Below, in pieces: positions 1 to 64,000 of a DNA stretch of 64,000 bases. Positions within the stretch are counted from its first letter, which is position 1. Each line of letters opens with the position of its first letter. The position numbers and the translations under genes are program-made. Location of the stretch: positions 64,001 through 128,000 of IMG/VR virus record IMGVR_UViG_3300009716_000731; one strand, 5' to 3'. The notes beneath the pieces are model-generated. The model saw only the letters and a program-made list of their open reading frames with translations, was not told where the DNA came from and made no database searches. This DNA is from a virus. Its lineage: Duplodnaviria; Caudoviricetes.

Positions 1-55
1 TATCCTGTATTTTCATCATTTGTTTTATTCCTAGTATCTATGTATATTCTTTGTA

Positions 56-223
56 CTAAGAAGAAGTAATAACGTAAACTAGAACCTTACCGTGTTCTTT
101 TATAAATTTAAGCTCACCGTGAAATCCTAAGCTTTTAGCTTTAGTTGAGTATTTATCATATAAGTCATCAAACTTACTTTCAAACACTTTTACCTTTTCA
201 ATTCCTAACTTTTTTAATATCAT
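56..223 (-). CDS. small hypothetical protein (55 aa, MILKKLGIEK...)
   Basis: Read manually; ATG overlaps the TGA stop of 220..891 (ATGA coupling); below ORF-track cutoff. Confidence 0.6.
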   Translation of the reverse strand: MILKKLGIEKVKVFESKFDDLYDKYSTKAKSLGFHGELKFIKEHGKVLVYVITSS

Positions 224-891
224 TCTTTAAGAGGTATTCTTGGATCAACATCAAAATTATCATTGATATACTCTTTTAGTTCATTTTCTATAAAATGTTC
301 AGGTACAATTTCACTATCCGGTATTTGTGCCATTTTATTACTAATAAAATTTGTAAAGTCGTTAAGAACTTCTGGCTTAATTGCATCAATCAATCTATCT
401 GAAACTACAAATGCTCTTGAGAATCTATCTTTTAGAGGAACCTGACCTTCCGGTAACATCATATAAGTTTCAACAGATTTTTTTAGAAAGTCAGCATATT
501 TTGATTGTGGATTTAGATAATCAAAAATAGTATCAAATACTCTATGAGCTAGTCTTGAAGAACCAAATATGGTTCCGACCACAGCTAATATAGGAAAAAA
601 TGGAGCTAGTGATAAAGGAACAGCAGTTGGTATTATAGAAAATATATTCTTTTTGAGATTAGTTCTTTTCTTAGCCACGATAGCATCCTTAAAAATAGCT
701 TTAAGAATACCAAAAGTAAAGTTTTCACCTTTAGAATGAAGATAAGTAGCTAAGTGACCTTGTTTAGATAAAGCTACTTGTCTTTTTAATTCTTGTTTAT
801 CGGTAACACCTATACTTTTTAAGTAGTTAGTGATATTCTTATCATATTTTTCTAAGATTAAGAATTCATTATAATTTTTTATTTTATCCAT
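220..891 (-). CDS. hypothetical protein with N-terminal tag (MDKIKNYNEFLILE) and central hydrophobic segment
   Basis: ORF track; tag shared with many ORFs in window. Confidence 0.7.
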   Translation of the reverse strand: MDKIKNYNEFLILEKYDKNITNYLKSIGVTDKQELKRQVALSKQGHLATYLHSKGENFTFGILKAIFKDAIVAKKRTNLKKNIFSIIPTAVPLSLAPFFPILAVVGTIFGSSRLAHRVFDTIFDYLNPQSKYADFLKKSVETYMMLPEGQVPLKDRFSRAFVVSDRLIDAIKPEVLNDFTNFISNKMAQIPDSEIVPEHFIENELKEYINDNFDVDPRIPLKE

Positions 892-1804
892 ATTTCTCGT
901 AGTATTTAATTATTGTTTCTTTTGCTTTATCTGAAAGTAATTCCATAGTCATTTCTATGTTTTTAGCATTTTCTCTCCATTTTATAGAACCTGACTTTTC
1001 ATCATTATGGATTCCATTCATATAATCTATTCTTTCTTCCCAAGATTCTTTACCATCAATAATATCAAATGGTATTCCTTCACCGTCTATTTCAGGATAT
1101 TTAGAACAAGCTATGTACCACTTTTTACTAGGACTTCTTTCTTTTTTAGTCCAAGTTAATTTTAGTTTATCATACTTATTATCTTTAGGTAGTATTCTAA
1201 ATAATAAAGACATTTTATTCCACATAGAATAACCATCGTGTGATTTTGAACACCATTCAGTATTTTTTGCAGTTTCTGCTGATGCAGTAAAGTTTATAGG
1301 AATTAAAATATCGACTTTATCATCACTAAAAACAATATCATATTTAGCTTCTTCTGTTTGTATTTTATATTCTTCTTGTATTTTAGACATATGACCTTCA
1401 AATTCATATAATGATTTGAATTTTAATATATCATTTTCTAATGTTTTATTTAATTGACCTCCTAAGTAAAATGACCCTTTTTTAACTTTACTTTGATACC
1501 AGCCAGTTGAGAATATAAATAATTTGAAATTTAGATCAGAATCAAAATATCTATCAAATTCTTCTTCTTTTTCAATTTCATAGTAAGTATCAGCTTTCAT
1601 TTTTTTATACATACTTATAAGCCATTTAGTATATTTACCTGGTTTAGAAAATTCTTTTTTTCTAACTGAAGTAGGATCTAAATTAACTAACTTATAGAAT
1701 ATTTTCTTATCTAAGTCTGGGTACCATTTTTTTCTAATTTCCTCACTTCCGATACTTTTTTCTAAAAGCAATCCTGAAAAATCATCAAATCTTAAAATTT
1801 CCAT
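884..1804 (-). CDS. hypothetical protein with N-terminal tag (MEILRFDDF..LLLE), TxWC motif
   Basis: ORF track 884..1888; start moved to ATG at 1804, which removes the overlap with the topoisomerase gene and lies downstream of a TTATATATA box. Confidence 0.65.
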   Translation of the reverse strand: MEILRFDDFSGLLLEKSIGSEEIRKKWYPDLDKKIFYKLVNLDPTSVRKKEFSKPGKYTKWLISMYKKMKADTYYEIEKEEEFDRYFDSDLNFKLFIFSTGWYQSKVKKGSFYLGGQLNKTLENDILKFKSLYEFEGHMSKIQEEYKIQTEEAKYDIVFSDDKVDILIPINFTASAETAKNTEWCSKSHDGYSMWNKMSLLFRILPKDNKYDKLKLTWTKKERSPSKKWYIACSKYPEIDGEGIPFDIIDGKESWEERIDYMNGIHNDEKSGSIKWRENAKNIEMTMELLSDKAKETIIKYYEKYG

Positions 1805-1841
1805 ATAAAAACAAAGAATAGTTTTTACTATATATAAAATT

Positions 1842-3185
1842 ATGAATGCAGAAAAGACAATTTCAGATTTTTTATCCAATGAGTACAAAGAGTTTGCTAT
1901 GTACTCAATCGAAGGTCGTGCAATACCTTCTGTTATAGATGGATTTAAGCCAACACATAGAAAAATTATACATATCTCTAATCAAATTTGGAAAACAGGT
2001 AATGAGAAAAATCTAAAAGTTTTTCAATTAGCAGGTAAAGTAGCTTCTGATGCTTTTTATCATCACGGTAATACATCATTAGAAAATGCTATTGTAACGA
2101 TGGCTCAAAAGTTCAAAAACAATGCTCCTTTATTAGAAGAGATTGGACAGTTTGGATCTTTAAGAAGTCCACAACCAGGTGCAGCACGTTATATTGGAAC
2201 TAAGTTATCTAACAATTTTAGGTTTATCTATAAAGACTTTGATCTTTTAGAATATAAAGAAGAAGAAGGTGAATCAATTGAGCCTCATTACTTTTTACCT
2301 ATTATTCCAACTATCTTATTAAATGGTTCTTCTGGTATTGCAGTAGGATTCTCATCTAATATCTTAAATAGAGACATTAAAGACATTATAGATTCTTGTA
2401 CTAAGGTTTTAGCGGGAAAGAAACAATCGTTGATAAAACCTTCTCTAAATGAGTTTACTGGTGAGTTTATACAAGATAAAGAGAATAATAAAAGATGGAT
2501 AATAAGAGGTAGATTCCAAAAGGTAAATACATCTACGGTTAAAATATTAGAGTTACCACCTTCTATGACTTATGAGAAATATGAAGAGATATTAGATAAG
2601 TTAGTTGATAATAAAGATATAGTTTCCTATGATGATAATTGTAAAGATAATATAGATTATACAATTAAGTTTCAGAGAAGTGTTTTAGAGAAGTTAGATG
2701 ATACAGCTTTAATAAAGCTATTGAAGTTAGAAGAATCATCAACTGAGATATTTACTTCATTAGATGAGAGAGGTAAATTAAAAATATTTGAAACTGCGGA
2801 AGAGATTATAGAATATTTTACTAACTTTAGATTAACTTATTATATTAAGAGAAAAGAGTATTTATTAGATAAATTGAATAAAGAGCTAAAAATACTAAGT
2901 AATCGTGGAAGATTCATAAAGGCTATTTTAGATGAGAAAATTAAAATTAATAATGTTGCTAAATCAGAAATAATTGAGTCTATAAAGTCATTAGGTTTAG
3001 ATTTAGTAGATGATTCATATGATTACTTATTAAGAATGCCAATTTACTCTTTAACTAAAGAGCTTTTTGAAAAACTAAAAGAAGATTTTACAAAGAAAAA
3101 GCAAGAAATAAAAGAGTTAGAAGAAACAGATCCTAAAAATATGTATTTAGAGGATCTTCAAGAACTGAAAAAAAGATATAAATAA
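1842..3185 (+). CDS. DNA topoisomerase II, GyrA/ParC-like subunit (T4 gp52-like)
   Basis: RAIPSVIDGFKP, YHHG, catalytic AARYI, LLNGSSGIAVGF motifs; short form without GyrA CTD. Confidence 0.95.
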   Translation: MNAEKTISDFLSNEYKEFAMYSIEGRAIPSVIDGFKPTHRKIIHISNQIWKTGNEKNLKVFQLAGKVASDAFYHHGNTSLENAIVTMAQKFKNNAPLLEEIGQFGSLRSPQPGAARYIGTKLSNNFRFIYKDFDLLEYKEEEGESIEPHYFLPIIPTILLNGSSGIAVGFSSNILNRDIKDIIDSCTKVLAGKKQSLIKPSLNEFTGEFIQDKENNKRWIIRGRFQKVNTSTVKILELPPSMTYEKYEEILDKLVDNKDIVSYDDNCKDNIDYTIKFQRSVLEKLDDTALIKLLKLEESSTEIFTSLDERGKLKIFETAEEIIEYFTNFRLTYYIKRKEYLLDKLNKELKILSNRGRFIKAILDEKIKINNVAKSEIIESIKSLGLDLVDDSYDYLLRMPIYSLTKELFEKLKEDFTKKKQEIKELEETDPKNMYLEDLQELKKRYK

Positions 3186-3216
3186 TTGTTTATATCTAAA
3201 TAAAACATTAATTTTG
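3186..3216 (+). promoter_or_regulatory. Bacteroidota sigma-A-type promoter (TTG-N20-TAATTTTG)
   Basis: Matches the -33/-7 consensus TTG...TAnnTTTG, 16 nt upstream of ATG 3233. Confidence 0.55.
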
Positions 3217-3232
3217 TAGAAAATAATTAAAA

Positions 3233-4483
3233 ATGAAACAACAACTTGTAGATTTGATACATAGCAAAGCGCCTGGTTCTAAACCACTTTTCTTGGTGGT
3301 TAGAGGTTCTCATGCTTATGGTACAAATATAGAAACATCAGACGTCGATTATGCTGGTGTATTTATCCAGTCATTAGATGATATATTGGGTAGTAAATAT
3401 GTAGAGCAAGTAAATGATGATAAGAATGATATTGTTATTTATGAAATAAGACGATTTTTAGAGCTTTTAGGTAAAAACAATCCAACTGTATTAGAACTTC
3501 TTAATACACCAGAGGATTGTATTATTTATAAAGATCCTGTTTTTGATATGATTTTAGAAAATAGAGATCAATTTATTACTAAAGTTTGTGCTAGATCGTT
3601 TGGTGGTTATGCTACTACTCAAATTAATAAATCAAAAGGACTTAATAAGAAACAAAACTGGGAGAAAGATAAAGTAACTCGTAAAGATTTGCTCGACTTC
3701 TGTTATGTTATTGAAGGAGAAAAGTCTATACCTTGGAAAGTATGGAATAATGGCACTTATGAAGAAAAGTTTATAGGTGCTGTAAATATTCCACACGCTA
3801 GAGATATGTATGCTTTATTTTATGATATAAATGCTTATCATGCTTTTAGTGAATCAGTTCCACAAAATGTTAGAGAAGCACATATTAAACTTAGAAAGGA
3901 TGCTGATTTACCAGTAGGTTTAGGTTACAAAGGTTTAGTTAAGCTTGGTGATGTTCTTGAGAAGTCTGATGAAAATGGTATGTTGGATATTAGTACAGAA
4001 GAACTAAAAAATTACATTTCTGGTTCTATTGTGAATTCTAATCAACTACGTCTTTCAAGTATTCCAAAAGGTGAGACTCCAATTTGTACAATTTTCTATA
4101 ACAAAGATGGTTACTCTGAGCATTGTAAAGACTTTAGAGAATATGAGGAATGGTTAGAGAAAAGAAACACTCAAAGATGGGTTGATGTTAAATCACACGG
4201 TCAACAAATCGACGGTAAAAATATGCTTCATTGTGTAAGATTAGTTGATATGTCTCGTGAGATTGCAGAAGGTAAAGGAATTATAGTAAGACGACCTAAT
4301 GCTGAGCAACTTCTTGCGATTAGAAGAGGTGAAGTTGATCTTCAATCTTTGATTGATTATGTTGAAAAAGAGATTGTTGAAGTCGATAGAATTTTCAAAG
4401 AGTCTAATCTACCTGATAAAGTATCAGAAGAGTTTATAAATGATTTGTTAATTAAAATTAGAAAAATATCATATGGTTTTTAG
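3233..4483 (+). CDS. Pol-beta-family nucleotidyltransferase (RlaP/YcgL-like)
   Basis: GSHAYG..SDVD motif, NPTVLELL, C-terminal DGKNMLHCVRL...LLAIRRG helical region. Confidence 0.85.
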   Translation: MKQQLVDLIHSKAPGSKPLFLVVRGSHAYGTNIETSDVDYAGVFIQSLDDILGSKYVEQVNDDKNDIVIYEIRRFLELLGKNNPTVLELLNTPEDCIIYKDPVFDMILENRDQFITKVCARSFGGYATTQINKSKGLNKKQNWEKDKVTRKDLLDFCYVIEGEKSIPWKVWNNGTYEEKFIGAVNIPHARDMYALFYDINAYHAFSESVPQNVREAHIKLRKDADLPVGLGYKGLVKLGDVLEKSDENGMLDISTEELKNYISGSIVNSNQLRLSSIPKGETPICTIFYNKDGYSEHCKDFREYEEWLEKRNTQRWVDVKSHGQQIDGKNMLHCVRLVDMSREIAEGKGIIVRRPNAEQLLAIRRGEVDLQSLIDYVEKEIVEVDRIFKESNLPDKVSEEFINDLLIKIRKISYGF

Positions 4484-5078
4484 TATTGCGTGTTTAGGAT
4501 TTTTTTGTTTAGGTATTCTTTTAACTAACTTGTATAATAAAATTATGTACAAGAGAGAATCTGATAAGATATTAAAAGAGAGAAATTCATTCTTTTCTAA
4601 GGTTTTAGAAAAAATCTATTCTAATGAGGTTCAATTTAAGGATAGAATAAATAATTCTGTTACGTTAACAACGTCAATTGAAGGAACTGGTTTTATTGAT
4701 ATTGTTTATATTATGGATAATAGACAAGACGTTGCTATTTTTAGAAATGGTAAGTGTATTTATACAACCGATGGTATTGATGAAAATATTGTTGATGAAT
4801 TGATAACTACTATTAATATCTATTTCAAGTCAGAGATAAATGATGTTATAAGTGTTTTAGGTATGATATTTTATAAACCTACATTTGAATCAAAATTTGG
4901 AATTAAGTTATCTGACTTAAAAGCAATGTATAATTTCGATGAAGAGTTTGAAAATAAAGCTAAGCAAAAAAGTGTTAAGTCTTATAATATAGATGAAATC
5001 TTGGACAAAATTAGTGCTCAAGGTATTCAAAGCTTAACTTTAGAAGAGAAAAAGTTTTTAGATAACTATAATGGATGA
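4473..5078 (+). CDS. membrane-anchored protein with C-terminal DUF6576-like motif
   Basis: N-terminal hydrophobic helix; ends IDEILDKISAQGIQSLTLEEKKFLD. Confidence 0.65.
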   Translation: MVFSIACLGFFCLGILLTNLYNKIMYKRESDKILKERNSFFSKVLEKIYSNEVQFKDRINNSVTLTTSIEGTGFIDIVYIMDNRQDVAIFRNGKCIYTTDGIDENIVDELITTINIYFKSEINDVISVLGMIFYKPTFESKFGIKLSDLKAMYNFDEEFENKAKQKSVKSYNIDEILDKISAQGIQSLTLEEKKFLDNYNG

Positions 5079-5373
5079 TATTAATACCGTAAGTCAATTT
5101 GTTATAAAAGATTATAGAACTATACAAGGTACGATAAATATCATCTTTGAGATAGATAATAACTACTTTTATATTGAAGATGATTTTGAAAAAATAAAAG
5201 ATGTTGATAAGATGCCGGTTTATATAAAAAAAGACTGGTATAAGTATAATAAAAAAGAATTAACACTTGAAGTTATTAATTCTCATATTTCATTCTCTAA
5301 AGAATTAGAAGATGATGATTTATTTAGAAACTTGGTATCTATACGAAGAGATTATATTATTGATAAACTATAA
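5071..5373 (+). CDS. hypothetical protein with C-terminal RxxxIxxL tag
   Basis: ORF track; ends RRDYIIDKL. Confidence 0.65.
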   Translation: MDDINTVSQFVIKDYRTIQGTINIIFEIDNNYFYIEDDFEKIKDVDKMPVYIKKDWYKYNKKELTLEVINSHISFSKELEDDDLFRNLVSIRRDYIIDKL

Positions 5374-5403
5374 AAAAACCACTCAATAGAGTGGTTTTAT
5401 TTT
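5372..5403. terminator. bidirectional intrinsic terminator
   Basis: AAAACCACTC-aata-GAGTGGTTTT hairpin between convergent genes. Confidence 0.75.
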
Positions 5404-5954
5404 TATAGTGGAAGTTCTTCTTCTCCTTCTTCTGTTTGACCTTGTGCCTGACCTTGACCTTGTGCCTGACCTTGACCTTGTGCCTGACCTTGACCTTGTG
5501 CTTGACCTTGTGCAGGTGCTTGAGTCTGTGGTTCTTCAAATTCATCATCACCTTGTGCTTGACCTTCTGGTTGAGCTTGCATTTGTGGTTGAGCTTGCAT
5601 TTGTGGTTGAGCTTGCGGTTCAGTTTGTACTTGTACTTGACCTTGTCCTTGAGTTTGAGCTTGAGTTTGACCACCCATTATTGCACCACCTGGAATTTTA
5701 TCAACATCAACAAAGTTAAGTGTTACATATTTAATTATTTCCTCAGCAATATCTACATCACCAAAAAATTGACGTAAATTTTTACCTGTGGTGTCTTTTA
5801 CTTTTTTTACATAAGCATTAATAAGAGATTGAGGAATATCAATCATAGTTTTTACTTTATAAATATCATTTACTTGTAATACTGATTCTCTTATTATTTC
5901 TTCTCTATTTTTCTTAATACGAAAAGATTCAAATTTTTTAACGTGTTTCATCAT
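5403..5954 (-). CDS. tagged protein (MMKHVKKFESF) with Gln/Gly-rich low-complexity acidic tail
   Basis: ORF track; late-type promoter box at 5974-5982. Confidence 0.75.
   Translation of the reverse strand: MMKHVKKFESFRIKKNREEIIRESVLQVNDIYKVKTMIDIPQSLINAYVKKVKDTTGKNLRQFFGDVDIAEEIIKYVTLNFVDVDKIPGGAIMGGQTQAQTQGQGQVQVQTEPQAQPQMQAQPQMQAQPEGQAQGDDEFEEPQTQAPAQGQAQGQGQAQGQGQAQGQGQAQGQTEEGEEELPL
5437..5616. repeat. coding tandem repeats: 18-bp units encoding GQGQAQ (about 4 copies) and QPQMQA (2-3 copies)
   Basis: tgaccttgtgcctgacct and ggttgagcttgcatttgt repeats visible. Confidence 0.85.
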
Positions 5955-6009
5955 TAAAGATTAATTTTTTTATTATATATTAATATTAAAAACTCATTTT
6001 TTTCACTTT

Positions 6010-6522
6010 TTAGTGAATTATTCCAACAGATATTAAAACTAATCCAACTATAGCCAGTGTTCCTAAAGAACCACCTACCCACATCTTAGTTTTCATCTTA
6101 CCGATCTGTTTATCTTTAATATCAATTTGTTCTTTTTGATTAGCTAGTTGTGATTCGAGAACTTGATTTCTTTGCATCCAAGATAAAATTTCACCTTGTA
6201 AGTCTGTAATTTTACCATCTTTTATTACTAATTGTCCTTCTAATTTACCCACCGTAATATTTAATTTAGCAATAGCTTCATCTTTTTCTGAAATTACTTT
6301 TACACAAAGAGTTTCATATTCTTTCATCTCAATAGAAAGTTTTTCAAATTTTTCTAAAAGATCAGAACTATTATTTAATTTCATAGCTTGTGGTATTGTC
6401 ATTACGACGACTTTTTGTCCTAATGAATCTATCTCAAATTTAGGATATTTTATTTCTGGAGTTACTTGTGCAAATAAAGTAACACTTATTAGTAGTGTTA
6501 ATAATGTTAATAAATTTTTCAT
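6010..6522 (-). CDS. exported coiled-coil protein with signal peptide and C-terminal TM (spanin-like candidate)
   Basis: MKNLLTLLTLLISVTLFA|Q signal peptide, heptad region, C-terminal hydrophobic helix. Confidence 0.55.
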   Translation of the reverse strand: MKNLLTLLTLLISVTLFAQVTPEIKYPKFEIDSLGQKVVVMTIPQAMKLNNSSDLLEKFEKLSIEMKEYETLCVKVISEKDEAIAKLNITVGKLEGQLVIKDGKITDLQGEILSWMQRNQVLESQLANQKEQIDIKDKQIGKMKTKMWVGGSLGTLAIVGLVLISVGIIH

Positions 6523-6525
6523 AAA

Positions 6526-6933
6526 CTAATTTAATTTTTTATTTAAGGATTCTAATAGTTGCTCGTCTGTTAATTGTGGTGGATTTTTCTTAAAATCTTC
6601 AATCTCTTGTCTTGTTTTAGTTATTCCACCTTTTAGATTATCTAATTCAGCTTTAGTCTTATTTGCCTTTTCGATAGCAAGTCTGGCTTCTTTTTTAGCT
6701 TGAGTAACCTCTATTGATTTCTTCTTATCTTCAGCATCTTTTAGTTGGTATTTAGTTTTCCAATTTGCAATGTCTGCATCAATAGCATTTTTTTCTTCTT
6801 CTAGTTTCTCATATTTTTGTTCTAACTCTTTTAGTCTTTCTTTATCTTCATCATTTCCTGACAAATACCATTTTAGACCAAAAAAAGAAACTATTACTAA
6901 AAGAGCTATTATAATATAATGTTCTAATTTCAT
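6526..6933 (-). CDS. N-terminal TM plus long coiled coil (i-spanin-like candidate)
   Basis: Likely start MKLEHYIIIALLVIVSFFGL; late box at 6954-6962. Confidence 0.55.
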   Translation of the reverse strand: MKLEHYIIIALLVIVSFFGLKWYLSGNDEDKERLKELEQKYEKLEEEKNAIDADIANWKTKYQLKDAEDKKKSIEVTQAKKEARLAIEKANKTKAELDNLKGGITKTRQEIEDFKKNPPQLTDEQLLESLNKKLN

Positions 6934-6999
6934 AAAATTGCCTTTTTTTATTTTATATATTAAATATTTTATATATATTTGCAAATAAATTATTATATA

Positions 7000-7503
7000 A
7001 TGAAATTAATATGTTTTGATTTAGATGATACTCTGTGTCATACTATGAAACCTGAGGAGGGAAAACCTTTATGGAAAGAAAAAACTGGTCAAGATTGGCC
7101 TCACCGTGGTTGGTGGAGTAAGCCAGAAACTTTAGATTTAGATATTTTTGATACAAAAGTAAATCCTTATGTTTATGAAGAGTATCTTAAAGCTGTTTCT
7201 GATCCAGATAACTATGTTATTTGTGCAACTGGTCGTGTTGAAAAATTAAGACCAGAAGTTGAGGCATTGTTAAGTAAATTAAACTTAGCATTTGATGCTA
7301 TTTACTTGAATACTGGTGGTGATACTTTTACATTCAAATGTAGGTTATTTGAGAAATTAATTAGAAAATTAGGTGTTGATGAATTCGTTATGTATGACGA
7401 CCGTTACGAACATTTAGTTGAATTTGAAAAATGGGCTAAAACAATTGACTGTAGAATTACTATAATTGATGTAAAAAACAAAACAAAAAAAGTTTTTAAG
7501 TAA
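7000..7503 (+). CDS. HAD-superfamily phosphatase (Swiss-Army-Knife RNA-repair-like HAD)
   Basis: FDLDDTL motif I, WWSKPETL, ATGR, YDDR; ATG at 7000 downstream of TATATTTG. Confidence 0.8.
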   Translation: MKLICFDLDDTLCHTMKPEEGKPLWKEKTGQDWPHRGWWSKPETLDLDIFDTKVNPYVYEEYLKAVSDPDNYVICATGRVEKLRPEVEALLSKLNLAFDAIYLNTGGDTFTFKCRLFEKLIRKLGVDEFVMYDDRYEHLVEFEKWAKTIDCRITIIDVKNKTKKVFK

Positions 7504-7504
7504 A

Positions 7505-7786
7505 ATGGCAACTATAACTAAAACAAAAACAAAATCAAAGGTACAAAGTATTCTTTCTAAACCTTATCGTCTTATATTGCATAATGATGATTATAATACT
7601 TTTTCACATGTTATTGAATCATTAGTTAAAATTTGTAAACATGATTATACTCAGGCTGAACAATGTGCTAATATAATTCATTTTAATGGTAAATGTGATG
7701 TTAAATATGGAGATTATGAAACTATAAGTGACATGTTAGATAAGTTAAGAAATCTTGGTTTATGTGCGACCATGGAGTCTAACTAA
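7505..7786 (+). CDS. clpS: ATP-dependent Clp protease adaptor ClpS
   Basis: LILHNDDYNTFSHVI...AEQCANIIHFNGKC motif. Confidence 0.92.
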   Translation: MATITKTKTKSKVQSILSKPYRLILHNDDYNTFSHVIESLVKICKHDYTQAEQCANIIHFNGKCDVKYGDYETISDMLDKLRNLGLCATMESN

Positions 7787-7864
7787 TATATCTATTAAAG
7801 TTTCTTGGGGTTGTATAGTATTCTTTAGAATTTAATATAAATTTTAACTTTTTACTAGTTCCGT

Positions 7865-8032
7865 ACAATATTAATTTCTGGTCCAACTACAGGAAATCAA
7901 GAATTGATTTTGGAGAAAATGTTTGTCAACGGAAAAGAAAATTCAATTGCAAAAGTTGGTGATAAAGTAACTTTTGAAGTTCCTTTCCGAGTAAGATTGT
8001 CAGATAAATTATTTAAAATTATCAGCTTTTAA
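7865..8032 (+). pseudogene. 3' fragment resembling the C-terminus of a Bacteroidota U32-family peptidase
   Basis: Translates TILISGPTTGNQELILEKMFVNGKENSIAKVGDKVTFEVPFRVRLSDKLFKIISF*; in-frame TAG just upstream, no 5' start; recognised from memory of the GPTTG...R.SDKL.K motif. Confidence 0.6.
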
Positions 8033-8092
8033 ATCAATGCGTAACTACAAATGGTAATACTTTTTGGATCAATTGTATTATCTTTTGCTTAT

Positions 8093-10303
8093 TTATTTAC
8101 CAAACCAACTATTGTTATTGTTTCTTGATTTGTTTATATATTGTCTTCTAACTTTTAATAATTGACTATAATCTACTGTTTCTGAGTATTCTAAGCTTCT
8201 TAAACACTCATTTACATATGTTTTGAAGTTTGAATCTTTATCCAATAAATCTTCACACATTTCTTTGAAGTCATTCTTATTAAATACTGATGTAGCATTT
8301 ACAATTGTCATAACACAGTCGTCATGTCCAACATCAGCAGCATATCTAGTATTACCAGATGTCGTTGTTTGTTTAACAAAAGTTGTAATTTCTCTAATCG
8401 TTTCTTCATTATTGATAGAAAATCCTTTAGAAATCATCAAATCTTGATAATCTTTAACCATCATATTTTTATTATCCCCAACTTTTAGACCAACTTTTTC
8501 TTCGGTTGCATCAACTCGATGTTTATATCTAAAGAATATAGAAGAACCATAATCATTATTCCCATCAAAAACATGTGGCATCTCTGCTAAAAGAGTATTA
8601 CCATAGTTATTTAACTCTAAAACAATCTTTACATTTTCTGGATTTAAGTAATCATAAGCTAAAACATATAATAATTCAGCTAGCTGTTTAACTGATACTA
8701 AGTTACTTCTAAATAAACCAACTTGCTCTAACCTAAAGAAATCTGTTATTGACTTATATTTCATTTTTTGTTGCTCAATTAGATCAGTTGACTTTTTGAC
8801 AAGCTTAAATATATTTATAATAGAGTAATCTTGTCCTAAACCTTCTGATATATCGACTGAAAGTATAAATTTTTCATTTTTTCTATTGATAGGCATAAAT
8901 AAATCATCATCATCTACCCATCTTAAATCTTTATAACTAAATCTTAATTTACTTTCAAACTCATGCATTTCTTCAAATACATAATTCTTTTTACTATTAA
9001 GTAAGTTTTCAATTATCGCTTCACTTAGTAATGATTTACTTGAGTTTATAAATCTCAAACCATATTCTTGGTTGAATGCATCTTCACCACCAATATCTTT
9101 AATAGCTTCTTCTTTCCAAGTTGTTAGCTCTGCAATAGCTCTAATTGGTGTTTCTAATCCTTTTGAGTCTATGAATGATAAAGATTTTACATCTTCGTCA
9201 GTACATTGTTCATTGTTAAATACAGAAATTACATTTTTTTGTAAATCCATATTAAATCCCATTTTTAATTTAGTTTTATCACCAAAGTAACCATTTACTA
9301 AATCATATATATGTTCTTTTGTTACGCCATATTCATATAATTTATGTTCATTTAATCTTATGTAAGTAACAAAACGACCAGGAACTTGATGCCAATAAAC
9401 CCTCATTGGTTTATAGTTGTTTTTAAGTGGATCACCATCTGGTCTTTCTGCATCGGTTAGTAACTTATGAAATAAGTTCATACCGTTTGGTGTGGAAGTA
9501 ATAATAATTTTTGAGTTTTGTACCGCTGATACTGTTGGAAAAGCAGCAGTATAGTAAGGTTCAATAATATTTGAAGGAATGTGAGCAAACTCATCAAGAT
9601 AAAGTACGTCAATCGTAAAACCGATCGCAGGAGTTTTAGATCTTGCTGATGTTTTTATTCTACAACCATTCTCAAATGTTAGTGATTTTTGATTCCAAGT
9701 TTTAATTCCTGGTTTTAAGAAGAAAGGTAAAAGTGTATAGATTGATTTAATTTTATCAACAATCTCAACTGCTGTATCACCTTTATTCGCCACAATCATT
9801 ATATTTTTATCATTGTTAAATAAGATTGTATGCAACATGAATATTGCTGATGAGATAGTATTGTGTGATAAAATACCATTTGTGAAAAATCTATGATTTT
9901 GATGATCCACAGTTAAGTCAAACATAGAAGACTTAAAACTATCTCTATGTATAGAGATCACTTCTTGTATACCATTTTCTGTTTGTATTAAGTTACCTAT
10001 TGTTAAATTTTTGGTAAATATCTCATTGAATTTTTCATCAAATAGTATATGATTATCCGCACATGATAATTCAAAATCTTTGGTTTTCACTATATAATGT
10101 CTATATGGTTGTGTTATATGTATATTTGATACCTGTTCATAACCAGTATCAGTTTTAACCTTCATGTCCATTGTGGACAGTGAATTTAATATCTTTTTAG
10201 ATATATCATCCTCATTTAGTGATATATCTCTATATTCATATTTTTCTATTAAAAAAATTAACTTCTTAATTGTAAATATTAAGAGTTTTTTAATATTAAA
10301 CAT
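8093..10303 (-). CDS. terL: terminase large subunit, C-terminal part, preceded by C-half of a split intein
   Basis: First 148 aa end in FDLTV...TNGILSHN, then T+1; Walker B LYLDEFAH, ITSTPNG, nuclease SVDISEGLGQDYS, GHDDCVM. Confidence 0.93.
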   Translation of the reverse strand: MFNIKKLLIFTIKKLIFLIEKYEYRDISLNEDDISKKILNSLSTMDMKVKTDTGYEQVSNIHITQPYRHYIVKTKDFELSCADNHILFDEKFNEIFTKNLTIGNLIQTENGIQEVISIHRDSFKSSMFDLTVDHQNHRFFTNGILSHNTISSAIFMLHTILFNNDKNIMIVANKGDTAVEIVDKIKSIYTLLPFFLKPGIKTWNQKSLTFENGCRIKTSARSKTPAIGFTIDVLYLDEFAHIPSNIIEPYYTAAFPTVSAVQNSKIIITSTPNGMNLFHKLLTDAERPDGDPLKNNYKPMRVYWHQVPGRFVTYIRLNEHKLYEYGVTKEHIYDLVNGYFGDKTKLKMGFNMDLQKNVISVFNNEQCTDEDVKSLSFIDSKGLETPIRAIAELTTWKEEAIKDIGGEDAFNQEYGLRFINSSKSLLSEAIIENLLNSKKNYVFEEMHEFESKLRFSYKDLRWVDDDDLFMPINRKNEKFILSVDISEGLGQDYSIINIFKLVKKSTDLIEQQKMKYKSITDFFRLEQVGLFRSNLVSVKQLAELLYVLAYDYLNPENVKIVLELNNYGNTLLAEMPHVFDGNNDYGSSIFFRYKHRVDATEEKVGLKVGDNKNMMVKDYQDLMISKGFSINNEETIREITTFVKQTTTSGNTRYAADVGHDDCVMTIVNATSVFNKNDFKEMCEDLLDKDSNFKTYVNECLRSLEYSETVDYSQLLKVRRQYINKSRNNNNSWFGK
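9860..10303 (-). other. split intein C-fragment (148 aa)
   Basis: Block B-like CADNH, block F FDLTV, block G SHN followed by Thr. Confidence 0.9.
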
Positions 10304-11267
10304 TTTTTAATTGTTTCTTTTTTAGTATAAAATTAACAGTTTTAAGAATTGTTAATTCTTTATTATTGATATATTCTTTTTCACTAATATGTAATACAGT
10401 GTAACCTGATTTTTTAATATTTTCATCTCTTCTTCTTTCTCTTTCTTTATTCTCTGTTGTATTTCTATGATAATAAGTCCCATCAAATTCTAAAATTAGT
10501 TCTAAGCTAGGAATGAAAAAGTCCGGTAATATATATGATTTATTCAGTTTTAGTCTATATTCGTAGTTTTTTTTGCTATCATGTATATTATTATCATTAT
10601 CAAGTTTCGCAAAATATACCTTATCCGTAAACCCAATATTTAATAGTTCTTTATAAATGTTAATAAACAATTCTTGACTTATTTTGCTGTAGTTTACCTT
10701 TTGGTAATTATTTAACCATTTTTCTTGTCTATCCATCCATCTTTTGTATCCATCAACTTCACCATATTTTTTAATACATTTCTCAAGAGTAAATGTTGAT
10801 TGTCTTTCGCTAAGCATTTTCTTAGAAGTTTCTTCATCAAATCCTTTATCTAGATAATATTTTAATGTTGTATTAGAAACCCTATCTTTAATTATATCTT
10901 TTACAAAAGAACTTATATGTTCTTTTGTATTTTCAATTTCTTTATAATTAATAAAATCTTTAGAAAAGGGACTTCTACTTTTTCTTTCTATTTCAGTAGT
11001 GTTATTTTTATGATTAGGATTTTTTTCTCCTTTTATCTTTTCTGAAAACAAGTTCTTGTATTTTTCTGTTTTCATATGTTTTCCTGAATTTTTAGCAGTT
11101 TTTTCTTTATCTGATGATGTCATTATTGGTGCATTTGGATATAGTTTTTTATATTCATCTGTTGTCATATTATTGTGACTAAATTTTAGATGTCTGCCAT
11201 AAATTCTTTTACATTGCTCACCACATATCCTACAAGTTATACTATCAGTTGTATCTTTTATTTCCAT
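10296..11267 (-). mobile_element. free-standing homing endonuclease (Zn finger + Vsr/DUF559-like PD-(D/E)XK domain)
   Basis: CRICG..HLKFSH, KGEKNPNH, PDFFIPSLELILEFDGTYYH; lies between the two terL halves. Confidence 0.8.
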
Positions 11268-11296
11268 AATTTATTTTTTATTTATATATTAAATAT

Positions 11297-11836
11297 TTAT
11301 GGCTTCCTTTCAGGTTGGTTAATGTTTTCTAAATAAAATAAAATATCATATAACTTTATTTTGACTTTTTCTAATAAAGAAAGTTTTCTTTCTTGTTTTA
11401 ATATATAATAATATAGTTTACCTACTCTGAAATCAATTTGAATTCCATTTTTTTCTATACTACATATTGAATTAAATGAAAAACATTTTCCAACTTGCCT
11501 ACTCGCCATTAAGATATTAAATCTATTTTTTACAAAGTTTTCTAGTATTTCTTCTTGATAATCTCTTAGTTGTATATGATCAATTGAACCATCTTCTGTT
11601 TTTACCTTACAGTACTTTTCTGTGAAGTAATCTACGTTTAAGGCACATTTTATATATTCTTCTTGTTCTTCTGGTGACATTCTAAAAGAAACACCAGCTC
11701 TTCTCAAACCTACTTCGGACTTTAACCAAGGGTTCTGAAACCTCTTAATAACTATACCGTCATTGATCTTATCGGTTGCTTCATCAACAAGTCTAGTAGT
11801 AAAGACCATTTGTCTTTCTTGTTCTTGTTTAGCCAT
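11297..11836 (-). CDS. terL: terminase large subunit, N-terminal part, followed by N-half of a split intein
   Basis: LRDYQEE Q-motif, Walker A ASRQVGK directly followed by Cys1 (CFSFNS); start MAKQEQ at 11836. Confidence 0.92.
   Translation of the reverse strand: MAKQEQERQMVFTTRLVDEATDKINDGIVIKRFQNPWLKSEVGLRRAGVSFRMSPEEQEEYIKCALNVDYFTEKYCKVKTEDGSIDHIQLRDYQEEILENFVKNRFNILMASRQVGKCFSFNSICSIEKNGIQIDFRVGKLYYYILKQERKLSLLEKVKIKLYDILFYLENINQPERKP
11300..11485 (-). other. split intein N-fragment (62 aa)
   Basis: Begins with Cys immediately after Walker A lysine. Confidence 0.85.
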
Positions 11837-11905
11837 AGGAGTATTTATTTTTTTATATATATTGTAAAAAACCATCTACATATGTCAAAACAAGAACAAG
11901 AAAGA
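11813..11905. repeat. inverted repeat spanning the terL-N and terS start regions
   Basis: TCTTTCTTGTTCTTGTTT (11813-11830) is the exact reverse complement of AAACAAGAACAAGAAAGA (11888-11905). Confidence 0.9.
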
Positions 11906-12505
11906 ATTAGATTACAAGATGAGTTCGATCAAATACAATCAGAAAACTCTGAATTTGATATATCAAAGCACTTAGCAAGACCTGAGGATTTACCTGATTT
12001 AGGTGAAATTGAGCTTTATGATTACGATGCTGATTTAACTGTTTCGATGCAACAATCAATGGGTGTATTGGAGTCGTTAGTTGATTTATATTTAAGTGAT
12101 ATACCTAAACTTAAAGATCACAATTATATAAAAAATAAAATGCGTGAAGATGCTACTGTTTATGCAGAAGCGCTTTTTTTAGCTAAAATGACTAGAAAAA
12201 ACTTTTTATCACAATTAAAACAAGTTGATAATGGTGATAATGCTGCTAGAATGCACGAGGTTGTCAATCAAACAATTGGTCAGATTAGAGAGAATAGTAA
12301 ATTCCTTTTAACACAAAGAACTGAACTTGAAAAGTTTTATAAGACTTTAAGAAAAGACTTAGGTTATAATGAAATTGAGAATCCAGAAGTTAAGAAAGCA
12401 GAAGAACAACAAAATTCAGAAGAAAGTAATGATGGAATGGTTATGGATAATAGAAAGCTTAATGATTTAATTAAGAACGCTATGGTTAAAAAAGACGAGA
12501 AATAA
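11882..12505 (+). CDS. terS: terminase small subunit (T4 gp16-like)
   Basis: ARMHEVVNQTI resembles gp16 PRxxEV motif; helical; C-terminal DNRKLNDLIK; divergent from terL; ATG at 11882. Confidence 0.7.
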   Translation: MSKQEQERIRLQDEFDQIQSENSEFDISKHLARPEDLPDLGEIELYDYDADLTVSMQQSMGVLESLVDLYLSDIPKLKDHNYIKNKMREDATVYAEALFLAKMTRKNFLSQLKQVDNGDNAARMHEVVNQTIGQIRENSKFLLTQRTELEKFYKTLRKDLGYNEIENPEVKKAEEQQNSEESNDGMVMDNRKLNDLIKNAMVKKDEK

Positions 12506-12506
12506 T

Positions 12507-12617
12507 ATGCCACTACCGCATTATCCCAATCCACAGGGATTTAATTGGAGTCCTAAGTTCAAGAAAATACTTAGAATTAAGAAGATTAAGAGAATTATAG
12601 AGAAACTTGAAAAATAA
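12507..12617 (+). CDS. 36-aa peptide: tail-tube-like N-terminus plus RxxKIxxII tag
   Basis: MPLPHYPNPQGFNWSPKFKKILRIKKIKRIIEKLEK*, starts 1 nt after terS stop; not in ORF track. Confidence 0.6.
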   Translation: MPLPHYPNPQGFNWSPKFKKILRIKKIKRIIEKLEK

Positions 12618-13054
12618 TATTTATGTCAATTAATTTATAGTTTATCAAATTGTCACTTATTATATTTTCAGAGTCCATATCTATATTTATTCTGTTTGTT
12701 CTGGATTGATATCCTACTGTATTGGAAGGAGTTTCACAAAAAAATATCAAGTATAGTATATTCATTATTCATGAATGATATAAATGGTATAAAGTTATCT
12801 CTTATATCAAACCAGTCAAATACTTCAGTTCTGCCTGAAAATATACTTTTATTACCTTTAGTTATTTTTAACTTATAGATATTGCTAGTAATGTTATTTA
12901 TTGATTTAGCCTTTATCTTAGCTTCTGATGTTCCCCAGCTATTAACATCTATGTTAAAATCTTCGTCTATTAAGCTAGCGAGTAAATCACTAAATAATGA
13001 TTGAAGATCTTTTTCAGTTTCTGTATTTTCGTTAAAATTTCTTAAATAAATCAT
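12595..13054 (-). CDS. tagged protein (MIYLRNFNEN), apparently frameshifted in a T7 run near 12741
   Basis: As given stops at 12734; removing one T continues the frame to a stop at 12595; resembles 15067..15567 in layout. Confidence 0.55.
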
Positions 13055-13892
13055 AATGGAAGCTTTCAAATTTTCTAACAATATTTCTCCATTGAAGTTC
13101 AACTTTAGAATCAATGAATATGTTTGCTTTATTGAATGTTACTTGTTTTATAATAATTTCACACTCTTTATCTTTTATTGTGGTTCTTATTTGTTCTTTA
13201 AGTGCTTCTTCGGTATTATTTACTAAGAAGTGAAGAGTATCGTTTGCATTCATTAGCATTTTAACTGTATTAGCATCATCTTCATATAAAGTAACTCCGT
13301 CATATCTTTCTACTTCTTCATTAATAAACTTATTATCTTCTATCTTTAGACCAATTAAAAACTGAAGAAGTAATTTTGTTTTAGCATTTACAATCTCTGC
13401 TTTATCTTTATTATAGAATGTTTCAGAAATAAAGAAATATTTCTTTATAGAAAGACCAAGTTCTTTTATCTTATCTTCAAGTTTTTCAATTATTGGTTCA
13501 TAAGCTTTTTTACTATTCTTTGAACAAATAATAAAAATATCATCTTGTGTATTTTTTAAGTGTCTAATATTTTCAATATGTATTTGATAGTCACCTTTTT
13601 CTATTATTTCTGGATTCATAAACTCTTGCATAGAAAATGCTAAATCCGCAATATTAGCTTTTTTATTTTTACAAGATACCTTTAGATTATTATAAATTTC
13701 TTCACTAATCCAGTAATCGTTACCTGATAATTTAATCTTAATATTAAAGTTTTTATAAACACCTTTCTTAATTAAATTAAACTCATGTTTTGAGATTCTT
13801 AATAATGGCGTATTTGGATTAGTATTTTCTACAATCCAAACTTTACTATTTATTGTAATTAAAGTATTTAAGTCAAAAAAGTGAGCATTCAT
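13032..13892 (-). CDS. hypothetical protein, degenerate HAD-like fold; tag-like motif at C-terminus
   Basis: FFDLNTL, ICSK, LYEDD; ends IVRKFESF. Confidence 0.6.
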   Translation of the reverse strand: MNAHFFDLNTLITINSKVWIVENTNPNTPLLRISKHEFNLIKKGVYKNFNIKIKLSGNDYWISEEIYNNLKVSCKNKKANIADLAFSMQEFMNPEIIEKGDYQIHIENIRHLKNTQDDIFIICSKNSKKAYEPIIEKLEDKIKELGLSIKKYFFISETFYNKDKAEIVNAKTKLLLQFLIGLKIEDNKFINEEVERYDGVTLYEDDANTVKMLMNANDTLHFLVNNTEEALKEQIRTTIKDKECEIIIKQVTFNKANIFIDSKVELQWRNIVRKFESFHYDLFKKF

Positions 13893-13893
13893 T

Positions 13894-14110
13894 TTAATAC
13901 CATTTTTTTATTTTATATGAGAACATTACTGGAGAACCTTGATATGAGTCTTCATTTTCATATTTTTTATCTGTCCAAGTAACTTGTGGAGCATCTCTAA
14001 AGCATTTAGGACACATTTTGGGTGGTAATCCATCAACCATATTTTCTTCTTTATATACAAATGTTGCTTTACACCATACATTAGTACAAACTGATTTTAA
14101 TTCTTCCATA
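13894..14110 (-). CDS. small Zn-ribbon protein
   Basis: CTNVWC...CPKC; likely start MEELK. Confidence 0.65.
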
Positions 14111-14158
14111 TAGTATATATAAAAAAATAAAACCACTTAGTGTGGTTTTATTTTATTT

Positions 14159-14614
14159 TTATCTTACTAAATTTTTACTAAGTGCAAACTCATATAGTGT
14201 TGGTAAATTTAGATATTCTAAAAAGTATTTTCTTATATCATCTAAGTTTTTAGCTCTTTTTATAATATTTACTATTAAGAAACCAAATTCTTCTTGAAAA
14301 TCTAAGTAACAGTCACACCAAGGTGTGTTATAATGTTCTAAAGACTTCCATTCAGCATCACCACCTGTTAGCCAGTATAAGCTTTTTTCTGGTGTTATGC
14401 TATCAATATCAATTTCTCTTAACTCTATATTCCAAATTGGATTTGTTTTATCATATTTTCTTATTAAAATAGAAACCGCTTCTGCTAAATCTGTTGTTAA
14501 TTCCTTACCAATTTCAAAGAACCATTCGTTTCCCTCCCTACTAATTTTTATTTTATTATCATTATAAATTACTTTAGTTCCGATTCTTTCTAGTAAAGTT
14601 TTTTTCTTTCTCAT
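14159..14614 (-). CDS. hypothetical protein
   Basis: ORF track. Confidence 0.65.
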   Translation of the reverse strand: MRKKKTLLERIGTKVIYNDNKIKISREGNEWFFEIGKELTTDLAEAVSILIRKYDKTNPIWNIELREIDIDSITPEKSLYWLTGGDAEWKSLEHYNTPWCDCYLDFQEEFGFLIVNIIKRAKNLDDIRKYFLEYLNLPTLYEFALSKNLVR

Positions 14615-14634
14615 TGTTCTTTGATTATTTTTAT

Positions 14635-14925
14635 TTAGATTGGTTTATTCAAACCGCTCTTCCATTTCCCCTTGAAGGTTCCATTTTCCCAAATACCATT
14701 TTCCCAGTTTCCATAGAACCCACCGTTCTTAAATATACCGTAATGCCAATTACCATACTTAAATATTCCTTCGTGCCAAATTAATGTGTTATGTTTGATT
14801 TCTATAATAGCTGACTCTATTTCTGAGTCGATTAACCAGAATAGTTTATTATCTTTCAAAACTTTTAAGATTTCAGATTTAGTAGTTAAAGACTTATTGT
14901 TATACTTTAATTCTTTTATTCCCAT
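14635..14925 (-). CDS. small WxxG pentapeptide-repeat protein
   Basis: WHEGI FKYGN WHYGI FKNGG...WENGI WENGT. Confidence 0.7.
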   Translation of the reverse strand: MGIKELKYNNKSLTTKSEILKVLKDNKLFWLIDSEIESAIIEIKHNTLIWHEGIFKYGNWHYGIFKNGGFYGNWENGIWENGTFKGKWKSGLNKPI

Positions 14926-15066
14926 TTTGTAATTTATTTTACAGTTATATATATTTTTTAGCTTTGTATAATAATTTTAAGTATCTTAAAAAATTAAGTA
15001 AAAAAACGGATTTTTTATGTTAAATTTTTTCAAAAAAAATAAAAACTGAGTTTAATGCTCGGTTTT

Positions 15067-15567
15067 TTACATAATTTTTATTATAAAGTAAATGCTATCA
15101 ACTTTTTTACTATCTTTTAACTCTTCAAAATCTTCTAATTTTATTTTAGTTATTTCTTTATCTTCTGTAAATTTAATTAGATGCTCAACATCATCATAAG
15201 TTTTCTCAATTAACTGTATAATTAAACTTATAAAGTCTTTTACTTCGGATATTTTTATTGATTCACCATCTTGTCTTGTAATTTTAACTTTATAAATAGT
15301 TTTATATTTACCTCTATTGATATCCTCTTCATCTTTATAAACATCACTTTCATTAAAAATAACATTTATGTTATAAACATCATCATCTGATTTATATCTA
15401 ACATTATTTTTGATAAGTTTAGACATTTCTAAATCTGGGAAATCATCTGATAATTGAGGTTTTAACTCTAAAAGTAAATTAGCTAGATCTAGAACATCTT
15501 GAGTATCAAGATCTTGATCTTCCTTAATTTTACCGGAGAATTTCTCGAATGCTTTTATAATTTTCAT
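15067..15567 (-). CDS. tagged hypothetical protein (MKIIKAFEKF)
   Basis: ORF track; TTATATATA box upstream; terminator 15040-15067 downstream. Confidence 0.7.
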   Translation of the reverse strand: MKIIKAFEKFSGKIKEDQDLDTQDVLDLANLLLELKPQLSDDFPDLEMSKLIKNNVRYKSDDDVYNINVIFNESDVYKDEEDINRGKYKTIYKVKITRQDGESIKISEVKDFISLIIQLIEKTYDDVEHLIKFTEDKEITKIKLEDFEELKDSKKVDSIYFIIKIM

Positions 15568-15595
15568 ATAGTATATATAAAAAAAGCAGAGTTAA

Positions 15596-16141
15596 TTACT
15601 CTGCTAATTTATCTAAAAATTCTTTTTCTTCTTTTGTTAGTGAATTAATACCACTCTCATTTATTTTATCTAATATACTATCTAAATCTAAAGTATCTAA
15701 AGTTTGCGTCTCACTTTGTATTTTATTTTGAAAATTATTTTTCATATAAAAAGTGTCATTCTCTACTACTATATTATTTTCTATGAATCTATCTAGGCTT
15801 TCCAATCTTATTGTAGGAAATCCATTAACAAATCTTAAGTATTTAGCACAAGTTAAAAGATCTTTTTTAATCTTTTTTGGTTTTACTGGTTCCATCTTTG
15901 TAAGCATTTTTAGTTCTTTGGAGGTATAACCTTTTACTCCATTACCTTGTACAAGTATAATGTCTTTGTTTCCGTAAAATAACACTCTTCCGGTTTTAGT
16001 CTCTACCCATAAATAATCAGTAACATCTTTCATCCCATAAAGAATGCCAAAATCTAAACCATATTCAAGTGATATTGAAAATAGTTGTAAATCATTTACA
16101 CGAAAACTAATACATATAATGTCTTTTGCGTTATAAGCCAT
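15596..16141 (-). CDS. hypothetical protein with C-terminal DUF6576-like motif
   Basis: Ends LDSILDKINESGINSLTKEEKEFLD; near-consensus host-type promoter upstream (TTG-N20-TACTTTTA). Confidence 0.7.
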   Translation of the reverse strand: MAYNAKDIICISFRVNDLQLFSISLEYGLDFGILYGMKDVTDYLWVETKTGRVLFYGNKDIILVQGNGVKGYTSKELKMLTKMEPVKPKKIKKDLLTCAKYLRFVNGFPTIRLESLDRFIENNIVVENDTFYMKNNFQNKIQSETQTLDTLDLDSILDKINESGINSLTKEEKEFLDKLAE

Positions 16142-16234
16142 AATTCTATTTTTTGTAAAAGTAGTATATTTTTCTTAATTGTACAAAAATGATAATCATT
16201 ATTTTTATATATATACTAAAAATTTTTTTTAATA

Positions 16235-18799
16235 ATGAGATATTTAGATAAAAGATCTGACTTTCTTTCGCAAAGACAACATATAAAAACAGATAAAATT
16301 GAGTCTATTTATGAAGCACAATCAGGTGCTGGTCCTTTTGCTAATGATGTTGGTTGGAATGATTCCTTATTGGGTAGATTGATAAATCATATGATTAGAA
16401 AAGCTAGAATAGCAGCTAAAGTTCCAAGAATAAAAAATCTTATAGAGAGATTAAATGCTGCTTTCGAAGAGTTAGTTGGACAGTCTACCGTATTTAAGAC
16501 TAGTTCTGAAACACAAACAATAGCTATGCAAGCTCAAGTTGCATCTTTTTATTTTGAATTAATAAAAGCAGTTGAATCTGGTGAACCTGTATCTATATTA
16601 AAGAAACTAACAGATGAAGCAATAATAAAAACAAAAAGTTTGCCAGATTTTGATAAAAAGGATATTTTATTAGAGGAATTAAAGAAGTTTAGAGAATTTT
16701 TGGATCAATTTAAGGATGGTGAAGAATCTATAACTGGTGAAGATGATTCAAATGATGATGTTTCTCAGTATGGGATTATGGTTAAAAATCTACAAGCTTT
16801 AGCTCTTATTTTAGCAAACTATAAAAAAGTTAATTTAGGTGTTACGACACAATCGAAATTAATACCAGAATTAATTAAGGATAAAGAATATATGCTTGAT
16901 GATGATGTTGTTAAGTTAGTAGATCCTACAAATGTTGGAACACCAGAACAACCGAAAGTTACTGTTATTTATAGAGATAAGGTTACAAAAACATATAAGC
17001 CTAATTCTAAACCAGTTGTTATTCCTGCTGCTAAGTTAAAAGAATTAACAAAAGAAGCAGCAGCTCCTATCAGAAGTAATTCATATGGTAATGTCGGAGG
17101 TTCTAATATTGATAGAAATAATGTTACTGGTACAGAAGATCATTTAACACAAGCTTTTTCAAAGCTTAAAAAAGATATAGAGGTTTTAATATCAGCTAAA
17201 GAAAAAGGAATATCAGTTGATAATAATTTTATTAATGATATTTTAACTAATTCAAAGAATACAAAGTCTAAAGATATTATAAAGTCTTTATATACTGAGA
17301 TTAATAGATATTTAGTTGGTGATAAGAAAGCTACAATACAAGAAAGGGATGCTTTATATAAAGAAAGTATTGATATTCTTTCTGATAAAAATAAACTTGC
17401 TATTATTGCTGAGAAAATTGCAAGATTTTCTAAAAGAGCAATTCAGTTTGATGGTCAGAATATGTATGGTGGGTTAGGTGACTTTGGTGCTAATCTAAAG
17501 TCATTTGTAGATACTATTAAGCAAATAAAATCGTTCAAACTAAGTACTATTAGTGAGAGTGTTTTATCATATTCTTTGTTTTTAGAGCAAGTTACTACAT
17601 TAGAAGGAGATTCTAAAAAAATATTAAACTTCTTTAACGAAACTTGTGTTGAGGTTAGAAAATTTACACTAAGTAAGGAAGATTTAGAGAAAGCTAGAAA
17701 GGAATATGAAGAAAAAAGCAAAGATGAATCTGAAGTTATTATGTCTATGGACCCTATTATAGAAATAATGAATCTATTCATAAAATCTTATAAGCTTTAT
17801 ACAGTTAAAACAATTACTAAGAGAACAGAGAATGTTGATACTAATACTTTATCAGAATATACGCCTTTAGGTTCTGCTGATGATACTGGTAGAAAAGGTC
17901 CTTATAGAAATAATAAGCTATTTGATATGTGGGAAGAAGCTGTAAATAATATTAGAAAGAATAGAAAATATCAAGTTTTCTTTACAGATCAAGCTAGTCT
18001 TAGATTACCGTCCGTTCCGGATCCAAATCCTTATAACTCAGAAGACTGGAAAGTTAGACCAAAAGCAGGTAGACAATTTAGTAAATTTATTAATGATGTT
18101 ATGGATGGTGATAAATTATATAAATCATCTGATAGTAGAGGTTCTGTTGCTAGATTTTTAGATGAATATTTTGGTGATGGTTCTACTACAAAAGAACAAC
18201 AAGGTAGAATAGATAGTACTGGATTACAAGATAATGCTCAGATAGAAGAGCAAATTAATAATAACGCCATTAATCTTAAGATGATTAAAAGTGAGAATAC
18301 TGATGGTAACTATGTTAATACTTTTTTTACCATTACTTTTGATAAGTTAGATAAAGATGGAAAAGAAACTGGAAAAGGTCAATATTCTTTCTATGTTGGA
18401 GATAACGAATTTAATTTAATGTTTAATACTGGGATTAGTTTATTTAGTGATATGCTTACCTCTATTGGTCCTAAGAGAAGTATTGATAAAGGAGAAATGG
18501 ATAATTTGTCTAATAGTAGAGGTGATATGTACTTTACTCGTATTAAAGATATTAGAAATATTCTAGCAGGAAACACTCTTGATTTAGGCTATGTTCAGAT
18601 CGCAAAAGAGTCTAGTCTTAGAAATCAAAAAATAAAATTAACTGGATTATATAGATTAGTCTATGAGAAAGAACCAGGTAAGCTTTATAGATTAGAAGGT
18701 GATGATTTAACAAAATGGAATAATATTTTAAGAAGTAAAAATATACCTAGTATTAAATCTAAAGTAGATATAAAAAATCCTGAAATAAAGAAAGTATAA
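16235..18799 (+). CDS. large tagged hypothetical protein, probable virion or internal head protein
   Basis: 854 aa; MRYLDKRSDFL...IYEA; internal tag-like SYSLFLE; upstream of sheath. Confidence 0.7.
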   Translation: MRYLDKRSDFLSQRQHIKTDKIESIYEAQSGAGPFANDVGWNDSLLGRLINHMIRKARIAAKVPRIKNLIERLNAAFEELVGQSTVFKTSSETQTIAMQAQVASFYFELIKAVESGEPVSILKKLTDEAIIKTKSLPDFDKKDILLEELKKFREFLDQFKDGEESITGEDDSNDDVSQYGIMVKNLQALALILANYKKVNLGVTTQSKLIPELIKDKEYMLDDDVVKLVDPTNVGTPEQPKVTVIYRDKVTKTYKPNSKPVVIPAAKLKELTKEAAAPIRSNSYGNVGGSNIDRNNVTGTEDHLTQAFSKLKKDIEVLISAKEKGISVDNNFINDILTNSKNTKSKDIIKSLYTEINRYLVGDKKATIQERDALYKESIDILSDKNKLAIIAEKIARFSKRAIQFDGQNMYGGLGDFGANLKSFVDTIKQIKSFKLSTISESVLSYSLFLEQVTTLEGDSKKILNFFNETCVEVRKFTLSKEDLEKARKEYEEKSKDESEVIMSMDPIIEIMNLFIKSYKLYTVKTITKRTENVDTNTLSEYTPLGSADDTGRKGPYRNNKLFDMWEEAVNNIRKNRKYQVFFTDQASLRLPSVPDPNPYNSEDWKVRPKAGRQFSKFINDVMDGDKLYKSSDSRGSVARFLDEYFGDGSTTKEQQGRIDSTGLQDNAQIEEQINNNAINLKMIKSENTDGNYVNTFFTITFDKLDKDGKETGKGQYSFYVGDNEFNLMFNTGISLFSDMLTSIGPKRSIDKGEMDNLSNSRGDMYFTRIKDIRNILAGNTLDLGYVQIAKESSLRNQKIKLTGLYRLVYEKEPGKLYRLEGDDLTKWNNILRSKNIPSIKSKVDIKNPEIKKV

Positions 18800-19359
18800 T
18801 GAATCATATAAAAAGTTATAAATTATTTTTAGAAGAGGCTGAGTTTGATGTTTTAAGCTCGGATTCTGCTGACGTTAAGGTTGCAAAAGAAAAAATGCAA
18901 ACCATGAAAACTTATATAACTGACTATAAGAATAAAAAACCACTAATCGATAAAATTTATACTGAAATTAAAGATCCTAAAAAAATTGAAGATGAGTTAA
19001 AAAAAGTTTTAGGGCAAACTGATGTTATGAATGGTAAAGATAGAAATCCATTTTTGGTTGAATACACTCACGTTGCAAAACTAAATGCTGATGTTACACA
19101 AATGGGTAAAGATAACCTAAATGATAAAATAAAATTGGATGATTTTCAGCAGGAATTAAGATATGCTAAAGAACAAACGGTTAAAGATGTAGTTAATAAA
19201 AAAATAGCAGATGTAAATAAAAGAATGTTAGATAGAACTAAGAATATACAAACATTAAGTGATCAGTATAGACAAAGTTTGAAAGAACATACCGATAAAA
19301 TGGGCAAGATTGAAAAAGAAATGTCCGATAATATTAAAAAAATATCTAATGTAATCTAA
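18799..19359 (+). CDS. tagged coiled-coil protein (MNHIKSYKLFLEE)
   Basis: ORF track, coupled to previous gene. Confidence 0.7.
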   Translation: MNHIKSYKLFLEEAEFDVLSSDSADVKVAKEKMQTMKTYITDYKNKKPLIDKIYTEIKDPKKIEDELKKVLGQTDVMNGKDRNPFLVEYTHVAKLNADVTQMGKDNLNDKIKLDDFQQELRYAKEQTVKDVVNKKIADVNKRMLDRTKNIQTLSDQYRQSLKEHTDKMGKIEKEMSDNIKKISNVI

Positions 19360-19387
19360 AAATAGAAAAAATATCATTTTTTTCTTT

Positions 19388-19396
19388 TAATATATA
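19388..19396 (+). promoter_or_regulatory. putative late promoter TAATATATA (sheath gene)
   Basis: Same 9-mer recurs upstream of many structural and tagged genes; analogous to T4 TATAAATA. Confidence 0.65.
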
Positions 19397-19423
19397 CATT
19401 AAAATAAAAATAAAAAATTAAAT

Positions 19424-22400
19424 ATGGCAATTCAAATTGGAAAATACAAAAGACCTGGTATCTTCATAGAAGAGATTGATAAGTCAGTTTTTACAACACC
19501 AACTGTTGAGGGTATTACAAACTTAGTTATGGGTGTTTCCAAAAAAGGACCTGTTAATACACCAATCAGATTGACTAGTGTCAATGACTTAGAGGCTGTT
19601 TTCGGACCTCTAGATAGAAATTTAGAAAGAAAAGGTTCTTTTTTCCACAGAACTGTTTCAAAAATGCTTGAGACATCTCCTGTTTTTGCGATGAACTTAT
19701 TACTTACTGATGACACATTAGATGTAATTGAGTATAAATCACTTTCTTCCTCTGCATATTATCTTAATGATATTAAAAGAGAAGGACCTTACAGAAGATT
19801 CTTTGACACGACTGGTTTCTGGAAAAGAGACACTGAATCTTTCATAAATTTAACAAAACCTAATACAGGATACTCAGAAAGAGCTTTTAGCTTTACTAAC
19901 TTATCTGATAGATATGTTACTGTTTTTGTTATCAAATCACAGAGAACAGGTTTTGATAGAACATTATTAGAATGGTATGGTTCTATTGAGAAAATGCCTG
20001 CTTACTTAAATCCACAAGATTATGCATCCGATTATTTAGTAGATGTAGTGGTTATTGCAGGTGATTGGACTGACTATAAAAACTTAGCGGTTGATAACAG
20101 ATGGGGTCAATACTTTAATGCAGAAGGTTTGATCAAAACTCAATTAAGAGCTTTTGCTAATGATAGAAATATTACTACTTTAGCTTATGCAGAAGGTCTT
20201 TCATTAATTCCATATTTTAGAGATTTAGAAGGTCAAAATATATTTATCGAAACTGTTATTAATAGAGGAACAGATCAACATGGTGTTTTCTGCGCATTTA
20301 ATGCAGATTTAGTTGAAAAAGATTTCTACTCTGGTTTAGTTGATTTACTTGGTGCTACACTAGTAGGTTCTGAGAAAAGAGAAATTGATTTCCTTTCTTA
20401 TAAAGAAACTATCGTACAATCAGTAGATTATGTAGCTACTCCGTTAGACTTACCTGGTAATGTTGTTGCTTTATTTGGTACTTATTCATATAAAGATCAA
20501 CAAGGTCACGCATTTGGTGATCCTAAACAAACTGGTATTGTTTATAATGGTGCTAATAGAACTGCTTGGTTTACAGAAGGTGCTATATTAAATGTTAATT
20601 TATCGGAAAATACAGGTGTTACTGGATCTGGTACTTCATCTTTTGTTAGAATAGGTTATCATGCTGATGTTGATGCGTTTGCTGTTATTGGTGGTGAGTA
20701 TGTTGCGGTTGCATCTGGTACTTATTCAACAACATTAAGATCAATTGATTATCCTTATAGCACATCAACTGCTAGTTATTTTACTACGTTTTTTTTAAGT
20801 ACGAATGGTGATATATCAAGTGTTTCCTCATATACACCAGGAGTTAAACCAACTGTTAATGCTAGTGATTTAGTGTTGGGTTATGTTCAACTAAATGTAA
20901 ATGCAAATGTGTTTACTAGTATTTCATTTAGTTCAGTCACTTTGAGTTCATCAACTGTGGATGATATAGTTGATCCAGGTTATGTTGATGGTGTTTACCT
21001 ATCACAAGGAACATTTGGTGACTTCGGATATGGTACTAACTCAACAGTACATGACTATTATATCTATGATATGAGTAATCAAGTTGGTTATTCAACTGGT
21101 GATATTAAAGTTGTATTCTGGGGTACTGATGCATCTGTTGATGTTAAAAACTATGAACAATATAGAAAAATTAAAATGTTTAACTCTATTGTTTCTATTA
21201 TAAATGGAACATTCAAAGATAGAGCTACATTGATAGTATCAGAAGATGGTAATGGTAAAAAAGTTAAGAAAAGTTTATCAGAAATGGTTGTTACAGAAGT
21301 TATTACATCTGCATCACAAAACAAATCTTTTGTTATAAAAACAGGATTAGCTGATGTAAGTTACTTAACTTCTGGTAAGTTTACTTTATATGCAACTGAT
21401 AACGAGTTCATATTAGGTTCAAATGGTTTAAGAACTCATGATTTACCAGCAACTACAACAACTGGTGTTGTTGCTAAATATTCAGAATTCTATCAAAACT
21501 TTGAAGGTGGTTTAATAAACTCAAAAGATTATTTTTATGTAAATAGATTATATACTGATGAGAGTTTTGTGTCACCAAATCAAACAACTTCTATATTGTA
21601 TAATGGTGAAGCACAAACTGTTAATGTTACATTTGTTAATGGTGAGACATCTCCAAGTCCTACTAATATAGTGACTGGTGTTAATAGCACGTATGCTGGA
21701 TATAATTATGTTGTTTTTGAAACACCTAATTTAAGTGCTGCAAATGCTGCTAACTCATTAAACTTACAAGTTTTAGAAAACATTAAATTCCCAACATCTG
21801 TGAATAATATGGTATCACTTACTATTGAAGAGTCTATTATACCAACACAAACTCCAGCTCAACTTGCTACAAGTTTAGGTTTCACTGGAAGTAATTATAT
21901 TGCTTATCAAGTTACTGAAAATGTTACTTACGAGCAGCTTGAAAATGTTACTATGATGTGGGGAGTTAATGACGATAGTACTTATTATCTAAAAATGTTT
22001 ACTGATATTGATGGAGCATTAGAAGTTTCATTTATGACTGATAATACTTTACAATCTATTGTAAATGGAATTGATCCTGTTTCTAACTATCATATTCAAG
22101 TTCAATCTGAGTTATCTAATTTAAGACAAACAGTTGAAATTGAAACAGTTGCTGGTTATACAGAAGTTCCAAACAAGATTCTTGTTAATGGTTCAAGATA
22201 TGCTGAAATTAAAGTTGGTGATTTCTTAGAAGCAGATAACTCTGATATTGCAATGAAGTTAGGACAAGAGTTCCAAAGAAATTACACTAGAGTATTAAGT
22301 AAAAGACAATATGCTGGTAATACAGAATTAACTGAAATTACTTGTGATGCTAAAATCAAGAAAGTAGCTTATATTAATGATAATGGTGGTTTAGATTATC

Positions 22401-23488
22401 AAACAACAAGATATTCAACAGTAGATCAATATGCTACTACTTATAAAGGTATTGCTCTTAAAGGATTTAGAATTAGACAAGCGTCTATGCCTGATGGTAC
22501 AGAAGCTAAACAAAATCAAATCTTAAACTTAGTAGCTAAAGGAACACCTTTATTCAAAGCTTTAATTAACAAAGAAGCATTTGACTTTAGATATTTAGTT
22601 GATGCATTTGGTTTAGGTTTAACAGAAAGATCAAAACAACAATTAGTAGATATTTGTGGTGAGAGATTAAATGTATTTGGTTTCATTAATATGCCGTCAT
22701 TAAAATCATTCAAAAACTCATCATCTCCAAGCTTCGTAAATGCTGAGGGTGTTTTACAAGCTGAGTATATCGCTAAAGGTGGTGATCCTGAAAGTAATCC
22801 AGCTTTCTTGTACTCATTTGGTGATGGACCTGGTGTAACAACAGTTGGTTATTTTACTCCATATGTTACAGTAAATGATAATGGTAGACCATTAGATGTT
22901 CCGCCTGCATCATATGTAGCTACAACATTTATGAGAAAACACATCTCTAATGTTAGTTCGGTTACACCTTGGACAATTGCAGCTGGTGTTGTAAACGGTA
23001 GAGTAACAAATATTGCTGGTGTTGAACACGAGTTTGATCCAACAGATATTGAATTCTTAAATGGTGCACAAATGAACCCTATTGTTCTTAAACGTAATAG
23101 AGGTTATGTGATCGAAACTGAGAATACTGCACTTACACTTTATAAATCAGCTTTATCTTTCATTCACGTAAGAGAAGTTCTTGTAGAGTTAGAAAGAGAG
23201 TTAGCAGCAATGTTACTTGATTACCAATGGAGATTTAATACTCCTGATGTTAGAGCTGAAATTAAGTTAAGAGCTGATGTTATCTGTGAGACTTACGTAA
23301 ATAAAAATGGTTTATTTAACTACTTTAATAAAATGGATGATGAAAATAATACTTCTGATATTATCGATAACCAAATTGGTGTATTAGATACTTATGTAGA
23401 ACCAATTAAGGGTATGGGTATCATAGTAAATAATATTACTATTTTAAGAACAGGTGCTATTGCAGCAGGTGGTTTCCTTAATGCATAA
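19424..23488 (+). CDS. contractile tail sheath protein with large insertion
   Basis: RPGIFIEEID, KKGPVNTP, VPPASYVA, PWTIAAG..G, HVREVL, FNTPDVR, C-terminal YVEPIKGM. Confidence 0.93.
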   Translation: MAIQIGKYKRPGIFIEEIDKSVFTTPTVEGITNLVMGVSKKGPVNTPIRLTSVNDLEAVFGPLDRNLERKGSFFHRTVSKMLETSPVFAMNLLLTDDTLDVIEYKSLSSSAYYLNDIKREGPYRRFFDTTGFWKRDTESFINLTKPNTGYSERAFSFTNLSDRYVTVFVIKSQRTGFDRTLLEWYGSIEKMPAYLNPQDYASDYLVDVVVIAGDWTDYKNLAVDNRWGQYFNAEGLIKTQLRAFANDRNITTLAYAEGLSLIPYFRDLEGQNIFIETVINRGTDQHGVFCAFNADLVEKDFYSGLVDLLGATLVGSEKREIDFLSYKETIVQSVDYVATPLDLPGNVVALFGTYSYKDQQGHAFGDPKQTGIVYNGANRTAWFTEGAILNVNLSENTGVTGSGTSSFVRIGYHADVDAFAVIGGEYVAVASGTYSTTLRSIDYPYSTSTASYFTTFFLSTNGDISSVSSYTPGVKPTVNASDLVLGYVQLNVNANVFTSISFSSVTLSSSTVDDIVDPGYVDGVYLSQGTFGDFGYGTNSTVHDYYIYDMSNQVGYSTGDIKVVFWGTDASVDVKNYEQYRKIKMFNSIVSIINGTFKDRATLIVSEDGNGKKVKKSLSEMVVTEVITSASQNKSFVIKTGLADVSYLTSGKFTLYATDNEFILGSNGLRTHDLPATTTTGVVAKYSEFYQNFEGGLINSKDYFYVNRLYTDESFVSPNQTTSILYNGEAQTVNVTFVNGETSPSPTNIVTGVNSTYAGYNYVVFETPNLSAANAANSLNLQVLENIKFPTSVNNMVSLTIEESIIPTQTPAQLATSLGFTGSNYIAYQVTENVTYEQLENVTMMWGVNDDSTYYLKMFTDIDGALEVSFMTDNTLQSIVNGIDPVSNYHIQVQSELSNLRQTVEIETVAGYTEVPNKILVNGSRYAEIKVGDFLEADNSDIAMKLGQEFQRNYTRVLSKRQYAGNTELTEITCDAKIKKVAYINDNGGLDYQTTRYSTVDQYATTYKGIALKGFRIRQASMPDGTEAKQNQILNLVAKGTPLFKALINKEAFDFRYLVDAFGLGLTERSKQQLVDICGERLNVFGFINMPSLKSFKNSSSPSFVNAEGVLQAEYIAKGGDPESNPAFLYSFGDGPGVTTVGYFTPYVTVNDNGRPLDVPPASYVATTFMRKHISNVSSVTPWTIAAGVVNGRVTNIAGVEHEFDPTDIEFLNGAQMNPIVLKRNRGYVIETENTALTLYKSALSFIHVREVLVELERELAAMLLDYQWRFNTPDVRAEIKLRADVICETYVNKNGLFNYFNKMDDENNTSDIIDNQIGVLDTYVEPIKGMGIIVNNITILRTGAIAAGGFLNA

Positions 23489-23504
23489 TATTTAATTATA
23501 AATT

Positions 23505-23535
23505 AAAAAAGAGAGAATTAATTCTCTCTTTTTTT
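23505..23535 (+). terminator. intrinsic terminator
   Basis: AAAAAAGAGAGAAT-TA-ATTCTCTCTTTTTTT palindrome after sheath. Confidence 0.8.
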
Positions 23536-23583
23536 ATGAACAAATATAGGTGTCTTTAATATATATGTAAAAAGGTATGTTTT

Positions 23584-25263
23584 ATGAATTTAGATATATT
23601 TAGAAATCCAGATCCTTCTGGTAGAATGTCAAAAGAATCTTATGTAATAAATAATTATAAAGATGAATATGATTATATAATTTCTATAATTAAAGAAGAA
23701 ATGCCATTTAAGGAGAAGGTTTTTTTAGTATTAAATGGTATGTCAAATTCGCCAATTTGTAAAAATCCTAATTGTGATAATAAAGTAAAATTCAAAAATT
23801 CAACAATTGGTTATTTAAGATATTGTTCTAATAAATGTATATCATCAGATCCAGATATAAAAAAAATAAAAGAACAAAAATCATTGGAAAAATGGGGAAC
23901 AAAAACTCCTGCGGAATCTAATCAAATAAAAGAAAAGATTATAAATACAAATAATAAAAAATATGGTGGAAATTCTGCTATGTGTTCTGAGAATGTGAAA
24001 AGTAAATCTAAATTAACACTAATTAGTAATTATGGTGTTGATAATCCTGCAAAATCTAAAGAACTTTTAGCAAAAAGAATTGAGAAGTTTAAGATTAGTA
24101 ATTATAAGCAATCATATAAAGAAACTTCACTTAAAAAATATGGTGTTGAGCATCCTTGGATGAATAAAGATATACATAAAAAAACCATAGAGGTATTTTA
24201 TGAGAGTTATAAAGAACGAATAAATGATAAAATTGATAAATCAGAATATGAATTTATATCATTTGGTAAAGATTTTTCTACTTTATTAAAATTTATGTGT
24301 AAAAAATGTAATAATGAATTTGATATAGTTACTTATCAGTTTTATTATAGAATAAGAGGTGGTTTACCTATATGTACTAAATGTTACCCTATTTCTGATA
24401 ATTCATCAATAACTCAAATAGAATTATCTAATTTTATAAGAGAAAATTATGATGGTTGTATAATACAAAATGATAGAAATAAAATAAAACCTTATGAAAT
24501 AGATGTTTATTTACCTGATTTGAAAATTGGTTTTGAGTTTAATGGTGTTTTTTGGCATTCTGAAAAATTTAAGGATGATAATTATCATTGTAAAAAATAT
24601 AAATTAGCAATAGATAATGATATAAAACTATATACAATTTGGGAAGATGATTGGAATATTAAAAATAAGATATGCAAATCTTTTATATTAAATAAACTAT
24701 CTAAATCTATAAAAATTGGAGCTAGAAAAACAAAAATAAAAGAAGTAAAATACTTACAATCTAAAAAATTTTTAGAAGAAAATCACTTACAAGGTGATGT
24801 TAAATCTTCTGTTAGAATAGGTCTTTTTCATAATAATGAATTAGTAAGTTTAATGACTTTTTCTAAGCTTAGATTACCATTGAATAGAAAATTATCAAAA
24901 AATGAAAGTGTTTATGAGTTAACAAGATTTTGTAATAAAATAAACCATACAATAACTGGTGGGTCTTCTAAATTATTAAAATATTTTATATTAAAATATA
25001 ATCCGGTTGAAATTCAAACTTACTCTGATAATTTAATTTCAAATGGTGATTTATATCAAAAATTAGGATTTTCATATAAGCACGAATCAAACCCAGGATA
25101 TTGGTATCTTATAAATGGTGTTAGAGAATATAGATTTAATTGGAGGAAACAAAAATTAGTATCTATGGGTTATGATGTTAATAAATCGGAGAGAGAAATA
25201 ATGTTAGAATTGGGTTTTTATAGAATATATAATGCTGGTAATAAAAAATGGATATGGAAATAG
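23584..25263 (+). mobile_element. free-standing homing endonuclease (KYG repeats, Zn ribbons, PD-(D/E)XK; T4 Hef-like architecture)
   Basis: KKYGG/NYGV/KYGV repeats, CKKC..CTKC, EIDVYLPDLKIGFEFNGVFWH. Confidence 0.75.
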
Positions 25264-25346
25264 AAAAATAATGTTACTTTTTACTAAAAACAAAAAAACC
25301 GTTTTTTTTTTTATTAATATATACATTATAAAAAAAAATAAAAATT

Positions 25347-25809
25347 ATGAAATACATTAAATTATTTGAGAATTTTGGTGCTGTTAACCCAGAGTTAGTA
25401 AAAGCATTAAAAAAAATTGTTTTTTCTTATAAGAGTGAATTATTAGGGGAAAATGCACATCCATCAGAAGATTTTGGTGATGGAAAAGTTTTAATGAAGC
25501 TTATTGGAACTTTAATTAAAGCAGGTAATCATGATAATAGAATTTGTTCTATTTTGAGAGAATATGCTTTGTTATGTGAAGAAGATTCAGAAGGATCTAT
25601 TGTACATATACCTGAATATATTAGTGATGATGATTGTAATTATATTGCTGATTTTTTAGGTTTAGAAAGATTAGATTATTATTCAGATTGGACTAATGAA
25701 GAAGAAGATACTTGGGGCACTGATTGGTAAAATTTCTAGTGAAATAGGATCACATTTCTTTGGAAAAGATGGTAGCAGACATGTTGGCACAAAAAGATTT
25801 GGGATGTAA
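25347..25809 (+). CDS. tagged protein (MKYIKLFENF), apparently frameshifted at a G4 run (25714-25717)
   Basis: As given stops at 25730; removing one G reads on (TWALIGKISSEIG...RFGM*) to 25809, just before a terminator. Confidence 0.6.
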
Positions 25810-25814
25810 TTATT

Positions 25815-25843
25815 AAAATCCTTAGAGAAATCTAAGGATTTTT
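25815..25843 (+). terminator. intrinsic terminator
   Basis: AAAATCCTTAGA-gaaa-TCTAAGGATTTT. Confidence 0.8.
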
Positions 25844-25929
25844 TATTTTTATATAACAAAACAACTTTATTATTTATTTATATAATAGAGAGGATAAATA
25901 TCTCAATATATAAAAATAAAAACTTATTT

Positions 25930-26877
25930 ATGAGTAATAATAAAAATGACATGTCTGAAGAAGATTACTTAAAAAGACATTTAGGTGATGTAGAATCATC
26001 TAAAAAAACAAATATGCCAAGTTCATTTTCAGATTTAGTAGAGCCACAAGCTGTTGAATCTAATAGAACAACTGACTTACAATACTTATCATTTGATGTT
26101 AAAGATTTTCCTTGTGGGAAGTTTTATCCGGTGGGAACTATGTTTATGATTAGGCCAGCTCAAGTTAGAGAAATTCAAGCTTATTCTATGGTTGATGATA
26201 AAAATATCTATGATGTAGTAGAAAAAATGAATGATATGTTAATGTCTTGTGTTCGTATCAAGTATTCTGATGGAAGAATGGGTTCTTACTTAGATGTAAA
26301 AGATCAAGACAGAATTTACTTAGTTTTCTTAATTAGAGAACTAACATTCCAACAAGGAAACTCATTATCGGTTACTGCTAACTGTACTTGTGGTCAAGAA
26401 TTAGCAGTTGAGTTAAAAAGAGAAAACTTTAGATTTCATGATATAGATCCTAAATTAGATAGATATTTCTCACCATCTACTGGTTCTTTTGTATTCAAAA
26501 CAGTTAATGGTAAAGAGTATGAAATTACACCACCTACAATTGGTTTACAAAAAGCATTTACTGATTATATCATTAAAGAAAATGCAGAGAAAAAATCCCC
26601 AAACTTATCATTCTTGAAAATTATTCCATTTATGTTAAATGGAAGAACAAGTATAACTTATGATGGAATTAAAGCTAAATTAGATGAGTTCCAAAATATG
26701 GATGATATTTCTTTCCAATTCTTAAATGCTGCTGTTGATAAGATGACTTTTGGTATCCAAAAGTTATCTAAAAAATGTACGTGTGGCGAGGAGGTCCACA
26801 CGGATATGCAATTTCCCAACGGAGCCTCAGGTATTTTCGTTGTTCATGATGCCTTTGAAGCATATCTTAAAGAATAA
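25930..26877 (+). CDS. T4 gp26-like baseplate hub / tail assembly chaperone
   Basis: IRPAQVREI, DRIYLVFLIRELTF, CTCG twice; next to tube gene. Confidence 0.7.
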   Translation: MSNNKNDMSEEDYLKRHLGDVESSKKTNMPSSFSDLVEPQAVESNRTTDLQYLSFDVKDFPCGKFYPVGTMFMIRPAQVREIQAYSMVDDKNIYDVVEKMNDMLMSCVRIKYSDGRMGSYLDVKDQDRIYLVFLIRELTFQQGNSLSVTANCTCGQELAVELKRENFRFHDIDPKLDRYFSPSTGSFVFKTVNGKEYEITPPTIGLQKAFTDYIIKENAEKKSPNLSFLKIIPFMLNGRTSITYDGIKAKLDEFQNMDDISFQFLNAAVDKMTFGIQKLSKKCTCGEEVHTDMQFPNGASGIFVVHDAFEAYLKE

Positions 26878-27100
26878 GCTTCAACTACAAAAGCACTTTC
26901 ATACTCAAGAAATGGCTATGGATTTATGGCCATTTTGGATGTTTGAAGAAAACATTAAGTTAGTTAATGAGATTATGGAAGAAGAAGAAAAACATAGAAA
27001 ATCTGATGAAGAGTCACAAAGAGCTTCTATGCCAGATACAAGTTCAATGATGAAAAATGCTCAAAATATGACAAGTAATATGAACTTTCCTAAGTTCTAA
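26846..27100 (+). CDS. gp51-like small hub-assembly protein (possibly the +1 frameshift extension of the previous gene)
   Basis: MDLWPFWMFEENIKLV motif; overlaps the end of 25930..26877 in the +1 frame. Confidence 0.6.
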   Translation: MMPLKHILKNKLQLQKHFHTQEMAMDLWPFWMFEENIKLVNEIMEEEEKHRKSDEESQRASMPDTSSMMKNAQNMTSNMNFPKF

Positions 27101-27101
27101 A

Positions 27102-27136
27102 ATAATAAAAGCCACTTTTTAAGTGGCTTTTATTAT
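27102..27136. terminator. bidirectional intrinsic terminator
   Basis: AATAATAAAAGCCACTT-ttt-AAGTGGCTTTTATTATT between convergent genes. Confidence 0.8.
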
Positions 27137-27756
27137 TAATATCCAGAAACAAGTGGTGGATTAATTGTAAATTGATTATCAATGTATTCATCAATGAAGT
27201 AGTCATAAACAAAATCAGCTTGTAGTGATTCTATAATATTGTTTTGAGACCAATCCATAGTATAACCTTGTAACTTAGTAATTTGACAGTTTTGGAAAGT
27301 AACTCTTCTTAAAACAACACCTTTTTTATCGTGTTGATTAACAATAATAGTACCGATAATATCACTTTTATAGTGAAGAGCACCATTTTGAGAGTTGAAT
27401 ACTAAGTCATACCATGCTTTCATAGTATTCCAGTTCTCCATAGAACCTTGTTGATTAACATTCACTTGGAAAGGAATTGATAATACACCAGAGGTTTTAG
27501 TTGGAGTAGTAACAAACTCTCTTGTAGAGTATTTGAATCTTTGTTGTTTAGTTACAACGTCAAACTCTGTTAAGTTAAGATCAATCTTAGTTGAGTTTTG
27601 TAGCAATAAAATTGGATCTCTACCTTGTGCTTGTAAGATAACAGGTAAAATAAATGTTATCTCAAAAAGGTTAGTATATACAACTTCATCAGGTAATGTA
27701 CCTGGTCCTCCAGGTGAACCTACGCCTTGTAATTGAGTAAAATGAGGTAAGGGCAT
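27136..27756 (-). CDS. tail tube protein (gp19-like)
   Basis: NLFEITF, WYDLVFNSQNG..YK, DKKGVVLRRVTFQNC, F.YDYF; late boxes upstream. Confidence 0.8.
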   Translation of the reverse strand: MPLPHFTQLQGVGSPGGPGTLPDEVVYTNLFEITFILPVILQAQGRDPILLLQNSTKIDLNLTEFDVVTKQQRFKYSTREFVTTPTKTSGVLSIPFQVNVNQQGSMENWNTMKAWYDLVFNSQNGALHYKSDIIGTIIVNQHDKKGVVLRRVTFQNCQITKLQGYTMDWSQNNIIESLQADFVYDYFIDEYIDNQFTINPPLVSGY

Positions 27757-27845
27757 AATTATATAGATTATTTTTTATAAAAATATATATTAATAATTTT
27801 TATTTCTCTAAGTATATATTTATTTCTAAAAGTCATTTTTTTCTA

Positions 27846-28646
27846 TTATATGCTTTTGAAGAAGCCTTTTTTATATTTAATATTATTTTTTTTGCAAAAA
27901 TTATATATTTTTCTCCAATGACAATCAAATATTTTTGAAATATCTAATATATTTAATCCGGAATCAATTTTGTTGGTTAACTCCTCTATTGATATTTTTG
28001 ATCTGTTGCTATTATATTTAACACCGGTATCTAATATTAATTTACATTTATCAAACTTTCTTTTAAGACCAATTTCATAATTATTTGGATATAAAAAGTT
28101 ATATAATTTTTTTATCTCATCATATTTTTTTATTCTTATAAATGAACTTTTATTACCATTTTTACTCTCAACTTTTCTTATTTCATATTGTCCTATGTTT
28201 ATTTTATCAAATAAGTTAATCATGTGTGACCAATCTTGCTCAAACGATGAGGTTATATAAAATTGCCTAATTCTATTCTTCTCATTAAAATAAAAACAAC
28301 CGTCTCCATCTATTAGACCTAAGTAAAAATATCGTTTTAAACTATCTGGTATTATTTCTAATAATAGTGTTGGTGAGTTAGTACTCTTACTTATGTAGTA
28401 TTTAGAGAAAAATGAATCATATATCTTTGTATTGCAGAAATATATTGTCTTTTGAGGTCTTCTATTTTTTCTATGTCTATCTATAGTGCATATTTTTAGA
28501 AATTTTACTTCCTTTATGTTATTTACTATTGTATCTGCATCATCCTTTAATATCTCTATTCCTATTCTATTTCTCTCAATAAAGCCGTCAGACCATAGAA
28601 ATCCTAAAAAATAAACAAAATTTTTATCATATTCTATCATAAACAT
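27846..28646 (-). mobile_element. free-standing LAGLIDADG homing endonuclease with C-terminal HTH
   Basis: YFLGFLWSDG and FYLGLIDGDG motifs, LKRK. Confidence 0.85.
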
Positions 28647-28710
28647 TTATATTTTTTTAAGTATAATATATATAACTATATATAAAAATTATATAGTGTC
28701 CTTATACACA

Positions 28711-29832
28711 ATGAGTAAAATTTTTATGATCGGAGATACCCATATAGGGTTAGGCTTTCCTAATAACACAGATAAATGGTTTAAAGTACATAAACAATAT
28801 TTTAGAGATTTTTTAATACCTTTATTAAAAAATAATGTAGGATGTAATGATATTATAGTACATTTGGGAGATTTATTTGATAATCGTAATGTTATTCCTA
28901 TAAACTTAATGAATTTTGCTTTAGATGTTGTTGAAGAGATTAGTAGAATAGCACCTTTTCATATAATTATAGGAAACCATGATCTTTATTCGAAAAGTAC
29001 TAGTGAAATAAACTCCGTTAGACCTTTCAAACATATCGACAATGTATTCATTTACGATAAACCAACTAAAATCAATTATAATAATATTGATATATTGATG
29101 ATTCCATATATTGATAATAAAAAGGAATTAATAAGTATTATAAATGATAATAAAGATTGTACTTATTTATTTTGTCATTCTGATTTGAATGGTGCAAAAA
29201 TGCACTTAACATCAGTTGGTCATAAAAATTCCGATAAAATAGATATAGAAAATTTCAACCTTTTTAAGAAGGTTTATTCTGGTCATTATCATATAGTACA
29301 GCGTGAACAAAACTTTAATTTTGTTGGTTCTATCTTTCAAATGGATAGAAATGATTATGGTGATCAAAAAGGTATTTTTGTTTTAGATACTGATACTGGT
29401 GAAGAAACATTTATTGAGAATAAAGTTTCACCTGTTTTTAAGAAGTTTAGAGTTACTAATGAAGATGACATTGAGCAATTAGATAATCTAAAACTAACAA
29501 ATGATTATATCGATTTATCTATATCAAATAGTTTATTAGTAAGTAATCGAAAACTAAGAAGAAAATTAGAAGTTATACTTGAAAGTAATAGTTTCTCATC
29601 TATTGAGTATTTAGATGATATTGTTGAGAAAGTAGATGTTGATTCGGAAGTTGAAGTAGCCATCGATGGTGAAAGTATTGATATATCTATACAATTAGAT
29701 TATGCTGATTATATAAAAGAATATATTTCTAAGCAAAAATATGATAATCAAAACTTTAAGGATGGTTTGTTATCTGAGTATGATCAAGTGATAGATATTT
29801 ACAATGAGGGATATAGAAACAAAAAAGAATAA
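28711..29832 (+). CDS. recombination endonuclease subunit (T4 gp47 / Mre11 / SbcD-like)
   Basis: GDTHIG, HLGDLFD, GNHD, SGHYH metallophosphoesterase motifs; ATG at 28711. Confidence 0.9.
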   Translation: MSKIFMIGDTHIGLGFPNNTDKWFKVHKQYFRDFLIPLLKNNVGCNDIIVHLGDLFDNRNVIPINLMNFALDVVEEISRIAPFHIIIGNHDLYSKSTSEINSVRPFKHIDNVFIYDKPTKINYNNIDILMIPYIDNKKELISIINDNKDCTYLFCHSDLNGAKMHLTSVGHKNSDKIDIENFNLFKKVYSGHYHIVQREQNFNFVGSIFQMDRNDYGDQKGIFVLDTDTGEETFIENKVSPVFKKFRVTNEDDIEQLDNLKLTNDYIDLSISNSLLVSNRKLRRKLEVILESNSFSSIEYLDDIVEKVDVDSEVEVAIDGESIDISIQLDYADYIKEYISKQKYDNQNFKDGLLSEYDQVIDIYNEGYRNKKE

Positions 29833-29859
29833 GTAAACTTATTCTTTTTTTTTATTTTT

Positions 29860-30210
29860 CTATACTGAGAAGTAAAGTAAGATTATAGTTCCTAATACAC
29901 CTCCATAAGAACCCATTCTTATATCTGTCATACTAAATGGAGCTCCTTTTACTGCATAATACCATTCTCTAGCAAAGTTTACAACAAAAGCACCAAATCC
30001 ACCTATAAACATTTGAAATAGATAAGGTGTCTCATCTAAGTAAGCATATTCTCTTAGAAACCACACTGCTCCTATTGTTAAAAACATACTTAAAAACAAG
30101 TGTAAATAGTATCTTTCTGTTATGAATTTTTTTGTGAATATTTCTTTAATATCTAAGATATATTCTTTTGCGTGTTGAAACACTACTGGACAAATTGTAC
30201 ATTTTATCAT
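29860..30210 (-). CDS. small integral membrane protein (3 TM)
   Basis: Hydrophobic helices. Confidence 0.6.
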   Translation of the reverse strand: MIKCTICPVVFQHAKEYILDIKEIFTKKFITERYYLHLFLSMFLTIGAVWFLREYAYLDETPYLFQMFIGGFGAFVVNFAREWYYAVKGAPFSMTDIRMGSYGGVLGTIILLYFSV

Positions 30211-30232
30211 TTTTATTTAATTATTTTTTAGT

Positions 30233-30502
30233 CTATTGAAAGATTTTAGTCAATTTTATTTTAAGATTATTATTTCCTTTTATAACTCTATGATAAACAC
30301 CCATCGGTATAAAAATTTGACCTTCTATCTTTTTTGGTAGTTCATTATCAATTTGAATTAACCAATCTGTATCATTAATAGATTCAATTATTCTATCTTC
30401 TCTATCTCTATGCCATCTATACTCTCCGGAGTCAGTATCTTGACTAAACTCTCTAATGAAAGTATTTTTTGAGATTACTTGTTCGTTAAATGGTAGTCCC
30501 AT
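30233..30502 (-). CDS. small cupin-like protein
   Basis: WHRDREDR, FIPMGVYHRVIKG. Confidence 0.65.
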   Translation of the reverse strand: MGLPFNEQVISKNTFIREFSQDTDSGEYRWHRDREDRIIESINDTDWLIQIDNELPKKIEGQIFIPMGVYHRVIKGNNNLKIKLTKIFQ

Positions 30503-30503
30503 G

Positions 30504-30893
30504 CTATTTTAGAGTAATTATTTTCACACTATGTCTATCAGGTATATAACCCGTGAAATCACGATTAATAGTTTCAATATTATATTTTTTTTCTTTAGAT
30601 AATCTCTGCCAAACAATTGCTGCTTGTTTTGATCTATTACCACTTGATATAATAGCTTTAATACCATTATTAAATAAATAATCAATACTTAGTTTTATAA
30701 ATTGATAACCATCAACAGATTTATCATCTTTCATATATCCAATTATATACACCGTATCATTTTCTCTATTAAGAAAGTCAAATACCCCACATCTTTTATC
30801 ACCATTGTACCAAGTTAATGAATTTCTATTGGGTTCTTTTTCTACTCTATAAGAATCGGTTATACTTTCATTTAAGAATCTTAAATATTTCAT
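30504..30893 (-). CDS. tagged protein (MKYLRFLNES), GNAT-like
   Basis: G.Q..K...RSKQAAIVWQRL pattern typical of GNAT C-terminal motif. Confidence 0.5.
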   Translation of the reverse strand: MKYLRFLNESITDSYRVEKEPNRNSLTWYNGDKRCGVFDFLNRENDTVYIIGYMKDDKSVDGYQFIKLSIDYLFNNGIKAIISSGNRSKQAAIVWQRLSKEKKYNIETINRDFTGYIPDRHSVKIITLK

Positions 30894-31531
30894 TCTATGT
30901 ATATTTTTTTATGATTATTACTATTATTGAAAAAATCTAAATATTTTTCTTCAAATCCTTTTTTACATATCACTGCAAATGTTGAATTTGAACTTTCTTT
31001 ATTATAACCAATTCCTGAGTAATAATTAAATGTATATCCTGTAATATTTTTACTTAAAAAATTAAAATTAATCTTAGATCTTTTATTCATATTTGATATT
31101 AAACATTTTTCACCTTTCATATTTATATGCCAAATAGTTATACACTCTGGTGAATATTCTTCTATAAATTTTTTTGTTATATAACTAATTATGGATATAA
31201 TTTTTAGTGCATTTTTTCCAACTTGTATAAAACCTGATGAGTAATCAAAAGATGATTTATAATTTTTTGAATCAACATCATAGTCTCTTGTCCATTTATT
31301 GGATTTTCCAATGTGATTAAATATAACATGCCAATCAAATCCTTCAAAATTGAAAAAATACTCTACTCTATCACTATCTACCTTTTTAGTAAAATTAATA
31401 GGAGTTAGACCAAAATTTAGTTCTTCAAATAATCTTAAATATTTTATACGTCCAAAACCTTTACTTCTATTGAATTTATTACAGAAGTCTGAGATATTTA
31501 CAAATTCTTCAAATAATTTTATCATATTCAT
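30890..31531 (-). CDS. hypothetical protein with two tandem tags (MIKLFEEF; IKYLRLFEEL)
   Basis: ORF track. Confidence 0.65.
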   Translation of the reverse strand: MNMIKLFEEFVNISDFCNKFNRSKGFGRIKYLRLFEELNFGLTPINFTKKVDSDRVEYFFNFEGFDWHVIFNHIGKSNKWTRDYDVDSKNYKSSFDYSSGFIQVGKNALKIISIISYITKKFIEEYSPECITIWHINMKGEKCLISNMNKRSKINFNFLSKNITGYTFNYYSGIGYNKESSNSTFAVICKKGFEEKYLDFFNNSNNHKKIYIE

Positions 31532-31543
31532 AATTATTTATTT

Positions 31544-32122
31544 TTACCAATAGCCGGGATATGTTTTACCACCAAATAAGTGACCATATTTATTTATTCT
31601 ACAAGCCCAATAACCTGCTTTGGTTTTATCTTTTTTCATATCGCAATTATGTCTAGCAGCAAATGCTTTTCTTGCTTTAGGATCGCTTACCTTAGCTGTT
31701 AAGCCACCGTGTACATCACCAAATGCAATTTTTTTAACTTTACCTGTTTTAGGATTTTTAACATAAACATGATACTTTTTAGTACCACCTCTCATAGGAT
31801 AATTTAGCTTAACTTCTCTTCCTTGATATTCTGCTTCATTTAGCTCTATTATTGTTTCCATTGGTAAATCCAAAGGAACTATTTGACCTTCATATTCTGC
31901 AAAGTGACCTATATCAGTGGATTCAAACAATTCTTGATCCAATTCTGATAACTCAATTTGATTACTATCAAATAGCTGTCTTGCTTCTTTGATCAAATCA
32001 AAGTATTTATTAGATCCAGGTCTGAATACATTTTCAGTAATAGACATTTTATGATCTATATGATATTGTAAATCTTCTGATATGATACCATTAAATGATT
32101 CAAATAGTTTTAAATATTTCAT
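31544..32122 (-). CDS. tagged protein (MKYLKLFESF) with basic C-terminal domain (DUF6321-like)
   Basis: ARKAFAARHNC...AGYWAC; late box 32142-32150. Confidence 0.7.
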   Translation of the reverse strand: MKYLKLFESFNGIISEDLQYHIDHKMSITENVFRPGSNKYFDLIKEARQLFDSNQIELSELDQELFESTDIGHFAEYEGQIVPLDLPMETIIELNEAEYQGREVKLNYPMRGGTKKYHVYVKNPKTGKVKKIAFGDVHGGLTAKVSDPKARKAFAARHNCDMKKDKTKAGYWACRINKYGHLFGGKTYPGYW

Positions 32123-32200
32123 TTTTGAAATTATTTTTAATTATATATTAAATATGCGGAACCTATTTTTTAATATATAAATAAAACTCAGATAAACTAA

Positions 32201-35200
32201 ATGTCAACTCATAAAAACTTACATTTTTTTAACAAACAAGGGGATAGTCTAAATTTCAAATATGACGAAAATTTAGAAATATTTCAAGGAGATATACTTT
32301 TTGATGAAAACTCAACAGATACATTTAAGACTTACGCATTATATACATTAGAACAAGTTCCAAGTTTTAATTTTTATTCACCTGGTGAATTAGGTACAAA
32401 CAAATTTCAACTATTTAATGAATATGGTATTCATTTTTATGGTGCTACTACATCATCTTTTAGAATAGATAGATTAGAACCAGCTAATAATGATCCTAAC
32501 TTTTACTCTAAATGGATTTATGGTCATAATTTTGAATCTATATTTCCGGTGGGTACTCTAATCAGGTTTAATAACTCTATGTTAGAGTTTACCAATCCTG
32601 ATCAAACTTATGTAGTTACTGGAACAAAAAAAGGAGCAATTCTTATAATAAGTGGTGTTGATAATGCTACATTTGAATCTACATACAGTCAACAATATTT
32701 AGATACCAATTTCTATTTAGGTAAAACAATATCTGGGATTAATGCTGTTGGTGTTTATAATTATATCAATAGTGAATATGTTAATCAATTATCTATTTGG
32801 AATGAGCCTAACTTTTATGATAAGCTTTATAAAGGTAAAAAGTTAAATGTAGTTCATTCAGATAAAAATGATGGTATTTATACGGTAAAGGGACCTGAGG
32901 TAACAGATGTTTTACACTATGAGTATATACTAAATGAAGCAAGTTTACCTGTTGACTCTAATTTAATCATCGAAGTTTTATTGGGTACTGATTTACCTAA
33001 GTTATATGATGGTGGTGTTAATATAAATGACTCTGGTAAAATATACTTAATTGATTATATTAATTTTCCAAGAACTTTAAGATCTGGTCAAGAGTTTAAG
33101 GTTGTGGGTTCATCTTTCAATCAAAACTTTTTTACAGTTGCTGATATTTATAACTTTCAATCTAATACAAGTATTAAGTTTTATAATTTAGATGAGCAAG
33201 TTTTATATAATGGAGTTTTGTATCAGTGTATTCAATCTTATACACATAGTTATGCTGATGACTTAACTAGATTTATAACACCTATAAATAGTCCTGATTA
33301 TTGGTCACATCCAACTTATATTGGAGTAAACGAACCAACAACGGATGAGTCACTACTTTTTGCACAGATATACTTAACTAAAGATAGATATTATTATGAG
33401 TATGGTTTTACTCAATCAGCAGAAGTAACATTAGCTTCCACTGCTGAAAAATATGCATCAGATTTAGATGTTTTTGATATTGATTTATATTATCAAAATG
33501 GTTATCTAAAGGCTGATCCGAAATACCCAAGTAAATATGTTACTGTTAATTTCTATCATACTGATGTTGATACTAATTACTTAATTGGTACGTCAACAAA
33601 AACATTTGAAAGATTAATTGAAGTTGATGAGCAGTTATTAAGAGAGTTTAACTATGATTATTCAGAAAACTATAAATTTAGTGTAGTTTTTACTGACTTA
33701 GATGAGTATGGTCTAAAGGTTATTATAAATAAAATGATTTATGATGAGCAGATCGCCTGGGTTTACAACGGTGTTAATGTTGATATGTTAAGAACAGTTG
33801 ATAGAACATTAAGAAATTGGTTAACAAGAAATTATTTAACACTTTATAGATTAGGTATTAATGTTGAATTAGATTATACTTATGTGACTGGTGGTCCTGC
33901 CACATCATTATTTGTTAATTCTATCATAATAAAAACAGAATATCCTAATGTTCCTATTGTAATAAATGATGTATTAGTTGGTACAACTGCAAACTATTTT
34001 ATCGAGCACTCAAGAGTTATTTTTGATGACTTAGGTCCATCACTTAACATAAATATAAATGGTAATGACTATTTTGTTCAGTCAGTTACATCAAGTTTAT
34101 CTACTTCTACATATTCGGTAGTTGATATACCTGCTACAATACAAGCTTGGAGTGATTTATATGCTACTAATTTGCTAGATTTTGGTTATATTTTTGAAAA
34201 TATTAATAATGTATTAAAAATAAGCTTAAAACAAGTAGATAATAATTTTAGCTATAAGATTACTACTGGTAGATTAAATCTACCACAATTAAGTGACTTT
34301 AGAATAATTGATAAAATCAAGGGTAATTTTGGTTGTTTAGTTGCTTCTAACGAAGTCATACTTTCTGCAACATCATCATTCTCTTTTGAGAATGAAGGAT
34401 TTGCAACTGGAATGGTATTTTCTCTAAATAACACAGAATGGCCTCTAATGAATGTTGAATATAATATTGAATTTTTAGATCCTAATGTTCTTAATTTAAG
34501 TTATCAAGGTCCTTTCTGGGATGTTAATAATTTTATATGTGATAAATCACCGTTTGTCACTATTGCATTTAACTTAGGATTTGGTCAAACTGGTTGTGGA
34601 CCGATAGGCACAACTGGTACTTCGGGTCAATTTGATGCATATGGATTCAGTGCATCTCAGTTTAATATAAATTTCTATCCTAATTCATATGAGCTTTATG
34701 ATTATGATATTATAGCTAATGCTGTTGATATTAAATATCTTCAATATTCTAATTCAATATATGTTTTAGGTGATGATTTAGCGGTCTATGATTCATATAC
34801 TATGAATTTTATAACTAATATTGAGCTATCTGGTAATATTAACCCTATTAAGATAGAGTTTAATCCTATAAATTGTTATTTATATTGCTTATCCGAGAAT
34901 AAAGTTTGGGTTATAGATCCTGCGATTAATTTGTTGATTAGTTCGTTTAACTTATTGGATGATGCTTTTGATCTACAAATTTGTCCGGTTAATGGAGATG
35001 TTTATATTTCTTATGTAAATGCTTTTTATGTTGATATTTATTTATATAACTCTTTTACATCATATAATTTCAGAGTTTCAAACATTTATGGTAATACTGG
35101 TAAGTTTGCTTATAATGACTTTGAGAATAGTATGTATGTTACTACTGACGCTGATTATGTAATTAAGATTAATTGTAGCACAAGACAAGAAGATGATGTT

Positions 35201-37918
35201 TATAATGTACTTGGTTTACTTCCAACTATTGTTTATGAGTCAGCGCAAGAATCTATATATGTTTATGGTTCATCAAATCTTTATAGAATAAATGATGGTA
35301 TTTTATCTACTACTACTTTTACATCTCAGTCGTTTAATGATATTATTTATAATCCGCTAACAAGTGAGATGAATATATCTGATTCATCTAGTCAATTTAC
35401 AAGATATTCAATTGATGATCAAATATTAAATCAGTCTGCTATAGCAAACTATGGTTATATCGCACTTAGTCCTTATGATGGTGCTGCTTATATATCTTCT
35501 CAAAGCTCTAATTCTATTGTTACAATTGATTCTGCTACTGGTGATTTAGTTTTCTTACATAGCTTAATGGCACCAACAACCAAGATTATTTATAACCCTG
35601 ATAAGAAAACTATATTAGCTATACAACCATCTACAAATAAAGTAGTTGAGATTAAAGTAATAATAAATAATCAGCTTGTTGAGAATCAAATAAGTTCTAA
35701 TCTTATTAATGATGGTTTATATGGTTCATTAGACCCTAACTTTGTTAATTATGATGATATTTGGTTAAAAACAAGAGATTATTTTAGAAGACCACGTGAG
35801 AATTTTAATGGTGAAAGTAAAATAACTTATTACTTTAAGTGGTTCTCAGATAATGTACCACAATTCTTTTTATATGATTTCTCAGGAGAACAATTAAGTA
35901 GAACAACAACAGGTTCTTATTCATATACTGGTCAGACACCTTTGCCAACAGTTGTATTAAATGATAAACCTAATAATGATATTAGTAAGGTTTCTATGTC
36001 TGAGTTTCAGCAAACAATATTTGATACAATTGAGTATGAATTGAGTTATATAGATGATTTGAATGATGTATCTACTAAAGTAGAACCTTTACAACTATTT
36101 GTTGGGTTTAATTCTTCTAATGAAGGAGCATTAAGATCTATATTACAGCTATATAAGAGAGAAGAGATTGAGTTTACTTTAATTTCGGGAACAATGGGTC
36201 ATGTTACCTTAAGTACATTAGATCCAGAAGGTGATAAAAGAGGTTTAATTGAAATTAGTAATACATCTGGTGATTATTTCTCTGATAAGGGATTAAAAGC
36301 CGGTCAACATATCGCTATTTTTATTAAAGATAATACAAGTCAAAGAAATCAATATTTATCAAATAATAATGGTACTTTATTAAAAATACGAGAAGTTCAT
36401 CCAAAATCATTAATTGTTGATTTCTTTAATACACAAACTGATATTTTAGAATATGAGAAAACATTGGTTAATCATCCAAAAGAAACAGATATACTTTATT
36501 TAGACTTTACTATTAAAGTAGTCGATAAAGAAATCGGTAGATTCTTTACTTATGGTCAAACAGAGGAAGAAGATATTCGTTTTAAGATTGAATTAGGTAA
36601 TGTTGGTAAATTAATTGCACCGGAAGATGTATTCATATTCAAAGAATATGATATTGAAGAAGGTGGTATTGATTGGATTTATCTTAATAGAAAGCGTAAA
36701 GAGATGCTTATGATGAAGCATTTGATATATCCTTATATTGGATCTTATAAATCAATTATTAATGCGATTAATTTCTTTGGATTCAATGATTTGCAATTAA
36801 ATGAGTATTATAGAAATGTTGATCCTGATTCAATTAATTTCCTTAAATTATTTAAGGTTGAAATTCCGGATATATTTGATAACTCTGTTGAAGGATGGAC
36901 TGAGAATGATTTTATTAAGCATTTACTACCAAGTGATAATTTTGAAACAACAAATTTATTTAATCTTAATTACTTTATAACTGATAAATCTGGAAATAAT
37001 ATCTTAAACTATACTTTAGATGAAGTTATAATTAAGTTACAAGGATTAAAATACTGGTTAAAGAAAAATATTATACCTTTAACGCATAAGATACAAGACA
37101 TTACAGGTAATGCTTATTTTAGTGGTATAAATCAAATACAACATAAAGTTTTAGATGTTAGTGTTTTCAATATACATGAAAATATGACACCAATTTCATT
37201 CAAATTAGATGAAGCTTATCTTATGCCGGTTAACAGTGGTTCGACTGTTTATAACTGTGTTTTAGACTTCTATTCTATAATTCCAAATATTGGTGCAGAT
37301 AAAACTAAAAATGGTTTAGTTGAGCCACCAAAACCTTATAATGGTGTTAGCTTATCTTTGCCTGATTATTTTATAGTTAAGATAAGAACTTATAAGACAT
37401 ATAAAGAATGGGCTCCATTTAAGGTTTATTCTATTGGTGATAGAGTTACTTATTATGGAAAATTATATGAATCTACAAAAGATATTAATAAAGTAAACAG
37501 TCCAAGAAGATATGAGGATGTTCCTTTATGGGTTTCTAATACATTATATGAGCCAGCTACTATTATAGGATATAATAGAGAGTATTATTCTGCTCTAAAT
37601 GCTACTCAATCAACAACACCTCCATTAAATGATACTACTAACTGGGTTAATATTTCATTTTGGAAAGAAATCGATTGGGATCCGGTTCAAACAATTACTG
37701 AATTCAGACAAGGTTCTAATTTATTACCTTTCAATTTTACTATTGATTCTAATATTGATCCTTTTATTACTGTTGAAGTAACTTCTGATAATGGTTATGG
37801 TTCTGTTTATTGTGATAAAAAGAATTATGAGATAAGAGGATTAAAGGATTTACAAGAGCCATATCAAGATATTGAACCAATTGGTCCATTTCAACCAATA
37901 GTTTATATAACAGCATAA
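32201..37918 (+). CDS. large baseplate wedge or structural protein with beta-propeller and CBM5/12-like modules
   Basis: 1905 aa; YPYIGSYKSIINAINFFG wedge-like region; YNP propeller repeats; YSIGDRVTYYGKLY; late box 32171-32179. Confidence 0.7.
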   Translation: MSTHKNLHFFNKQGDSLNFKYDENLEIFQGDILFDENSTDTFKTYALYTLEQVPSFNFYSPGELGTNKFQLFNEYGIHFYGATTSSFRIDRLEPANNDPNFYSKWIYGHNFESIFPVGTLIRFNNSMLEFTNPDQTYVVTGTKKGAILIISGVDNATFESTYSQQYLDTNFYLGKTISGINAVGVYNYINSEYVNQLSIWNEPNFYDKLYKGKKLNVVHSDKNDGIYTVKGPEVTDVLHYEYILNEASLPVDSNLIIEVLLGTDLPKLYDGGVNINDSGKIYLIDYINFPRTLRSGQEFKVVGSSFNQNFFTVADIYNFQSNTSIKFYNLDEQVLYNGVLYQCIQSYTHSYADDLTRFITPINSPDYWSHPTYIGVNEPTTDESLLFAQIYLTKDRYYYEYGFTQSAEVTLASTAEKYASDLDVFDIDLYYQNGYLKADPKYPSKYVTVNFYHTDVDTNYLIGTSTKTFERLIEVDEQLLREFNYDYSENYKFSVVFTDLDEYGLKVIINKMIYDEQIAWVYNGVNVDMLRTVDRTLRNWLTRNYLTLYRLGINVELDYTYVTGGPATSLFVNSIIIKTEYPNVPIVINDVLVGTTANYFIEHSRVIFDDLGPSLNININGNDYFVQSVTSSLSTSTYSVVDIPATIQAWSDLYATNLLDFGYIFENINNVLKISLKQVDNNFSYKITTGRLNLPQLSDFRIIDKIKGNFGCLVASNEVILSATSSFSFENEGFATGMVFSLNNTEWPLMNVEYNIEFLDPNVLNLSYQGPFWDVNNFICDKSPFVTIAFNLGFGQTGCGPIGTTGTSGQFDAYGFSASQFNINFYPNSYELYDYDIIANAVDIKYLQYSNSIYVLGDDLAVYDSYTMNFITNIELSGNINPIKIEFNPINCYLYCLSENKVWVIDPAINLLISSFNLLDDAFDLQICPVNGDVYISYVNAFYVDIYLYNSFTSYNFRVSNIYGNTGKFAYNDFENSMYVTTDADYVIKINCSTRQEDDVYNVLGLLPTIVYESAQESIYVYGSSNLYRINDGILSTTTFTSQSFNDIIYNPLTSEMNISDSSSQFTRYSIDDQILNQSAIANYGYIALSPYDGAAYISSQSSNSIVTIDSATGDLVFLHSLMAPTTKIIYNPDKKTILAIQPSTNKVVEIKVIINNQLVENQISSNLINDGLYGSLDPNFVNYDDIWLKTRDYFRRPRENFNGESKITYYFKWFSDNVPQFFLYDFSGEQLSRTTTGSYSYTGQTPLPTVVLNDKPNNDISKVSMSEFQQTIFDTIEYELSYIDDLNDVSTKVEPLQLFVGFNSSNEGALRSILQLYKREEIEFTLISGTMGHVTLSTLDPEGDKRGLIEISNTSGDYFSDKGLKAGQHIAIFIKDNTSQRNQYLSNNNGTLLKIREVHPKSLIVDFFNTQTDILEYEKTLVNHPKETDILYLDFTIKVVDKEIGRFFTYGQTEEEDIRFKIELGNVGKLIAPEDVFIFKEYDIEEGGIDWIYLNRKRKEMLMMKHLIYPYIGSYKSIINAINFFGFNDLQLNEYYRNVDPDSINFLKLFKVEIPDIFDNSVEGWTENDFIKHLLPSDNFETTNLFNLNYFITDKSGNNILNYTLDEVIIKLQGLKYWLKKNIIPLTHKIQDITGNAYFSGINQIQHKVLDVSVFNIHENMTPISFKLDEAYLMPVNSGSTVYNCVLDFYSIIPNIGADKTKNGLVEPPKPYNGVSLSLPDYFIVKIRTYKTYKEWAPFKVYSIGDRVTYYGKLYESTKDINKVNSPRRYEDVPLWVSNTLYEPATIIGYNREYYSALNATQSTTPPLNDTTNWVNISFWKEIDWDPVQTITEFRQGSNLLPFNFTIDSNIDPFITVEVTSDNGYGSVYCDKKNYEIRGLKDLQEPYQDIEPIGPFQPIVYITA

Positions 37919-37945
37919 AAAAATCCCTCATAAGAGGGATTTTTT
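37917..37945. terminator. bidirectional intrinsic terminator
   Basis: AAAAAATCCCTC-ataa-GAGGGATTTTTT. Confidence 0.8.
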
Positions 37946-38603
37946 AGTTAGCTTCTTCTGTTTCTACTTCAAGAACAGGTCTTTCTTCTAATGTGATTGA
38001 TTCATCGAATAGAACAACCCAATCTTGAACATCTTGTGCCATATTTTTACCAGTTGTATCATAGTAGTTAAATACTTTGCTGATTTCACCAATTCTTCTT
38101 AAAATATCTGCAAATACATAAGAGTCTTTAGTTAATCCTTTTACTTTATGTGTTGCAATTAGGTGATAGATATAAGTAATTTCTGTTGCATCTACTTTGA
38201 ATTCTTTAACCTCAGTATCATTAGCAAATTTAATATCTTTCATTGTTCCTAAAAGATTTGTTAATTCAACTGCAATAAATACAGTATTTACATCATACTC
38301 TAATTTTTTAACAATTAAATCCGTTAAGAAATTATACTGTGCTCTATCAAGATTTAAGTTATATTTTGTTGCTTTTAATAAAGCAATATACTCATTCCAA
38401 ATCATTTGAGCTTTTTCATAGATTTCATCTTTTTCTTCGTCAGATTTACCTCTACCTGTATTATTAGTCATATAATCAGATAATTCTTTGATCTTAATAT
38501 CAAGACCATTTTCAAAGTCATAGCTTAGAATAGTATATAGATTATTTTCTTTATCGGTGAATGTTACATCTGGTTTTTGCGTATTAGTTTGAATGTTTGA
38601 CAT
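37944..38603 (-). CDS. hypothetical protein
   Basis: ORF track. Confidence 0.7.
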   Translation of the reverse strand: MSNIQTNTQKPDVTFTDKENNLYTILSYDFENGLDIKIKELSDYMTNNTGRGKSDEEKDEIYEKAQMIWNEYIALLKATKYNLNLDRAQYNFLTDLIVKKLEYDVNTVFIAVELTNLLGTMKDIKFANDTEVKEFKVDATEITYIYHLIATHKVKGLTKDSYVFADILRRIGEISKVFNYYDTTGKNMAQDVQDWVVLFDESITLEERPVLEVETEEAN

Positions 38604-38621
38604 ATTTTTATTTTATTTTTT

Positions 38622-38858
38622 TTATACACTTTCTACATTATGTTGTTCATATAATGATTTTAGTGATTCTAGTTTATCTTTAGCATTAGCATAAGCTTCG
38701 ATCCATCTATCATGTTCTGCTAATAAGTCTGAGTGCTCTCCAATTGCTGCTAAATTAGCATTAGTGAAATATAAATCTAAGTTAGCTTCTGCTTCCGCCA
38801 TTTGAGCTTCATATCTAAGCTTCAATGCGTTGTAATATTTTGTGTTTAAGTATTTCAT
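38622..38858 (-). CDS. small helical-hairpin protein (IGEHSD motif)
   Basis: ORF track; motif recalled from T4-like phage small proteins. Confidence 0.65.
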   Translation of the reverse strand: MKYLNTKYYNALKLRYEAQMAEAEANLDLYFTNANLAAIGEHSDLLAEHDRWIEAYANAKDKLESLKSLYEQHNVESV

Positions 38859-38875
38859 ATTATTTATTTTTTAAG

Positions 38876-39301
38876 TTATATGATAAAATCATCATCATTG
38901 TCTCTTTTTTGTTCGTTATATAGTTCCTGTGTACCATTTGCTCTTGCTACTTTTTCTACTCCATATTTATTTACTAAAGATGAGAAAGTATTTAAGTCAG
39001 TTCTAACTAATTTAACCTTACCTGTTTCTAAATTCATATTAATTTTATCAATCTCTTGCTCAATTAAGATAGTAATTGATTCTTCATCAAAAACATTTAG
39101 TAAGTCTTCATTAATTGAAACTTTTAGATCTTTTTTAACACTATAAGCATAGTCATCTGCAAGTTTACTAATTTTAATTAGTTCTTTTTGTTTTTTATTT
39201 CCTAAAAAGTGAAAATCGATTTTTGTAGGAAATGATTTTTTATTGAAAATTTCAAAGAAGTCGTTAATTGTATCTTCTGATAGTTCGTAAAAATTATCCA
39301 T
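38876..39301 (-). CDS. hypothetical protein, degenerate phage metallopeptidase-like
   Basis: INEDLL..ILIEQEI...D..TF..LVNKYG layout; lacks HExxH. Confidence 0.45.
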   Translation of the reverse strand: MDNFYELSEDTINDFFEIFNKKSFPTKIDFHFLGNKKQKELIKISKLADDYAYSVKKDLKVSINEDLLNVFDEESITILIEQEIDKINMNLETGKVKLVRTDLNTFSSLVNKYGVEKVARANGTQELYNEQKRDNDDDFII

Positions 39302-39350
39302 ATTATATTTTATTTTTTATATTATAAAAAAATACTGGATAAAAGTTTTG

Positions 39351-39782
39351 TTATTTTAGTAAAAAATAAGCAATAATACCTAATACAACTAAAGCCGGAG
39401 TAAATTTATAGTAAAGGTTATTGTAAAACTCATTACTCTTAAATAAAGAGAATCCTATTACAACTAAATAGGAATATTTATCCACTTTTTTAATATCATA
39501 AATAGAATAAAGCTCATTCAAGCCTTTAGATACTAAAAACTTAGATGTTTCAGTTATAAATTCTTTTATATAATTTTCAGATATTCTATCAATATCAGAC
39601 TTTTTAAGTGAATACTCTTCACCTACTAGTTCTTTTGGTATATTTAATACCGTATAAAGTCTATCTGCATTATCTATTCTTAGATTAAGATAATTTGATA
39701 ATTCTACCTTATTATTTTTAATAATTCTTTTATAAGAATTGAAAAGACTTATTTTTTTGAAAAATGATATACTATTACTCAT
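39351..39782 (-). CDS. hypothetical protein with C-terminal TM
   Basis: ORF track. Confidence 0.65.
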   Translation of the reverse strand: MSNSISFFKKISLFNSYKRIIKNNKVELSNYLNLRIDNADRLYTVLNIPKELVGEEYSLKKSDIDRISENYIKEFITETSKFLVSKGLNELYSIYDIKKVDKYSYLVVIGFSLFKSNEFYNNLYYKFTPALVVLGIIAYFLLK

Positions 39783-39806
39783 ATCTATTATATTAATTTA
39801 AGTTTA

Positions 39807-42800
39807 TTAGTTGAACCACCCATTAAAAAATCCTCCACCTCCACTCTTTGTATTACCACTTGATGATAATTCTGTTGGTTTTATATTTCCATCGGTTACA
39901 CTTGTAATATATTCATCTATTGTGCTTGTTGAATTATCAATTCTTGATAATATTTCAATAATTTTATCTAATTGTTCATTCGTGCTCATTTTAGCTGGTC
40001 CTTTGCCTGCACCAGCCGCACCTGCAGTAGTTTTACCTTTAGTTTCTCCAACGGTAGGTCTATTTGTTCTCGCTTTTTCTACTTCAACAAATTTAGAAAA
40101 TACACTAGCTCTTTCTTCAAGTGTTTGCATCATTCTATCTAAAGCATCTGAGTCCATGGCTGCTAATACTGCTAGATTACCAGTTAATCTTCTAATCAAA
40201 TTAACTTTAGTTCCATCAATCATTTGTAATGAGTTTCCGAATTTTTCTAATGATTGTGCTAATTTATCATAAGCTGCAGCTATTTTTAGCATACCTTTTG
40301 CAGTTTGTGATACCGGATCCATCCCAGTAAGATTCTTTAATGCATTTATAGCACCACCTTTTCCTTGTGCAACTATTGAATTAGTTAAATTGAGATATTT
40401 CATTATATTAGTCTGTAGATTATCCATATAGCCTTCTGGTATCATATTATTAAAATACTGTCTACCAGACCATAATGTTTTAGCAGTTCTTATTATAGCA
40501 TAAGCTATAATATTAGTCTTTAATAAACTTGCATAGGTAACACTTTCAACACTTCTATTTAAGTCAATAAATCCATTTATATTATTGCTTAATTTTTTTG
40601 ACCAGTTAGCATCTGGACCTGCTTTCCAAACTGCTACGCCGACTGATGATAGTCTTTTAGCAACTCTGACAATTGCATTTGCTACTAGTACTATACCATT
40701 CGCCATTTCTCCAGCAGCTTCATCACCGTCTTTGAACCAACCGCTATTTTTAGACATATAATCAAATACTCCACCAAATGCTTTTATTGCAGATGATACT
40801 CTTGTACCCCATTCTGAATCAGGAACATTTGCTACATCAAATGTTGCTTTATTTTCTGCAAATTTGTCAGCGGCTGCAATAATACCATCTGATATAGTTA
40901 ATATTCCAGACTTCATATCATCCGGAGAAACATTTGATCCAAAGAAGCCATTATCCATAAGAGCTGCATAGACCGGTGAGAAAGCTGCGATTGCAGTTCC
41001 TACTCCTTCTGACCATTCTTTTGAAGGTCCTCCCTTAAATGCAACTTTTGCTTTTGAGAAGTAATTTGCGGCATCTACAATTCCTTTAGATACTGTTATA
41101 ATACCATCCGAAAATTGTTCTGGGGTAGGTCCACTTCCAAAAAGTACTTTCATTATGCCACCAGTACTTAACATTTTATATACTGGTGCAAATGCGCCTA
41201 GTGCTAATGATATTCCTTCTGCCCAAGCTTTTGTTGGTCCTCCTGTATAAGAACCTTTTTTAAGAACAAACGAAACCTTAACAATAGTATCTGCAATCAT
41301 TAAAACAGCATCTGCTCCCGCAACTAAAGCTACCATTCCTAAACCAAAAGAGCCAAGTATTAAAGCTCCTAAACCGGCCATTCCTAAACCAAATGTTGCT
41401 AAGCTTAAACCAGTTCCGGTTGCCCAGTCTAATGAAGGATAGTTGCCGTATGTTCCTTTACTTAATATAAATGAAGCTGCAACAATAGTAGCTGCAACCA
41501 CTACAACTGCAACAGCTCCTGCTGCTAGTGCAAGTGCCCCAATTCCAGAAAGCATTCCAAGTCCTAATAAATATGCAGCTCCTCCAAATACAACTATTGA
41601 TGCTCCTACACCAATTGCCCAGTCTAATGAAGGATATAAATCATATTCACCTTCTTTTAATATCAGAGATGAGATCATAATTGCCGTTGCTACTACAACT
41701 ATAGCTATACTACCCATAGCTATATTCTCAAGACCCATTTTATTTAGTAACCAAGCGGCTCCACCTAAGACAACTGCTGATATAGCAAATACAACTGAAA
41801 ACATTAAAATATTAATCAACTTACCAAGTGGAATTGGTTCTACTTGTGATAATATATTAGAAGACATCCAAATTGCTATTGCTAAAGTTGTAAATAATAA
41901 TGGTATAGTTACAAGAGTCTTAAGACTTATTTTATCTGCAACTGGAAGTATAAACTTTAACGCAAATGAAAGTACTACAAATACTGCAGCTATTGCAATA
42001 GCAGTTAAGAATTGTGTAAATGAAATTGGTACTATTCCTGCTAAGAATAAAGACGATACAGCTATTGCAAGAGCCATTGCTGGTAGTATAGTAACCATCA
42101 ATATGGCCGATTGTATTGCTTTAGCAGGATTTTCTATTTTGCCTAATGCATTAATTATTTTTCCTAAACCAAATGATATAACGGTAAACATACCTGCAAT
42201 AAGAATTGCGGTAAATGCTTGACCTAAACTAATAGGAATTATCATTTGTAATACCCAAGATGATAAAGTAATACCAAGTGCAATAGCAGGAAGTAATATT
42301 GGTAGAAATAAAATACTTTTACCTAATGTAGCTATATTTTCCTTACCTAACGCACTTAATATTTTTGCTATACCAAAGGATATAACAGTAAACATACCTG
42401 CAATAAGAATTGCGGTAAATGCTTGAAATATTGAAATTGGTTCAACAAATGCCAAAAACCAAGATGATAAAGTAATACCAAGTGCAATAGCAGGAAGTAA
42501 TATAGGTAAGAACATTATTGATTTAGCTAGTGTTTCTAAATCTTGTTCTCCTAGACCTTTAATTATTTTTTTTATACCGAATGATATAACAGTAAACATA
42601 CCTGCAATAAGTATCGCTGTTAAAGCTTGTCCAAAACCAATAGGATAAACAAGAGCTAAAGCCCAAGAGGAGAACATTATAGCAATTGACATAATTACCA
42701 TTACTTTACCTGCTATAACTGCTTGATCTACAGTAATCTTACTTTCAGCTATTTTGGAAAAAGCATCAGCGACCATAACAATTGCCAATCCTAATGAAAC

Positions 42801-43184
42801 AACTGATAGAAAATCAACTTCACCTACTATCTTAAAAGCTAATCCAATTGCTAAAACAGCAGCCGCTATTAACAATATCATTGTGGCTCCTTTCTTTATC
42901 TGACTTTCTTTCTTTGGATCTTCACCAACATCACCAACAATATTATCATTATTTTTACTTCTTTGAAGCTCTAAGATTGTATTTTGTTTAGATAATATTT
43001 CTTCTGTGTCTTTTTTAATAGACTTTAAGCTAGTGTTAATTTCTATAAGTTGTTTAGAGAAGTCACCACTTTGTAAAGCATTAGTGGTCGCAGTTTTGCT
43101 TTCTCCTTTTTTCTGGAGAGCATCTGCAATCATTTCTAATGAACTGGATAGATTATTAAGAGCATTTAGTAGTTGTTGATCCAT
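39807..43184 (-). CDS. tape-measure-like protein with many hydrophobic repeats
   Basis: 1125 aa, Ala/Ile/Gly-rich helical repeats of about 65-68 aa; late-type box upstream. Confidence 0.65.
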   Translation of the reverse strand: MDQQLLNALNNLSSSLEMIADALQKKGESKTATTNALQSGDFSKQLIEINTSLKSIKKDTEEILSKQNTILELQRSKNNDNIVGDVGEDPKKESQIKKGATMILLIAAAVLAIGLAFKIVGEVDFLSVVSLGLAIVMVADAFSKIAESKITVDQAVIAGKVMVIMSIAIMFSSWALALVYPIGFGQALTAILIAGMFTVISFGIKKIIKGLGEQDLETLAKSIMFLPILLPAIALGITLSSWFLAFVEPISIFQAFTAILIAGMFTVISFGIAKILSALGKENIATLGKSILFLPILLPAIALGITLSSWVLQMIIPISLGQAFTAILIAGMFTVISFGLGKIINALGKIENPAKAIQSAILMVTILPAMALAIAVSSLFLAGIVPISFTQFLTAIAIAAVFVVLSFALKFILPVADKISLKTLVTIPLLFTTLAIAIWMSSNILSQVEPIPLGKLINILMFSVVFAISAVVLGGAAWLLNKMGLENIAMGSIAIVVVATAIMISSLILKEGEYDLYPSLDWAIGVGASIVVFGGAAYLLGLGMLSGIGALALAAGAVAVVVVAATIVAASFILSKGTYGNYPSLDWATGTGLSLATFGLGMAGLGALILGSFGLGMVALVAGADAVLMIADTIVKVSFVLKKGSYTGGPTKAWAEGISLALGAFAPVYKMLSTGGIMKVLFGSGPTPEQFSDGIITVSKGIVDAANYFSKAKVAFKGGPSKEWSEGVGTAIAAFSPVYAALMDNGFFGSNVSPDDMKSGILTISDGIIAAADKFAENKATFDVANVPDSEWGTRVSSAIKAFGGVFDYMSKNSGWFKDGDEAAGEMANGIVLVANAIVRVAKRLSSVGVAVWKAGPDANWSKKLSNNINGFIDLNRSVESVTYASLLKTNIIAYAIIRTAKTLWSGRQYFNNMIPEGYMDNLQTNIMKYLNLTNSIVAQGKGGAINALKNLTGMDPVSQTAKGMLKIAAAYDKLAQSLEKFGNSLQMIDGTKVNLIRRLTGNLAVLAAMDSDALDRMMQTLEERASVFSKFVEVEKARTNRPTVGETKGKTTAGAAGAGKGPAKMSTNEQLDKIIEILSRIDNSTSTIDEYITSVTDGNIKPTELSSSGNTKSGGGGFFNGWFN
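42183..42630. repeat. 204-bp-period direct repeats inside tape-measure gene
   Basis: gtaaacatacctgcaataag at about 42184, 42388 and 42592; ccaagatgataaagtaataccaagtgcaatagcaggaagtaatat twice. Confidence 0.85.
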
Positions 43185-43257
43185 AATCTATATATAAAAA
43201 AATCAACTGCTTTTAACAATTTGTTATTTTTTTACTATAATAAAAAATTAATATATA

Positions 43258-43740
43258 ATGAATAAAATAAAAGTAGCTGATATGGGAATCAAGAAAGTTA
43301 TAAAATACTATCTTCTTGGTGAATCCTTGAAGGAAATAGAAGCAAATAGAATTCTTGATAAGTTATCAAAGAATAAACAAATATCTGATAAAGAAAAGAG
43401 ATTTTTAGATTTATATAGATATACATCTAATAATGAAGAACCTAAAGATTTAATGTATTTATCAAAGAATGTTGCTTGTGAACATGTTAAATCACTTTTA
43501 CAAAAAGGATATAGTATTTTTTGTGATTTGCATGATAGAGATGGTCTAATTGGTCTACCTATCATTGATATTGATAACGAACATCAAGAAGAAGCATGTG
43601 TTATTTATATGAAAGGTGATGAAACTCATAAATTATATGATAGGTACTTATATAATTTGATATATAATAATAAGTTAAAAAGATATTCACTTCAAGAGCA
43701 AGATGAATACTTTGAAGAAATAGAACATAAAAATGATTAA
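43258..43740 (+). CDS. hypothetical protein with DUF6576-like motif near N-terminus
   Basis: ANRILDKLSKNKQISDKEKRFLD. Confidence 0.65.
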   Translation: MNKIKVADMGIKKVIKYYLLGESLKEIEANRILDKLSKNKQISDKEKRFLDLYRYTSNNEEPKDLMYLSKNVACEHVKSLLQKGYSIFCDLHDRDGLIGLPIIDIDNEHQEEACVIYMKGDETHKLYDRYLYNLIYNNKLKRYSLQEQDEYFEEIEHKND

Positions 43741-44008
43741 AAAATTCAACGATTTTATATTAGAAGTTTCAGGAACAGAATTAGTTGGTCCAATTGGTCC
43801 TGCTTATGGTGAAACTAAAACACTTAATAAAACTATATCTGCTTTTGATACAGATGTTATTTACAGTGAATTAGGTGGTAGAATATACACAATTGATGAA
43901 TATAATCAAATGTATCAAGACTATCTTAAATTAGGTGGTTCACCTTTAGATGGTTATAATAAAGAAAATTTAGAAAAAGTTATTGTTTATTTACAAGATA
44001 ATAACTAA
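43733..44008 (+). CDS. small tagged protein (MIKKFNDFILE)
   Basis: ORF track. Confidence 0.7.
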   Translation: MIKKFNDFILEVSGTELVGPIGPAYGETKTLNKTISAFDTDVIYSELGGRIYTIDEYNQMYQDYLKLGGSPLDGYNKENLEKVIVYLQDNN

Positions 44009-44040
44009 TACAATATATTGATAAAAACAAAAATCAAACA

Positions 44041-45363
44041 ATGAGTAAATTAACAACATTAAATGGTATTAATGACCAAGATTTATTGAATCAAATTTTT
44101 AATGATGAGATCACGGTCTTTGAGGACATTCAAGGTAGTAAAATATGGGTAAATTGGAATGGAAAAGAATTTACAATAAAAACGAAATCGCTATCTAATG
44201 ATCCTATTAATTTAATAGACTTAGCTATGCAGAACTATTATAATCCAGCATTAAATTATTTTAATAATTTAGATTATAGAGTTAAAAGTCTTTTAAATAG
44301 AAAATGGTGGTTCTGCTTTGAATATTTTCCGGATGAGCAACCAGCAAACATAAGATACAACCAAGTCCCTAAAAATAATTTAGTTCTTACTGCAATTAAT
44401 AAGTCTGGTAAGTATGAATTTAATTTAGATGAGTTAGTAGAATACGCTAGATTATTTGATGTAGATCATCTACCTGTGGTTTATCAAGGTAAGCTAACAG
44501 ATAAGATGATTGAAGCTATAAAGTATTTCTTAAATACAAGTGAGGCAGACTTAGAATATATTTTTGGTGATAAGTCATTTGCATTCTTCTTTTACAAAAT
44601 ATTAAATCCATTAGTTGATAGTTCATTTTTAATGGATGAAGAATTTCAAAAAAATATTGAAAAGCTTATCATAAGATGTAAGTCAAATGATTTGTCATTT
44701 GAAGTTCTTAATCCTTTATATAATAGGCTTAGTACTGAAAATGATACTGAGTTTGTTGAGATTTATACTTTAATCTTGGTTAATTTCTTAAATTTCTGTC
44801 AGTCTATTAACTTAGAAGATATTAAATTAAAAGGAGAAACTAAAGATGAGATTTATATCTATCTAATTTGTAAGTTATTTAATATTTATATAGGAGAAGT
44901 TAAGTCAGACCTTTTAGACTTTGATTTTATAGTTCCTGATTTTTTTGATAAAGAAAAGTTCAAAATAAATACTGAACTAATTAAAAATAAGCTAACAAAA
45001 GAGTATTTATCTGAGTCCGATAAATTAGAGTATATATTTAAGGTTATTTTAGGATCATTTAACAAAAAAAGAAAAAAAGCTATTGGTATATTTACCGATA
45101 ATACAGTTAAGTTATTTAATAATTTTGTTGATGATATTCAAAATCACATTGATAAATACTTAAACAGAATGCATGAAATTGAGCTTACAAGAGCTGGTCT
45201 TGTTGACTTCTCAGATTTCTTAGATCTTAAATATGATATGGATGCTGATGGTGAGGTTTATCCTGATGTTTACTCTGAGTTTGAAAAAGGAGTCAAGCAA
45301 GATAATAAGAAAAAGAAAGCAGGAGGAAAATTTCCAATACAACAACAAAAACCTACATTATAG
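44041..45363 (+). CDS. RNA-ligase-fold (Rnl2-like) protein lacking the catalytic lysine
   Basis: ITVFEDIQGSKI at motif I position (normally EKxDG); FCFEY; LPVVYQG. Confidence 0.5.
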   Translation: MSKLTTLNGINDQDLLNQIFNDEITVFEDIQGSKIWVNWNGKEFTIKTKSLSNDPINLIDLAMQNYYNPALNYFNNLDYRVKSLLNRKWWFCFEYFPDEQPANIRYNQVPKNNLVLTAINKSGKYEFNLDELVEYARLFDVDHLPVVYQGKLTDKMIEAIKYFLNTSEADLEYIFGDKSFAFFFYKILNPLVDSSFLMDEEFQKNIEKLIIRCKSNDLSFEVLNPLYNRLSTENDTEFVEIYTLILVNFLNFCQSINLEDIKLKGETKDEIYIYLICKLFNIYIGEVKSDLLDFDFIVPDFFDKEKFKINTELIKNKLTKEYLSESDKLEYIFKVILGSFNKKRKKAIGIFTDNTVKLFNNFVDDIQNHIDKYLNRMHEIELTRAGLVDFSDFLDLKYDMDADGEVYPDVYSEFEKGVKQDNKKKKAGGKFPIQQQKPTL

Positions 45364-45394
45364 TAGGTTTTTATTTACAAAATAATTTTATTAT

Positions 45395-45598
45395 ATGAAT
45401 ATAAATACTATTGATTTAAATGTCAAATCAATTGATATTAAAGCAGGTGTGAGAAAATTAAGAACTAAATGGACTACTGAAATGGTTAATGATTTAAGTT
45501 TTCATAGTGGATTTGGTGATATTGAACGACAATTAATCGTATCTATACGCAAGGAAAAAAGAATAAAAACTATCAATAATTTACTAAACAATATCTAA
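45395..45598 (+). CDS. 67-aa major-capsid-fragment-like protein with C-terminal tag
   Basis: IDLNVKSIDIKAGVRKLRTKWTTEMVNDL resembles gp23-family A(K/E)xRxL(K/R)AxW(T/S)xExxQDL; ends KRIKTINNLL. Confidence 0.6.
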   Translation: MNINTIDLNVKSIDIKAGVRKLRTKWTTEMVNDLSFHSGFGDIERQLIVSIRKEKRIKTINNLLNNI

Positions 45599-45616
45599 GT
45601 TTTCAGTATAAAAGTT

Positions 45617-46834
45617 ATGTATATAGAAACAAAAACTATTAACCAATATAGAATAAATAAAAAGATAAAACAAAAGTCTTTTTCTTTACATTTTTTACCT
45701 GAATGCTTAAATGATCTTGTAAAAAGAAAACACATTGAGTTCTCAAATCAAAAATTAAAAGTAGATTATCTAGTAGATATAGTTCATAATTTACTACTTA
45801 AATATTATTTCAAAAAAGAAAATAAATTTGCACTAAATGCAACAATACTTAAAAGTAAGTATGGTTATCTTTACAACTACTATATTTCCTTTCTTATTGA
45901 GAATAATATTATTCGATTGCATACAAATTATAAAAAAGGTAAAACATCTAGAATATATTCATTAAATGAAAAGATTTTTACACAAAGAATAAATCGATAT
46001 AGAAACTATGATAAAGTCTTACTAAAAAAGTATAAAGGTAAGTTTATTGAAATGACATCTGAGGATTCAGATATATCTATAATTGAACCTTCTGTTCGAG
46101 AAAAACTAGTAAATGATTTATTTAATGTTAAGATTGACTACGATAGAGCTATATTCTTTTTAGACTTACTTAAAAATGAGGATATTGATATTTACAATAG
46201 AAATATTTACTCTGTTGAGTGTATAAATGATAGTCATATATTTTATCACTTTGACTCATATGGTAGAATGCATACAAATTATACTATATTAAAATCATTT
46301 ATTCGTAAAAACTGTTTATTAATTGATGGTTTAGAAACTTGTGAGTTAGATATACCAAATAGTCAGCCATTATTTTTGGTAAAGTTAATAAATATTAGTA
46401 ATTTTGGTAATGTAGATCAAGATGAGTTTGAGTTATTTAAGAAGCTAACTATTGATGGTAATTTTTATCAGTATTTTATGTCAATGATTGGTGAGACAAA
46501 TAAAAAGTTAGTGAAAGAAATGACTTATAAAGTTCTCTTTGGTAGAAATATTGCAAGCTCGAAGGCAGATAAGCATTTCAAGTCTTTATTTCCTACGATA
46601 TATGACTTTATAAAAACGTATAAAAAAGAAAATGGAGATTATCGTGTTCTTGCGTATGATTTACAAAGAGCAGAGTCATCATTAGTATTTAATAAGATAA
46701 TAAGTAAAGTGATGAATTACTATCCTGAAATAAAAATGATAACAATACACGATAGTATTGTTGTTCCTAAAATATATAGAGAGGAAGTAAATATCATTTT
46801 TGAGAATGAATTAAAAAAAGAATTTAATATATAG
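45617..46834 (+). CDS. compact family-A-polymerase-like protein with N-terminal wHTH-like region
   Basis: YGRMH, motif A ELDIPNSQP, motif B-like KxxxYxxLFG, LQRAES, motif C IHDS. Confidence 0.6.
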   Translation: MYIETKTINQYRINKKIKQKSFSLHFLPECLNDLVKRKHIEFSNQKLKVDYLVDIVHNLLLKYYFKKENKFALNATILKSKYGYLYNYYISFLIENNIIRLHTNYKKGKTSRIYSLNEKIFTQRINRYRNYDKVLLKKYKGKFIEMTSEDSDISIIEPSVREKLVNDLFNVKIDYDRAIFFLDLLKNEDIDIYNRNIYSVECINDSHIFYHFDSYGRMHTNYTILKSFIRKNCLLIDGLETCELDIPNSQPLFLVKLINISNFGNVDQDEFELFKKLTIDGNFYQYFMSMIGETNKKLVKEMTYKVLFGRNIASSKADKHFKSLFPTIYDFIKTYKKENGDYRVLAYDLQRAESSLVFNKIISKVMNYYPEIKMITIHDSIVVPKIYREEVNIIFENELKKEFNI

Positions 46835-46837
46835 ATT

Positions 46838-46987
46838 ATGAAACAATTTTGTTTAACAACTAAGTCAAAGGAAGTTATCATAAAAACTTCTGCTAGTGAT
46901 TTTCAAGAAGCACTTGATTATTTCTCAAAAGTTAAAAAACTTCCTAAAGAGGAAATATTAAAAATATTTTACATCTTAGAAAAATAA
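46838..46987 (+). CDS. small hypothetical protein (49 aa)
   Basis: MKQFCLTTKSK...; read manually; TAATATATA box upstream. Confidence 0.6.
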   Translation: MKQFCLTTKSKEVIIKTSASDFQEALDYFSKVKKLPKEEILKIFYILEK

Positions 46988-46997
46988 TATATACTTT

Positions 46998-47537
46998 GTG
47001 AACTTAGAGAATCCAAATATATCATATGTTATACTATCTAATGATAATGTTGATAGCATACAAACATATCTTTACTCTAAAGAGTATCAAGTATTACCTT
47101 TGCAAACCTATTACAAAGAGCAATTTAATGATTCTACATTAGGTTGGGGTGATGTTGATAATAATACTTTAAGAAAAGATGTTGTTTTTCTACTTAATTA
47201 TTTTCAAGTAGAAAGTGCTATTATAAAATATAAAGGTGAAACATCTCCTAAGAAAATATTTAGAGATGGTTCTGAGAAGTTATTAGAAGTTTATATGTAT
47301 AATACAGATTCTGAGAAGATTTCATATTTATATATGGGTTTATCTTTTTCTTTTGTTGAAGCAAAGAAATATTGGATGCCAAAAAAGAAAGAAGATTTTA
47401 GACAAGGTATGATTATTGAATATTTTAATAATAGTCAGTGGAATGAAAAGATAGTTTTTGATTTAGATACCGAATGGGATAAAATGTATAAACTATTGGT
47501 AAAATATGATAAAATTAGAGTATTATCAAAAGTATAA
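46998..47537 (+). CDS. hypothetical protein
   Basis: ORF track (GTG start). Confidence 0.65.
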   Translation: MNLENPNISYVILSNDNVDSIQTYLYSKEYQVLPLQTYYKEQFNDSTLGWGDVDNNTLRKDVVFLLNYFQVESAIIKYKGETSPKKIFRDGSEKLLEVYMYNTDSEKISYLYMGLSFSFVEAKKYWMPKKKEDFRQGMIIEYFNNSQWNEKIVFDLDTEWDKMYKLLVKYDKIRVLSKV

Positions 47538-47562
47538 AAAAAGTCGCATTTGCGACTTTTTT
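47536..47562. terminator. bidirectional intrinsic terminator
   Basis: AAAAAAGTCGC-attt-GCGACTTTTTT. Confidence 0.8.
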
Positions 47563-48289
47563 ATTTTATATAAAACCATTGTATTTTTTTATCCCAGTTA
47601 TTGGTTTCCTTAAAGAAATACTGATCATTATCTGTTGATTTAATAACATATACACCTGTTGATGATGTTTTAAGTGTTTCAGTTCTTAACACAATTACTT
47701 TATCTTTATCAATTTTATTATCTGTAATTATTTTAATACCACTTAGAAAGTTATTATTTTCAATAGAAAGATAGAATCTTTCGTATTGAGTAATTGGATT
47801 CATCAAAACTACATTTGCTGGTCCTACTCGACCATTCATAGCAATTAAATTACCACCCATCAATACTTTTGACATAATCATTCTTTCGAGTTGATTTACA
47901 TCAGTTGAGCTTGAAACTGTAACATCTGTTAAAGTTTGTTTACTATTTACTGTGTGATTTATATAAAAATCTAAAACCTCGTTATATAAGTCTTCATACG
48001 AAATGAATTTTTTACCACTTATAGAACTTTCAAATATCTTCATAGATATAGTAGGAAAGTCATCTTGATCTTTTATAAAAACTCGATCATTTAATTTCTC
48101 TTCTTTTTCTTCTCCTAATAAAACATCAATAGTAATTTCTCTATTCATAGCTATGTTTTCAGCTTTATTTTCTTCAACTGCGTCTAAAAAATGAAACTTA
48201 GCAACATTACTACCAATTGCTTTCTCATCAAAGCAACATATATCTTTTAATTTCTCTTTGAATTCTTCCTCTCTATTAAAATGTATCAT
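47561..48289 (-). CDS. degenerate major-capsid-like (gp23 A-domain-like) protein
   Basis: SKVLMGGNLIAMNGRVGPANVVLMN...LSGIKIITDNKI..DKVIVLR resembles the gp23 IAxxxxRGxxNFII...VYxD region; internal NREITIDVLL tag. Confidence 0.55.
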   Translation of the reverse strand: MIHFNREEEFKEKLKDICCFDEKAIGSNVAKFHFLDAVEENKAENIAMNREITIDVLLGEEKEEKLNDRVFIKDQDDFPTISMKIFESSISGKKFISYEDLYNEVLDFYINHTVNSKQTLTDVTVSSSTDVNQLERMIMSKVLMGGNLIAMNGRVGPANVVLMNPITQYERFYLSIENNNFLSGIKIITDNKIDKDKVIVLRTETLKTSSTGVYVIKSTDNDQYFFKETNNWDKKIQWFYIK

Positions 48290-49034
48290 ATAAATTTTTC
48301 ATTCCTATTTTTTGAAAACTCATGTTTATGGTTTTTGCTAAATCTTCTTTTTTAAGATTACATAAGTTATTTAGTAACTGTAAGTTATTTTGATAAAGTT
48401 TCATATCTGGTTGTACTCTACTATGATACAAGTGATAGCATCGGTTAGGCATTTCGGTCCAAGTTAAAAAGTTTTTAACCTTATGTGATATAAAGTCATC
48501 TTCTGCACCCCAACCCTTAAAGTCTTCATTCCAACCAGCTATTTTGTGTATAGCTGCTTTTCTGAAAATACAAATTCCACCGCATAATGGAACTTTTTGA
48601 TGATCAGTTTCGCCTCTACCCGGTCTATCTATTTTGAAAATTTGATCAAATGGTTGATTAGATTCATGTGGTTGTAAATCAACCACTGATTTATATGGAT
48701 TTACCATCTCGAATTTATCAAGTTGTTTAATTGCTTCTATAAATTGGTTGGGTTCCATAACTAAATCTGCATCTGAGAAAACAATTACATCAGATTTAGC
48801 ATATTTAAGAGCTACATTAAAAGCCCAAGATTTATTATAAGCTTTATCTGATTTAAGAAATATATGTCTTGCTTTAATATTTAAGTGTGATATTTTTGAG
48901 TGCTTATCTTGCTCAATAACAATTACATCAACATTGCTAAATCCGTTTACCCAATCTAATGCTCTTTTAAGATTATTAAATCGTTCTAAGTTATGTCTAT
49001 AACCTATTATATAAGTGAAAGAATATTTATTCAT
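48276..49034 (-). CDS. GT-A glycosyltransferase (GT2/GT7 galactosyltransferase-like)
   Basis: VIEQD, NKSWAFN, DAD, GWNEDFKGWGAEDD, HLYH. Confidence 0.88.
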   Translation of the reverse strand: MNKYSFTYIIGYRHNLERFNNLKRALDWVNGFSNVDVIVIEQDKHSKISHLNIKARHIFLKSDKAYNKSWAFNVALKYAKSDVIVFSDADLVMEPNQFIEAIKQLDKFEMVNPYKSVVDLQPHESNQPFDQIFKIDRPGRGETDHQKVPLCGGICIFRKAAIHKIAGWNEDFKGWGAEDDFISHKVKNFLTWTEMPNRCYHLYHSRVQPDMKLYQNNLQLLNNLCNLKKEDLAKTINMSFQKIGMKNLYDTF

Positions 49035-49068
49035 TCTAAATTATTATTTTTTATTTATATTATATATA

Positions 49069-49215
49069 TTAAACTTGTTGAGGATTTTTCCAATCTTTAT
49101 GAGTTGTGATTGCTAACATTTGTTTATTTGTTAGTTCGTTAGGATTCCATCCCATCTTTTTGCAGTATTCAATTAAAAAGTTTTCTTTCTTAATTAATAA
49201 ATCTTTTTTGGTCAT
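49069..49215 (-). CDS. small hypothetical protein (48 aa)
   Basis: MTKKDLLIKKENFLIEYCKKMGWNP...; read manually; TTATATATA box upstream. Confidence 0.6.
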   Translation of the reverse strand: MTKKDLLIKKENFLIEYCKKMGWNPNELTNKQMLAITTHKDWKNPQQV

Positions 49216-49255
49216 GTGTTTTTATTTTTATATATAATTTTTGTATATTTGCCGT

Positions 49256-49837
49256 ATGGTATTCAAAGTAAGAGGTATATTAGAATTTAGTCCGCAGGAT
49301 AAAACTAAGAAGCACGAACGTCAAGCTTCTTGGAAGAGAGTTGCTATGATTAAAACTGACTGTGAAATAGATAGATACTATGCATGGTTCTTGAAAAAAA
49401 GATTTAACCTTGAATTAAATAAAAACTTAAGAGGAACTCACGTTACCTTTGTCAATGATAGAATGGATTTTGAAGTTTTTGAGCAAGCTTCTAAAATCTT
49501 TAATGGTAAGGAAATTGATTTTTATGTTGAAACTGAACCGAGATCTAATGGTGAGCACTGGTGGTTAAGAGTTTATTGCCAAGATGCAGAAATAATAAGA
49601 GAAAGTATGGGCTTGAGTAGAGAACCATTCTATGGAATGCACTTAACTTTAGGTCACGCTGTTGTTAAGTATCCAGAAGCGGTTGAAGTTAGTGAAAACT
49701 CTGCTATAAAAGTTAAGAAAGATTATTTAGAACACTCTGAATATATCTTAGAATGTTGTAAAAGACACGAGTTGATCTCAAATGAACCAAGAATGCCATT
49801 TGAACAGCAAGAAATTATAGAATTCAAAGAGGACTAA
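49256..49837 (+). CDS. 2H-phosphoesterase-superfamily protein
   Basis: Two HxT motifs (GTHVTF, MHLTLG) about 65 aa apart; ATG at 49256 after TATATTTG. Confidence 0.6.
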   Translation: MVFKVRGILEFSPQDKTKKHERQASWKRVAMIKTDCEIDRYYAWFLKKRFNLELNKNLRGTHVTFVNDRMDFEVFEQASKIFNGKEIDFYVETEPRSNGEHWWLRVYCQDAEIIRESMGLSREPFYGMHLTLGHAVVKYPEAVEVSENSAIKVKKDYLEHSEYILECCKRHELISNEPRMPFEQQEIIEFKED

Positions 49838-49901
49838 TAGTCCTCTTTTTTATTTCAACAAACTTGTTTTATAATCATATAAATAAAAATAAAAATTTAT
49901 A

Positions 49902-50732
49902 ATGATTAAAGCTGATTTATATTATAAAGAAAATCTAAGAAAAATATTGGAAGAGGGAACGATGGACAGAAATCCTCGTCCTAAATATAAAGATGGTCAA
50001 GATGCAAATAGCATATTTATAACTCAAGTTTTTGAGGAATATGATTTATCAAAAGGAGAATTTCCTATTACTACACTAAGAAATACTGCAATTAAAACAG
50101 GAATCAATGAGATTTTATGGATATATCAAGATCAAGACTCTAATTTAGAAACAGCACATAAAAGAAATATAATGTGGTGGGATGATTGGAATATTGGTAA
50201 TGGAACAATTGGTCAAAGATATGGTGCGACTATAAGAAAGTGGAATTTACTTGACAACCTTCTAGTGAGTTTAAGAGAAGATCCTTTTTCAAGAAGACAT
50301 ATTATTAATATGTTACAAGAGTCAGATCTGAAGCAAACAAATGGTTTATATCCTTGTGCTTACGAAACTATTTGGTCAGTAAGAGAAGTTGATGGTAAGA
50401 TGTTTTTAGATATGACTCTAAATCAAAGAAGTAATGATTATATTATGGCTGGGTATATCAATAAAATACAATATGTAGCTTTACAAATGATGGTCGCATC
50501 TGACTTAGGATATAAGGTTGGTAAATTCTGTCATTATGTTCAGAATCTACATATTTATGATAGACATATTGAAGCCGCTAAAGAGTTATTAGAAAGAGAA
50601 CCTTTAGAGAAACAACCAAAGTTAGAATTAAAGTCTGGTTTAAGTTTTTATGACGTAACTGTTAATGATTTTAAGATTTCTAATATTAGTGGTATACAAA
50701 AAATAAAATCAGAATTAGAAATAGCGATATGA
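49902..50732 (+). CDS. thyA: thymidylate synthase
   Basis: FPITTLR, SRR, catalytic YPC, QRSND, NLHIYDRH. Confidence 0.95.
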   Translation: MIKADLYYKENLRKILEEGTMDRNPRPKYKDGQDANSIFITQVFEEYDLSKGEFPITTLRNTAIKTGINEILWIYQDQDSNLETAHKRNIMWWDDWNIGNGTIGQRYGATIRKWNLLDNLLVSLREDPFSRRHIINMLQESDLKQTNGLYPCAYETIWSVREVDGKMFLDMTLNQRSNDYIMAGYINKIQYVALQMMVASDLGYKVGKFCHYVQNLHIYDRHIEAAKELLEREPLEKQPKLELKSGLSFYDVTVNDFKISNISGIQKIKSELEIAI

Positions 50733-50878
50733 GAGAATTGACTTTACCTGAGAGAATTGAATTATTTTGTGAGAAGTATAAAAAACATATTTCCTATGGT
50801 GATGACTTAGGGCATGATGATTTAGATAATCATGATATTCCAAGATTTGTTGAAACAAATGAGGAAAAATATATATAA
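50729..50878 (+). CDS. small hypothetical protein (49 aa)
   Basis: ATGA overlap with thyA stop; read manually. Confidence 0.5.
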   Translation: MRELTLPERIELFCEKYKKHISYGDDLGHDDLDNHDIPRFVETNEEKYI

Positions 50879-50898
50879 ATAAAAAATAATTTTATAGA

Positions 50899-51396
50899 AT
50901 GAGTAATATAACATCTATGGATTATATGGAAAGTATCGTTGAGCAAATAAAAAACATAGATACTGATAATTTACCTAATATAATTCCTGATTCAGAAAAA
51001 ACAAAATCTTCTGTTGTGGAAGAACAAAAAATTTATTTTTGGATTAGACTTTACCTAAAAGATGAATGTGATAATATTGAAATAGGTGATGATATTTGTA
51101 TTACTTATACTCCTTCTAGTGAGAAGCTTAAGACAAAATTTGTATGTTATGGTAAAGCAAATATAAATAAAGATTATGATCATGAAATCATAAGTTATAA
51201 TGCTGCGGATGATAAAAAAGTTCTTTGTTTGATGGTTGATGAAAATGAAGTTAACTATTCTGATGAAATACCTTTTATTAGAACTTTGTTTAAAACTGGT
51301 AGGCATTATGAATATCAATTAGTGAAAAGATCAGAACTTTTATTTATAATTGAAAGAAATGATTTTATTTTAGATTATTTCGATTGCACATTTTAA
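50899..51396 (+). CDS. hypothetical protein
   Basis: ORF track. Confidence 0.65.
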   Translation: MSNITSMDYMESIVEQIKNIDTDNLPNIIPDSEKTKSSVVEEQKIYFWIRLYLKDECDNIEIGDDICITYTPSSEKLKTKFVCYGKANINKDYDHEIISYNAADDKKVLCLMVDENEVNYSDEIPFIRTLFKTGRHYEYQLVKRSELLFIIERNDFILDYFDCTF

Positions 51397-51397
51397 T

Positions 51398-51589
51398 ATG
51401 ATAGATATATTTTTCATAGAATTTTTTGTAAAAAAGAAATACAACAAAAGCTTAGAGGAATATTTTTGCGTAAATAGACCAACAGCTTCTAAATGGCGTA
51501 ATATTAAATTTCCTAAAAGTAGATTATATGAGTTTTTACATAGAGAGGGAACACTTGATGTAATTGAATTAGTTAAAAGAATATACTAG
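51398..51589 (+). CDS. small HTH-like protein
   Basis: LEEYFCVNRPTASKWR. Confidence 0.5.
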   Translation: MIDIFFIEFFVKKKYNKSLEEYFCVNRPTASKWRNIKFPKSRLYEFLHREGTLDVIELVKRIY

Positions 51590-51630
51590 AGACAAGAAAC
51601 ATTTTTATATATACAAATAAAAATGTTTCT

Positions 51631-52218
51631 ATGAAAGTATGTAATGTATGTAATTTAGAACTAGATTTTAGTAAATTCTATAAGTCAACAAATAAGGATG
51701 GATTAAAGAATGAATGTAAGAGTTGCTACAATAATAAAAGATATGAATATAATAAAAATTATAAATTAAGTAATAAAGAAAGAATAGCAACTGTAAAGAA
51801 AGAATATTATTTAACTAATAAAGATTATATGATGAAAAAGCATACAGAATACTTAAATTATAGATATAAAAATGACTTATTGTTTAGATTACTCATATTA
51901 AGTAGAAGTTCTATTAAAAATGCTTTTTTAAGTAAAGGTATTAAAAAAAGATCAAAAACTATTGAGTTGATAGGTTGTTCGCTATTTGAATTAAGAAATC
52001 ACTTAGAATCAAAGTTTGAAAATTGGATGAACTGGAACAACCAAGGTTTGTATAATGGTGATTTTAATTATGGATGGGATATAGATCATATAATTCCTTT
52101 ATCATCTGCAAAAACAGAAGAAGAACTTATAAAGTTAACACATTATACAAATTTACAACCTTTATGCAGTAAAATAAACAGAGATATAAAAAAAGACACA
52201 TGGACACAGATTCGATAG
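51631..52218 (+). mobile_element. free-standing HNH-type endonuclease
   Basis: CNVC..CKSC, IGCS, WDIDHIIP, HYTNLQPL. Confidence 0.8.
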
Positions 52219-52715
52219 AATATTTACTGTTAAATTACTTTAATGAAGTAATATGGGTTAAAGAAAATCCAGCTTTTTTTGATATTATTGAAAAGAGTAG
52301 GGTTAATGGTGAGCTAATTATAAATAATAAACAAGAAATATATCACTTAAAAGAGTTGTTGGTCTCTTCAATTGAAGAGCTTAACAACTCTTTATATTTA
52401 CACCTATTAGATTGTAATAGCTATGATATAAGTTATTATACAAAGGGTATTAGAAAAATATTTGGTAATAATGATAGATTGATTTATAATGAATTATCAA
52501 AATTAGATCAAAAAAATACTTGGATCATAACTTCACAAAAGATATTAGAAAGATTTTTCTTTACTCGTAAGACAGTATGTTTTAATGTTTATGTTTGTGA
52601 TTTATTTGATGATAAGATAGTTATTGGAAGTAAAGACTCAAAACTTATATTGAATGAAAATTTGAAAGAATTTTATTTAGATTTATCTAACATAAAGATA
52701 TTAAACTTAAAATAA
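52200..52715 (+). CDS. hypothetical protein, possibly a highly degenerate capsid A-domain-like paralog
   Basis: NTWIITSQKI...FNVYVCDLFDDKIVIG weakly parallels 47561..48289. Confidence 0.4.
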   Translation: MDTDSIEYLLLNYFNEVIWVKENPAFFDIIEKSRVNGELIINNKQEIYHLKELLVSSIEELNNSLYLHLLDCNSYDISYYTKGIRKIFGNNDRLIYNELSKLDQKNTWIITSQKILERFFFTRKTVCFNVYVCDLFDDKIVIGSKDSKLILNENLKEFYLDLSNIKILNLK

Positions 52716-52738
52716 AAAAGTCGCTCAAAGCGACTTTT
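52714..52738. terminator. bidirectional intrinsic terminator
   Basis: AAAAAAGTCGCT-caa-AGCGACTTTT. Confidence 0.8.
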
Positions 52739-53067
52739 TATTCTATATATGTTATTTTCATATTTAATGATTTAGCTAATTCTATTTCGGCTAATACACC
52801 AGTAGATTTATCCCATCCATCTAATTTATAGACGAACATTTCATCACATTTGTATAAGAATGTTTCGCAAAAATTTTTCCAAAACTCCCAGTCTCCTGGC
52901 ATTTCTTTATAGTTTAATAGAGTGTGTCCATAAACTATTGGTGACATAACTACCATTCCGTTTGCAACTAATTCTGCAACTTTTTTACAAGTTAAATCAT
53001 ATCTATTTATTACAACACTTGGATCTTTATCCGAGTAAAGTGAAGCAAAGTAAAACATATTATTCAA
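52738..53067 (-). CDS. DUF1937 / nucleoside 2-deoxyribosyltransferase-like protein
   Basis: YFASLYS, SPIVYGH, GWDKSTGVLAEIELA. Confidence 0.8.
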   Translation of the reverse strand: MNNMFYFASLYSDKDPSVVINRYDLTCKKVAELVANGMVVMSPIVYGHTLLNYKEMPGDWEFWKNFCETFLYKCDEMFVYKLDGWDKSTGVLAEIELAKSLNMKITYIE

Positions 53068-53518
53068 TTCCTAATTCTCTAAGTTTAACATTTCTTTTAT
53101 GAGCATCATCAACAATAAGTTGAACCATTTGTCTATCTACCCATTTATTTTGCATAAATTGAATTACACCACTTATTCTTTGTTGATCTGATGATATTTT
53201 TCTATCATCGGTGGTGAATCCAGTGGCTTTAACTTTAAGCTGTTTTTCGGAGACTTCTACAACTTCAAGTTCATATGTTCCGCTAAATGAATATGACTCT
53301 TTAGTTCCTTGACCATAAATCAATGAATAGTTTGGATAAATTACTTTATCACCTGGTTCAATAGCAATTAAATCATTTTTAATAGACTCTGCTTTTGTTT
53401 TAGCTTTACTAAGTTCATTATTTTGGTTTATCAAATCTAAATTATTAGTAAAAAGTTTATAGTTAAGTACGATGCTTACTAGTAATGCAACCGATAACGA
53501 AATTATTGCTGTAATCAT
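53060..53518 (-). CDS. membrane-anchored protein with C-terminal RxxKLxxL tag
   Basis: N-terminal TM; ends KRNVKLRELGIE. Confidence 0.65.
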   Translation of the reverse strand: MITAIISLSVALLVSIVLNYKLFTNNLDLINQNNELSKAKTKAESIKNDLIAIEPGDKVIYPNYSLIYGQGTKESYSFSGTYELEVVEVSEKQLKVKATGFTTDDRKISSDQQRISGVIQFMQNKWVDRQMVQLIVDDAHKRNVKLRELGIE

Positions 53519-53529
53519 TTTATATTATT

Positions 53530-53793
53530 TTATAGTTCGTAATAAAGATCTGTAAATAAAGGTGATCTTTTAATGATTCCTTTTATTAAATCAATTCCAA
53601 TGTCTTGTAAAGCAAATTTGAATTCTATTTCATTTTCTACTTTTGTTAGAATTTCTCCGGATGCTAATACCTTTAAGTCACTTTTGTTGAAGTAAACATC
53701 AGTCTTTGTGTAGCCAGTTCCATGAGTAAAGTAGCCTAATTTACAAACACTTGTAAATAAGGTTTCGGTTAATACTGTTCTTATCTCTTGCAT
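53530..53793 (-). CDS. hypothetical protein
   Basis: ORF track. Confidence 0.65.
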   Translation of the reverse strand: MQEIRTVLTETLFTSVCKLGYFTHGTGYTKTDVYFNKSDLKVLASGEILTKVENEIEFKFALQDIGIDLIKGIIKRSPLFTDLYYEL

Positions 53794-53910
53794 AATTGAT
53801 TTTTGTTTTAATCTATATTAAAAAATGAGTTATATGTTTATAAATATATAAAAAAATAATTTTTGATGTAAAAAAATTAATATATAACTCTACAAATATA
53901 ATAATAAAAT

Positions 53911-55626
53911 ATGAGATGGATAAAAAAACGTGACTTATTTTTAAGCGAAGCTAAAATTAAGGATTTAATTCTTCCTATACAAGCAAAGCAAGTTAAAGAA
54001 TATTGGGGTGAAAAATATTTAGATTATGAAGAAGTTACACCTACTGATAAAATTGTTCAAGGAGTTTGGAAATTATCAGAGGAAGATAAGAATAAAGTTT
54101 TAAGTAAGTGGGCTGAGTGTGATATGGATCAACTATTTAAGTTATTCCAAGATCTACCAGAACAATTTGGAAATGTACTTAATAAATCAATTAGTAGTGA
54201 TGCGTATAGAGAAGACAACTTCTCAAAAGATGAATATCAAAGAATTTTTAATGATTTTGATATTAGACAACCTAAGTTAGATCAAATTTTTACAATGTTT
54301 GGTCCAGTTTTTAGAAAATTGTCTCTTACTGATACAATGGCGGATAGTATTATTGCAAAAGATGAGAATAATCGTCCTTTAAGAGATGAGAATGGTAATA
54401 TGATTAGAACAATTAAAGCAAAAGGTGATTTAGCTTTTAGTAATAATATGATCAATATCAACTCTTTCCTTAGTGATTATAATGATTTGGTTGATAGATG
54501 TGTTGATGCAAAGATAGAAGGTTGGAAAGTAAGTGATAAAGTAACAGCTAACTTCTCTAATGATAGAAATATATCTCAATTTATAAACTTTGCTTCTACA
54601 AATAAAAACACCGATTATCAATTAGATTTTGAGATATTTAACAGAGACATTTATCTAAAGATAAATCACAATCCTAAAGATATATTAAATATGTCTATTT
54701 CTAAATTTTATGCTTCATGTCAGCATTTATATACTGGTGCTTATAGAAGACAAGTATTATCTAATGTGTTTGATCCAAATAGTATTCCTGCTTTCTTAAC
54801 ATTTGAAACTCCAATATTTTGGAAAGGTGAAAAGATTTCAGATCAATTACCTTTATCAAGGATGATTATTAGAAATATTAAGCAGTTTGATGTAAATGCA
54901 GAGACTAAATTATACTTTGATAGAGCTTATGAGGATAGATTGCAGAGTGTTTTTGAAGAAATAGTTACAAAATATACAGGAATGGTTTCTACAGCACAAA
55001 GAGGAGATAAATACTATTTCTCACCTGATGTTGATTTTGGTGATGATGATTTAAGCCCATCATATCAAGATAAGCTTTCCTTAGAGAGAGTTTTAAGAAT
55101 TGGTAAAAATATTAAATCACTTACACTAAGTCAATTAACTTCTGGTCAAAGATATATCGTTGATCCTAATGCTAAGATAAAAGAGTTGATTGTTGAAACA
55201 TCTGATATTCCAGATTCTTTACTAAATCTAAACTTAAACTTGGATTGGATTAAATTTAAGTATTTAAGTATTAATACTCTTAATAATTTTGCTAATATTA
55301 AGACAGATAGTATTGCATTTGATAAATGTAAATTTGGTAATAATATTTTAGAAGATATGAACTCTATAAATCCAAATATTAAAAAGCTTCAAATTGTTAG
55401 CTGTGATAATACTACTTCTTTAGATTTCTCAATATTTGAAAATTTAGAAGAACTACAAGTTATTTATACATTAGATAGCTATCAAGATCTTGCTAATTTA
55501 TCTGTTAGTAAAAATCTTAAAAAGATGGTAATATCTGGTGACTTAGTAACTAAAGAAAGTAAACCTATAATTGGTTCATTAAAATCAAAAGGTATAAAAA
55601 TTGAAATTGTTGGTCCAGTAATATGA
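53911..55626 (+). CDS. tagged protein (MRWIKKRDLFLSE) with C-terminal leucine-rich-repeat-like region
   Basis: NIKSLTL, KIKELIV, NIKKLQI, NLEELQV, NLKKMVI; late box 53878-53886. Confidence 0.7.
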   Translation: MRWIKKRDLFLSEAKIKDLILPIQAKQVKEYWGEKYLDYEEVTPTDKIVQGVWKLSEEDKNKVLSKWAECDMDQLFKLFQDLPEQFGNVLNKSISSDAYREDNFSKDEYQRIFNDFDIRQPKLDQIFTMFGPVFRKLSLTDTMADSIIAKDENNRPLRDENGNMIRTIKAKGDLAFSNNMININSFLSDYNDLVDRCVDAKIEGWKVSDKVTANFSNDRNISQFINFASTNKNTDYQLDFEIFNRDIYLKINHNPKDILNMSISKFYASCQHLYTGAYRRQVLSNVFDPNSIPAFLTFETPIFWKGEKISDQLPLSRMIIRNIKQFDVNAETKLYFDRAYEDRLQSVFEEIVTKYTGMVSTAQRGDKYYFSPDVDFGDDDLSPSYQDKLSLERVLRIGKNIKSLTLSQLTSGQRYIVDPNAKIKELIVETSDIPDSLLNLNLNLDWIKFKYLSINTLNNFANIKTDSIAFDKCKFGNNILEDMNSINPNIKKLQIVSCDNTTSLDFSIFENLEELQVIYTLDSYQDLANLSVSKNLKKMVISGDLVTKESKPIIGSLKSKGIKIEIVGPVI

Positions 55627-57398
55627 AAAATTTGAAATATATAAAATTATTTGAAGCTTTTGATGCTTCGATTGTTAATAAAGTATTAGGATATATATCG
55701 TCTAAAGATAAAAAAATATTTTTAGATAAAATAAAAAGTATATGTAAAACATTTGATGTTCCTGAATCAAAATTATCTGATGATCTTTTTAGATATTTAC
55801 CTTATAATGCTGCTATATCCTATAACGGTGAAGCAGTTGCTGATGTTCCATGTGATGCTGTTGGTGAGTTTATTACTGGTGAGAGATGTAAAGATGGTAA
55901 AGTTAAAAGACCTTGGGGTAAAGGATTTAGATATGTTGATTGTTCTGCTTGTAATGGTACAGGTATTAAAAAACAAAAGTCAAATTTAAGATTATTAAAA
56001 TTTTGGTTTGATAAAGATGGTAAATTTATAGCAACAACTGCGGTTGATGGTGTTTATCGTCAGAATAATGCAGGTTCTTCTGCTGGTGCTGCTACGGTTG
56101 CATTTTCTCCTAATATTGATGATTATGAAGTAGTAAAAAGAATTCCTAAATCACAAATAGGTAGCTTAAATATAGGTGATATTATTGCAGTAGATTTAAT
56201 TAATGGATGGAATAATAGAACATGGTCACAAATTGTTAGTTATGTTATGAAGGTTTCCACTTGGGCAGGACAAAAAACTTTTGCTTTACAAAATACTGCA
56301 AGTTATTATAATAATTATCCTAGAGATACTTATGGTTGGGGTTCAATAGCTAGTGGATATTGGCAGATGAGTCACTCAAAGGTAGCAAATATTAGTTTAT
56401 TAAAACCTAAAGCTGGTGCTACAAGAAGAAGAAAAGATCCTCTTGGATATAATACAAGATTTGACTTTGATAGATTTGTTACTATGCCATCATCTATTTT
56501 ATCTTCTGTTAAAGATGCTAATTTTGCTATTATTTTTGATTATGCTAAGTTTATTAGTTTAGTGAATAGTAATAGCTATAAGTTAAAAGGTGATATAAAA
56601 GATGAAAGAACAGAAGCTAAGAAAGATACTTTAGCTTTTATGAAAGATGTAGATATTAAGAAAGCAAATATCGAAAGATATATGAAGTTAATAGCGGATA
56701 GAATGAAGATTCAAAATATATCCGATATATCTAATTTGACAAAATTATCTACTAAACTTATTTGTGGTGATTTTGCTGCTTATCGATTAAATTATAATAC
56801 AAGTGCTGCTATTGATAGACTTAATACAATATCTTCTTATTTGTTTAAGGTGATAAAAATGTATAAGAAGGGAGAAAGAGCTAATAATTTAGAAGAAGTT
56901 ATGGTTAGCTATGATTTCAAAAATAGTATAGAAAGAGTTAACTATGAAATTTCTGAGGGACTAAAGATTGCAAGTAGTGCTAGAACCTTCTATATTGATA
57001 GATTAGATAGAGTTAGAGAGTATATTAATAGTGAAGATGATGAAGAACTTAAAACTAAAGCTCTTAAGGTTTTAAGTAATATTGATAGACTTTCTAAAGA
57101 GATTAATAGCTATATTAGTATCTTTGAAGTAAGAAATTTAGAAGATGTTGAGTTATTATATCAAGAATTATCAATGGTTTTTGATTTACTTAGATCAGAG
57201 CGTGTTGGCTTAAGAACTCTTGATGGATTCTTTGATAGAATGAGACCACAAAGCTCTTATAATGAACCTAATTATATTTGGGTAAGATTAAAAGAGAAGC
57301 GTGACTACTATGGTAATATTAATAACAACATTAATTATTTAATTAATATTTTAAGAAAAAAACAATCTTTAGCAACAAGAGAGTTTGATGAAGAATAA
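55623..57398 (+). CDS. tagged protein (MKNLKYIKLFEAF) with DnaJ-type Zn-finger-like motif
   Basis: C..CKDG...CSACNGTG. Confidence 0.7.
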   Translation: MKNLKYIKLFEAFDASIVNKVLGYISSKDKKIFLDKIKSICKTFDVPESKLSDDLFRYLPYNAAISYNGEAVADVPCDAVGEFITGERCKDGKVKRPWGKGFRYVDCSACNGTGIKKQKSNLRLLKFWFDKDGKFIATTAVDGVYRQNNAGSSAGAATVAFSPNIDDYEVVKRIPKSQIGSLNIGDIIAVDLINGWNNRTWSQIVSYVMKVSTWAGQKTFALQNTASYYNNYPRDTYGWGSIASGYWQMSHSKVANISLLKPKAGATRRRKDPLGYNTRFDFDRFVTMPSSILSSVKDANFAIIFDYAKFISLVNSNSYKLKGDIKDERTEAKKDTLAFMKDVDIKKANIERYMKLIADRMKIQNISDISNLTKLSTKLICGDFAAYRLNYNTSAAIDRLNTISSYLFKVIKMYKKGERANNLEEVMVSYDFKNSIERVNYEISEGLKIASSARTFYIDRLDRVREYINSEDDEELKTKALKVLSNIDRLSKEINSYISIFEVRNLEDVELLYQELSMVFDLLRSERVGLRTLDGFFDRMRPQSSYNEPNYIWVRLKEKRDYYGNINNNINYLINILRKKQSLATREFDEE

Positions 57399-57445
57399 AA
57401 TAGAAAATCTTATCTTTTTGATAAGATTTTTTTATATATAGTAAT

Positions 57446-58057
57446 ATGAGATATATTAGAGAATACAATACTTTCGGTTCAACTTTAATAATAGTTGACG
57501 TACAAAAATCATTCAAAAAGTTTTTTACTGTTATGTACTTAAATGAATTAAATAAGTATTGTAAACAGTTCTCAGAAGTTTATCAAATATGGGATAACCA
57601 CGTGGATGGTAAAAATGTAGATAAAGATTACTTATATGATGACAATCCTGATATTCCAGTACATAATGATTTATATAGATTTCCTAATCAAAAAGACTTA
57701 ATAGAAAAAAGATATAATTATGATGTAGATGTTGATTTCTATAAAAAAATTCTATCAAAAGAAGTTTATCAAGACGCAAAATCTAAAGAAGAAATTAATC
57801 AATTAAAAAGAGGTGACTTCTTTGAAACAAAAGAAGGAACTTACATTATCTATATTGGTAATAATCATAAATGGTATCATTTACCAAAAAAGCTTTATGA
57901 TTTATTCCAAAGACTAAGAGGTAAAGAAGTTACAATGGTTGGTGGTTCTGATTCAGAATGTTTCTTAGATGTTGAAACCGCTGCTAAAGTATTTGGTGTA
58001 AATGTTAAAAGAAACTTCAAGTTTATATACAGTGCTAATCACTGTCCTATAAAGTAG
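57446..58057 (+). CDS. tagged isochorismatase / cysteine-hydrolase-like protein
   Basis: LIIVDVQKSF, IEKRY, MVGGSDSECFLD (Asp-Lys-Cys layout). Confidence 0.65.
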   Translation: MRYIREYNTFGSTLIIVDVQKSFKKFFTVMYLNELNKYCKQFSEVYQIWDNHVDGKNVDKDYLYDDNPDIPVHNDLYRFPNQKDLIEKRYNYDVDVDFYKKILSKEVYQDAKSKEEINQLKRGDFFETKEGTYIIYIGNNHKWYHLPKKLYDLFQRLRGKEVTMVGGSDSECFLDVETAAKVFGVNVKRNFKFIYSANHCPIK

Positions 58058-59105
58058 CTGTATCTGATATAAACTTATAAAGTTTTTTCAAGTATTCTCT
58101 TCTCTTAAAGTTTTTATCAGTCATTAAAGTAGCAACATAGCAAAAATAGTAAAGTTTATCTATCAAAACATCTTTTGGTATATCACCACCCGGATATCTA
58201 AACTCTACATAATTATATCCACTAATTCTGGTTACATTGAATCCAAAATTTTTATACCCAAACTCATTCATTAGTTTCAATACATAGTTGCTTAATTCAT
58301 CTTCAGTAGATTTTATATCAGAGAAGCTGGTTGCTTTCATTATTTTGCTTGAGTCTAACTCTTTTTTAAGTACTGGTAGTATTGATTTTGTATAAAATGA
58401 CTTTTGTCTCCATTTCATATTCTTAAATGTGAAAGCAGTTTCACCATAGTCTGAAATCATTAAGATTCCTTTAATTATATTCCAATCTACTTTCTTTGTG
58501 AATCCAATATTGATATGAATACCAGTTCTTTCATTCATAAACCAATATTTTTGATTATTGTAATCTTTGTAGAAATCTTCAATTAGTTCGATAGTATCTT
58601 CTATACCAACTAAGTAAGTATTCATAGAGAATTCAATACCTCTTTTTAATGTATTGTCTAACTCAAATTTTATTTCAGAGTTCCATTTTTTGTAAAAGTT
58701 AGGAAGATTTATCTTAAAGTTTTCAATTAAGTAATCGATATTATCTGAGATCATATAAGTCATATAATCTGCTTGTAAAACTTGTATAAGTTTATTAGCA
58801 AAGCCAGTTGGATATTCATCTAAATATTCCTCAAATAGATCAATATTTTCATCAACATCTTCAAAATCTAAAGTATCAATTATTTCATCTACAAGATAAA
58901 ACATATTCTTGTTTGACTTACCTTCATCTTTAATATACTGATAAGCATTACCCTTTGCGATTTCAATAAATTTTGCAGGAGAAACTGAATCATCGCTACT
59001 TTCCATGTCATCAGTTTCAAGCTCAAATTCTAAAGCTATTGTAAAGTCATTAGAATGTAACTTAATATAATCTTTATCTTTATTATTAAACTCTAATAGT
59101 AACAT
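58047..59105 (-). CDS. putative amidoligase (COOH-NH2 ligase type 2)
   Basis: ALEFELE, D.TL..GIEF, TGIHINIG, YVEFRYPG. Confidence 0.75.
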   Translation of the reverse strand: MLLLEFNNKDKDYIKLHSNDFTIALEFELETDDMESSDDSVSPAKFIEIAKGNAYQYIKDEGKSNKNMFYLVDEIIDTLDFEDVDENIDLFEEYLDEYPTGFANKLIQVLQADYMTYMISDNIDYLIENFKINLPNFYKKWNSEIKFELDNTLKRGIEFSMNTYLVGIEDTIELIEDFYKDYNNQKYWFMNERTGIHINIGFTKKVDWNIIKGILMISDYGETAFTFKNMKWRQKSFYTKSILPVLKKELDSSKIMKATSFSDIKSTEDELSNYVLKLMNEFGYKNFGFNVTRISGYNYVEFRYPGGDIPKDVLIDKLYYFCYVATLMTDKNFKRREYLKKLYKFISDTATL

Positions 59106-59479
59106 TATGATACAGTTGCATAAATTTGATAGTCAGCTACTTCAAAGTTGATGACCATATACTCTTGGTATCTTTCAGGATCTTCAAAAAACTCAACAGA
59201 GAGCTGATAAGGCACAGAATCAACTTCAGGTATATAATCTGCTATCTGAGCCATTATCTCACCTTCTATCGCTTCTGATGATAGTCTTGTTTCATATAAT
59301 AGCTCTGTTAGATTTGCTCCTAAGTTTGGTTCTGATAGAACTTCTCCTTTATTAGTAAATATGATCATTTCATATTTTTGTATAATAACTCTAATGACAT
59401 CATCTTCGATAAGTTCTAACTCACGAAACATTGGATGTCCAGGATAACAAATATAAAAATCTATAAAATTGTAATTCAT
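59105..59479 (-). CDS. baseplate wedge subunit (gp25-like)
   Basis: FTNKGEVLSEPNLGANLTELLYE...IADYIPE. Confidence 0.8.
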   Translation of the reverse strand: MNYNFIDFYICYPGHPMFRELELIEDDVIRVIIQKYEMIIFTNKGEVLSEPNLGANLTELLYETRLSSEAIEGEIMAQIADYIPEVDSVPYQLSVEFFEDPERYQEYMVINFEVADYQIYATVS

Positions 59480-59499
59480 GTAGATATATATATAAATTT

Positions 59500-60207
59500 T
59501 TATCCAATATATCTATTACCTTTTGATAAATTTTCATTTGCCCATAGTGGTTGAAAGTTTGTATGATGATTTAGCTTATAGATCTCTTCAACATTTTTAG
59601 CATAGCTTATTGGTATTATATGATCTAAGTGCCAAAGACCATGATTAGATAATGTCATTCCCTCTTGAAGTTTTGATTCTATATAATTTCTAAATTCATC
59701 CAAAGAGCAACCTAATATTTCTTCTGTCTTTTTATCTTTAGAATTTTTCAGTGACTGAGATATTCTTTTTCTTATACTTGATGTTAGTTTATATAAAGGA
59801 TTATTATTTATTCTATCTTTTTCATAATCATTTCTACAACCATTACAATGTGAATTTAATTTATCTGGCTTTGAATTATCTTTACCAAAATTTTTCATAT
59901 CCTTTATCTCTACACACTTTGTGCATAATTTTTCATTTTCTTTTAGATGTTCTCTAATTATAGAATATTTTAGTATTTTACCATCTAAATTTCTATTACT
60001 TTGTTGGTATAATTTCATTTTTTGCAATCTTTCATATCTATTTTTATAATGATTTTCTAATGACTTTTTATTTCTTATATCTCTATTTTTTGCGTGATCT
60101 ATCTTTCTACATTCTTTACACTCTGATCTGAGCTCATCTTTAGAAGCACTTCTTTTCCCAAAATAGAAACTTTCTTTTTCAACTTTACATATGCAGCAAG
60201 TTTTCAT
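59500..60207 (-). mobile_element. free-standing HNH-type endonuclease
   Basis: Two Zn-finger pairs, LGCS, WHLDHIIP, HHTNFQPLWA..NLSK; paralog of 51631..52218. Confidence 0.8.
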
Positions 60208-60284
60208 ATCTATTTTTATTTTTATTTATATATTAAAAAATAAAAATCAATTTCTTCAATAGAATACTCAATTAAAATTAATAT

Positions 60285-61247
60285 TTACAAAAATAATTTT
60301 TTTAGTTTTCCCAATAAAGATATGCCAGATATAATTGGATCTGTTGCAGATTTTAGTATTAAATCATACTCACATACAAGATTTGATACCTCAAATAGTT
60401 TATTCACACTTTCTCTTTTCTCTTTTATACACCAATCTATAAATTGTCTTCCTAATAGATTTATCATAACATCTATTTTATCCGCACCAAAGTTATTCAT
60501 CAAAAAGTGATAAGTTTGTTCAAAATCATTTTCTTGATATAGAAAGTTATATAAGTCAAGTTTTACTTTATTTGAGATTGTATTATCTGAACTACCGATA
60601 GAACCAGTTTCTAAATAGCTCTGAACTTCAACTAAAGTTGCTCTAAAATCAGGAAATTTTTTAGTTATTATAGAAACTAAGTCTGTTTTTGGAATCTCTT
60701 TATTCTCTGCTACTAAAATATTATTATTAATTCTTTTATAAATTTCTTGTTTTAAGAATCTTTCTTCGTCAGAAGATTGACAATCAAAATTAATAGTTTT
60801 AATTCTTGATTTAAGTCCATCTGTAATCTTATTGATATGGTTTGTAGTGATAATAAATCTTACTTTGTTATTATATCTTTCAATAAAAGCTTTGAATGCA
60901 TCTTGGAAGTTTATAGACACTCTTTCAAACTCATCTAAGAAAACAAACTTAATATCAGAATCAGTATCCATCATTGGTGTAAACTTACAGAAGTCATCAA
61001 TTTCATTTCTTAAAATTTCAATAGAGGTGTCCATAGAACAGTTAAGTTCTAAGAAAGGTGTTTCTTTATGATATTTACCGACTAAAATTCTTGCTAAACT
61101 GGTTTTACCTGTTCCATAGTGACCATAGAATATATAGTGTTGATTTACACCACTCTCAAATTCTTTTCTGATCCTTGGTAAAAGTATTATATCTTCGTAG
61201 TTTTTGGGTCTCCATTTCTCCCATAATAATAATTTATTTACTGACAT
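60285..61247 (-). CDS. sliding clamp loader ATPase subunit (T4 gp44 / RFC-like)
   Basis: WEKWRP, GHYGTGKT, LDEFE, FIITTN, SR, FPDFR. Confidence 0.92.
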   Translation of the reverse strand: MSVNKLLLWEKWRPKNYEDIILLPRIRKEFESGVNQHYIFYGHYGTGKTSLARILVGKYHKETPFLELNCSMDTSIEILRNEIDDFCKFTPMMDTDSDIKFVFLDEFERVSINFQDAFKAFIERYNNKVRFIITTNHINKITDGLKSRIKTINFDCQSSDEERFLKQEIYKRINNNILVAENKEIPKTDLVSIITKKFPDFRATLVEVQSYLETGSIGSSDNTISNKVKLDLYNFLYQENDFEQTYHFLMNNFGADKIDVMINLLGRQFIDWCIKEKRESVNKLFEVSNLVCEYDLILKSATDPIISGISLLGKLKKLFL

Positions 61248-61294
61248 ATTTATCTCATTTTCTTAATGAGTATATCTAAAATTATCAAAAAAGT

Positions 61295-61849
61295 TTATAT
61301 TTCTGGATAACCAACCAAGTATTCTTCTTCTGTTGTTTCACCATCTGCTAAAGTTCTTGTGTAAATACCATCACCTAACCAATTTATCTTAGAGTTTGGA
61401 AAAATTTTCTTAACAACATTATATTCGTTTCTTTTACATCCTGTGCTTATCAAAAGTTCTGCAGGTCTTCCAGACACTTCTATCCAGAATCCTTTTTTAT
61501 GTAAAAGATTTGATAGTTGCCTCATTAGCTCTTTTCTTGCTTCTTTTGAGCCATCGTGACCCCATCCTGATATTTTATGACCGTGTGATTTTCTTGAGAA
61601 TATAACAACATCTGCATTAGGATCTCTATCTATATCAACTGCAGTCCAGAAAGTTAAATCTGGATCATTTACAACAGCATCTGGTGATGATATTCTAACG
61701 TGACCACCAAGAGGTTTATAAGCCAAATCTACAATCTCCCATATTTCTTTTTTTAGCTTAGCCCTATCTTCTATAGAAAGCTCAACCCATTGATTTTTAT
61801 CGAATAGATCAGAGAATGTAAAATCTTCAAATATTTTTAAGTATTTCAT
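61295..61849 (-). CDS. tagged hypothetical protein (MKYLKIFEDF), possibly GNAT-like
   Basis: AYKPLGG, GHDGSKEA, WIEVSG; late box 61855-61863. Confidence 0.65.
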   Translation of the reverse strand: MKYLKIFEDFTFSDLFDKNQWVELSIEDRAKLKKEIWEIVDLAYKPLGGHVRISSPDAVVNDPDLTFWTAVDIDRDPNADVVIFSRKSHGHKISGWGHDGSKEARKELMRQLSNLLHKKGFWIEVSGRPAELLISTGCKRNEYNVVKKIFPNSKINWLGDGIYTRTLADGETTEEEYLVGYPEI

Positions 61850-61896
61850 ATTTCTATATATTAAATAGAGAGATTTGTTTTTTAATATATAAATCT

Positions 61897-62775
61897 ATGA
61901 TTGGAGATAGATTTAATTTTGAAGACGTATTTTTTAGGGATTTAACAATTTGTGTTTTAGATACTTTAGAAGGTCAAGTAAAATGGGTAAATAGATTTTC
62001 TTCTGGTGATAAATTCGTAGAAGTTCCTTTTTATTACTCAATGACAGGAGATGAAAGGTTTTTATTAGATTCTTTTACCGATGATATAGTATCTGGTGAT
62101 TCTTCTGGAAATGGTAGATATGTCGAATTAAATACTGATATTATTCCACGAGGTCACGTTACCTTAAAATCTTTTGCTATACGTTCTGATGAATTTGCTA
62201 ATCCTAATGTTTGGTTAAGAACAGTTGTAGAAAACGAAACAGAAATCAGAAAAGTTTTAGGAAGAATTAGAGCTATTCCAGTAACAGTTAGTTATGATTT
62301 AGTTATTACACTTGCTAGTGAAATTGATTCTTTTAAGTGTAGTCAAGCAGTTATGGATACCCTTTGGCTTTATAAGTTTATGTATTTTGAGCATAACTTT
62401 ATGAATATAGATGCTGTCATTTTAATGCCAGATTCAAATAATATAGAAATTACTAGAGATAAAAATTTAACATCTGATAATACTATTAAGATGACTGTTT
62501 CCTTTGAAGTTCAAACATATTATCCTGCATTTAGAAAGGATAGAGCTGATTTCCCTGGTTATACAAAAGAGAATTCTGGTATGTCCGATTTGAATGGGTA
62601 TGCACTTGAGGGTGGTTATTCAGACTTTTTCAGTCAACCAGGTGTTAGTAATGAAGGCTTCTTTGTTACTCCTAAGAGAACTAAGTGGTTTAATAACATT
62701 TTAAGAGCAAGAGAAAGAAGCTCAAGGAGATATGATAATCCTAATGGAGACTTAGGAAATAAAAATAATGATTAA
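61897..62775 (+). CDS. tail terminator / sheath stabiliser (T4 gp15-like)
   Basis: VPFYY...ERFL, IPRG, IPVTVSYDL, FEVQTYYP; late box 61883-61891. Confidence 0.7.
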   Translation: MIGDRFNFEDVFFRDLTICVLDTLEGQVKWVNRFSSGDKFVEVPFYYSMTGDERFLLDSFTDDIVSGDSSGNGRYVELNTDIIPRGHVTLKSFAIRSDEFANPNVWLRTVVENETEIRKVLGRIRAIPVTVSYDLVITLASEIDSFKCSQAVMDTLWLYKFMYFEHNFMNIDAVILMPDSNNIEITRDKNLTSDNTIKMTVSFEVQTYYPAFRKDRADFPGYTKENSGMSDLNGYALEGGYSDFFSQPGVSNEGFFVTPKRTKWFNNILRARERSSRRYDNPNGDLGNKNND

Positions 62776-62847
62776 TATAAAAAAAGGAAAAAAATGACTT
62801 TTTTTGCTTAATATATAGTTTATATAAAAAATAATAATATAGAAATT

Positions 62848-64000
62848 ATGAAGAATCTTAAACTTGAATTGTTTAACTTCAAAAAGGATCTTTCTTTTGA
62901 GCAAGAAGAAATATCTGTAATTATAGAAGGTCACTTAAACGCTACTAATCAGTATAGCGAAAAAACTATAATTACATCTCTTAACGAGAAGTTAAAACCT
63001 TATACTTACGATAAAAGTGTTAAAAGTTTATTGGAGGACCTTAACAATGACATGGCTCAATTTGAATTATTATATGAATTAAAGAATTTATATGGTGTTC
63101 TTAATACTAAGAATCAAGGTGAATTGTACAGACAACCAATAAATGTTTTACTACAAACTATCAATCTTGAGACTGATCAAGATAGAATGTCAAAAATTCT
63201 TAATGAATTAGCAGTTTATGACTGGGTTCCAGAAATTAAAGTGTTTGTTCACAATTTAACGAAATCTCCAGAGAAAAGATCAAATCTTTTAAGTGGTGGT
63301 TCTGCAGAGTCTATATTTACTGTTGTTGAGCAAGTTGAAGAAGGACACATTGCTTTAGTAAAAGATTCTTGGTTTTTATTAACAGAAAACTCAATTGAGA
63401 AAACTTTACTTGAGAATCATGTTAAAGATGCACAAGCTTTACAAAGTTTAAGATTATTAGAGACAGCTATGAAATATTCTTCTGTATCAGAAGATAGAAT
63501 CAATTTCAGAATTTCTGAATATTTAACAATTGGTTTATCTGTTGGTAATAAAGGTGGTCTATACATCAATGATGACGAATTAAATTCTGAAACTACATTA
63601 GAAAGTTTATTTAACTCTCCTATTGTTCCAATTGTAAATAAAAACTTTTATCCAATTTTATTAGAAACTTCTAAAAACTTAGATAAGTTTGTTGAGTTAG
63701 ATGTTGTTAAAAGAGTTAATAACTTAGTTAACCCATATTTAGAATTATTTGCTTTCAATTATAAAAATAACACTTTTGTTTACAGATGTGATGAAAGATA
63801 TGGTAACTCATTCTTCAAATACGAGTCTGCTTTAGAATTAGTAAATGAAGTAAGAAATGAATTAAACTATGATTTAACTTATTTCTTTGAAAATAAATTA
63901 AATAAAGAATTAGTTGTTAAAAGAAAACTTGAAGATAAAGAAAGAGAAATTACTCTTAAATTAGAAGATGTTCAATTTAATATTGACAAAATCAAAGGTT
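62848..64000 (+). CDS. partial large hypothetical late protein (runs off window end)
   Basis: MKNLKLELFNFKKDLSF...; open to 64000; late promoter box 62809-62817. Confidence 0.75.
   Translation, partial: MKNLKLELFNFKKDLSFEQEEISVIIEGHLNATNQYSEKTIITSLNEKLKPYTYDKSVKSLLEDLNNDMAQFELLYELKNLYGVLNTKNQGELYRQPINVLLQTINLETDQDRMSKILNELAVYDWVPEIKVFVHNLTKSPEKRSNLLSGGSAESIFTVVEQVEEGHIALVKDSWFLLTENSIEKTLLENHVKDAQALQSLRLLETAMKYSSVSEDRINFRISEYLTIGLSVGNKGGLYINDDELNSETTLESLFNSPIVPIVNKNFYPILLETSKNLDKFVELDVVKRVNNLVNPYLELFAFNYKNNTFVYRCDERYGNSFFKYESALELVNEVRNELNYDLTYFFENKLNKELVVKRKLEDKEREITLKLEDVQFNIDKIKG

Follow-up and report, generated by a model that had tools for sequence, protein, structure and literature searches.

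Why do so many otherwise unrelated proteins of one phage begin with nearly the same ten residues, and could that shared beginning direct them into the head? The window analysed here, a stretch of 64,000 nucleotides, is part of a 151,253-bp contig (27% GC, about 26% complete) from a huge, uncultured, T4-related phage, and a first-pass annotation had listed 17 such sites in it as a candidate capsid-loading address. Among the 201 ORFs called heuristically on the whole contig, 37 (~18%) have the N-terminal motif M-[KR]-[YHF]-[IL]-K-x-[FY]-[EN]-x-F; the shared motif is thus real, and its extent is bigger than had been noted. The tag is 10 to 13 residues long, continues in a subset of proteins with [IL]-x-E, and precedes bodies of very different size, the tagged ORFs spanning 73 to 632 residues. 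All 35 seeds have F or Y in the anchor column (partly by construction), and 23 of them have F at column +3. Searches of the tagged proteins against Pfam and PHROGs returned almost no functions, and a literature search found no paper describing the motif. A separate C-terminal tag is present on 19 other ORFs and never occurs together with the N-terminal one.

The motif was compared with shuffled sequence, as the first-pass annotation had proposed, and stood out clearly. An HMM seeded with 23 tagged genes, all outside the window, found 10 N-termini at or above its cut-off of 10 bits among the 73 called in the window, as against 0.14 in composition-preserving shuffles and one of 1416 internal 24-mers; the ORF at 12734..13054, which is absent from the 73 called ORFs, is an eleventh match. 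With the full HMM at the same cut-off, 35 of 201 N-termini scored (0.05 expected per 201 shuffled sequences), and only 2 of 3211 internal windows. All 56 full-length matches of at least 10 bits at 80 related loci begin at the N-terminal methionine, and no truly internal tag match was found in 422,249 residues of these loci. When the first 16 residues were removed and the bodies compared by BLAST, the only links were one paralogue family (three tagged members, one with a weak motif and one untagged) and one pair, so that the description of the tagged proteins as otherwise unrelated holds.

The individual sites fared unequally (Table 1): eleven of those listed score strongly (12-19 bits), two are moderate (6-7 bits) with orthologues that score higher, and four fall under 4 bits and are unsupported. 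The double occurrence reported for the ORF starting at 31531 was confirmed as a second, weaker copy at residues 30-38. The statement that replication genes are untagged is not fully right, as a tagged Toprim primase core is encoded outside the window.

Table 1. Tagged, borderline and unsupported ORFs of the window (start in the first-pass list, with the support found)
Position	Strand	Length (aa)	Score (bits)	Listed start, support	Remarks
220..891	-	223	7.1 (hold-out HMM), 14.9 (full model)	891, moderate	Tagged, T4-like subtype (aromatic-x-x-F-L-I-L-E); no Pfam or PHROG match
884..1804	-		under 2 (hold-out HMM); 8.9 only as seed	1804, unsupported	Weak, no independent support
5403..5954	-	183	16.6	5954, strong	Tagged; AATATATA box 19 nt upstream; LR745206 orthologue retains tag
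12734..13054	-	106 (from ATG at 13054)	12.1 (hold-out HMM)	13054, strong	Tagged
15067..15567	-	166	15.2	15567, strong	Tagged; probably leaderless, because AATATATA box is only 5 nt from ATG
16235..18799	+	854	3.4	16235, unsupported	
18799..19359	+	186	6.2	18799, moderate	Tagged, T4-like subtype; directly 5' of tail sheath gene; LR745206 orthologue in same position scores 15.2
25347..25730	+	127	18.2	25347, strong	Consensus tag; AATATATA box 23 nt upstream
30504..30893	-	129	14.6 (hold-out HMM)	30893, strong	Tagged
30890..31531	-	213	14.5; internal copy 6.7	31531, strong	Tagged; paralogue of genome ORF 33-578, likewise tagged
31544..32122	-	192	19.2	32122, strong	Consensus tag; phrog_7595 (unknown function)
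38622..38858	-	78	7.4	not listed	Borderline tag
43733..44008	+	91	16.8	43733, strong	Clearest T4-like tag (K-K-F-N-D-F-I-L-E)
53911..55626	+	571	2.0	53911, unsupported	
55623..57398	+	591	16.8; 20.3 from TTG at 55632	55623, strong	Tag begins at codon 5; actual start possibly the TTG at 55632
57446..58057	+	203	12.1	57446, strong	Tagged; highly conserved clade protein
58047..59105	-	352	3.6	59105 (as weak), unsupported	
61295..61849	-	184	19.2	61849, strong	Tagged; AATATATA box 5 nt from ATG; opens operon containing clamp loader (60285-61247); no usable match in protein atlas lookup

The tag is retained among the orthologues of two unrelated families, which keep both aromatic positions as F, Y, H or W. 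The ORF at 57446..58057 has 1295 homologues, and the tag stands at the start of 117 among the best 120; the 124 homologues of the ORF at 43733..44008 keep I-K-x-aromatic-x-x-F-[ILV]-x-E, with insertions and deletions where the tag joins the body. Where residues are identical, the share with differing codons is 0.209 for the tag and 0.247 for the body; synonymous sites thus drift normally, and selection is therefore on the protein. By structure prediction the tag lies apart from the folded domain: in the AlphaFold model of ORF 57446..58057 the mean pLDDT is 84.5 overall and 38 for residues 1-10, and in that of ORF 43733..44008 the tag forms a predicted helix at residues 5-13, followed by a disordered linker at residues 12-35. 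The tag is also portable: a CoaD-like enzyme of LR756501 has a 14-residue tagged extension, its homologue on the present contig having none.

The known leader closest in kind is the T4 capsid-targeting sequence, MKTYQEFIAE (PMC8442874), in which residues 4 and 7 serve targeting and residues 8 and 10 processing (PMC9026906). All four of these residues align with conserved columns of the tag, whose aromatic pair at i/i+3 has the same spacing as T4 Tyr4/Phe7, with a lysine two residues before the first aromatic. The T4 10-mer scores 7.8 bits on the tag HMM (E 0.05 for 201 sequences) and its reverse 0.8, although it is too short for a claim of homology. In about a quarter to a third of the tags the aromatic pair is followed by [IL] at +4 and E at +6: at the exact T4 spacing, I or L is found in 13 of 35, E in 10 and both in 8. 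More loosely, [ILV]-x-E occurs within residues 8-20 of 17 of the 37 tagged proteins and of 30 of the 164 untagged N-termini (18%; P=0.0009). A candidate cutting site is missing from about half of the tags, and the majority subtype has no fixed I-x-E site. The T4-like and majority subtypes nevertheless constitute one family, since a model built from either finds the other. As in the present phage, the T4 sequence (on IPII and IPIII, with IPI similar, and removed by the gp21 prohead protease) is about 10 residues long, strictly N-terminal and attached to unrelated bodies. The differences are also considerable: in T4 the tag is borne by a handful of proteins that are small, basic and hypervariable, whereas here ~18% of ORFs are tagged and the bodies are often acidic (slightly so overall, with a median pI of 6.0), some highly conserved and some enzyme-like, and the present tag has three or four extra residues ahead of the lysine in addition to lacking, in the majority, a fixed I-x-E.

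The contig encodes a T4-type head module, with a gp20-like portal (phrog_213, 9e-59), a gp21-like head maturation protease (phrog_207, 8.5e-31) fused to a scaffold, and a gp23-like major head protein (phrog_138, 2.4e-28). The gp21 family PF03420 matches the protease with E 2.9e-5, under the Pfam cut-off, and tblastn finds the capsid genes of T4-like cyanophages. The scaffold contains 11 tandem 14-residue repeats with the heptad Y-S-E-Y-[IL]-A-E, and one diverged copy upstream; the T4 leader itself is significantly similar to this repeat (z=4.0, P=0.0012). The scaffold has 12 instances of the heptad pattern; a further 7 are at tag N-termini, and the rest of the proteome has only 3. In profile comparisons with permuted columns as the null, the T4-like subtype resembles the repeat (P=0.04, for a subtype that had been picked for its T4-like features), whereas no significant likeness was found for the majority subtype (27 of 35 tags; P=0.80) or for all tags together (P=0.40, and even less by identity-only scoring). 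The idea that every tag mimics the scaffold repeat was therefore dropped and was kept for the T4-like subtype only.

Tagged relatives have the same scaffold repeats as the present phage, and PTm1, pT24 and LR756500 have neither tag nor repeats; since the evidence comes from a single clade, phylogeny confounds this co-occurrence. Together with MA9V-2 and Lak-B5, which also lack the tag, these phages (25-36% GC) supplied 214 ORFs, none of which reaches 10 bits, and AT-rich composition is thereby excluded as the cause. A heptad scan for N-termini that copy the different scaffold repeats of PTm1 and pT24 gave one isolated N-terminal match and none, respectively.

Tagged genes favour the promoter box of structural genes. 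Of the 37 tagged genes, 23 have the AATATATA box, also found ahead of the genes for sheath, portal and protease, in the 80 nt before their start, as do 60 of the 164 untagged genes (P=0.005); this bears out statistically the association with a late-type box seen in the first-pass annotation. The 14 tagged genes with no such box within 80 nt lie inside operons, and the other promoter box of the phage is nearly absent from tagged genes.

The best explanation, to which we give about an even chance, is that the motif is a portable N-terminal leader under protein-level selection, specific to a single clade of huge phages related to T4, and that its function resembles that of the T4 capsid-targeting sequence. 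Dozens of unrelated proteins would then probably be loaded into the head, since the tag keeps the key residues of the T4 leader. The leader may form a short amphipathic helix that stands clear of the folded body, and its two aromatics, three residues apart, would attach the protein to the prohead core, where its docking partner, we infer, would be the scaffold part of the fusion between protease and scaffold. The capsid shell would close around this core, and the gp21-like protease would cut after the glutamate of [IL]-x-E, dismantling the scaffold and, by the same cleavage, removing the leader from those tags that have such a site. The bodies would remain in the head and would exit with the DNA at infection. 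On such a scheme any gene with tag and promoter might become cargo, as the first-pass annotation proposed. Its comparison with the T4 leader withstood testing, and its capsid-loading interpretation is partly supported, with a majority subtype that has no fixed cutting site and no significant likeness to the scaffold repeat.

The giant phages phiKZ, 201phi2-1 and SPN3US likewise have a gp21-related protease, dozens of head-internal proteins (about 50 head proteins) and N-terminal propeptides, but their protease cuts after glutamate at S/A/G-x-E or A-x-E, a different motif, and no single leader is common to unrelated proteins. The SPN3US paralogues gp53 and gp54 have an identical 15-residue N-terminus (PMC5694885). 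Processing in SPN3US affects only 8 of about 50 head proteins. Encapsulin cargo-loading and microcompartment encapsulation peptides are also short, portable and terminal, often an amphipathic helix with a flexible linker, and dock unrelated enzymes inside a protein shell; however, they serve cellular compartments and not virions, are usually C-terminal in encapsulins, undergo no removal by a protease and have no sequence likeness to the present tag.

Several observations count against loading into the capsid. The nearest cultured relatives are without the tag, and some tagged proteins come from core genes that are strongly conserved and not hypervariable. Among the tagged bodies are a primase core, an NFACT-R domain and a nicotinamidase-like protein (for ORF 57446..58057, Foldseek found only weak matches to nicotinamidase/isochorismatase-like folds, E 0.016), and enzymes of the CoA-pathway type are tagged in a relative; such bodies are not obvious head cargo. 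These features suit an alternative in which the leader docks or sorts proteins to a partner other than the prohead, such as a chaperone, a protease adaptor (the tag being a degron that times turnover), the membrane, or a replication or assembly compartment. The tag does behave like a linear motif, conserved and separate from the fold, it is found on enzymes and conserved core proteins, its majority subtype is unlike the scaffold repeat, the genome encodes a ClpS-like adaptor, and the C-terminal tag on other ORFs, being exclusive of the N-terminal one, suggests a broader system of sorting or turnover. We nevertheless regard this alternative as unlikely: the analysis yielded no partner for it, it leaves unexplained both the agreement of the T4-like subtype with all four mapped T4 positions and the excess of [ILV]-x-E after the tag together with the structural-box bias, and the two subtypes are one family.

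A very improbable alternative is that what spreads is a mobile expression cassette, a box with a leaderless or short-leader start, selected at the DNA or RNA level for efficient initiation in a host whose translation does not depend on Shine-Dalgarno pairing. The end of the AATATATA box does lie within 8 nt of the ATG in 15 of 37 tagged and 20 of 164 untagged genes (P=0.00016), the K-Y-I codons resemble the box, and the tagged primase core, which is missing its zinc domain, stands behind a homing-endonuclease gene, as if newly started. Selection of that kind does not agree with synonymous change that is about the same in tag and body, with replacements that are conservative (F/Y/H/W, I/L/V, E/N/D) and serines drawn from both codon families, with the boxless tagged genes inside operons, or with the absence of the motif from equally AT-rich phages of related hosts.

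It is hardly credible that the leader serves to be recognised by a modifying enzyme, such as a radical-SAM protein acting as one maturase on many precursors in a RiPP-like manner. A radical-SAM gene at 9095-9994 of the genome does lie within a run of eight small tagged genes, and a tagged gene directly adjoins it at three of four homologous loci in three genomes; yet the density of tags nearby is not above the genome-wide 10-18%, one of the four loci has no strong tag nearby, most tagged genes are far from the radical-SAM gene, and its product matches no peptide-maturase family above cut-off and has no SPASM domain. Chance or the compositional bias of AT-rich gene starts, suggested by the AT-rich codons of K, Y, I, F, N and E in a genome of 27% GC, is virtually impossible after the shuffles, the five AT-rich phages and the retention of the motif in hundreds of orthologues.

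Loading into the head by a leader like that of T4 can be extended to a bolder proposal, offered tentatively: that a clade of phages of about 0.5-0.7 Mb loads some hundred proteins, enzymes included, about a fifth of the proteome, by means of one T4-derived leader. If this is true, such a phage would arrive with a pre-made, modular proteome that any gene could join by gaining some 12 codons. Should the capsid reading hold, such targeting would be not a T4 curiosity of a few anti-restriction proteins, but an old and scalable address system of the T4 superfamily that was expanded in huge phages to dozens or hundreds of cargo proteins. Virion cargo could then be predicted from metagenomic sequence by a simple rule, engineered phage capsids could draw on a second, natural kind of packaging tag, and the role of the many unknown genes of huge phages, as well as the speed with which these phages take over the cell, would be easier to explain.

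An ORF call on the contig (single; 151,253 bp, 27% GC; the window is its bases 64001-128000) yields 201 ORFs, of which 37 begin with M-[KR]-[YHF]-[IL]-K-x-[FY]-[EN]-x-F or a near variant. As a guard against circularity, an HMM was built from 23 tagged genes beyond the window and scored on the window, where 10 of the 73 called N-termini reached at least 10 bits; composition-preserving shuffles of each N-terminus gave an expectation of 0.14 at 10 bits, and internal 24-mers reached that score once in 1416. An additional ORF (12734-13054), missed in the gene call, scores 12.1 bits with this model. The N-terminal tag reported in the first-pass annotation is thus real and more widespread than claimed. 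No ORF among 214 from five AT-rich phages (PTm1, pT24, MA9V-2, Lak-B5 and LR756500; 25-36% GC) reached 10 bits, and base composition is therefore no explanation for the excess. Of the 17 sites originally listed, 11 are strong, two (891 and 18799) are moderate but have higher-scoring orthologues, and four (1804, 16235, 53911 and 59105) are unsupported. The tagged proteins were fairly described as otherwise unrelated: BLAST of their bodies, with the first 16 residues cut, linked one paralogue family and one pair, and nothing else.

Among 80 loci of IMG/VR relatives, 92 of 1564 N-termini score at least 10 bits. A full-length scan of these loci (422,249 residues) gave 54 N-terminal matches and no truly internal tag; two apparently internal matches both begin at a Met and so represent mis-called starts. 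The tag is strictly N-terminal. It stands at the start of 117 of the best 120 among 1295 homologues of the 203-residue protein, and I-K-x-aromatic-x-x-F-[ILV]-x-E is kept in 124 homologues of the 91-residue protein. AlphaFold places the tag outside the folded domain: the 203-residue protein has a mean pLDDT of 84.5 but 38 for residues 1-10, and in the 91-residue protein a short predicted helix (residues 5-13) leads into a linker that is disordered up to residue 35, and indels among orthologues fall precisely where tag meets body. Residue 18 of a CoaD-like enzyme of LR756501 aligns with residue 4 of an untagged homologue on the contig, the surplus 14-17 N-terminal residues being the tag, which is thus portable between proteins. 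Besides the tag at its start, the ORF at window 30890-31531 (-) has another, weaker one in frame at residues 30-38.

Features of the contig and of its tagged proteins (L001, L002 and L006 are stretches of the same contig)
Feature	Coordinates	Match
Portal	genome 131507-133267	phrog_213, 9e-59
Head maturation protease, 729 residues	genome 136827-139016 (L006:827-3016; outside window, would be window 72827-75016)	phrog_207, 8.5e-31
gp23-like capsid protein	genome 139091-140785	
Peptidase paralogues, two	genome 141527-142906, 143547-144818 (L006)	phrog_4191
Tagged Toprim primase core without zinc domain, DnaG-type, 196 residues	genome 22408-22998 (L002:4408-4998)	phrog_849, 1.7e-32
Tagged NFACT-R domain protein, one		
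Tagged LRR protein, one		
Tagged family with DnaJ-like zinc fingers		
Tagged 203-residue protein, weakly nicotinamidase-like fold	window 57446-58057	
Tagged 91-residue protein	window 43733-44008	
Five-member paralogue family	genome 575-1981, 42813-44387, 55134-56498, 56501-57835, 147071-148129	
Radical-SAM gene with NadR-like and PnuC-like neighbours, inside a run of eight small tagged genes	genome 9095-12230 (L001)	
ClpS-like protein, 93 residues	window 7505-7786 (+)	phrog_27368 "ATP-dependent protease", 8.7e-8
Large homing endonuclease	window 23584-25263 (+)	phrog_3339, 3e-109

The tagged bodies are varied, their function mostly unassigned by Pfam or PHROG. The tagged primase core starts exactly at the onset of the RNA polymerase domain, just behind an HNH endonuclease gene, and may be a fractured gene. 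Several further HNH and GIY-YIG genes are dispersed over the contig, and the large homing endonuclease gene directly follows that of the tail sheath. Three members of the paralogue family combine a T4-like tag with terminal DnaJ-type CxxC zinc-finger repeats; the member at 575-1981 has a weak tag-like start only, and that at 147071-148129 is untagged. A radical-SAM gene of unassignable subfamily lies within a cluster of tagged genes, adjoining NadR-like and PnuC-like NAD-salvage genes in the run of eight, and the tagged nicotinamidase-like protein may share their metabolism; around radical-SAM genes in relatives, no tag enrichment above the genome average was found. Across the contig, 19 ORFs (for example window 5071-5373 and 53060-53518) terminate in R-x-x-[KQ]-[IL]-x-x-[IL]. 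This C-terminal motif is never joined with the N-terminal tag (0/37 versus 19/164, P=0.03) and is possibly an independent second tag. The phage that tags so many N-termini also encodes a ClpS-like protein, ClpS being an adaptor of the N-end rule.

All internal head proteins of T4 enter the core via a leader, and gp21 cleaves after Glu (PMC5694885). In this leader, MKTYQEFIAE (PMC8442874), amber-suppression genetics assigned targeting to residues 4 and 7 and processing to residues 8 and 10 (PMC9026906). The T4 10-mer scores 7.8 bits on the tag HMM (K2-E10 against columns K-x-F-e-e-F-i-n-E), and its reverse 0.8 bits. The aromatic pair of the T4 leader is a general feature of the tags, whereas the counterpart of I8 and E10 is found in fewer (I/L at +4 in 13 of 35, E at +6 in 10 of 35). 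Eight tags with both residues form a T4-like subtype, type B; the others are type A, many with a core reading L-F-E. Since a model from type A alone recovers five of the eight N-termini of type B with a score of at least 8 bits, the two constitute one family. Within residues 8-20, [ILV]-x-E occurs in 17/37 tagged versus 30/164 untagged proteins (P=0.0009).

CheckV completeness of 26% implies a whole genome near 0.6 Mb. The nearest matches of the tail sheath (1354 residues) and capsid protein are in uncultured huge phages of 630-735 kb (LR745206, LR756502 and LR756501), and farther ones in Lak phages and Flavobacteriia jumbo phages such as PTm1, pT24 and MA9V-2. A T4-type head module is present just beyond the window; its protease matches PF03420, the gp21 family of Pfam, with E 2.9e-5, under the Pfam cut-off. 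The peptidase pair, interleaved with small tagged genes, lies directly 3' of the capsid gene. The prohead protease is fused in one protein to a scaffold-like C-terminal half of 11 tandem 14-residue repeats (N-I-x-Y-S-E-Y-[IL]-A-E-N-L-D-K, with the heptad Y-S-E-Y-[IL]-A-E), with one diverged copy ahead of them and an acidic stretch rich in Glu and His behind. The array is kept in 79 relatives, with 12 repeats in 74 of them, and every repeat bears an [IL]-x-E site of gp21 type. Seven tag N-termini match [FY]-x-[EDNQ]-[FY]-[IL]-x-E, a pattern present 12 times in the array and three times in the rest of the proteome. In permutation tests against the repeat, the T4 leader matched well (z=4.0, P=0.0012) and type B, chosen for matching features, marginally (P=0.04); type A (P=0.80) and all tags pooled (P=0.40) did not match, so the scaffold link is a lead where the T4-like subtype is concerned but does not hold for the tag in general. 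Tags and repeats are both present in LR745206 and LR756501 and both missing from PTm1, pT24 and LR756500; the tag is also missing from MA9V-2 and Lak-B5. This contrast rests on one clade.

The best reading, judged about evenly balanced, is that the tag is a T4-type capsid-targeting leader spread to about a fifth of genes. Against it, a candidate cleavage site is missing from half of the tags, the tagged bodies are slightly acidic (median pI 6.0 versus 6.6), some tagged proteins are conserved as strongly as the capsid protein, and some are enzymes expected in the cytoplasm. Another protein-docking role comes second and is doubtful.

The proposed association with a late-type promoter holds statistically for the AATATATA box, which also stands before large structural genes, among them those for sheath, portal and protease. 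This box is present in the 80 nt upstream of 23/37 tagged versus 60/164 untagged genes (P=0.005), and ends within 8 nt of the ATG in 15/37 versus 20/164 (P=0.00016). Thymidylate synthase and similar genes are preceded by the TATAAATA box, which stands before two tagged genes only. Two distances from AATATATA to the ATG are favoured, 4-8 and 17-27 nt (for example upstream of window 15567, 43184, 57446 and 61849), the shorter suggesting that the mRNAs of about 35 genes have no leader or almost none. Such close spacing would fit a tag that is a by-product of an expression cassette, but this is weakened by 14 tagged genes without the box and by the share of identical residues with different codons in orthologue groups, 0.209 in tag codons versus 0.247 in the body. 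No strong DNA- or RNA-level constraint on tag codons was seen in this share, and selection on the tag acts at the protein level.

The capsid propeptide of the contig has Y-A-E-F followed by I-N-E. In the cultured relative MA9V-2, a Chryseobacterium phage, aromatic-x-x-F-I-N-E-A occurs at two head-module N-termini and, as W-S-E-F-I-N-E-A, in the capsid propeptide (11975-12781, 15765-16013 and 19896-21617). The motif is used there in the T4 manner on a small scale, which ties it to head maturation in the wider lineage.

Follow-up and report, generated by a model that had tools for sequence, protein, structure and literature searches.

A short C-terminal helical motif on accessory proteins of a huge phage and its possible role as a docking label

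Closest described systems

The T4 capsid-targeting sequence (CTS), carried by the internal proteins IPI-III and Alt, is a short portable terminal address peptide that occurs on unrelated proteins of a T4-type phage and serves one destination. It sits at the N-terminus, where the prohead protease cleaves it off. The cargo-loading peptides of encapsulins and the encapsulation peptides of microcompartments are short terminal amphipathic helices joined by variable linkers to unrelated cargo; in the encapsulins the partner of these peptides is an HK97-fold shell. The C-terminal helices of scaffold proteins are a further precedent for such addressing. The PIP-box and the clamp-binding tails of T4 and RB69 present a C-terminal h-x-x-h-h pattern with basic flanks and bring many clients to one hub, the precedents being T4 gp43, gp33 and gp55 and the clients of PCNA. 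C-terminal signals for ClpX and FtsH are established degrons. Phage T4 also has, beside the gp23 capsid protein, a second and smaller HK97-fold protein, the head vertex protein gp24. Host defences, namely Lit with the Gol peptide of T4 gp23, CapRel, Avs and DSR2, recognise capsid and tube proteins by their folds or by brief conserved segments. Capsid, tube and other core proteins are listed as Avs targets (PMC13581612).

The DNA analysed here, referred to as the window, is a stretch of 64,000 nucleotides belonging to a 151-kb huge-phage fragment whose near relatives are Mahaphage genomes of 634 and 642 kb. The host of this huge-phage clade is probably a member of the Bacteroidota. Comparisons were made with the 634-kb relative LR745206 (1007 ORFs), the 735-kb relative LR756501 and LR756502. 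The phage codes for a capsid protein of the T4 type and for a fusion of prohead protease and scaffold that contains about 15 repeats. Proteins of this clade carry a tag, a short helical peptide built around R-[D/N/E]-x-K-I-x-x-[I/L]-[L/F] that normally lies no more than 15 residues before the stop.

As with the encapsulation peptides, the tag is a short terminal helix on unrelated proteins: about 55 tagged ORFs, whose bodies are unrelated, are listed in LR745206, and the helix is modelled in one protein of the window, P0004. However, the consensus differs from that of the encapsulation peptides, and among the carriers are a probable membrane protein and slices derived from the shell protein itself. 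The likeness to the T4 CTS is also partial. The tag is C-terminal (sometimes internal) and of another sequence, so that it departs from the CTS definition of an N-terminal peptide with a prohead-protease site, and the tagged genes (all but 1 of 29) are without the promoter motif of the structural genes. A separate N-terminal tag of these phages looks more CTS-like; it is found on 83 of 1007 ORFs and never together with the C-terminal one. The comparison with Lit, CapRel, Avs and DSR2 differs in another respect: their triggers are parts of full-length virion proteins, while in these phages the virion-protein stretches are separate, labelled and conserved genes.

A C-terminal motif restricted to one clade

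All five peptides to which an earlier note on this DNA had drawn attention are present in the sequence. They are RIKKIKRII in P0001 (positions 12507-12617, plus strand), RIKTINNLL in P0002 (45395-45598, plus strand), RRDYIIDKL at the extreme C-terminal end of P0003 (5071-5373, plus strand), RNVKLRELG in P0004 (53060-53518, minus strand) and the internal REITIDVLL in P0005 (47561-48289, minus strand). The stop codon is TAA in all five, as it is in most tagged ORFs overall. The pattern by which they had been grouped matches 5 of the 76 window ORFs against 1.1 in shuffles, a count to be read in the light of the fact that this loose expression was fitted post hoc to those same five instances. An independent motif model assigns 11.9 bits to P0003, 1.6 to P0001 and 0.7 to P0002, and gives no match at the motif position in P0004 and P0005. 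P0003 is the only clear member within the window, which weighs against regarding the tag as a docking label. The motif is real, as judged from its conservation in relatives. It is not a second tag, as had been claimed, but one and the same as the R-[DE]-x-K-[IL]-x-x-[IL] tag of the neighbouring window.

The two carriers P0003 and P0004 illustrate the conserved tail. P0003 (100 aa) has the best tag of the window, SIRRDYIIDKL, as its last 11 residues (nt 5338-5370), and its orthologues in LR745206 and LR756502 have the tails SLRRDLIINGLI and SIKRNLIIKKII. P0004 (152 aa) consists of an N-terminal hydrophobic helix that is a probable membrane anchor, a middle part resembling a small SH3-like beta domain, for which the fold matches are weak, and the C-terminal tag helix KRNVKLRELGIE (nt 53069-53098). 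AlphaFold predicts this protein with pLDDT 84, the terminal tag helix (residues 138-148) being lower, near pLDDT 70. In its family alignment the C-terminal residues K141, R142, K145, L146, L149 and G150 are invariant or nearly so, and the tails of its paralogues are KRNDKIDQIL and SRNDKIDKIL. In LR745206 and LR756502 the proteins related to P0002, P0003 and P0004, both orthologues and paralogues, terminate in the canonical form of the motif, and the tag arginine is invariant in two unrelated families, those of P0002 (35 members) and P0005 (45 members).

The same preference for the C-terminus appears at the genome level. An expression built from the orthologue families gives 20 matches in the 1007 ORFs of LR745206, and 14 of the 20 fall within 15 residues of the C-terminus, where about 8% would be expected. 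When frames of 100 aa or more are considered, the stop adjoins 21 of 24 matches of the motif model in LR745206, and in the phage's own genome it adjoins 6 of 6; since C-terminal instances had served to train the model, there is some circularity in this count. Tails with the core motif end 40 of 1007 ORFs in LR745206 and none in LR756501, which is similar in size and composition. About one in twenty of the clade's proteins (some 4-7%) is tagged. The codons of the tag vary synonymously (AGA/AGG/CGT/CGA, ATA/ATT/ATC and TTA/CTT/CTG).

These data bear on the possibility that the five instances are simply what a loose pattern yields in a proteome rich in K, I, L and N. The pattern was indeed fitted afterwards, four of its five window instances score poorly with the independent model, and noise matches in short LR756501 frames also gather near stops. 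However, chance is already contradicted by the C-terminal counts, by the 40 tails against none in the two comparable genomes and by the invariant arginine of P0002, and the conservation within the P0002, P0004 and P0005 families, the orthologue tails and the C-terminal enrichment in long frames all speak against it; we consider it extremely improbable.

The position of the tag is also relevant to a degron, by which a protease of the phage or the host would remove accessory proteins at a set time. A basic and hydrophobic C-terminal motif on many small proteins of short-lived appearance would suit this role. However, the distance from the tag to the extreme C-terminus ranges from 0 to 15 residues and conserved internal copies exist, and a degron appears quite improbable.

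Carriers related to virion proteins

P0002 is a real conserved mini-gene of 67 aa. Of 73 related loci, 52 have a syntenic ORF of its family, and its dN/dS of 0.10-0.38 indicates purifying selection. Residues 3-40, and these only, match the Pfam family Gp23 (PF07068, profile positions 131-168) with E 4.6e-5; the score of 23.4 bits lies below the gathering cut-off of 24.4, so that the protein does not enter the family by the Pfam rule. The match to phrog_138 covers positions 182-219, and with hhalign residues 6-67 align colinearly with positions 306-373 of the phage's own capsid family (probability 37%). BLAST finds no likeness to the phage's own capsid protein, and P0002 is therefore no close copy of its would-be model. 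The complete HK97 fold, with N-arm, E-loop, P and A domains, is not contained in a chain of this length. At borderline significance, P0002 is a slice of a capsid protein of the gp23 type (strand of the E-loop and start of the spine helix) rather than a member of the family. The slice is followed by a degenerate tag in the region SIRKEKRIKTINNLL (nt 45545-45589, plus strand), where the family consensus is R-K-x-S-I-N-K-I-F. R56 is the sole invariant column in the 35-member alignment; at position 60 at least 90% of the members retain the isoleucine.

Other tagged slices are found in relatives. In LR745206 a tagged ORF of 131 aa (422809-423204, tag RRENIINDIL) matches tube residues 114-187 with its residues 48-120 (E 6.5e-4), another tagged ORF matches capsid residues 494-542, that is, the C-terminal strands (E 2e-5), and one more is made of scaffold repeats (E 3e-39). 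A fourth tagged ORF, of 67 aa (L041:158-361), has as its only match the major-head-protein profile phrog_138, positions 216-256. Among the small ORFs of LR745206, capsid, tube or scaffold proteins are matched by 3 of the 59 that are tagged and by 1 of the 582 that are not (Fisher P 0.003). Most tagged bodies have no likeness to any larger protein.

The resemblance of P0001 (36 aa) to a virion protein is much slighter. Its start MPLPHYPNPQG, followed by the degenerate tag LRIKKIKRII, is identical in 7 of the first 11 residues to the N-terminus of the tail tube protein (27136-27756, minus strand; phrog_45 tail tube, E 2e-14), and the likeness is confined to these 11. An MPLP start is found among the called ORFs only in P0001, in the phage's own tube and in one tagged LR745206 ORF of 35 aa. 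The tube gene would be the "parent" of the P0001 N-terminus and of the tagged tube-like ORF of 131 aa in LR745206. However, the P0001 ORF recurs only in one near-identical locus, is cut to MPLPK* in another, is missing from a further 78 related loci and has no syntenic counterpart in LR745206. The region around it is an insertion that varies between relatives. P0001 is doubtful as a gene, or else a young ORF, and is not conserved.

P0005 (242 aa) differs from both. AlphaFold predicts its structure with pLDDT 88 and pTM 0.80, and the full-length model matches HK97-fold capsid proteins in Foldseek (E 6e-8, probability 1.0), the matches including HK97 gp5, T4 gp23 and gp24, and encapsulin. Searches of BFVD return capsid proteins and the head vertex protein of Vibrio phage nt-1 (TM 0.58/0.49). 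No Pfam cut-off is reached, but residues 129-217 align by hhalign with residues 407-513 of the phage's own capsid protein (probability 98%, E 1.3e-13), and BLASTP against this gp23-type capsid gives E 4e-5. Having both the fold over the whole chain and sequence homology to the capsid, P0005 belongs with the HK97-fold capsid proteins; the model indicates a complete small paralogue rather than a fragment, and the motif forms one of the helices of its fold (residues 42-57, nt 48116-48157). Its family forms 108 representative clusters; in the 45-member alignment R50 is invariant and the consensus is K..NR.L.ID..L.EK.E. P0005 possibly resembles gp24: it is a second, smaller HK97-fold protein beside a gp23-type capsid, and the closer TM-score matches of its predicted fold include a head vertex protein. 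Unlike gp24, it is encoded away from the capsid gene, reaches no Pfam cut-off, has 242 residues and contains a tag-like helix.

The suggestion that three of the carriers are pieces of structural proteins thus holds for P0002, at borderline significance, and fails for P0005, which is a whole HK97-fold protein by prediction, and for P0001 with its 11-residue likeness. Likewise, the proposed architecture of a virion-protein slice joined to a shared portable helix is seen in the P0002 family and in the three LR745206 ORFs, and not in P0005 or P0001.

A well-folded, internal motif such as that of P0005 is unlike a free docking peptide and argues against a docking label. It would agree with an intrinsic, favoured C-terminal capping or oligomerising helix that has no common reader and was spread by recombination among small genes, the slices being by-products of recombination kept for unrelated reasons. 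The clustering of tagged genes, with paralogues, the variable insertion around P0001 and the preference of AT-rich genomes for helices rich in K, I, N and L would be explained in the same way. However, the arginine is invariant in families that are otherwise 30-40% identical, the same pattern of 9-10 residues is found on unrelated folds and on body-less ORFs of 35 aa, the equally AT-rich LR756501 lacks it, and P0002 is under purifying selection. We therefore regard an intrinsic helix without a reader as distinctly unlikely.

Gene context and possible function of the tag

The carriers were said to lie outside the structural gene clusters, and this is the case: they are located among genes of nucleic-acid metabolism, with topoisomerase, nucleotidyltransferase, RNA-ligase-like and thymidylate synthase genes as neighbours. 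Most are small accessory proteins. The motif AATATATA, located in front of the large structural genes and those for tube and scaffold, is found upstream of 1 of 29 C-tagged genes; the proportion is 43% for N-tagged genes and 16% for other genes. This depletion is weak evidence on timing because 78% of the tagged genes are operon-internal. The C-tagged genes are not obviously late or structural.

The context is important for the proposal that the tag is an address label, loading small proteins into the prohead or virion through the capsid or scaffold, with the slice carriers as minor assembly parts. Such loading could account for a short terminal amphipathic helix on many unrelated small proteins in a phage with a T4-type capsid and a protease-scaffold fusion, for the tagged ORF composed of scaffold repeats, for the motif on an HK97-fold paralogue and for the mutual exclusion with the N-terminal tag. 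However, the structural-gene promoter motif is almost never placed before C-tagged genes while N-tagged genes are enriched in it, the genes around the carriers are of early or middle type, P0004 is probably anchored in a membrane, and slices of the tube have no obvious place in the head. An address label of this kind is unlikely, but not to be neglected.

A clamp-type hub would accord with the clamp loader encoded in the window. The tag would then be a PIP-box-like peptide docking small proteins on the sliding clamp, and its strictly C-terminal location and basic flanks are consistent with this; we take the positions [D/N]-x-K-I-x-x-I-[L/F] to map onto the PIP consensus Q-x-x-h-x-x-a-a. However, the invariant arginine has no PIP counterpart, and the C-terminal piece of PolB in LR745206 ends in RRLSVVMDIFGGFK, a T4-like tail of another type, which the motif model scores at -0.2 (rank 524 of 877 tails). 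A gp45-family search identified no clamp gene in the 151-kb record, and the clamp loader has an EndoVII/HNH nuclease as its neighbour. A clamp tail is considered improbable.

Our preferred reading, held tentatively and with rather less than even confidence, is that the tag is a docking label on mimic proteins. The five ORFs would carry versions of one portable helical peptide, a short linear docking motif most likely read by one common partner, because the motif is so conserved on otherwise unrelated, fast-evolving proteins. A subset of the carriers are conserved mini-genes, each made from a slice of one of the best conserved proteins of the virion. In P0002 the slice is the capsid E-loop strand with the start of the spine helix; those of LR745206 correspond to the C-terminal strands of the capsid protein, to half of the tube and to repeats of the scaffold. 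We infer that such slices act by mimicry, each competing for the normal binders of its parent surface while the label ties it to a hub. The partners competed for could be unassembled capsid or tube protein, of the phage itself or of a co-infecting one, an assembly factor or a host sensor. P0005, as a whole small paralogue with the motif in its fold, stands apart from this scheme. Against the docking label also speak the borderline capsid likeness of P0002, the many tagged bodies that resemble no larger protein and the lack of conservation of P0001.

The literature yielded no paper on a design combining a shared C-terminal helix with virion-slice mini-genes. An extension of the docking label, which we consider unlikely, is that the labelled mini-proteins constitute a library of decoys or competitive inhibitors directed against host sensors of the core phage proteome or against the assembly of co-infecting T4-type phages, the helix recruiting all these baits to a single phage-encoded effector hub. 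If true, this would be a system without described counterpart, in which a modular "bait plus handle" serves counter-defence or interference.

The C-terminal tag as a peptide feature

Five peptides of the RxxKIxxIL type had been claimed for the window in an earlier note, and all of them are found in the proteins named: P0001 (12507-12617, +), P0002 (45395-45598, +), P0003 (5071-5373, +), P0004 (53060-53518, -) and P0005 (47561-48289, -). The regular expression of that note gives five matches in the 76 ORFs of the window against 1.1 in shuffled proteins; however, the pattern was written from these instances and shuffling removes the helix periodicity, so the excess alone proves little. The motif was therefore tested on independent material. 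The window (bases 64001-128000) is part of an IMG/VR virus record of 151 kb (CheckV completeness 26%; G+C ~27%). Its nearest named relatives are the uncultured phages LR745206 (634 kb) and LR756502 (642 kb), with 70-71% nucleotide identity and the gene order kept.

The P0004 family ends in KRNVKLRELGIE, KRDAKLRKLGIE, RRNDKLSKILGD, SRNDKIDKILA or KRNDKIDQILNNG, the P0003 family in SIRRDYIIDKL, SLRRDLIINGLI or SIKRNLIIKKII, and the P0002 family in these two relatives in IRKESINKIF or FRKDKIRKIL. A regular expression built from these three orthologue families gives 20 matches in the 1007 ORFs of the whole LR745206 genome, 14 of which lie 15 residues or fewer from the C-terminus, against about 8% expected. 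With a tag profile, 21 of the 24 matches in frames of at least 100 aa adjoin the stop in LR745206 and six of six in the own genome; the count is circular in part, since C-terminal tags made up the training set. Nearness to a stop is a biased statistic in short frames, where noise in the relative LR756501 shows it as well, so weight was given to called ORFs and to long frames (at least 100 aa). A stricter core pattern finds 40 C-terminal tails in LR745206 and five in the own 151 kb, while LR756501 (735 kb), which is similar in size and composition, has none. A motif scan across the genome and its relatives had been proposed in the earlier note, and in LR745206 the tag is common and sits at C-termini.

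The core of the tag reads R-[D/N/E]-x-K-I-x-x-[I/L]-[L/F], often with Tyr or an aliphatic residue directly before it, and LR745206 has about 55 tagged ORFs with a median length of 94 aa. The tag is a peptide feature at genuine C-termini. An in-frame element acting at the DNA level, such as a promoter or terminator, was rejected because the codons of the conserved residues (Arg, Ile, Leu, Lys) vary synonymously. A TAG read-through artefact, considered since the genome has a CUA tRNA, was likewise rejected because the carriers stop mostly at TAA. As a third candidate, the end of the capsid spine helix (ISKQIVAKIF) was rejected as the source of a copy: hhalign covers the site, yet the tag models miss it (no match; rank 419).

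Within the window the motif profile scores 11.9 bits for P0003, 1.6 for P0001 and 0.7 for P0002, with no match for P0004 and P0005. By score only P0003 is a clear member; the other four are diverged and owe their membership to the evidence from their families. The "second" tag of the earlier note proved to be the same tag as in the neighbouring window.

Genes of the window and the five carriers

The gene mix of the window is T4-like and includes topoisomerase II, a nucleotidyltransferase, the large terminase, a tail sheath of 1354 aa, the tail tube (27136-27756, -), a homing endonuclease, SbcD, thymidylate synthase, EndoVII/HNH nucleases and a clamp loader. Outside it, at 139091-140785 of the own genome, lies the gene of the gp23-type major capsid protein (564 aa), and at C1:136827-139016 that of a fusion of prohead protease and scaffold. 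The fusion (729 aa, directly before the capsid gene) carries some 15 YSEYLAENLDKNI repeats in tandem as well as an acidic stretch; its N-terminal domain is prohead-protease-like by eye, and it is presumably the scaffold. Mobile nucleases are common around 23584-60207 of the window: a 559-aa homing or HNH endonuclease (23584-25263) directly follows the sheath gene, the tube gene comes ~2 kb later, and two EndoVII/HNH-like ORFs are found at 51631-52218 and 59500-60207, one of them beside the clamp loader. At 49902-50878 a 49-aa ORF overlaps the end of the thymidylate synthase gene (276 aa) and is similar to the longer LR745206 homologue (E 4e-7), and the gene may be frameshifted or split. The family B DNA polymerase of LR745206 is encoded by two separate genes ~100 kb apart, 130568-131992 (-) and 232803-234344 (+), and its C-terminal piece ends RRLSVVMDIFGGFK.

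P0002 (67 aa) was proposed to be a major-capsid segment joined to the tag, and this description is upheld, with the capsid likeness at borderline significance. Residues 3-40 match Pfam Gp23 with an E of 4.6e-5, one bit below the curated cut-off, and also positions 182-219 of the major-head-protein family phrog_138. By BLAST, P0002 does not resemble the capsid protein of its own phage, and comparisons with longer proteins, and of the P0002 family with PDB sequences, give no match. When the 35-member profile is aligned with the own capsid family by hhalign, amino acids 6-67 are colinear with capsid residues 306-373 (E-loop strand and spine helix) at a probability of only 37%. In 52 of 73 related IMG/VR loci a small ORF of this family stands at the corresponding position behind the RNA-ligase-like gene; the tag Arg is the sole invariant column, and dN/dS is 0.10-0.38 for pairs of at least 70% identity. 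Together, the likeness, synteny, invariant Arg and low dN/dS argue for a real mini-gene under selection, composed of a gp23-type slice and the tag. Complex prediction for the capsid protein (alignment A6) with the P0002 family (alignment A5) gave a score of 0.00, which is evidence neither for nor against. A terminator-like hairpin (AAAACCTAC...GTAGGTTTT, 45347-45373) separates P0002 from the RNA-ligase-like gene and is 20-30 nt ahead of the P0002 start. A 405-aa protein (45617-46834, +) is kept in relatives at 58-63% identity; it has no Pfam match, a marginal PHROG match (E 0.005) and, by eye, family-A-polymerase-like motifs (D.SNSQP, K..FG, HDS).

P0005 (242 aa), which the earlier note took for another capsid fragment, is predicted to be a complete small capsid paralogue instead. 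Its AlphaFold model (pLDDT 88) matches HK97-fold capsid proteins over the full length, and hhalign shows the family to be homologous to the A-domain region of the phage's capsid protein (probability 98%). The family comprises at least 108 representative clusters of 230-260 aa, with no match for P0005 among PDB sequences. The motif K..NR.L.ID..L.EK.E, in which R50 is invariant, forms a confidently folded helix after the first hairpin of the model. The nearest known counterpart is T4 gp24, and P0005 is possibly a gp24-like vertex protein. The ORF at 52200-52715 (+) was considered as a faint capsid A-domain paralogue but gained no support: hhalign of this one sequence with the families of P0005 and the capsid protein gave a probability below 1%.

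P0001 had been read as an N-terminal fragment of the tube protein. Seven of its first 11 residues are common with that protein, and this match is the only one above noise when the five carriers are compared by BLAST with the whole protein set of the window; a 35-aa tagged look-alike lies elsewhere in LR745206. However, at this position the ORF recurs in a single near-identical relative alone; the next closest has a truncated copy, and 78 further related loci lack it. P0001 is doubtful as a gene. Around 12618-13031, the stretch of ~500 nt after the gene 11810-12505 holds P0001 and two unconvincing TTG-start ORFs. LR745206 lacks this stretch, and the genes on either side adjoin there; in other relatives a terminator hairpin follows the counterpart of 11810-12505. 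The body of P0003 matches nothing known in Pfam or PHROGs. P0004 begins with a hydrophobic helix, continues with a small SH3-like beta domain and ends in the tag helix, which is modelled with lower confidence; in the ESM Atlas it matches unnamed viral clusters only.

Virion slices and the N-terminal tag

The tagged ORFs of the own genome and LR745206 were compared with all proteins of at least 150 aa. A 75-aa ORF matches capsid residues 494-542 (E 2e-5), one of 131 aa matches tube residues 114-187 (E 6.5e-4), and one of 83 aa consists of the YSEYLAENLDKNI repeats that also occur in the protease-scaffold fusion (E 3e-39). In Pfam and PHROGs, 16 further tagged proteins gave no match save a 67-aa ORF, which corresponds to phrog_138 positions 216-256, the segment adjoining that of P0002, and one weak match to an unnamed family (E 0.035). 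A 243-aa tagged protein resembles, by eye, the C-terminal half of the capsid protein. Capsid, tube or scaffold matches occur in 3/59 tagged and 1/582 untagged small ORFs (Fisher P 0.003), so the architecture of a virion slice with a shared tag, as put forward in the earlier note, forms a real class, though a minority of the tagged proteins.

The single untagged match is itself a capsid N-terminal slice joined to a different, N-terminal tag (LR745206 93266-93520, 84 aa; tag MRYLKPYKKFIEN, slice GMGAVSSAQPGG...GSGD, capsid E 4.5e-6), so capsid slices occur with either tag. The N-terminal tag, M-[KR]-[YH]-[LI]-K-x-[FY]-x-E..., opens 83/1007 ORFs of LR745206, 21/206 of the own record and 7/1084 of LR756501. 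It occurs across the own genome, for example at 220-61849 in the window, and in LR745206 (loci L019-L050), and none of the ORFs has both tags. We take it to resemble the T4 capsid-targeting sequence (CTS).

A proposed docking label and its possible reader

A pattern of 9-10 residues with an invariant Arg, found on unrelated bodies and also on 35-aa ORFs that lack a body, is most readily explained by a single reader shared by all of them, which we infer to be a hub protein. The tag might instead simply load its carriers into the head. Against this, the carriers sit among genes of nucleic-acid metabolism and 78% of them are operon-internal. In addition, the AATATATA motif, located 30-40 nt ahead of the tube, scaffold and large structural genes, precedes only 1/29 C-tagged genes, as compared with 43% of the N-tagged (M[KR][YH][LI]K) genes (36/83) and 16% of the rest (145/895; P 5e-8 for N-tagged genes against the rest). 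The tag could also be a clamp-binding tail. However, the PolB C-terminal piece of the relative has a different, T4-like tail, which the motif model does not recognise, and no clamp was found in the 151-kb record.

These hints against head loading and a clamp tail lead us to favour, tentatively and as something short of probable, a docking label on accessory proteins, the slice-bearing members of which would mimic conserved capsid, tube or scaffold surfaces. Such mimics could be aimed at virion assembly of the phage itself, at a competitor, or at a host sensor that reads core phage proteins (PMC13581612).

The portable address or docking peptides nearest to the tag are the T4 CTS, encapsulin and microcompartment targeting peptides, and PIP-box tails. 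The tag lacks the N-terminal position and the protease site of the CTS and fails one test of the clamp-tail idea. In full-text literature searches on phage-encoded capsid mimics, decoys or fragments and on Mahaphage, neither the tag nor the mini-genes were described, and no paper searched reports conserved mini-genes made of pieces of capsid, tube and scaffold proteins.

With about one protein in 20 labelled, the tag points to a central hub in the biology of the largest known phages. Identification of the reader would assign a role to dozens of orphan genes in one step, and the label might double as a targeting tool. If the mini-genes act as mimics, they would represent a new viral means to control assembly, competitors or host sensors of core virion proteins.

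Follow-up and report, generated by a model that had tools for sequence, protein, structure and literature searches.

Downstream of a putative small-terminase gene of a very large phage lies a reading frame of 36 codons whose first residues resemble the start of a tail-tube-family protein encoded about 15 kb away. Is this frame a gene, and if so, does its likeness to the tube protein reflect mimicry, common descent or coincidence? The window considered here, a stretch of 64,000 nucleotides, is part of a 151-kb contig with 27% G+C, which is estimated to represent 26% of its genome. The ORF listing places the micro-ORF, which runs from ATG to TAA, at 12507-12617 on the plus strand. The tail-tube-family protein of 206 amino acids is encoded at 27136-27756 on the minus strand (phrog_45, E 2e-14), its first 11 codons occupying 27724-27756.

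The micro-ORF is positioned tightly behind its upstream neighbour. Its ATG begins 1 nt past the TAA (12503-12505) of a gene for an acidic protein of 207 amino acids (11882-12505, plus strand), giving the junction TAA-T-ATG at 12503-12509 on the plus strand; the 36-codon frame and its spacing are thus as given in a preliminary description of the locus. In every micro-ORF allele, stop and start are either 1 nt apart or overlap as TAATG, the latter arrangement being found in the diverged allele of locus L124 and in a deletion derivative, L004. Small downstream ORFs in phage late operons can be coupled to the preceding gene by termination-reinitiation. The micro-ORF has such a spacing, which suggests coupling here too.

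Conserved across over 80 IMG/VR loci, the 207-aa gene is divergent from the large-terminase gene. The label terS, under which it had been introduced, is a positional guess, since the protein has no Pfam, PHROG, NCBIfam or PDB sequence match; a feature-based Atlas search leads to clusters with PF11053 in 21% of their members, which is to be taken as a lead only. The large-terminase gene itself is fragmented in the window (8093-11875, minus strand). A 192-aa N-terminal part ending in the Walker A region is followed by a 323-aa DUF559/Vsr-like endonuclease gene, and the last piece, of 736 amino acids, has a weak intein-splicing match. The relatives carry an intact single gene for 705-712 amino acids. 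The divergent large-terminase and 207-aa genes open with nearly the same eight residues on opposite strands, forming an inverted repeat around their common upstream region (11813-11905).

The micro-ORF product is predicted to consist of a loose head and a basic helix. Residues 1-16 are rich in proline and aromatic residues, and the N-terminal 15 residues are modelled as loose. The alignment-based model shows a Lys/Arg-rich helix of 20 residues at positions 16-35 (pLDDT above 90), and the computed net charge is about +7.6. Neither Pfam nor PHROG gave a match for the product, nor was there a match in the Atlas. The beta-sandwich fold of the tube is absent from the model, which is a single helix. 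The C-terminal string RIKKIKRII had been regarded as a tag, an idea that has to be dropped: a six-frame translation of the contig contains neither the string nor its sub-strings at any other place, and the helix, unique within the contig, has no relative by tblastn in the window and 119 loci.

Two further observations concern basic C-termini elsewhere. A 67-aa ORF between two large genes (45395-45598, plus strand) ends in a stretch that is basic but differs from the micro-ORF tail. It had been proposed as the copy of a capsid segment, for which a BLAST comparison of small with large ORFs gave no match in the contig. Another C-terminal string of 11-12 residues, C-S-K-I-N-R-D-I-K-K-D-K, ends two unrelated large ORFs and is found in a 36-aa ORF (window 52180-52218; contig G000 145626-146327 and 15001-15111), and a variant is present at the end of a third large ORF.

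Although first described as unannotated, the 36-aa product encoded here has already been called on public contigs from ENA, Logan and JGI. The exact peptide is found on 21 public contigs from JGI, ENA and Logan samples, two of which are 633 and 624 kb long. Among GenBank records, the nearest to the window are LR745206, which comes from a Japanese subsurface sample, and LR756502, which comes from a French lake; both represent uncultured phages exceeding 630 kb (PMC9723777). For the related Mar_Mega_1, a host could not be assigned (PMC9723777). Outside this lineage, an exhaustive search of 1.8 billion representative proteins gave no micro-ORF homologue. It returned one true relative, the duplicate copy P0008 described below, and three low-complexity matches in long proteins.

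The genomic context was compared across 80 IMG/VR loci that were retrieved with the 207-aa gene. In most of these, the 207-aa gene directly abuts or overlaps a conserved convergent gene for 286 amino acids (13032-13892 on the minus strand in the window). Such cassette-free relatives often have a clear hairpin followed by a T-run after the 207-aa gene, at the position occupied by the micro-ORF. Other loci have unrelated inserts of 340-1190 nt between the two genes, and the site is, judged from its gene content, a hot spot for accessory genes. The insert of the window, of about 530 nt, was found in only one IMG/VR contig. All contigs that contain the convergent partner gene and reach the spot have a called 36-aa gene directly after the 207-aa gene. 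Conversely, every micro-ORF locus examined has a convergent gene of the partner family (P0001), and the micro-ORF is found in none of the ~70 related loci without the partner gene. By this co-occurrence, micro-ORF and partner are seen to form a two-gene accessory cassette, absent from ~70 related loci and deleted in one relative. In this deletion derivative (L004), five micro-ORF codons are left, joined to what remains of the oppositely oriented partner gene, its first ~22 codons; the cassette is thus dispensable and can be lost by deletion. A leader-bearing partner relative with 30% identity occurs in L127 without a convergent micro-ORF.

The partner gene (12595-13054, minus strand) encodes an acidic protein of 133-152 amino acids with a net charge of about -7.5, and the last 23 nt of its intact alleles, such as the 152-aa allele of L003, overlap the 3' end of the micro-ORF. 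In the window, an extra A in the run at 12738-12744 splits it into 12734-13054 and 12595-12765, i.e., ORFs of 106 and 56 amino acids. Seven A residues are present in the window, L126, L137 and L141, and six in all other loci. The length variant may be either a real polymorphism or the product of a slippage-prone tract, and the split form is probably real because it is also present in at least three other assemblies. The P0001 family comprises only six 90%-identity clusters among 5.8 billion proteins, and an alignment-based profile search found no further members. The partner model (pLDDT 70.7) has no PDB or BFVD fold match at E <= 0.001.

The N-terminal 37 and last 7 residues of the partner are nearly invariant. 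Its middle is highly variable: L121, L123 and L129 are 96-100% identical to the window over the 207-aa gene, the micro-ORF and the 286-aa gene, but only 57-69% identical across 12601-13000. The conserved start is shared more widely, as 24 of the 247 ORFs of at least 50 amino acids in the contig open with a leader of the partner type (M-K-Y-I/L-K-x-F-E/N...), which may be a targeting leader. Examples in the window are the ORFs at 15067-15567, 25347-25730, 31544-32122 and 61295-61849, and inserts of relatives at the same hot spot are leader-bearing as well (L009, L014, L016, L037). In L004 (3599-3774) and L127 (2001-3400), leucine-rich-repeat-like, leader-bearing genes adjoin truncated or distant versions of the partner, which shows mosaic exchange among leader-bearing genes.

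By analogy, the partner gene locus recalls the internal-protein (IP) loci of T-even phages, where a conserved capsid-targeting leader precedes highly diverse bodies (PMC3012670). The partner gene likewise has a conserved leader, of the type found on 24 of 247 contig ORFs, and likewise combines conserved ends with a middle that is hypervariable between near-identical strains. The cassette locus also gains and loses genes among relatives, as the IP loci do. Cleavage, packaging and anti-restriction belong to the T4 side of this comparison. We assume that the partner leader resembles the T4 leader. To our knowledge, the T4 IP loci contain no convergent, overlapping micro-gene.

Is the micro-ORF itself a gene? 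Its frame is the only one of the six that is open in all three allele types (window, L124 and P0008); in the L124 allele the other five have between one and five stops each. This allele shares 44% of its amino acids and 59% of its DNA with the window allele, with flanks that are 80-93% identical. It nevertheless has 36 codons, with the first four residues, Y6 and the last residues unchanged and a helix that differs in sequence and remains basic. The third type stems from a 128-nt tandem duplication in L133 and L134, which carries the micro-ORF together with its own 17-nt upstream context. In the first duplicate copy (P0008), 9 of 111 nt differ, all within the first 42 nt, and the 36 codons are intact. 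The preliminary description had let its case stand or fall with homologous micro-ORFs in relatives; these are present, conserved and, in one genome of ~620 kb, duplicated in tandem. Nine window-type DNA alleles have 8 variable sites, five of them synonymous and shared among haplotypes and three non-synonymous, all of which are singletons. These counts correspond to a binomial p of 0.008-0.07, depending on the null and based on small numbers. The pN/pS values, 0.38/0.61 against L124 and 0.08/0.20 against P0008, are both below 1 but likewise derive from small numbers, with pS near saturation.

An RNA element or intrinsic terminator was considered as another reading of the region and rejected: the micro-ORF region has no terminator-like site, its fold is ordinary (z-scores of -1.07 and +0.64) and it has no Rfam match.

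A C-terminal extension of the 207-aa protein, produced by a +1 ribosomal frameshift near its stop, was also weighed. All alleles have the micro-ORF in frame +1 with respect to the 207-aa gene, and in the window 12 open codons precede its ATG, beside an A-rich run. The L124 allele, however, has a stop one codon before the ATG in the micro-ORF frame, which means that the micro-ORF must use its own ATG. The second tandem copy in L133 has a different sequence in the upstream frame, and the micro-ORF ATG is invariant. With the upstream frame not open in all alleles, this reading was rejected, and we regard it as highly improbable.

A more serious rival holds that the ORF is non-functional, i.e., sequence left over between convergent genes from the insertion of the cassette. 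The frame would then be open only through recent kinship and through ends that are constrained by the neighbouring genes. Most carriers are indeed 96-100% identical in their flanks, and only two alleles provide truly independent tests of ORF maintenance; from base composition, the chance that ~20 diverged codons stay free of stops is estimated at ~0.17. Moreover, the ends may be conserved for reasons other than selection on the peptide, given that the partner gene overlaps the last 23 nt and a conserved flank borders the first 18 nt. The middle can change almost entirely, the cassette is dispensable, as illustrated by L004, and the product has no family, fold or feature match. Yet length, ATG and frame are kept in the 59%-identical L124 allele, in which all other frames have stops, the common polymorphisms are all synonymous, and the duplicate copy has remained in frame despite 9 substitutions. 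In addition, the terminator hairpin of the cassette-free relatives is missing here. We consider it unlikely that the ORF is such left-over sequence, and equally doubtful that kinship and neighbouring constraint suffice to explain its open frame. On the comparison of alleles, the micro-ORF is likely to be a real translated gene, and probably a strain-restricted small gene for a basic helical peptide.

The second part of the question concerns the tube-family protein. Its match to PF06841 is below the cut-off and its best PDB sequence match is T4 gp54; judged from these matches, it may be either the main tube protein or a tube starter of the gp54/gp48 type. It has 1233 homologous clusters, the best 120 of which are 82-99% identical. 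The start of the family, M-[PAG]-L-P-H-[FY]-T-Q, is nearly invariant, and positions 10-12 vary. Directly upstream of the tube-family gene lies an endonuclease gene (27757-28646, minus strand; phrog_4645), which may be a homing insertion beside the tube start. The 60 nt in front of the tube ATG differ from the conserved, AATATATA-containing upstream region of most relatives.

Over the first 11 residues, the micro-ORF product and the tube-family protein share seven identities plus a Y/F exchange, just as first reported, and both sequences had been quoted correctly. These two starts are the only occurrences of MPLPH when the 151-kb contig is translated in six frames. An 18-nt degenerate pattern for the hexapeptide matched only the tube gene in 1.28 Mb from two complete relatives. 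A 15-codon ORF with a tube-like start on a contig of 41% GC (L117) was judged a chance pattern match. Across all micro-ORF alleles, the likeness that persists is reduced to M-P-[LF]-P-[HY]-Y. The tube-invariant residues T7-Q8 are not copied in the micro-ORF, and Q10-G11, at positions that are also variable in the tube family, are lost from the L124 allele.

The preliminary description had further stated that the likeness exists at the protein but not at the DNA level, and had taken this as a sign of selection on the peptide. The codon differences that it listed between micro-ORF and tube gene are correct for this genome. The conclusion drawn from them fails once other strains are compared: over its first 18 nt, the commonest micro-ORF allele is identical to many tube alleles of other strains. 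In the best pair of micro-ORF and tube DNA, 30 of the 33 aligned columns match, and the alignment has two gaps of 1 nt (E 1.5e-4 by blastn against a 1-Mb set enriched for tube genes). When the eight residues were re-encoded in random draws following the codon usage of the genome, 3%, 13% and 57% of the draws for three alleles, respectively, were more alike in DNA than the real sequences; given the peptide, the excess of DNA likeness is therefore marginal. Since other strains have identical codons and codon bias predicts most of the likeness, the codons argue neither for nor against selection on the peptide. The reading of the two gaps as compensating 1-nt indels that prove descent at the DNA level was set aside as well, being not significant and below proof; among 9-mers taken at random from the genome, 14% come within an edit distance of 3 in a comparison of the 9-nt middle.

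How easily such a likeness arises by chance was estimated from comparisons of real gene starts with small ORFs from Markov-3 simulated genomes. The observed match score was reached in 2 of 60 simulations, or ~0.03 per 151 kb, which is suggestive for a single contig and would be frequent by chance over very many windows, such as a set of roughly 250,000. A BLAST comparison of 102 intergenic small ORFs with 145 large ORFs of the contig revealed no further copies of virion proteins; what it found were endonuclease fragments and shared leaders. Descent or function, taken together, and chance appear about equally able to account for the likeness. If the micro-ORF is a real gene, common descent of its tube-like start and chance are again roughly balanced. 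By sequence comparison, the first six shared residues may thus be the relic of a captured tube-gene start or a coincidence, and they are no proof of mimicry.

A tube mimic would be a linear motif: the first six residues, displayed on a basic helix, would act as a decoy of the tube N-terminus. The three allele types share no part of the head other than the hexapeptide, which corresponds to the best-conserved stretch of the tube N-terminus. Elsewhere the motif is missing, both in the 151-kb contig, read in six frames, and in 1.28 Mb from relatives. There is also a precedent for an anti-defence phage protein that imitates the tail tube, namely DSAD1, which is directed against DSR2 (PMC10973363). 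DSAD1, from SPbeta-like phages, is described there as mimicking the tail-tube protein, occupying its binding pocket on DSR2 and trapping this NADase (PMC10973363). A phage-encoded imitation of the tube is precisely the role that was first proposed for the micro-ORF. The resemblance is in concept only, because DSAD1 as described in that source occupies the DSR2 pocket of the tube, whereas the micro-ORF matches six N-terminal residues and lacks the tube fold. No likeness to the tube over a folded binding surface was found, and six residues cannot copy such a surface.

Further points weigh against a decoy. The likeness is limited to six residues: T7 and Q8 have no counterpart, and Q10-G11 have disappeared from L124. 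The match has a p of ~0.03 per 151 kb, and the flank next to the first 18 nt is conserved to about the same degree as these nucleotides. The partner gene is represented by six 90%-identity clusters compared to 1233 clusters of the tube family, and the peptide is lacking from almost every phage that has this tube. Finally, the 206-aa protein is not certainly the main tube. We therefore consider it improbable that the hexapeptide is a displayed mimic of the tube N-terminus, and give as little credence to competition for whatever reads that N-terminus, be it an assembly partner, a processing enzyme or a host sensor. The more specific proposal, a six-residue decoy that is kept in a fast-evolving cassette beside the packaging genes and diverts a host sensor, or a factor of assembly or processing, from the conserved tube start that it reads, would be a long shot. 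The same holds for the broader one, that giant phages repeatedly make micro-proteins showing the starts of core virion proteins on a simple helix, with the peptide of the window as a minimal example. Of the original interpretation, the small gene is supported by the conservation of the ORF, its duplication in one genome and signs of purifying selection; the tube mimic is not, since only residues 1-6 are kept.

The explanation that we favour, with somewhat better than even confidence, is that the micro-ORF is a genuine but dispensable small gene in a two-gene accessory cassette with the hypervariable P0001-family gene. The cassette would occupy a hot spot of recombination that is flanked by the putative small-terminase gene and the conserved 286-aa gene, and would be carried by one sub-lineage of a group of freshwater 'megaphages' of more than 600 kb. 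Translation would occur by termination-reinitiation coupled to the upstream late gene, as the spacing suggests. The product would be a cationic helical peptide that may bind an acidic partner, nucleic acid or a membrane.

A short N-terminal likeness, together with an argument from codon differences in one genome, is insufficient to call a peptide a mimic. The N-terminal tryptic peptide of the micro-ORF would be an easy target for mass spectrometry. A hypervariable two-gene cassette beside packaging genes is the kind of site where genes of phage-host conflict are located. The small proteins of the largest known phages are almost unexplored, and the micro-ORF, if translated, would add a conserved peptide of 36 residues to them.

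Follow-up and report, generated by a model that had tools for sequence, protein, structure and literature searches.

A 67-residue open reading frame on the plus strand of a viral contig (positions 45395..45598, ATG to TAA) encodes a fragment exapted from a major capsid protein (MCP) of the T4 type (Gp23), as shown by profile comparison, and its product seems to represent a kind of capsid-mimic mini-protein not described before. The window analysed here is a stretch of 64,000 nucleotides, covering bases 64001-128000 of a 151-kb viral contig (27% G+C, estimated at about one quarter of the genome) from a “huge” phage with a genome of roughly 635 kb. The mini-gene is real, fixed, and protein-coding, and evolves rapidly under constraint, with its assignment as a stand-alone Gp23 (MCP) fragment with a basic tail drawing on the reading frame itself, Pfam matches, its protein family, synteny, and dN/dS. 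The most likely target of the product, in a reading we hold tentatively, is the head assembly of the phage's own particles, where it may act as a modulator, staple, or adaptor at capsomer junctions. Read directly, the ORF has exactly the sequence given in the preliminary description of this DNA, and is intact and free-standing as stated there, with the C-terminus of the product (...RKEKRIKTINNLLNNI) confirming the basic tag described as following the capsid segment.

Homology to the Gp23 capsid family

As the preliminary description had anticipated, the Pfam Gp23 profile (PF07068) matches the mini-protein, with an E-value of 4.6e-5 and a score of 23.4 bits that misses the gathering score of 24.4 by 1 bit, and with residues 3-40 aligned to profile positions 131-168. 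The PHROG ‘major head protein’ family likewise matches. An exhaustive search of 1.8 billion representatives with a profile of the mini-family returned 38 matches, nearly all of which are stand-alone proteins of 56-79 aa aligned end-to-end, with no full-length capsid protein among the 38. The mini-family comprises ~35 diverged clusters (<50% identity) within this length range, and despite a mean column identity of 27%, its alignment shows a single clear pattern, M-x-x-I-x-L-x-x-x-S-x-E-V-K-A-E-x-R-x-L-R-x-x-W-T-x-E-M-x-x-D-L ... R-K-x-S-I-x-K-I-F. Searched individually, 33 of 36 diverged family members match Gp23 (E<=0.01, best E 1.6e-12), and because of these individual matches the homology of the mini-protein to the Gp23 capsid family can be regarded as secure and well beyond chance. 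The mini-protein covers ~60 of the 376 Gp23 profile positions (about 131-194), with the full HK97-type fold (A and P domains, spine helix, and N-arm) absent, as are the P-domain sheet and the insertion domain. It is a homologous capsid fragment, not a capsid subunit, and cannot form a capsomer, in agreement with the earlier view that 67 residues are too few for an HK97 fold.

Alignment of the family profile with T4 gp23 in solved heads covers residues 253-298 (E = 2.8e-4), with the vertex protein gp24 matched weakly, and the region represented in the mini-protein corresponds overall to T4 gp23 residues 253-311. This alignment returns the same T4 string as cited in the preliminary description, which had recognised a conserved gp23-family piece, the strand leading into the spine helix. 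Residues 3-25 (45401..45469, plus strand) form an extended or strand region equivalent to T4 gp23 ~253-269, with R20-K-L-R23 aligned to T4 R264-K267 in the strand before the short helix; this region is unstructured in the AlphaFold2 model of the isolated monomer, and is the fastest-evolving part of the mini-gene. Residues 26-34 (W-T-T-E-M-V-N-D-L; 45470..45496, plus strand) align with Y270-L278, the short acidic P-domain helix of T4 gp23, and overlap a predicted helix at 28-36, with W26 and E29 near-invariant in the mini-family, and D33 invariant across mini-proteins and MCPs. Residues 37-52 (45503..45550, plus strand) comprise an H-S-G-F turn, aligned with T4 H282-G-M284, and a remnant of the proximal spine helix, with the C-terminal helix of the mini-protein corresponding to the T4 spine helix from about residue 286. 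This spine-helix stretch is shortened or deleted in the orthologs from the complete genomes LR745206.1 and LR756502.1, and is therefore dispensable. The remaining residues, 53-67 (45551..45595, plus strand), form a basic amphipathic tail, K-E-K-R-I-K-T-I-N-N-L-L-N-N-I, distinguished by its constraint and by its recurrence on other tiny ORFs. In T4 gp23, residues 292, 306, and 307 lie in the spine helix, and H282 and M284 in the P-domain, with the head-length mutations A268V, A275T, D285V, and D287V/N flanking the short, negatively charged P-domain helix, which is positioned at the quasi-threefold axes and makes charge contacts with neighbouring capsomers (PMC9546572).

The AlphaFold model produced with the family alignment (pLDDT 80) leaves the N-terminal 27 residues unstructured, with a short helix spanning 28-36 and a long one spanning 41-66, and this predicted fold is in keeping with a fragment whose strand region depends on a partner. 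Comparison of the model with the PDB by Foldseek gave no meaningful match, as expected for a coil and two helices. The functional core therefore consists of the strand (R-x-L-[RK]), the acidic short helix (W-[TS]-x-E-[ML]-x-x-D-[LI]), and the tail (R-K-x-[SK]-I-x-K-I-F), elements retained by all orthologs, whilst the spine-helix stretch shrinks or vanishes in the complete relatives.

The resident MCP of the phage is a 564-aa protein encoded 30 kb downstream of the mini-gene (Gp23 E = 8.6e-30). BLASTP finds no similarity between the mini-protein and this MCP, and the family HMM scores 10.8 bits at the homologous place, a weak alignment seen by profile only, compared with 50.4 bits for the MCP of Microcystis phage Mel-JY01, 46.8 bits for that of LR756508.1 (a 484-kb phage), and 39.7 bits for those of both Rhodothermus phage RM378 and Campylobacter phage CP21. 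The question raised in the preliminary description, of whether the mini-protein matches the phage's own capsid or that of another clade, is answered in favour of the canonical MCPs of other clades (40-50 bits), although such likeness may not cleanly tell a decoy from an anti-competitor role. The resident type of MCP is represented by >2000 clusters, on contigs of up to 687 kb, and is very conserved, with the segment homologous to the mini-protein invariant within the clade. Its short helix has remained acidic, and an R-x-R-Y strand is present towards its C-terminus, and we infer that this MCP could still offer a partner to an acidic helix of the canonical type. Complex prediction for the mini-protein with the resident MCP, both supplied with alignments and run without controls, gave a score of 0.00, which speaks neither for nor against binding.

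The lineage carrying the mini-gene is shown to consist of huge phages of about 610-690 kb, with LR756502.1 and LR745206.1 (634-642 kb) as the closest complete genomes, and with more distant relatives including a 735-kb genome and the Lak phages (PMC7162821). In whole-record searches, LR745206.1 and LR756502.1 each yielded a single full MCP, with no further canonical Gp23, and a second canonical MCP encoded elsewhere as the cognate partner was rejected for both complete relatives. Given the high scores of canonical MCPs, the low score of the resident MCP, and the lack of a second canonical Gp23, the mini-protein keeps canonical MCP features that the resident MCP has lost.

Further weak Gp23-like pieces were observed in other genomes. 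In LR756502.1, a 252-aa frame at 241210-241530 (L032) corresponds to Gp23 profile positions 210-323 (E = 7.5e-4). A weak Gp23-like ORF of 54 aa in LR756504.1 (181380-181523, L079; ...VRKLRVTWTPFVYDF...RRNRLIKIFNMS), located ~2 kb from an MCP with 52% identity, may be a distant homolog of the mini-gene at another position. Aeromonas phage PX29 contains a 160-nt unannotated gap past gene 31 and rIII (L013:3995-4162; NC_023688.1 about 169129-169326), which reads ...VVVKAKPRKLTTRWTFDVENIETEFGDDVVKQLIESIQKEIQNG, in frame past the rIII TGA stop and without an ATG, GTG, or TTG start. This frame is matched weakly by the mini-protein HMM (13.7-14.6 bits), and is kept in six cultured Aeromonas T4-like phages (the others including AsFcp_1/2/4 and avDM12-TAAL), with the gap possibly representing a related capsid-fragment ORF in cultivable phages.

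Genomic setting and evolutionary constraint

The gene order g160-g91-g440-mini-g405-g49-g179 is conserved, with close homologs of the mini-protein (66-68 aa, 86-94% identity) found in the same order in eight other contigs, one of which is 633 kb in length. The upstream syntenic gene, g440 (44041..45363, plus strand), has no PDB match by phmmer, and ends in TAG TAG, two consecutive amber codons at window positions 45361-45366. Were amber suppressed, g440 would extend by 17 codons to a TGA at 45412-45414, overlapping the start of the mini-gene in another frame. The downstream syntenic gene, g405 (45617..46834, plus strand), is a core gene of the lineage with >1300 clusters, and starts 16-18 nt past the mini-gene stop (18 nt in the window). 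The top 50 Foldseek matches in the PDB to the confident half of its AlphaFold2 model are all family-A DNA polymerases, with the C-terminal half predicted to fold like the palm and fingers of these enzymes (T7, Taq, Bst, and Pol theta), and at 405 aa the product would be an unusually compact polymerase-like protein. By sequence, g405 has no Pfam match and no PDB match (phmmer), with the protein atlas returning unnamed clusters only. Strings resembling motif A (D-I-P-N-S-Q-P-L), motif B (K-x-x-x-Y-K-V-L-F-G), and motif C (H-D-S) can be picked out by eye. Thymidylate synthase and glycosyltransferase genes lie nearby, and the neighbourhood of the mini-gene is one of nucleic-acid enzymes, not a head module, with the head genes located 30 kb away.

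A read-through fusion of the mini-gene with g405 was considered and rejected, the two sharing a frame in the closest clade only and being offset by +1 elsewhere. Some sublineages have gained a GGACT-family gene, encoded on the opposite strand, between g440 and the mini-gene (L011:749-1081, L087:1910-2242). The pairing of the mini-gene with g405 survives this insertion, which suggests that g405, and not g440, is the gene with which the mini-gene is associated.

The preliminary description had placed the mini-gene after a terminator, and a terminator-like hairpin containing G+C (AAAACCTAC-ATTATA-GTAGGTTTTT; 45344..45375) is indeed found by sequence scan just upstream, at the end of the preceding gene. 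Its terminator-like call in the scan applies to the minus strand, and the plus-strand stem runs into TTTTTATTT. The 45 nt before the ATG of the mini-gene are almost identical in nine relatives, with both intergenic stretches, 45350-45394 and 45599-45616, almost invariant across nine relatives, compared with differences of 10-17% at coding synonymous sites there. This suggests that the flanks hold conserved regulatory signals, putatively the terminator hairpin and perhaps a promoter or signals for translation. The flanks of the mini-gene show no Shine-Dalgarno sequence, and the TATAAATA string within codons 2-5 was rejected as a late promoter, being lost in relatives with a 6-nt deletion.

Among nine close copies, the dN/dS of the mini-gene is 0.27-0.28, compared with 0.46 and 1.15 in the wrong frames and 0.04-0.085 in neighbouring genes, with a codon bootstrap giving an interval of 0.11-0.63 and values >=1 in 0.1% of replicates. 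All three indels seen in the DNA of the mini-gene are multiples of three. When loci were chosen via the downstream gene, g405, and hence independently of the mini-gene, an intact gene encoding a Gp23-matching protein of 69-73 aa was found 16 nt before g405 in 9 of 9 loci, three of them on contigs of 611-640 kb. Both complete GenBank relatives, LR745206.1 and LR756502.1, also carry the mini-gene at the same place, so that it was intact at all loci examined, and it is fixed and syntenic on the contigs and genomes of 611-642 kb on which it is present. Identity to these two genomes is 78% for the MCP, 70-76% for g440, 58-62% for g405, and 30-36% for the mini-protein. Constraint is distributed unevenly along the gene, with a pN/pS of ~0.1 in the tail and ~0.5 over residues 1-36, and the variable sites in the close clade are spread 12/8/12 over the three codon positions, with a third-position excess absent.

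The last of these features, together with the small size of the gene and a dN raised in comparison with its neighbours, is what would be expected of a non-functional remnant of a decayed second capsid gene whose reading frame is still open by chance. Such a remnant is nonetheless very improbable, with the ORF intact and similar in length and position where its neighbours are only 58-76% identical, one motif kept across ~35 clusters at <50% identity, and a dN/dS significantly below 1. The in-frame indels and the 9 of 9 intact loci further contradict a pseudogene, and the neutral decay envisaged in the preliminary description as a possible fate of the homologs is replaced by constraint.

A shared C-terminal tail and sister mini-genes

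The tail consensus of the mini-family, R-K-x-[SK]-I-x-K-I-F, is kept when the helix stretch is deleted, and the tail is the most constrained part of the mini-gene. A loose form of this pattern, R[DEKIN].[KT][IL]..[ILF][ILF], scored in the last 14 residues, is found at the C-terminus of 7 of the 203 genes in the window's genome, compared with 0 of 3068 internal windows. The end of the mini-protein itself, R-I-K-T-I-N-N-L-L-N-N-I, accounts for one of the seven, fitting the loose pattern and not the strict acidic one, with the orthologs of the mini-gene ending in RK.SI.KIF, a basic variant of the tail. The further carriers in this genome are located at G000 17800-18273, 48272-48658, 52687-53208, 60178-60684, and 60689-61114, and at window positions 12507-12617.

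In LR745206.1 (complete, 635 kb), joined from separate pieces (loci L036-L069), the tail is present in 65 of 966 genes, or ~7% of the proteome, compared with 0.44 expected, and the final ~16 residues of 56 of the 65 carriers contain the consensus [IL]-R-[DE]-x-K-[IL]-x-x-[IL]-L. These carriers are almost all ORFans, mostly of 60-150 aa and without a Pfam family, and the C-terminal peptide probably serves as a signal for sorting or docking. When the other carriers here and 59 carriers in LR745206.1 were scanned, Pfam and PHROG gave Gp23 as the sole family match, with no further recognisable virion fragments among them. The tails of the tiny ORFs vary at synonymous sites and are followed by unrelated DNA, and the tail is therefore a portable protein-level module, not a repeated DNA element; a translated DNA repeat and a promoter were both rejected on these grounds. 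The tail also bears a loose resemblance to the C-terminus of the scaffold-like protein (...LIQEDKLSD..A.MERFK..), for which mimicry is not claimed.

In LR745206.1, 12 tiny ORFs (35-83 aa) terminate in the basic variant, R-[RK]-x-[KS]-I-x-x-I-F, and at least four of them are head-protein pieces derived from two parent genes of the 966. These pieces are the mini-gene ortholog, a 67-aa ORF representing the spine-helix segment (Gp23 profile 164-194), of which LR756502.1 has an ortholog, a 75-aa ORF representing the C-terminal strands (profile 302-356) with 36-40% identity to the resident MCP, and an 83-aa ORF (460435-460686, minus strand) containing a few NI.YSEY..ENL repeats (58-60% identity, E 1e-21). 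The parent of this repeat is a 707-aa protein encoded directly upstream of the MCP (198546-200669), with a dozen or more tandem 14-residue repeats, N-I-x-Y-S-E-Y-[IL]-A-E-N-L-D-K, and a poly-acidic stretch. In both LR745206.1 and the window's genome (G000 137856-139016, or L001:2-1162), the gene directly upstream of the MCP occupies the scaffold position. No counterparts of the sister head-protein mini-ORFs were found within the 151 kb of the window's genome.

A distant match to the mini-family, of 118 aa, occurs in an unrelated phage context, and was recovered twice (ENA and JGI). Here, an array of tandem small overlapping ORFs (L019:7768-9288, with a twin at L020:5839-7359) includes three that represent segments of a canonical MCP, with a 78-aa ORF corresponding to residues ~10-49, a 132-aa ORF to residues ~58-116, which we take to cover the Gol-peptide region, and the 118-aa ORF to residues ~287-338. 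The order of these segments departs from that within an MCP gene. A different shared tail, F..Y..[EN]L..[YF]L[NS], is found at the end of several ORFs of the array, one of its ORFs also weakly matching the prohead protease.

Possible roles and relation to known systems

The fixed core-gene status of the mini-gene, and the derivation of its sister ORFs from resident head genes, argue for a role in the phage's own biology. Head assembly is judged the likeliest target because the mini-gene is a universal, syntenic core gene with tailed sisters derived from the resident scaffold-like protein and MCP, although we would place this reading somewhat short of probable. The capsid-derived half would dock, in the style of a ‘microprotein’, by native-like contacts on a Gp23-type capsid protein at the capsomer edge, through strand pairing and the packing of its acidic helix against a basic P-domain patch, with the tail serving as a shared docking or sorting peptide that would lead to a partner common to other tailed mini-proteins. 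Several features sit uneasily with a role in the phage's own heads. The capsid-like half resembles canonical MCPs and not the resident one, even though the resident segment is invariant, and the mini-protein evolves far faster than the MCP, which is unusual for the structural partner of an invariant surface. Furthermore, an operon shared with a polymerase-like gene, near thymidylate synthase and 30 kb from the head genes, hints at non-late expression.

These same features would suit a dominant-negative fragment directed against the canonical T4-type capsids of phages co-infecting the same host, in which the mini-protein would cap a capsomer-edge contact and cause foreign heads to misassemble, with the resident MCP immune through its divergence in this segment. 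We regard this as unlikely, though it deserves the most attention of the alternatives. The gap between the HMM scores of canonical and resident MCPs, the complete relatives that have no second canonical Gp23 to serve, the fast evolution around a conserved contact motif as in an arms race, and an operon context compatible with expression ahead of the late genes are all consistent with it, as are the unrelated phage with an array of mini-ORFs from three canonical-MCP segments, and tblastn matches that include T4-like phages of Bacteroidota-type hosts. However, the mini-gene is universal and syntenic and not patchy, and its tailed sisters are closest to the resident head genes (scaffold-like protein and MCP C-terminus), and would thus poison the phage's own assembly. 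Alternatively, the mini-protein may be one of many tailed small proteins sent to a common destination or partner, for example for packaging into the head or retention by one receptor, with the capsid half serving as raw material and making no capsid contact. The tail being the most constrained element, its survival of internal deletions, and its presence at the same spacing in 65 of 966 genes of LR745206.1, nearly all ORFans, are in keeping with such a role, which is rendered improbable by the retention of the contact motif R.L[RK]..W[TS].E[ML]..D[LI], shared with full MCPs, in ~35 clusters otherwise 27% identical, and by the over-representation of head-protein pieces among the 12 basic-tailed tiny ORFs.

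Two further possibilities are less likely again. Capsid proteins are known to trigger abortive-infection systems, as with the T4 Gol peptide and Lit, or CapRel, and the mini-protein might act as a decoy or blocker that occupies a host immune sensor for a T4-type capsid epitope without triggering it. Its likeness to a canonical and widely conserved MCP motif, its fast evolution, and a possible early-type operon would fit; the resident MCP segment, however, lacks the canonical epitope, so that such a sensor would pose no threat to the phage itself, and the scaffold fragment sharing the tail is left unexplained, making a decoy quite doubtful. We give an equally slender chance to a peptide-tag system for head assembly, in which tailed head-protein pieces would be lattice-anchored adaptors for acid-tailed ORFans. 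Three MCP segments and a scaffold repeat, each bearing R-K-x-K-I-x-x-I-F, would anchor by native-like contacts on the growing capsid or scaffold lattice, and would capture ~50 small ORFans through the complementarity of their acidic tail, R-[DE]-x-K-[IL]-x-x-[IL]-L, so that these proteins are loaded into the head. The 67-aa product would then be the adaptor at the quasi-threefold capsomer junction, with the L019/L020 array and its own shared tail a second invention of the principle.

Whichever role applies, the fragment is not an arbitrary one, being the T4 element of capsomer-to-capsomer charge contact and the site of the classic mutations in head length, and its hosts are the phages with the largest known genomes, in which the setting of capsid size and the handling of dozens of extra proteins are at issue. 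The peptide is small and easy to synthesise, with a predicted docking motif (E29, D33, and R20/R23) and a defined tail providing a testable entry point, and, despite the huge phage being uncultured, laboratory hosts would allow it to be tried on capsids of the T4 type.

The relation of the mini-protein to T4 gp23 (PF07068) is one of sequence homology to residues 253-311, taking in the strand, the short acidic helix, the H282-M284 turn, and the start of the spine helix, with the difference that the mini-protein has a basic tail foreign to capsid proteins, and that its gene lies 30 kb away from that of the real MCP. The eukaryotic ‘microProteins’ (e.g. Id and LITTLE ZIPPER) derive from larger proteins as offshoots of a single domain and work through dominant-negative pairing, and resemble the mini-protein in being stand-alone, conserved offshoots with only an interaction element of the larger protein; they differ in belonging to another domain of life, in targeting transcription factors and not a capsid lattice, and in having no shared C-terminal tail system. 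T4 Soc and lambda gpD are capsid cement or decoration proteins that bind at capsomer junctions and are not derived from an MCP. Their small size and their location are similar to those of the mini-protein, for which a site at the quasi-threefold capsomer junctions is putative, but they have no sequence relation to it.

The closest parallels come from satellites. Ccm of SaPIbov5 is a capsid-protein homolog with a full-length HK97 fold that forms pentons and redirects helper capsid assembly (PMC8569155). Like the mini-protein, Ccm is a capsid homolog encoded apart from the working capsid gene, with native-like lattice contacts supposed, whereas it is borne by a satellite that parasitises another phage, and the mini-protein, a fragment of 67 aa, belongs to the core genome of the phage itself. 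The SaPI proteins CpmB and Rcm, both small and helical, are competitors of the scaffold for the capsid protein (PMC12409344). They share with the mini-protein a small size and a logic of mimicry by fragment, their short C-terminal peptide being thought to bind, and one sister mini-ORF here is likewise a piece of a scaffold-like protein. In contrast, CpmB and Rcm mimic scaffold and not the capsid protein, and are satellite-encoded size-redirection factors backed by experiments. The mini-protein thus shares with these redirectors its derivation from a capsid or scaffold protein, and does not share their encoding by a satellite or pirate. No description of a conserved stand-alone MCP fragment in a phage's own core genome, as part of a tailed set, was found in the literature searched. 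Whilst small-protein mimicry of head proteins is already known from satellites, what appears to be new here is a fragment of an MCP that is maintained in the phage's own core genome and belongs to such a tailed set.
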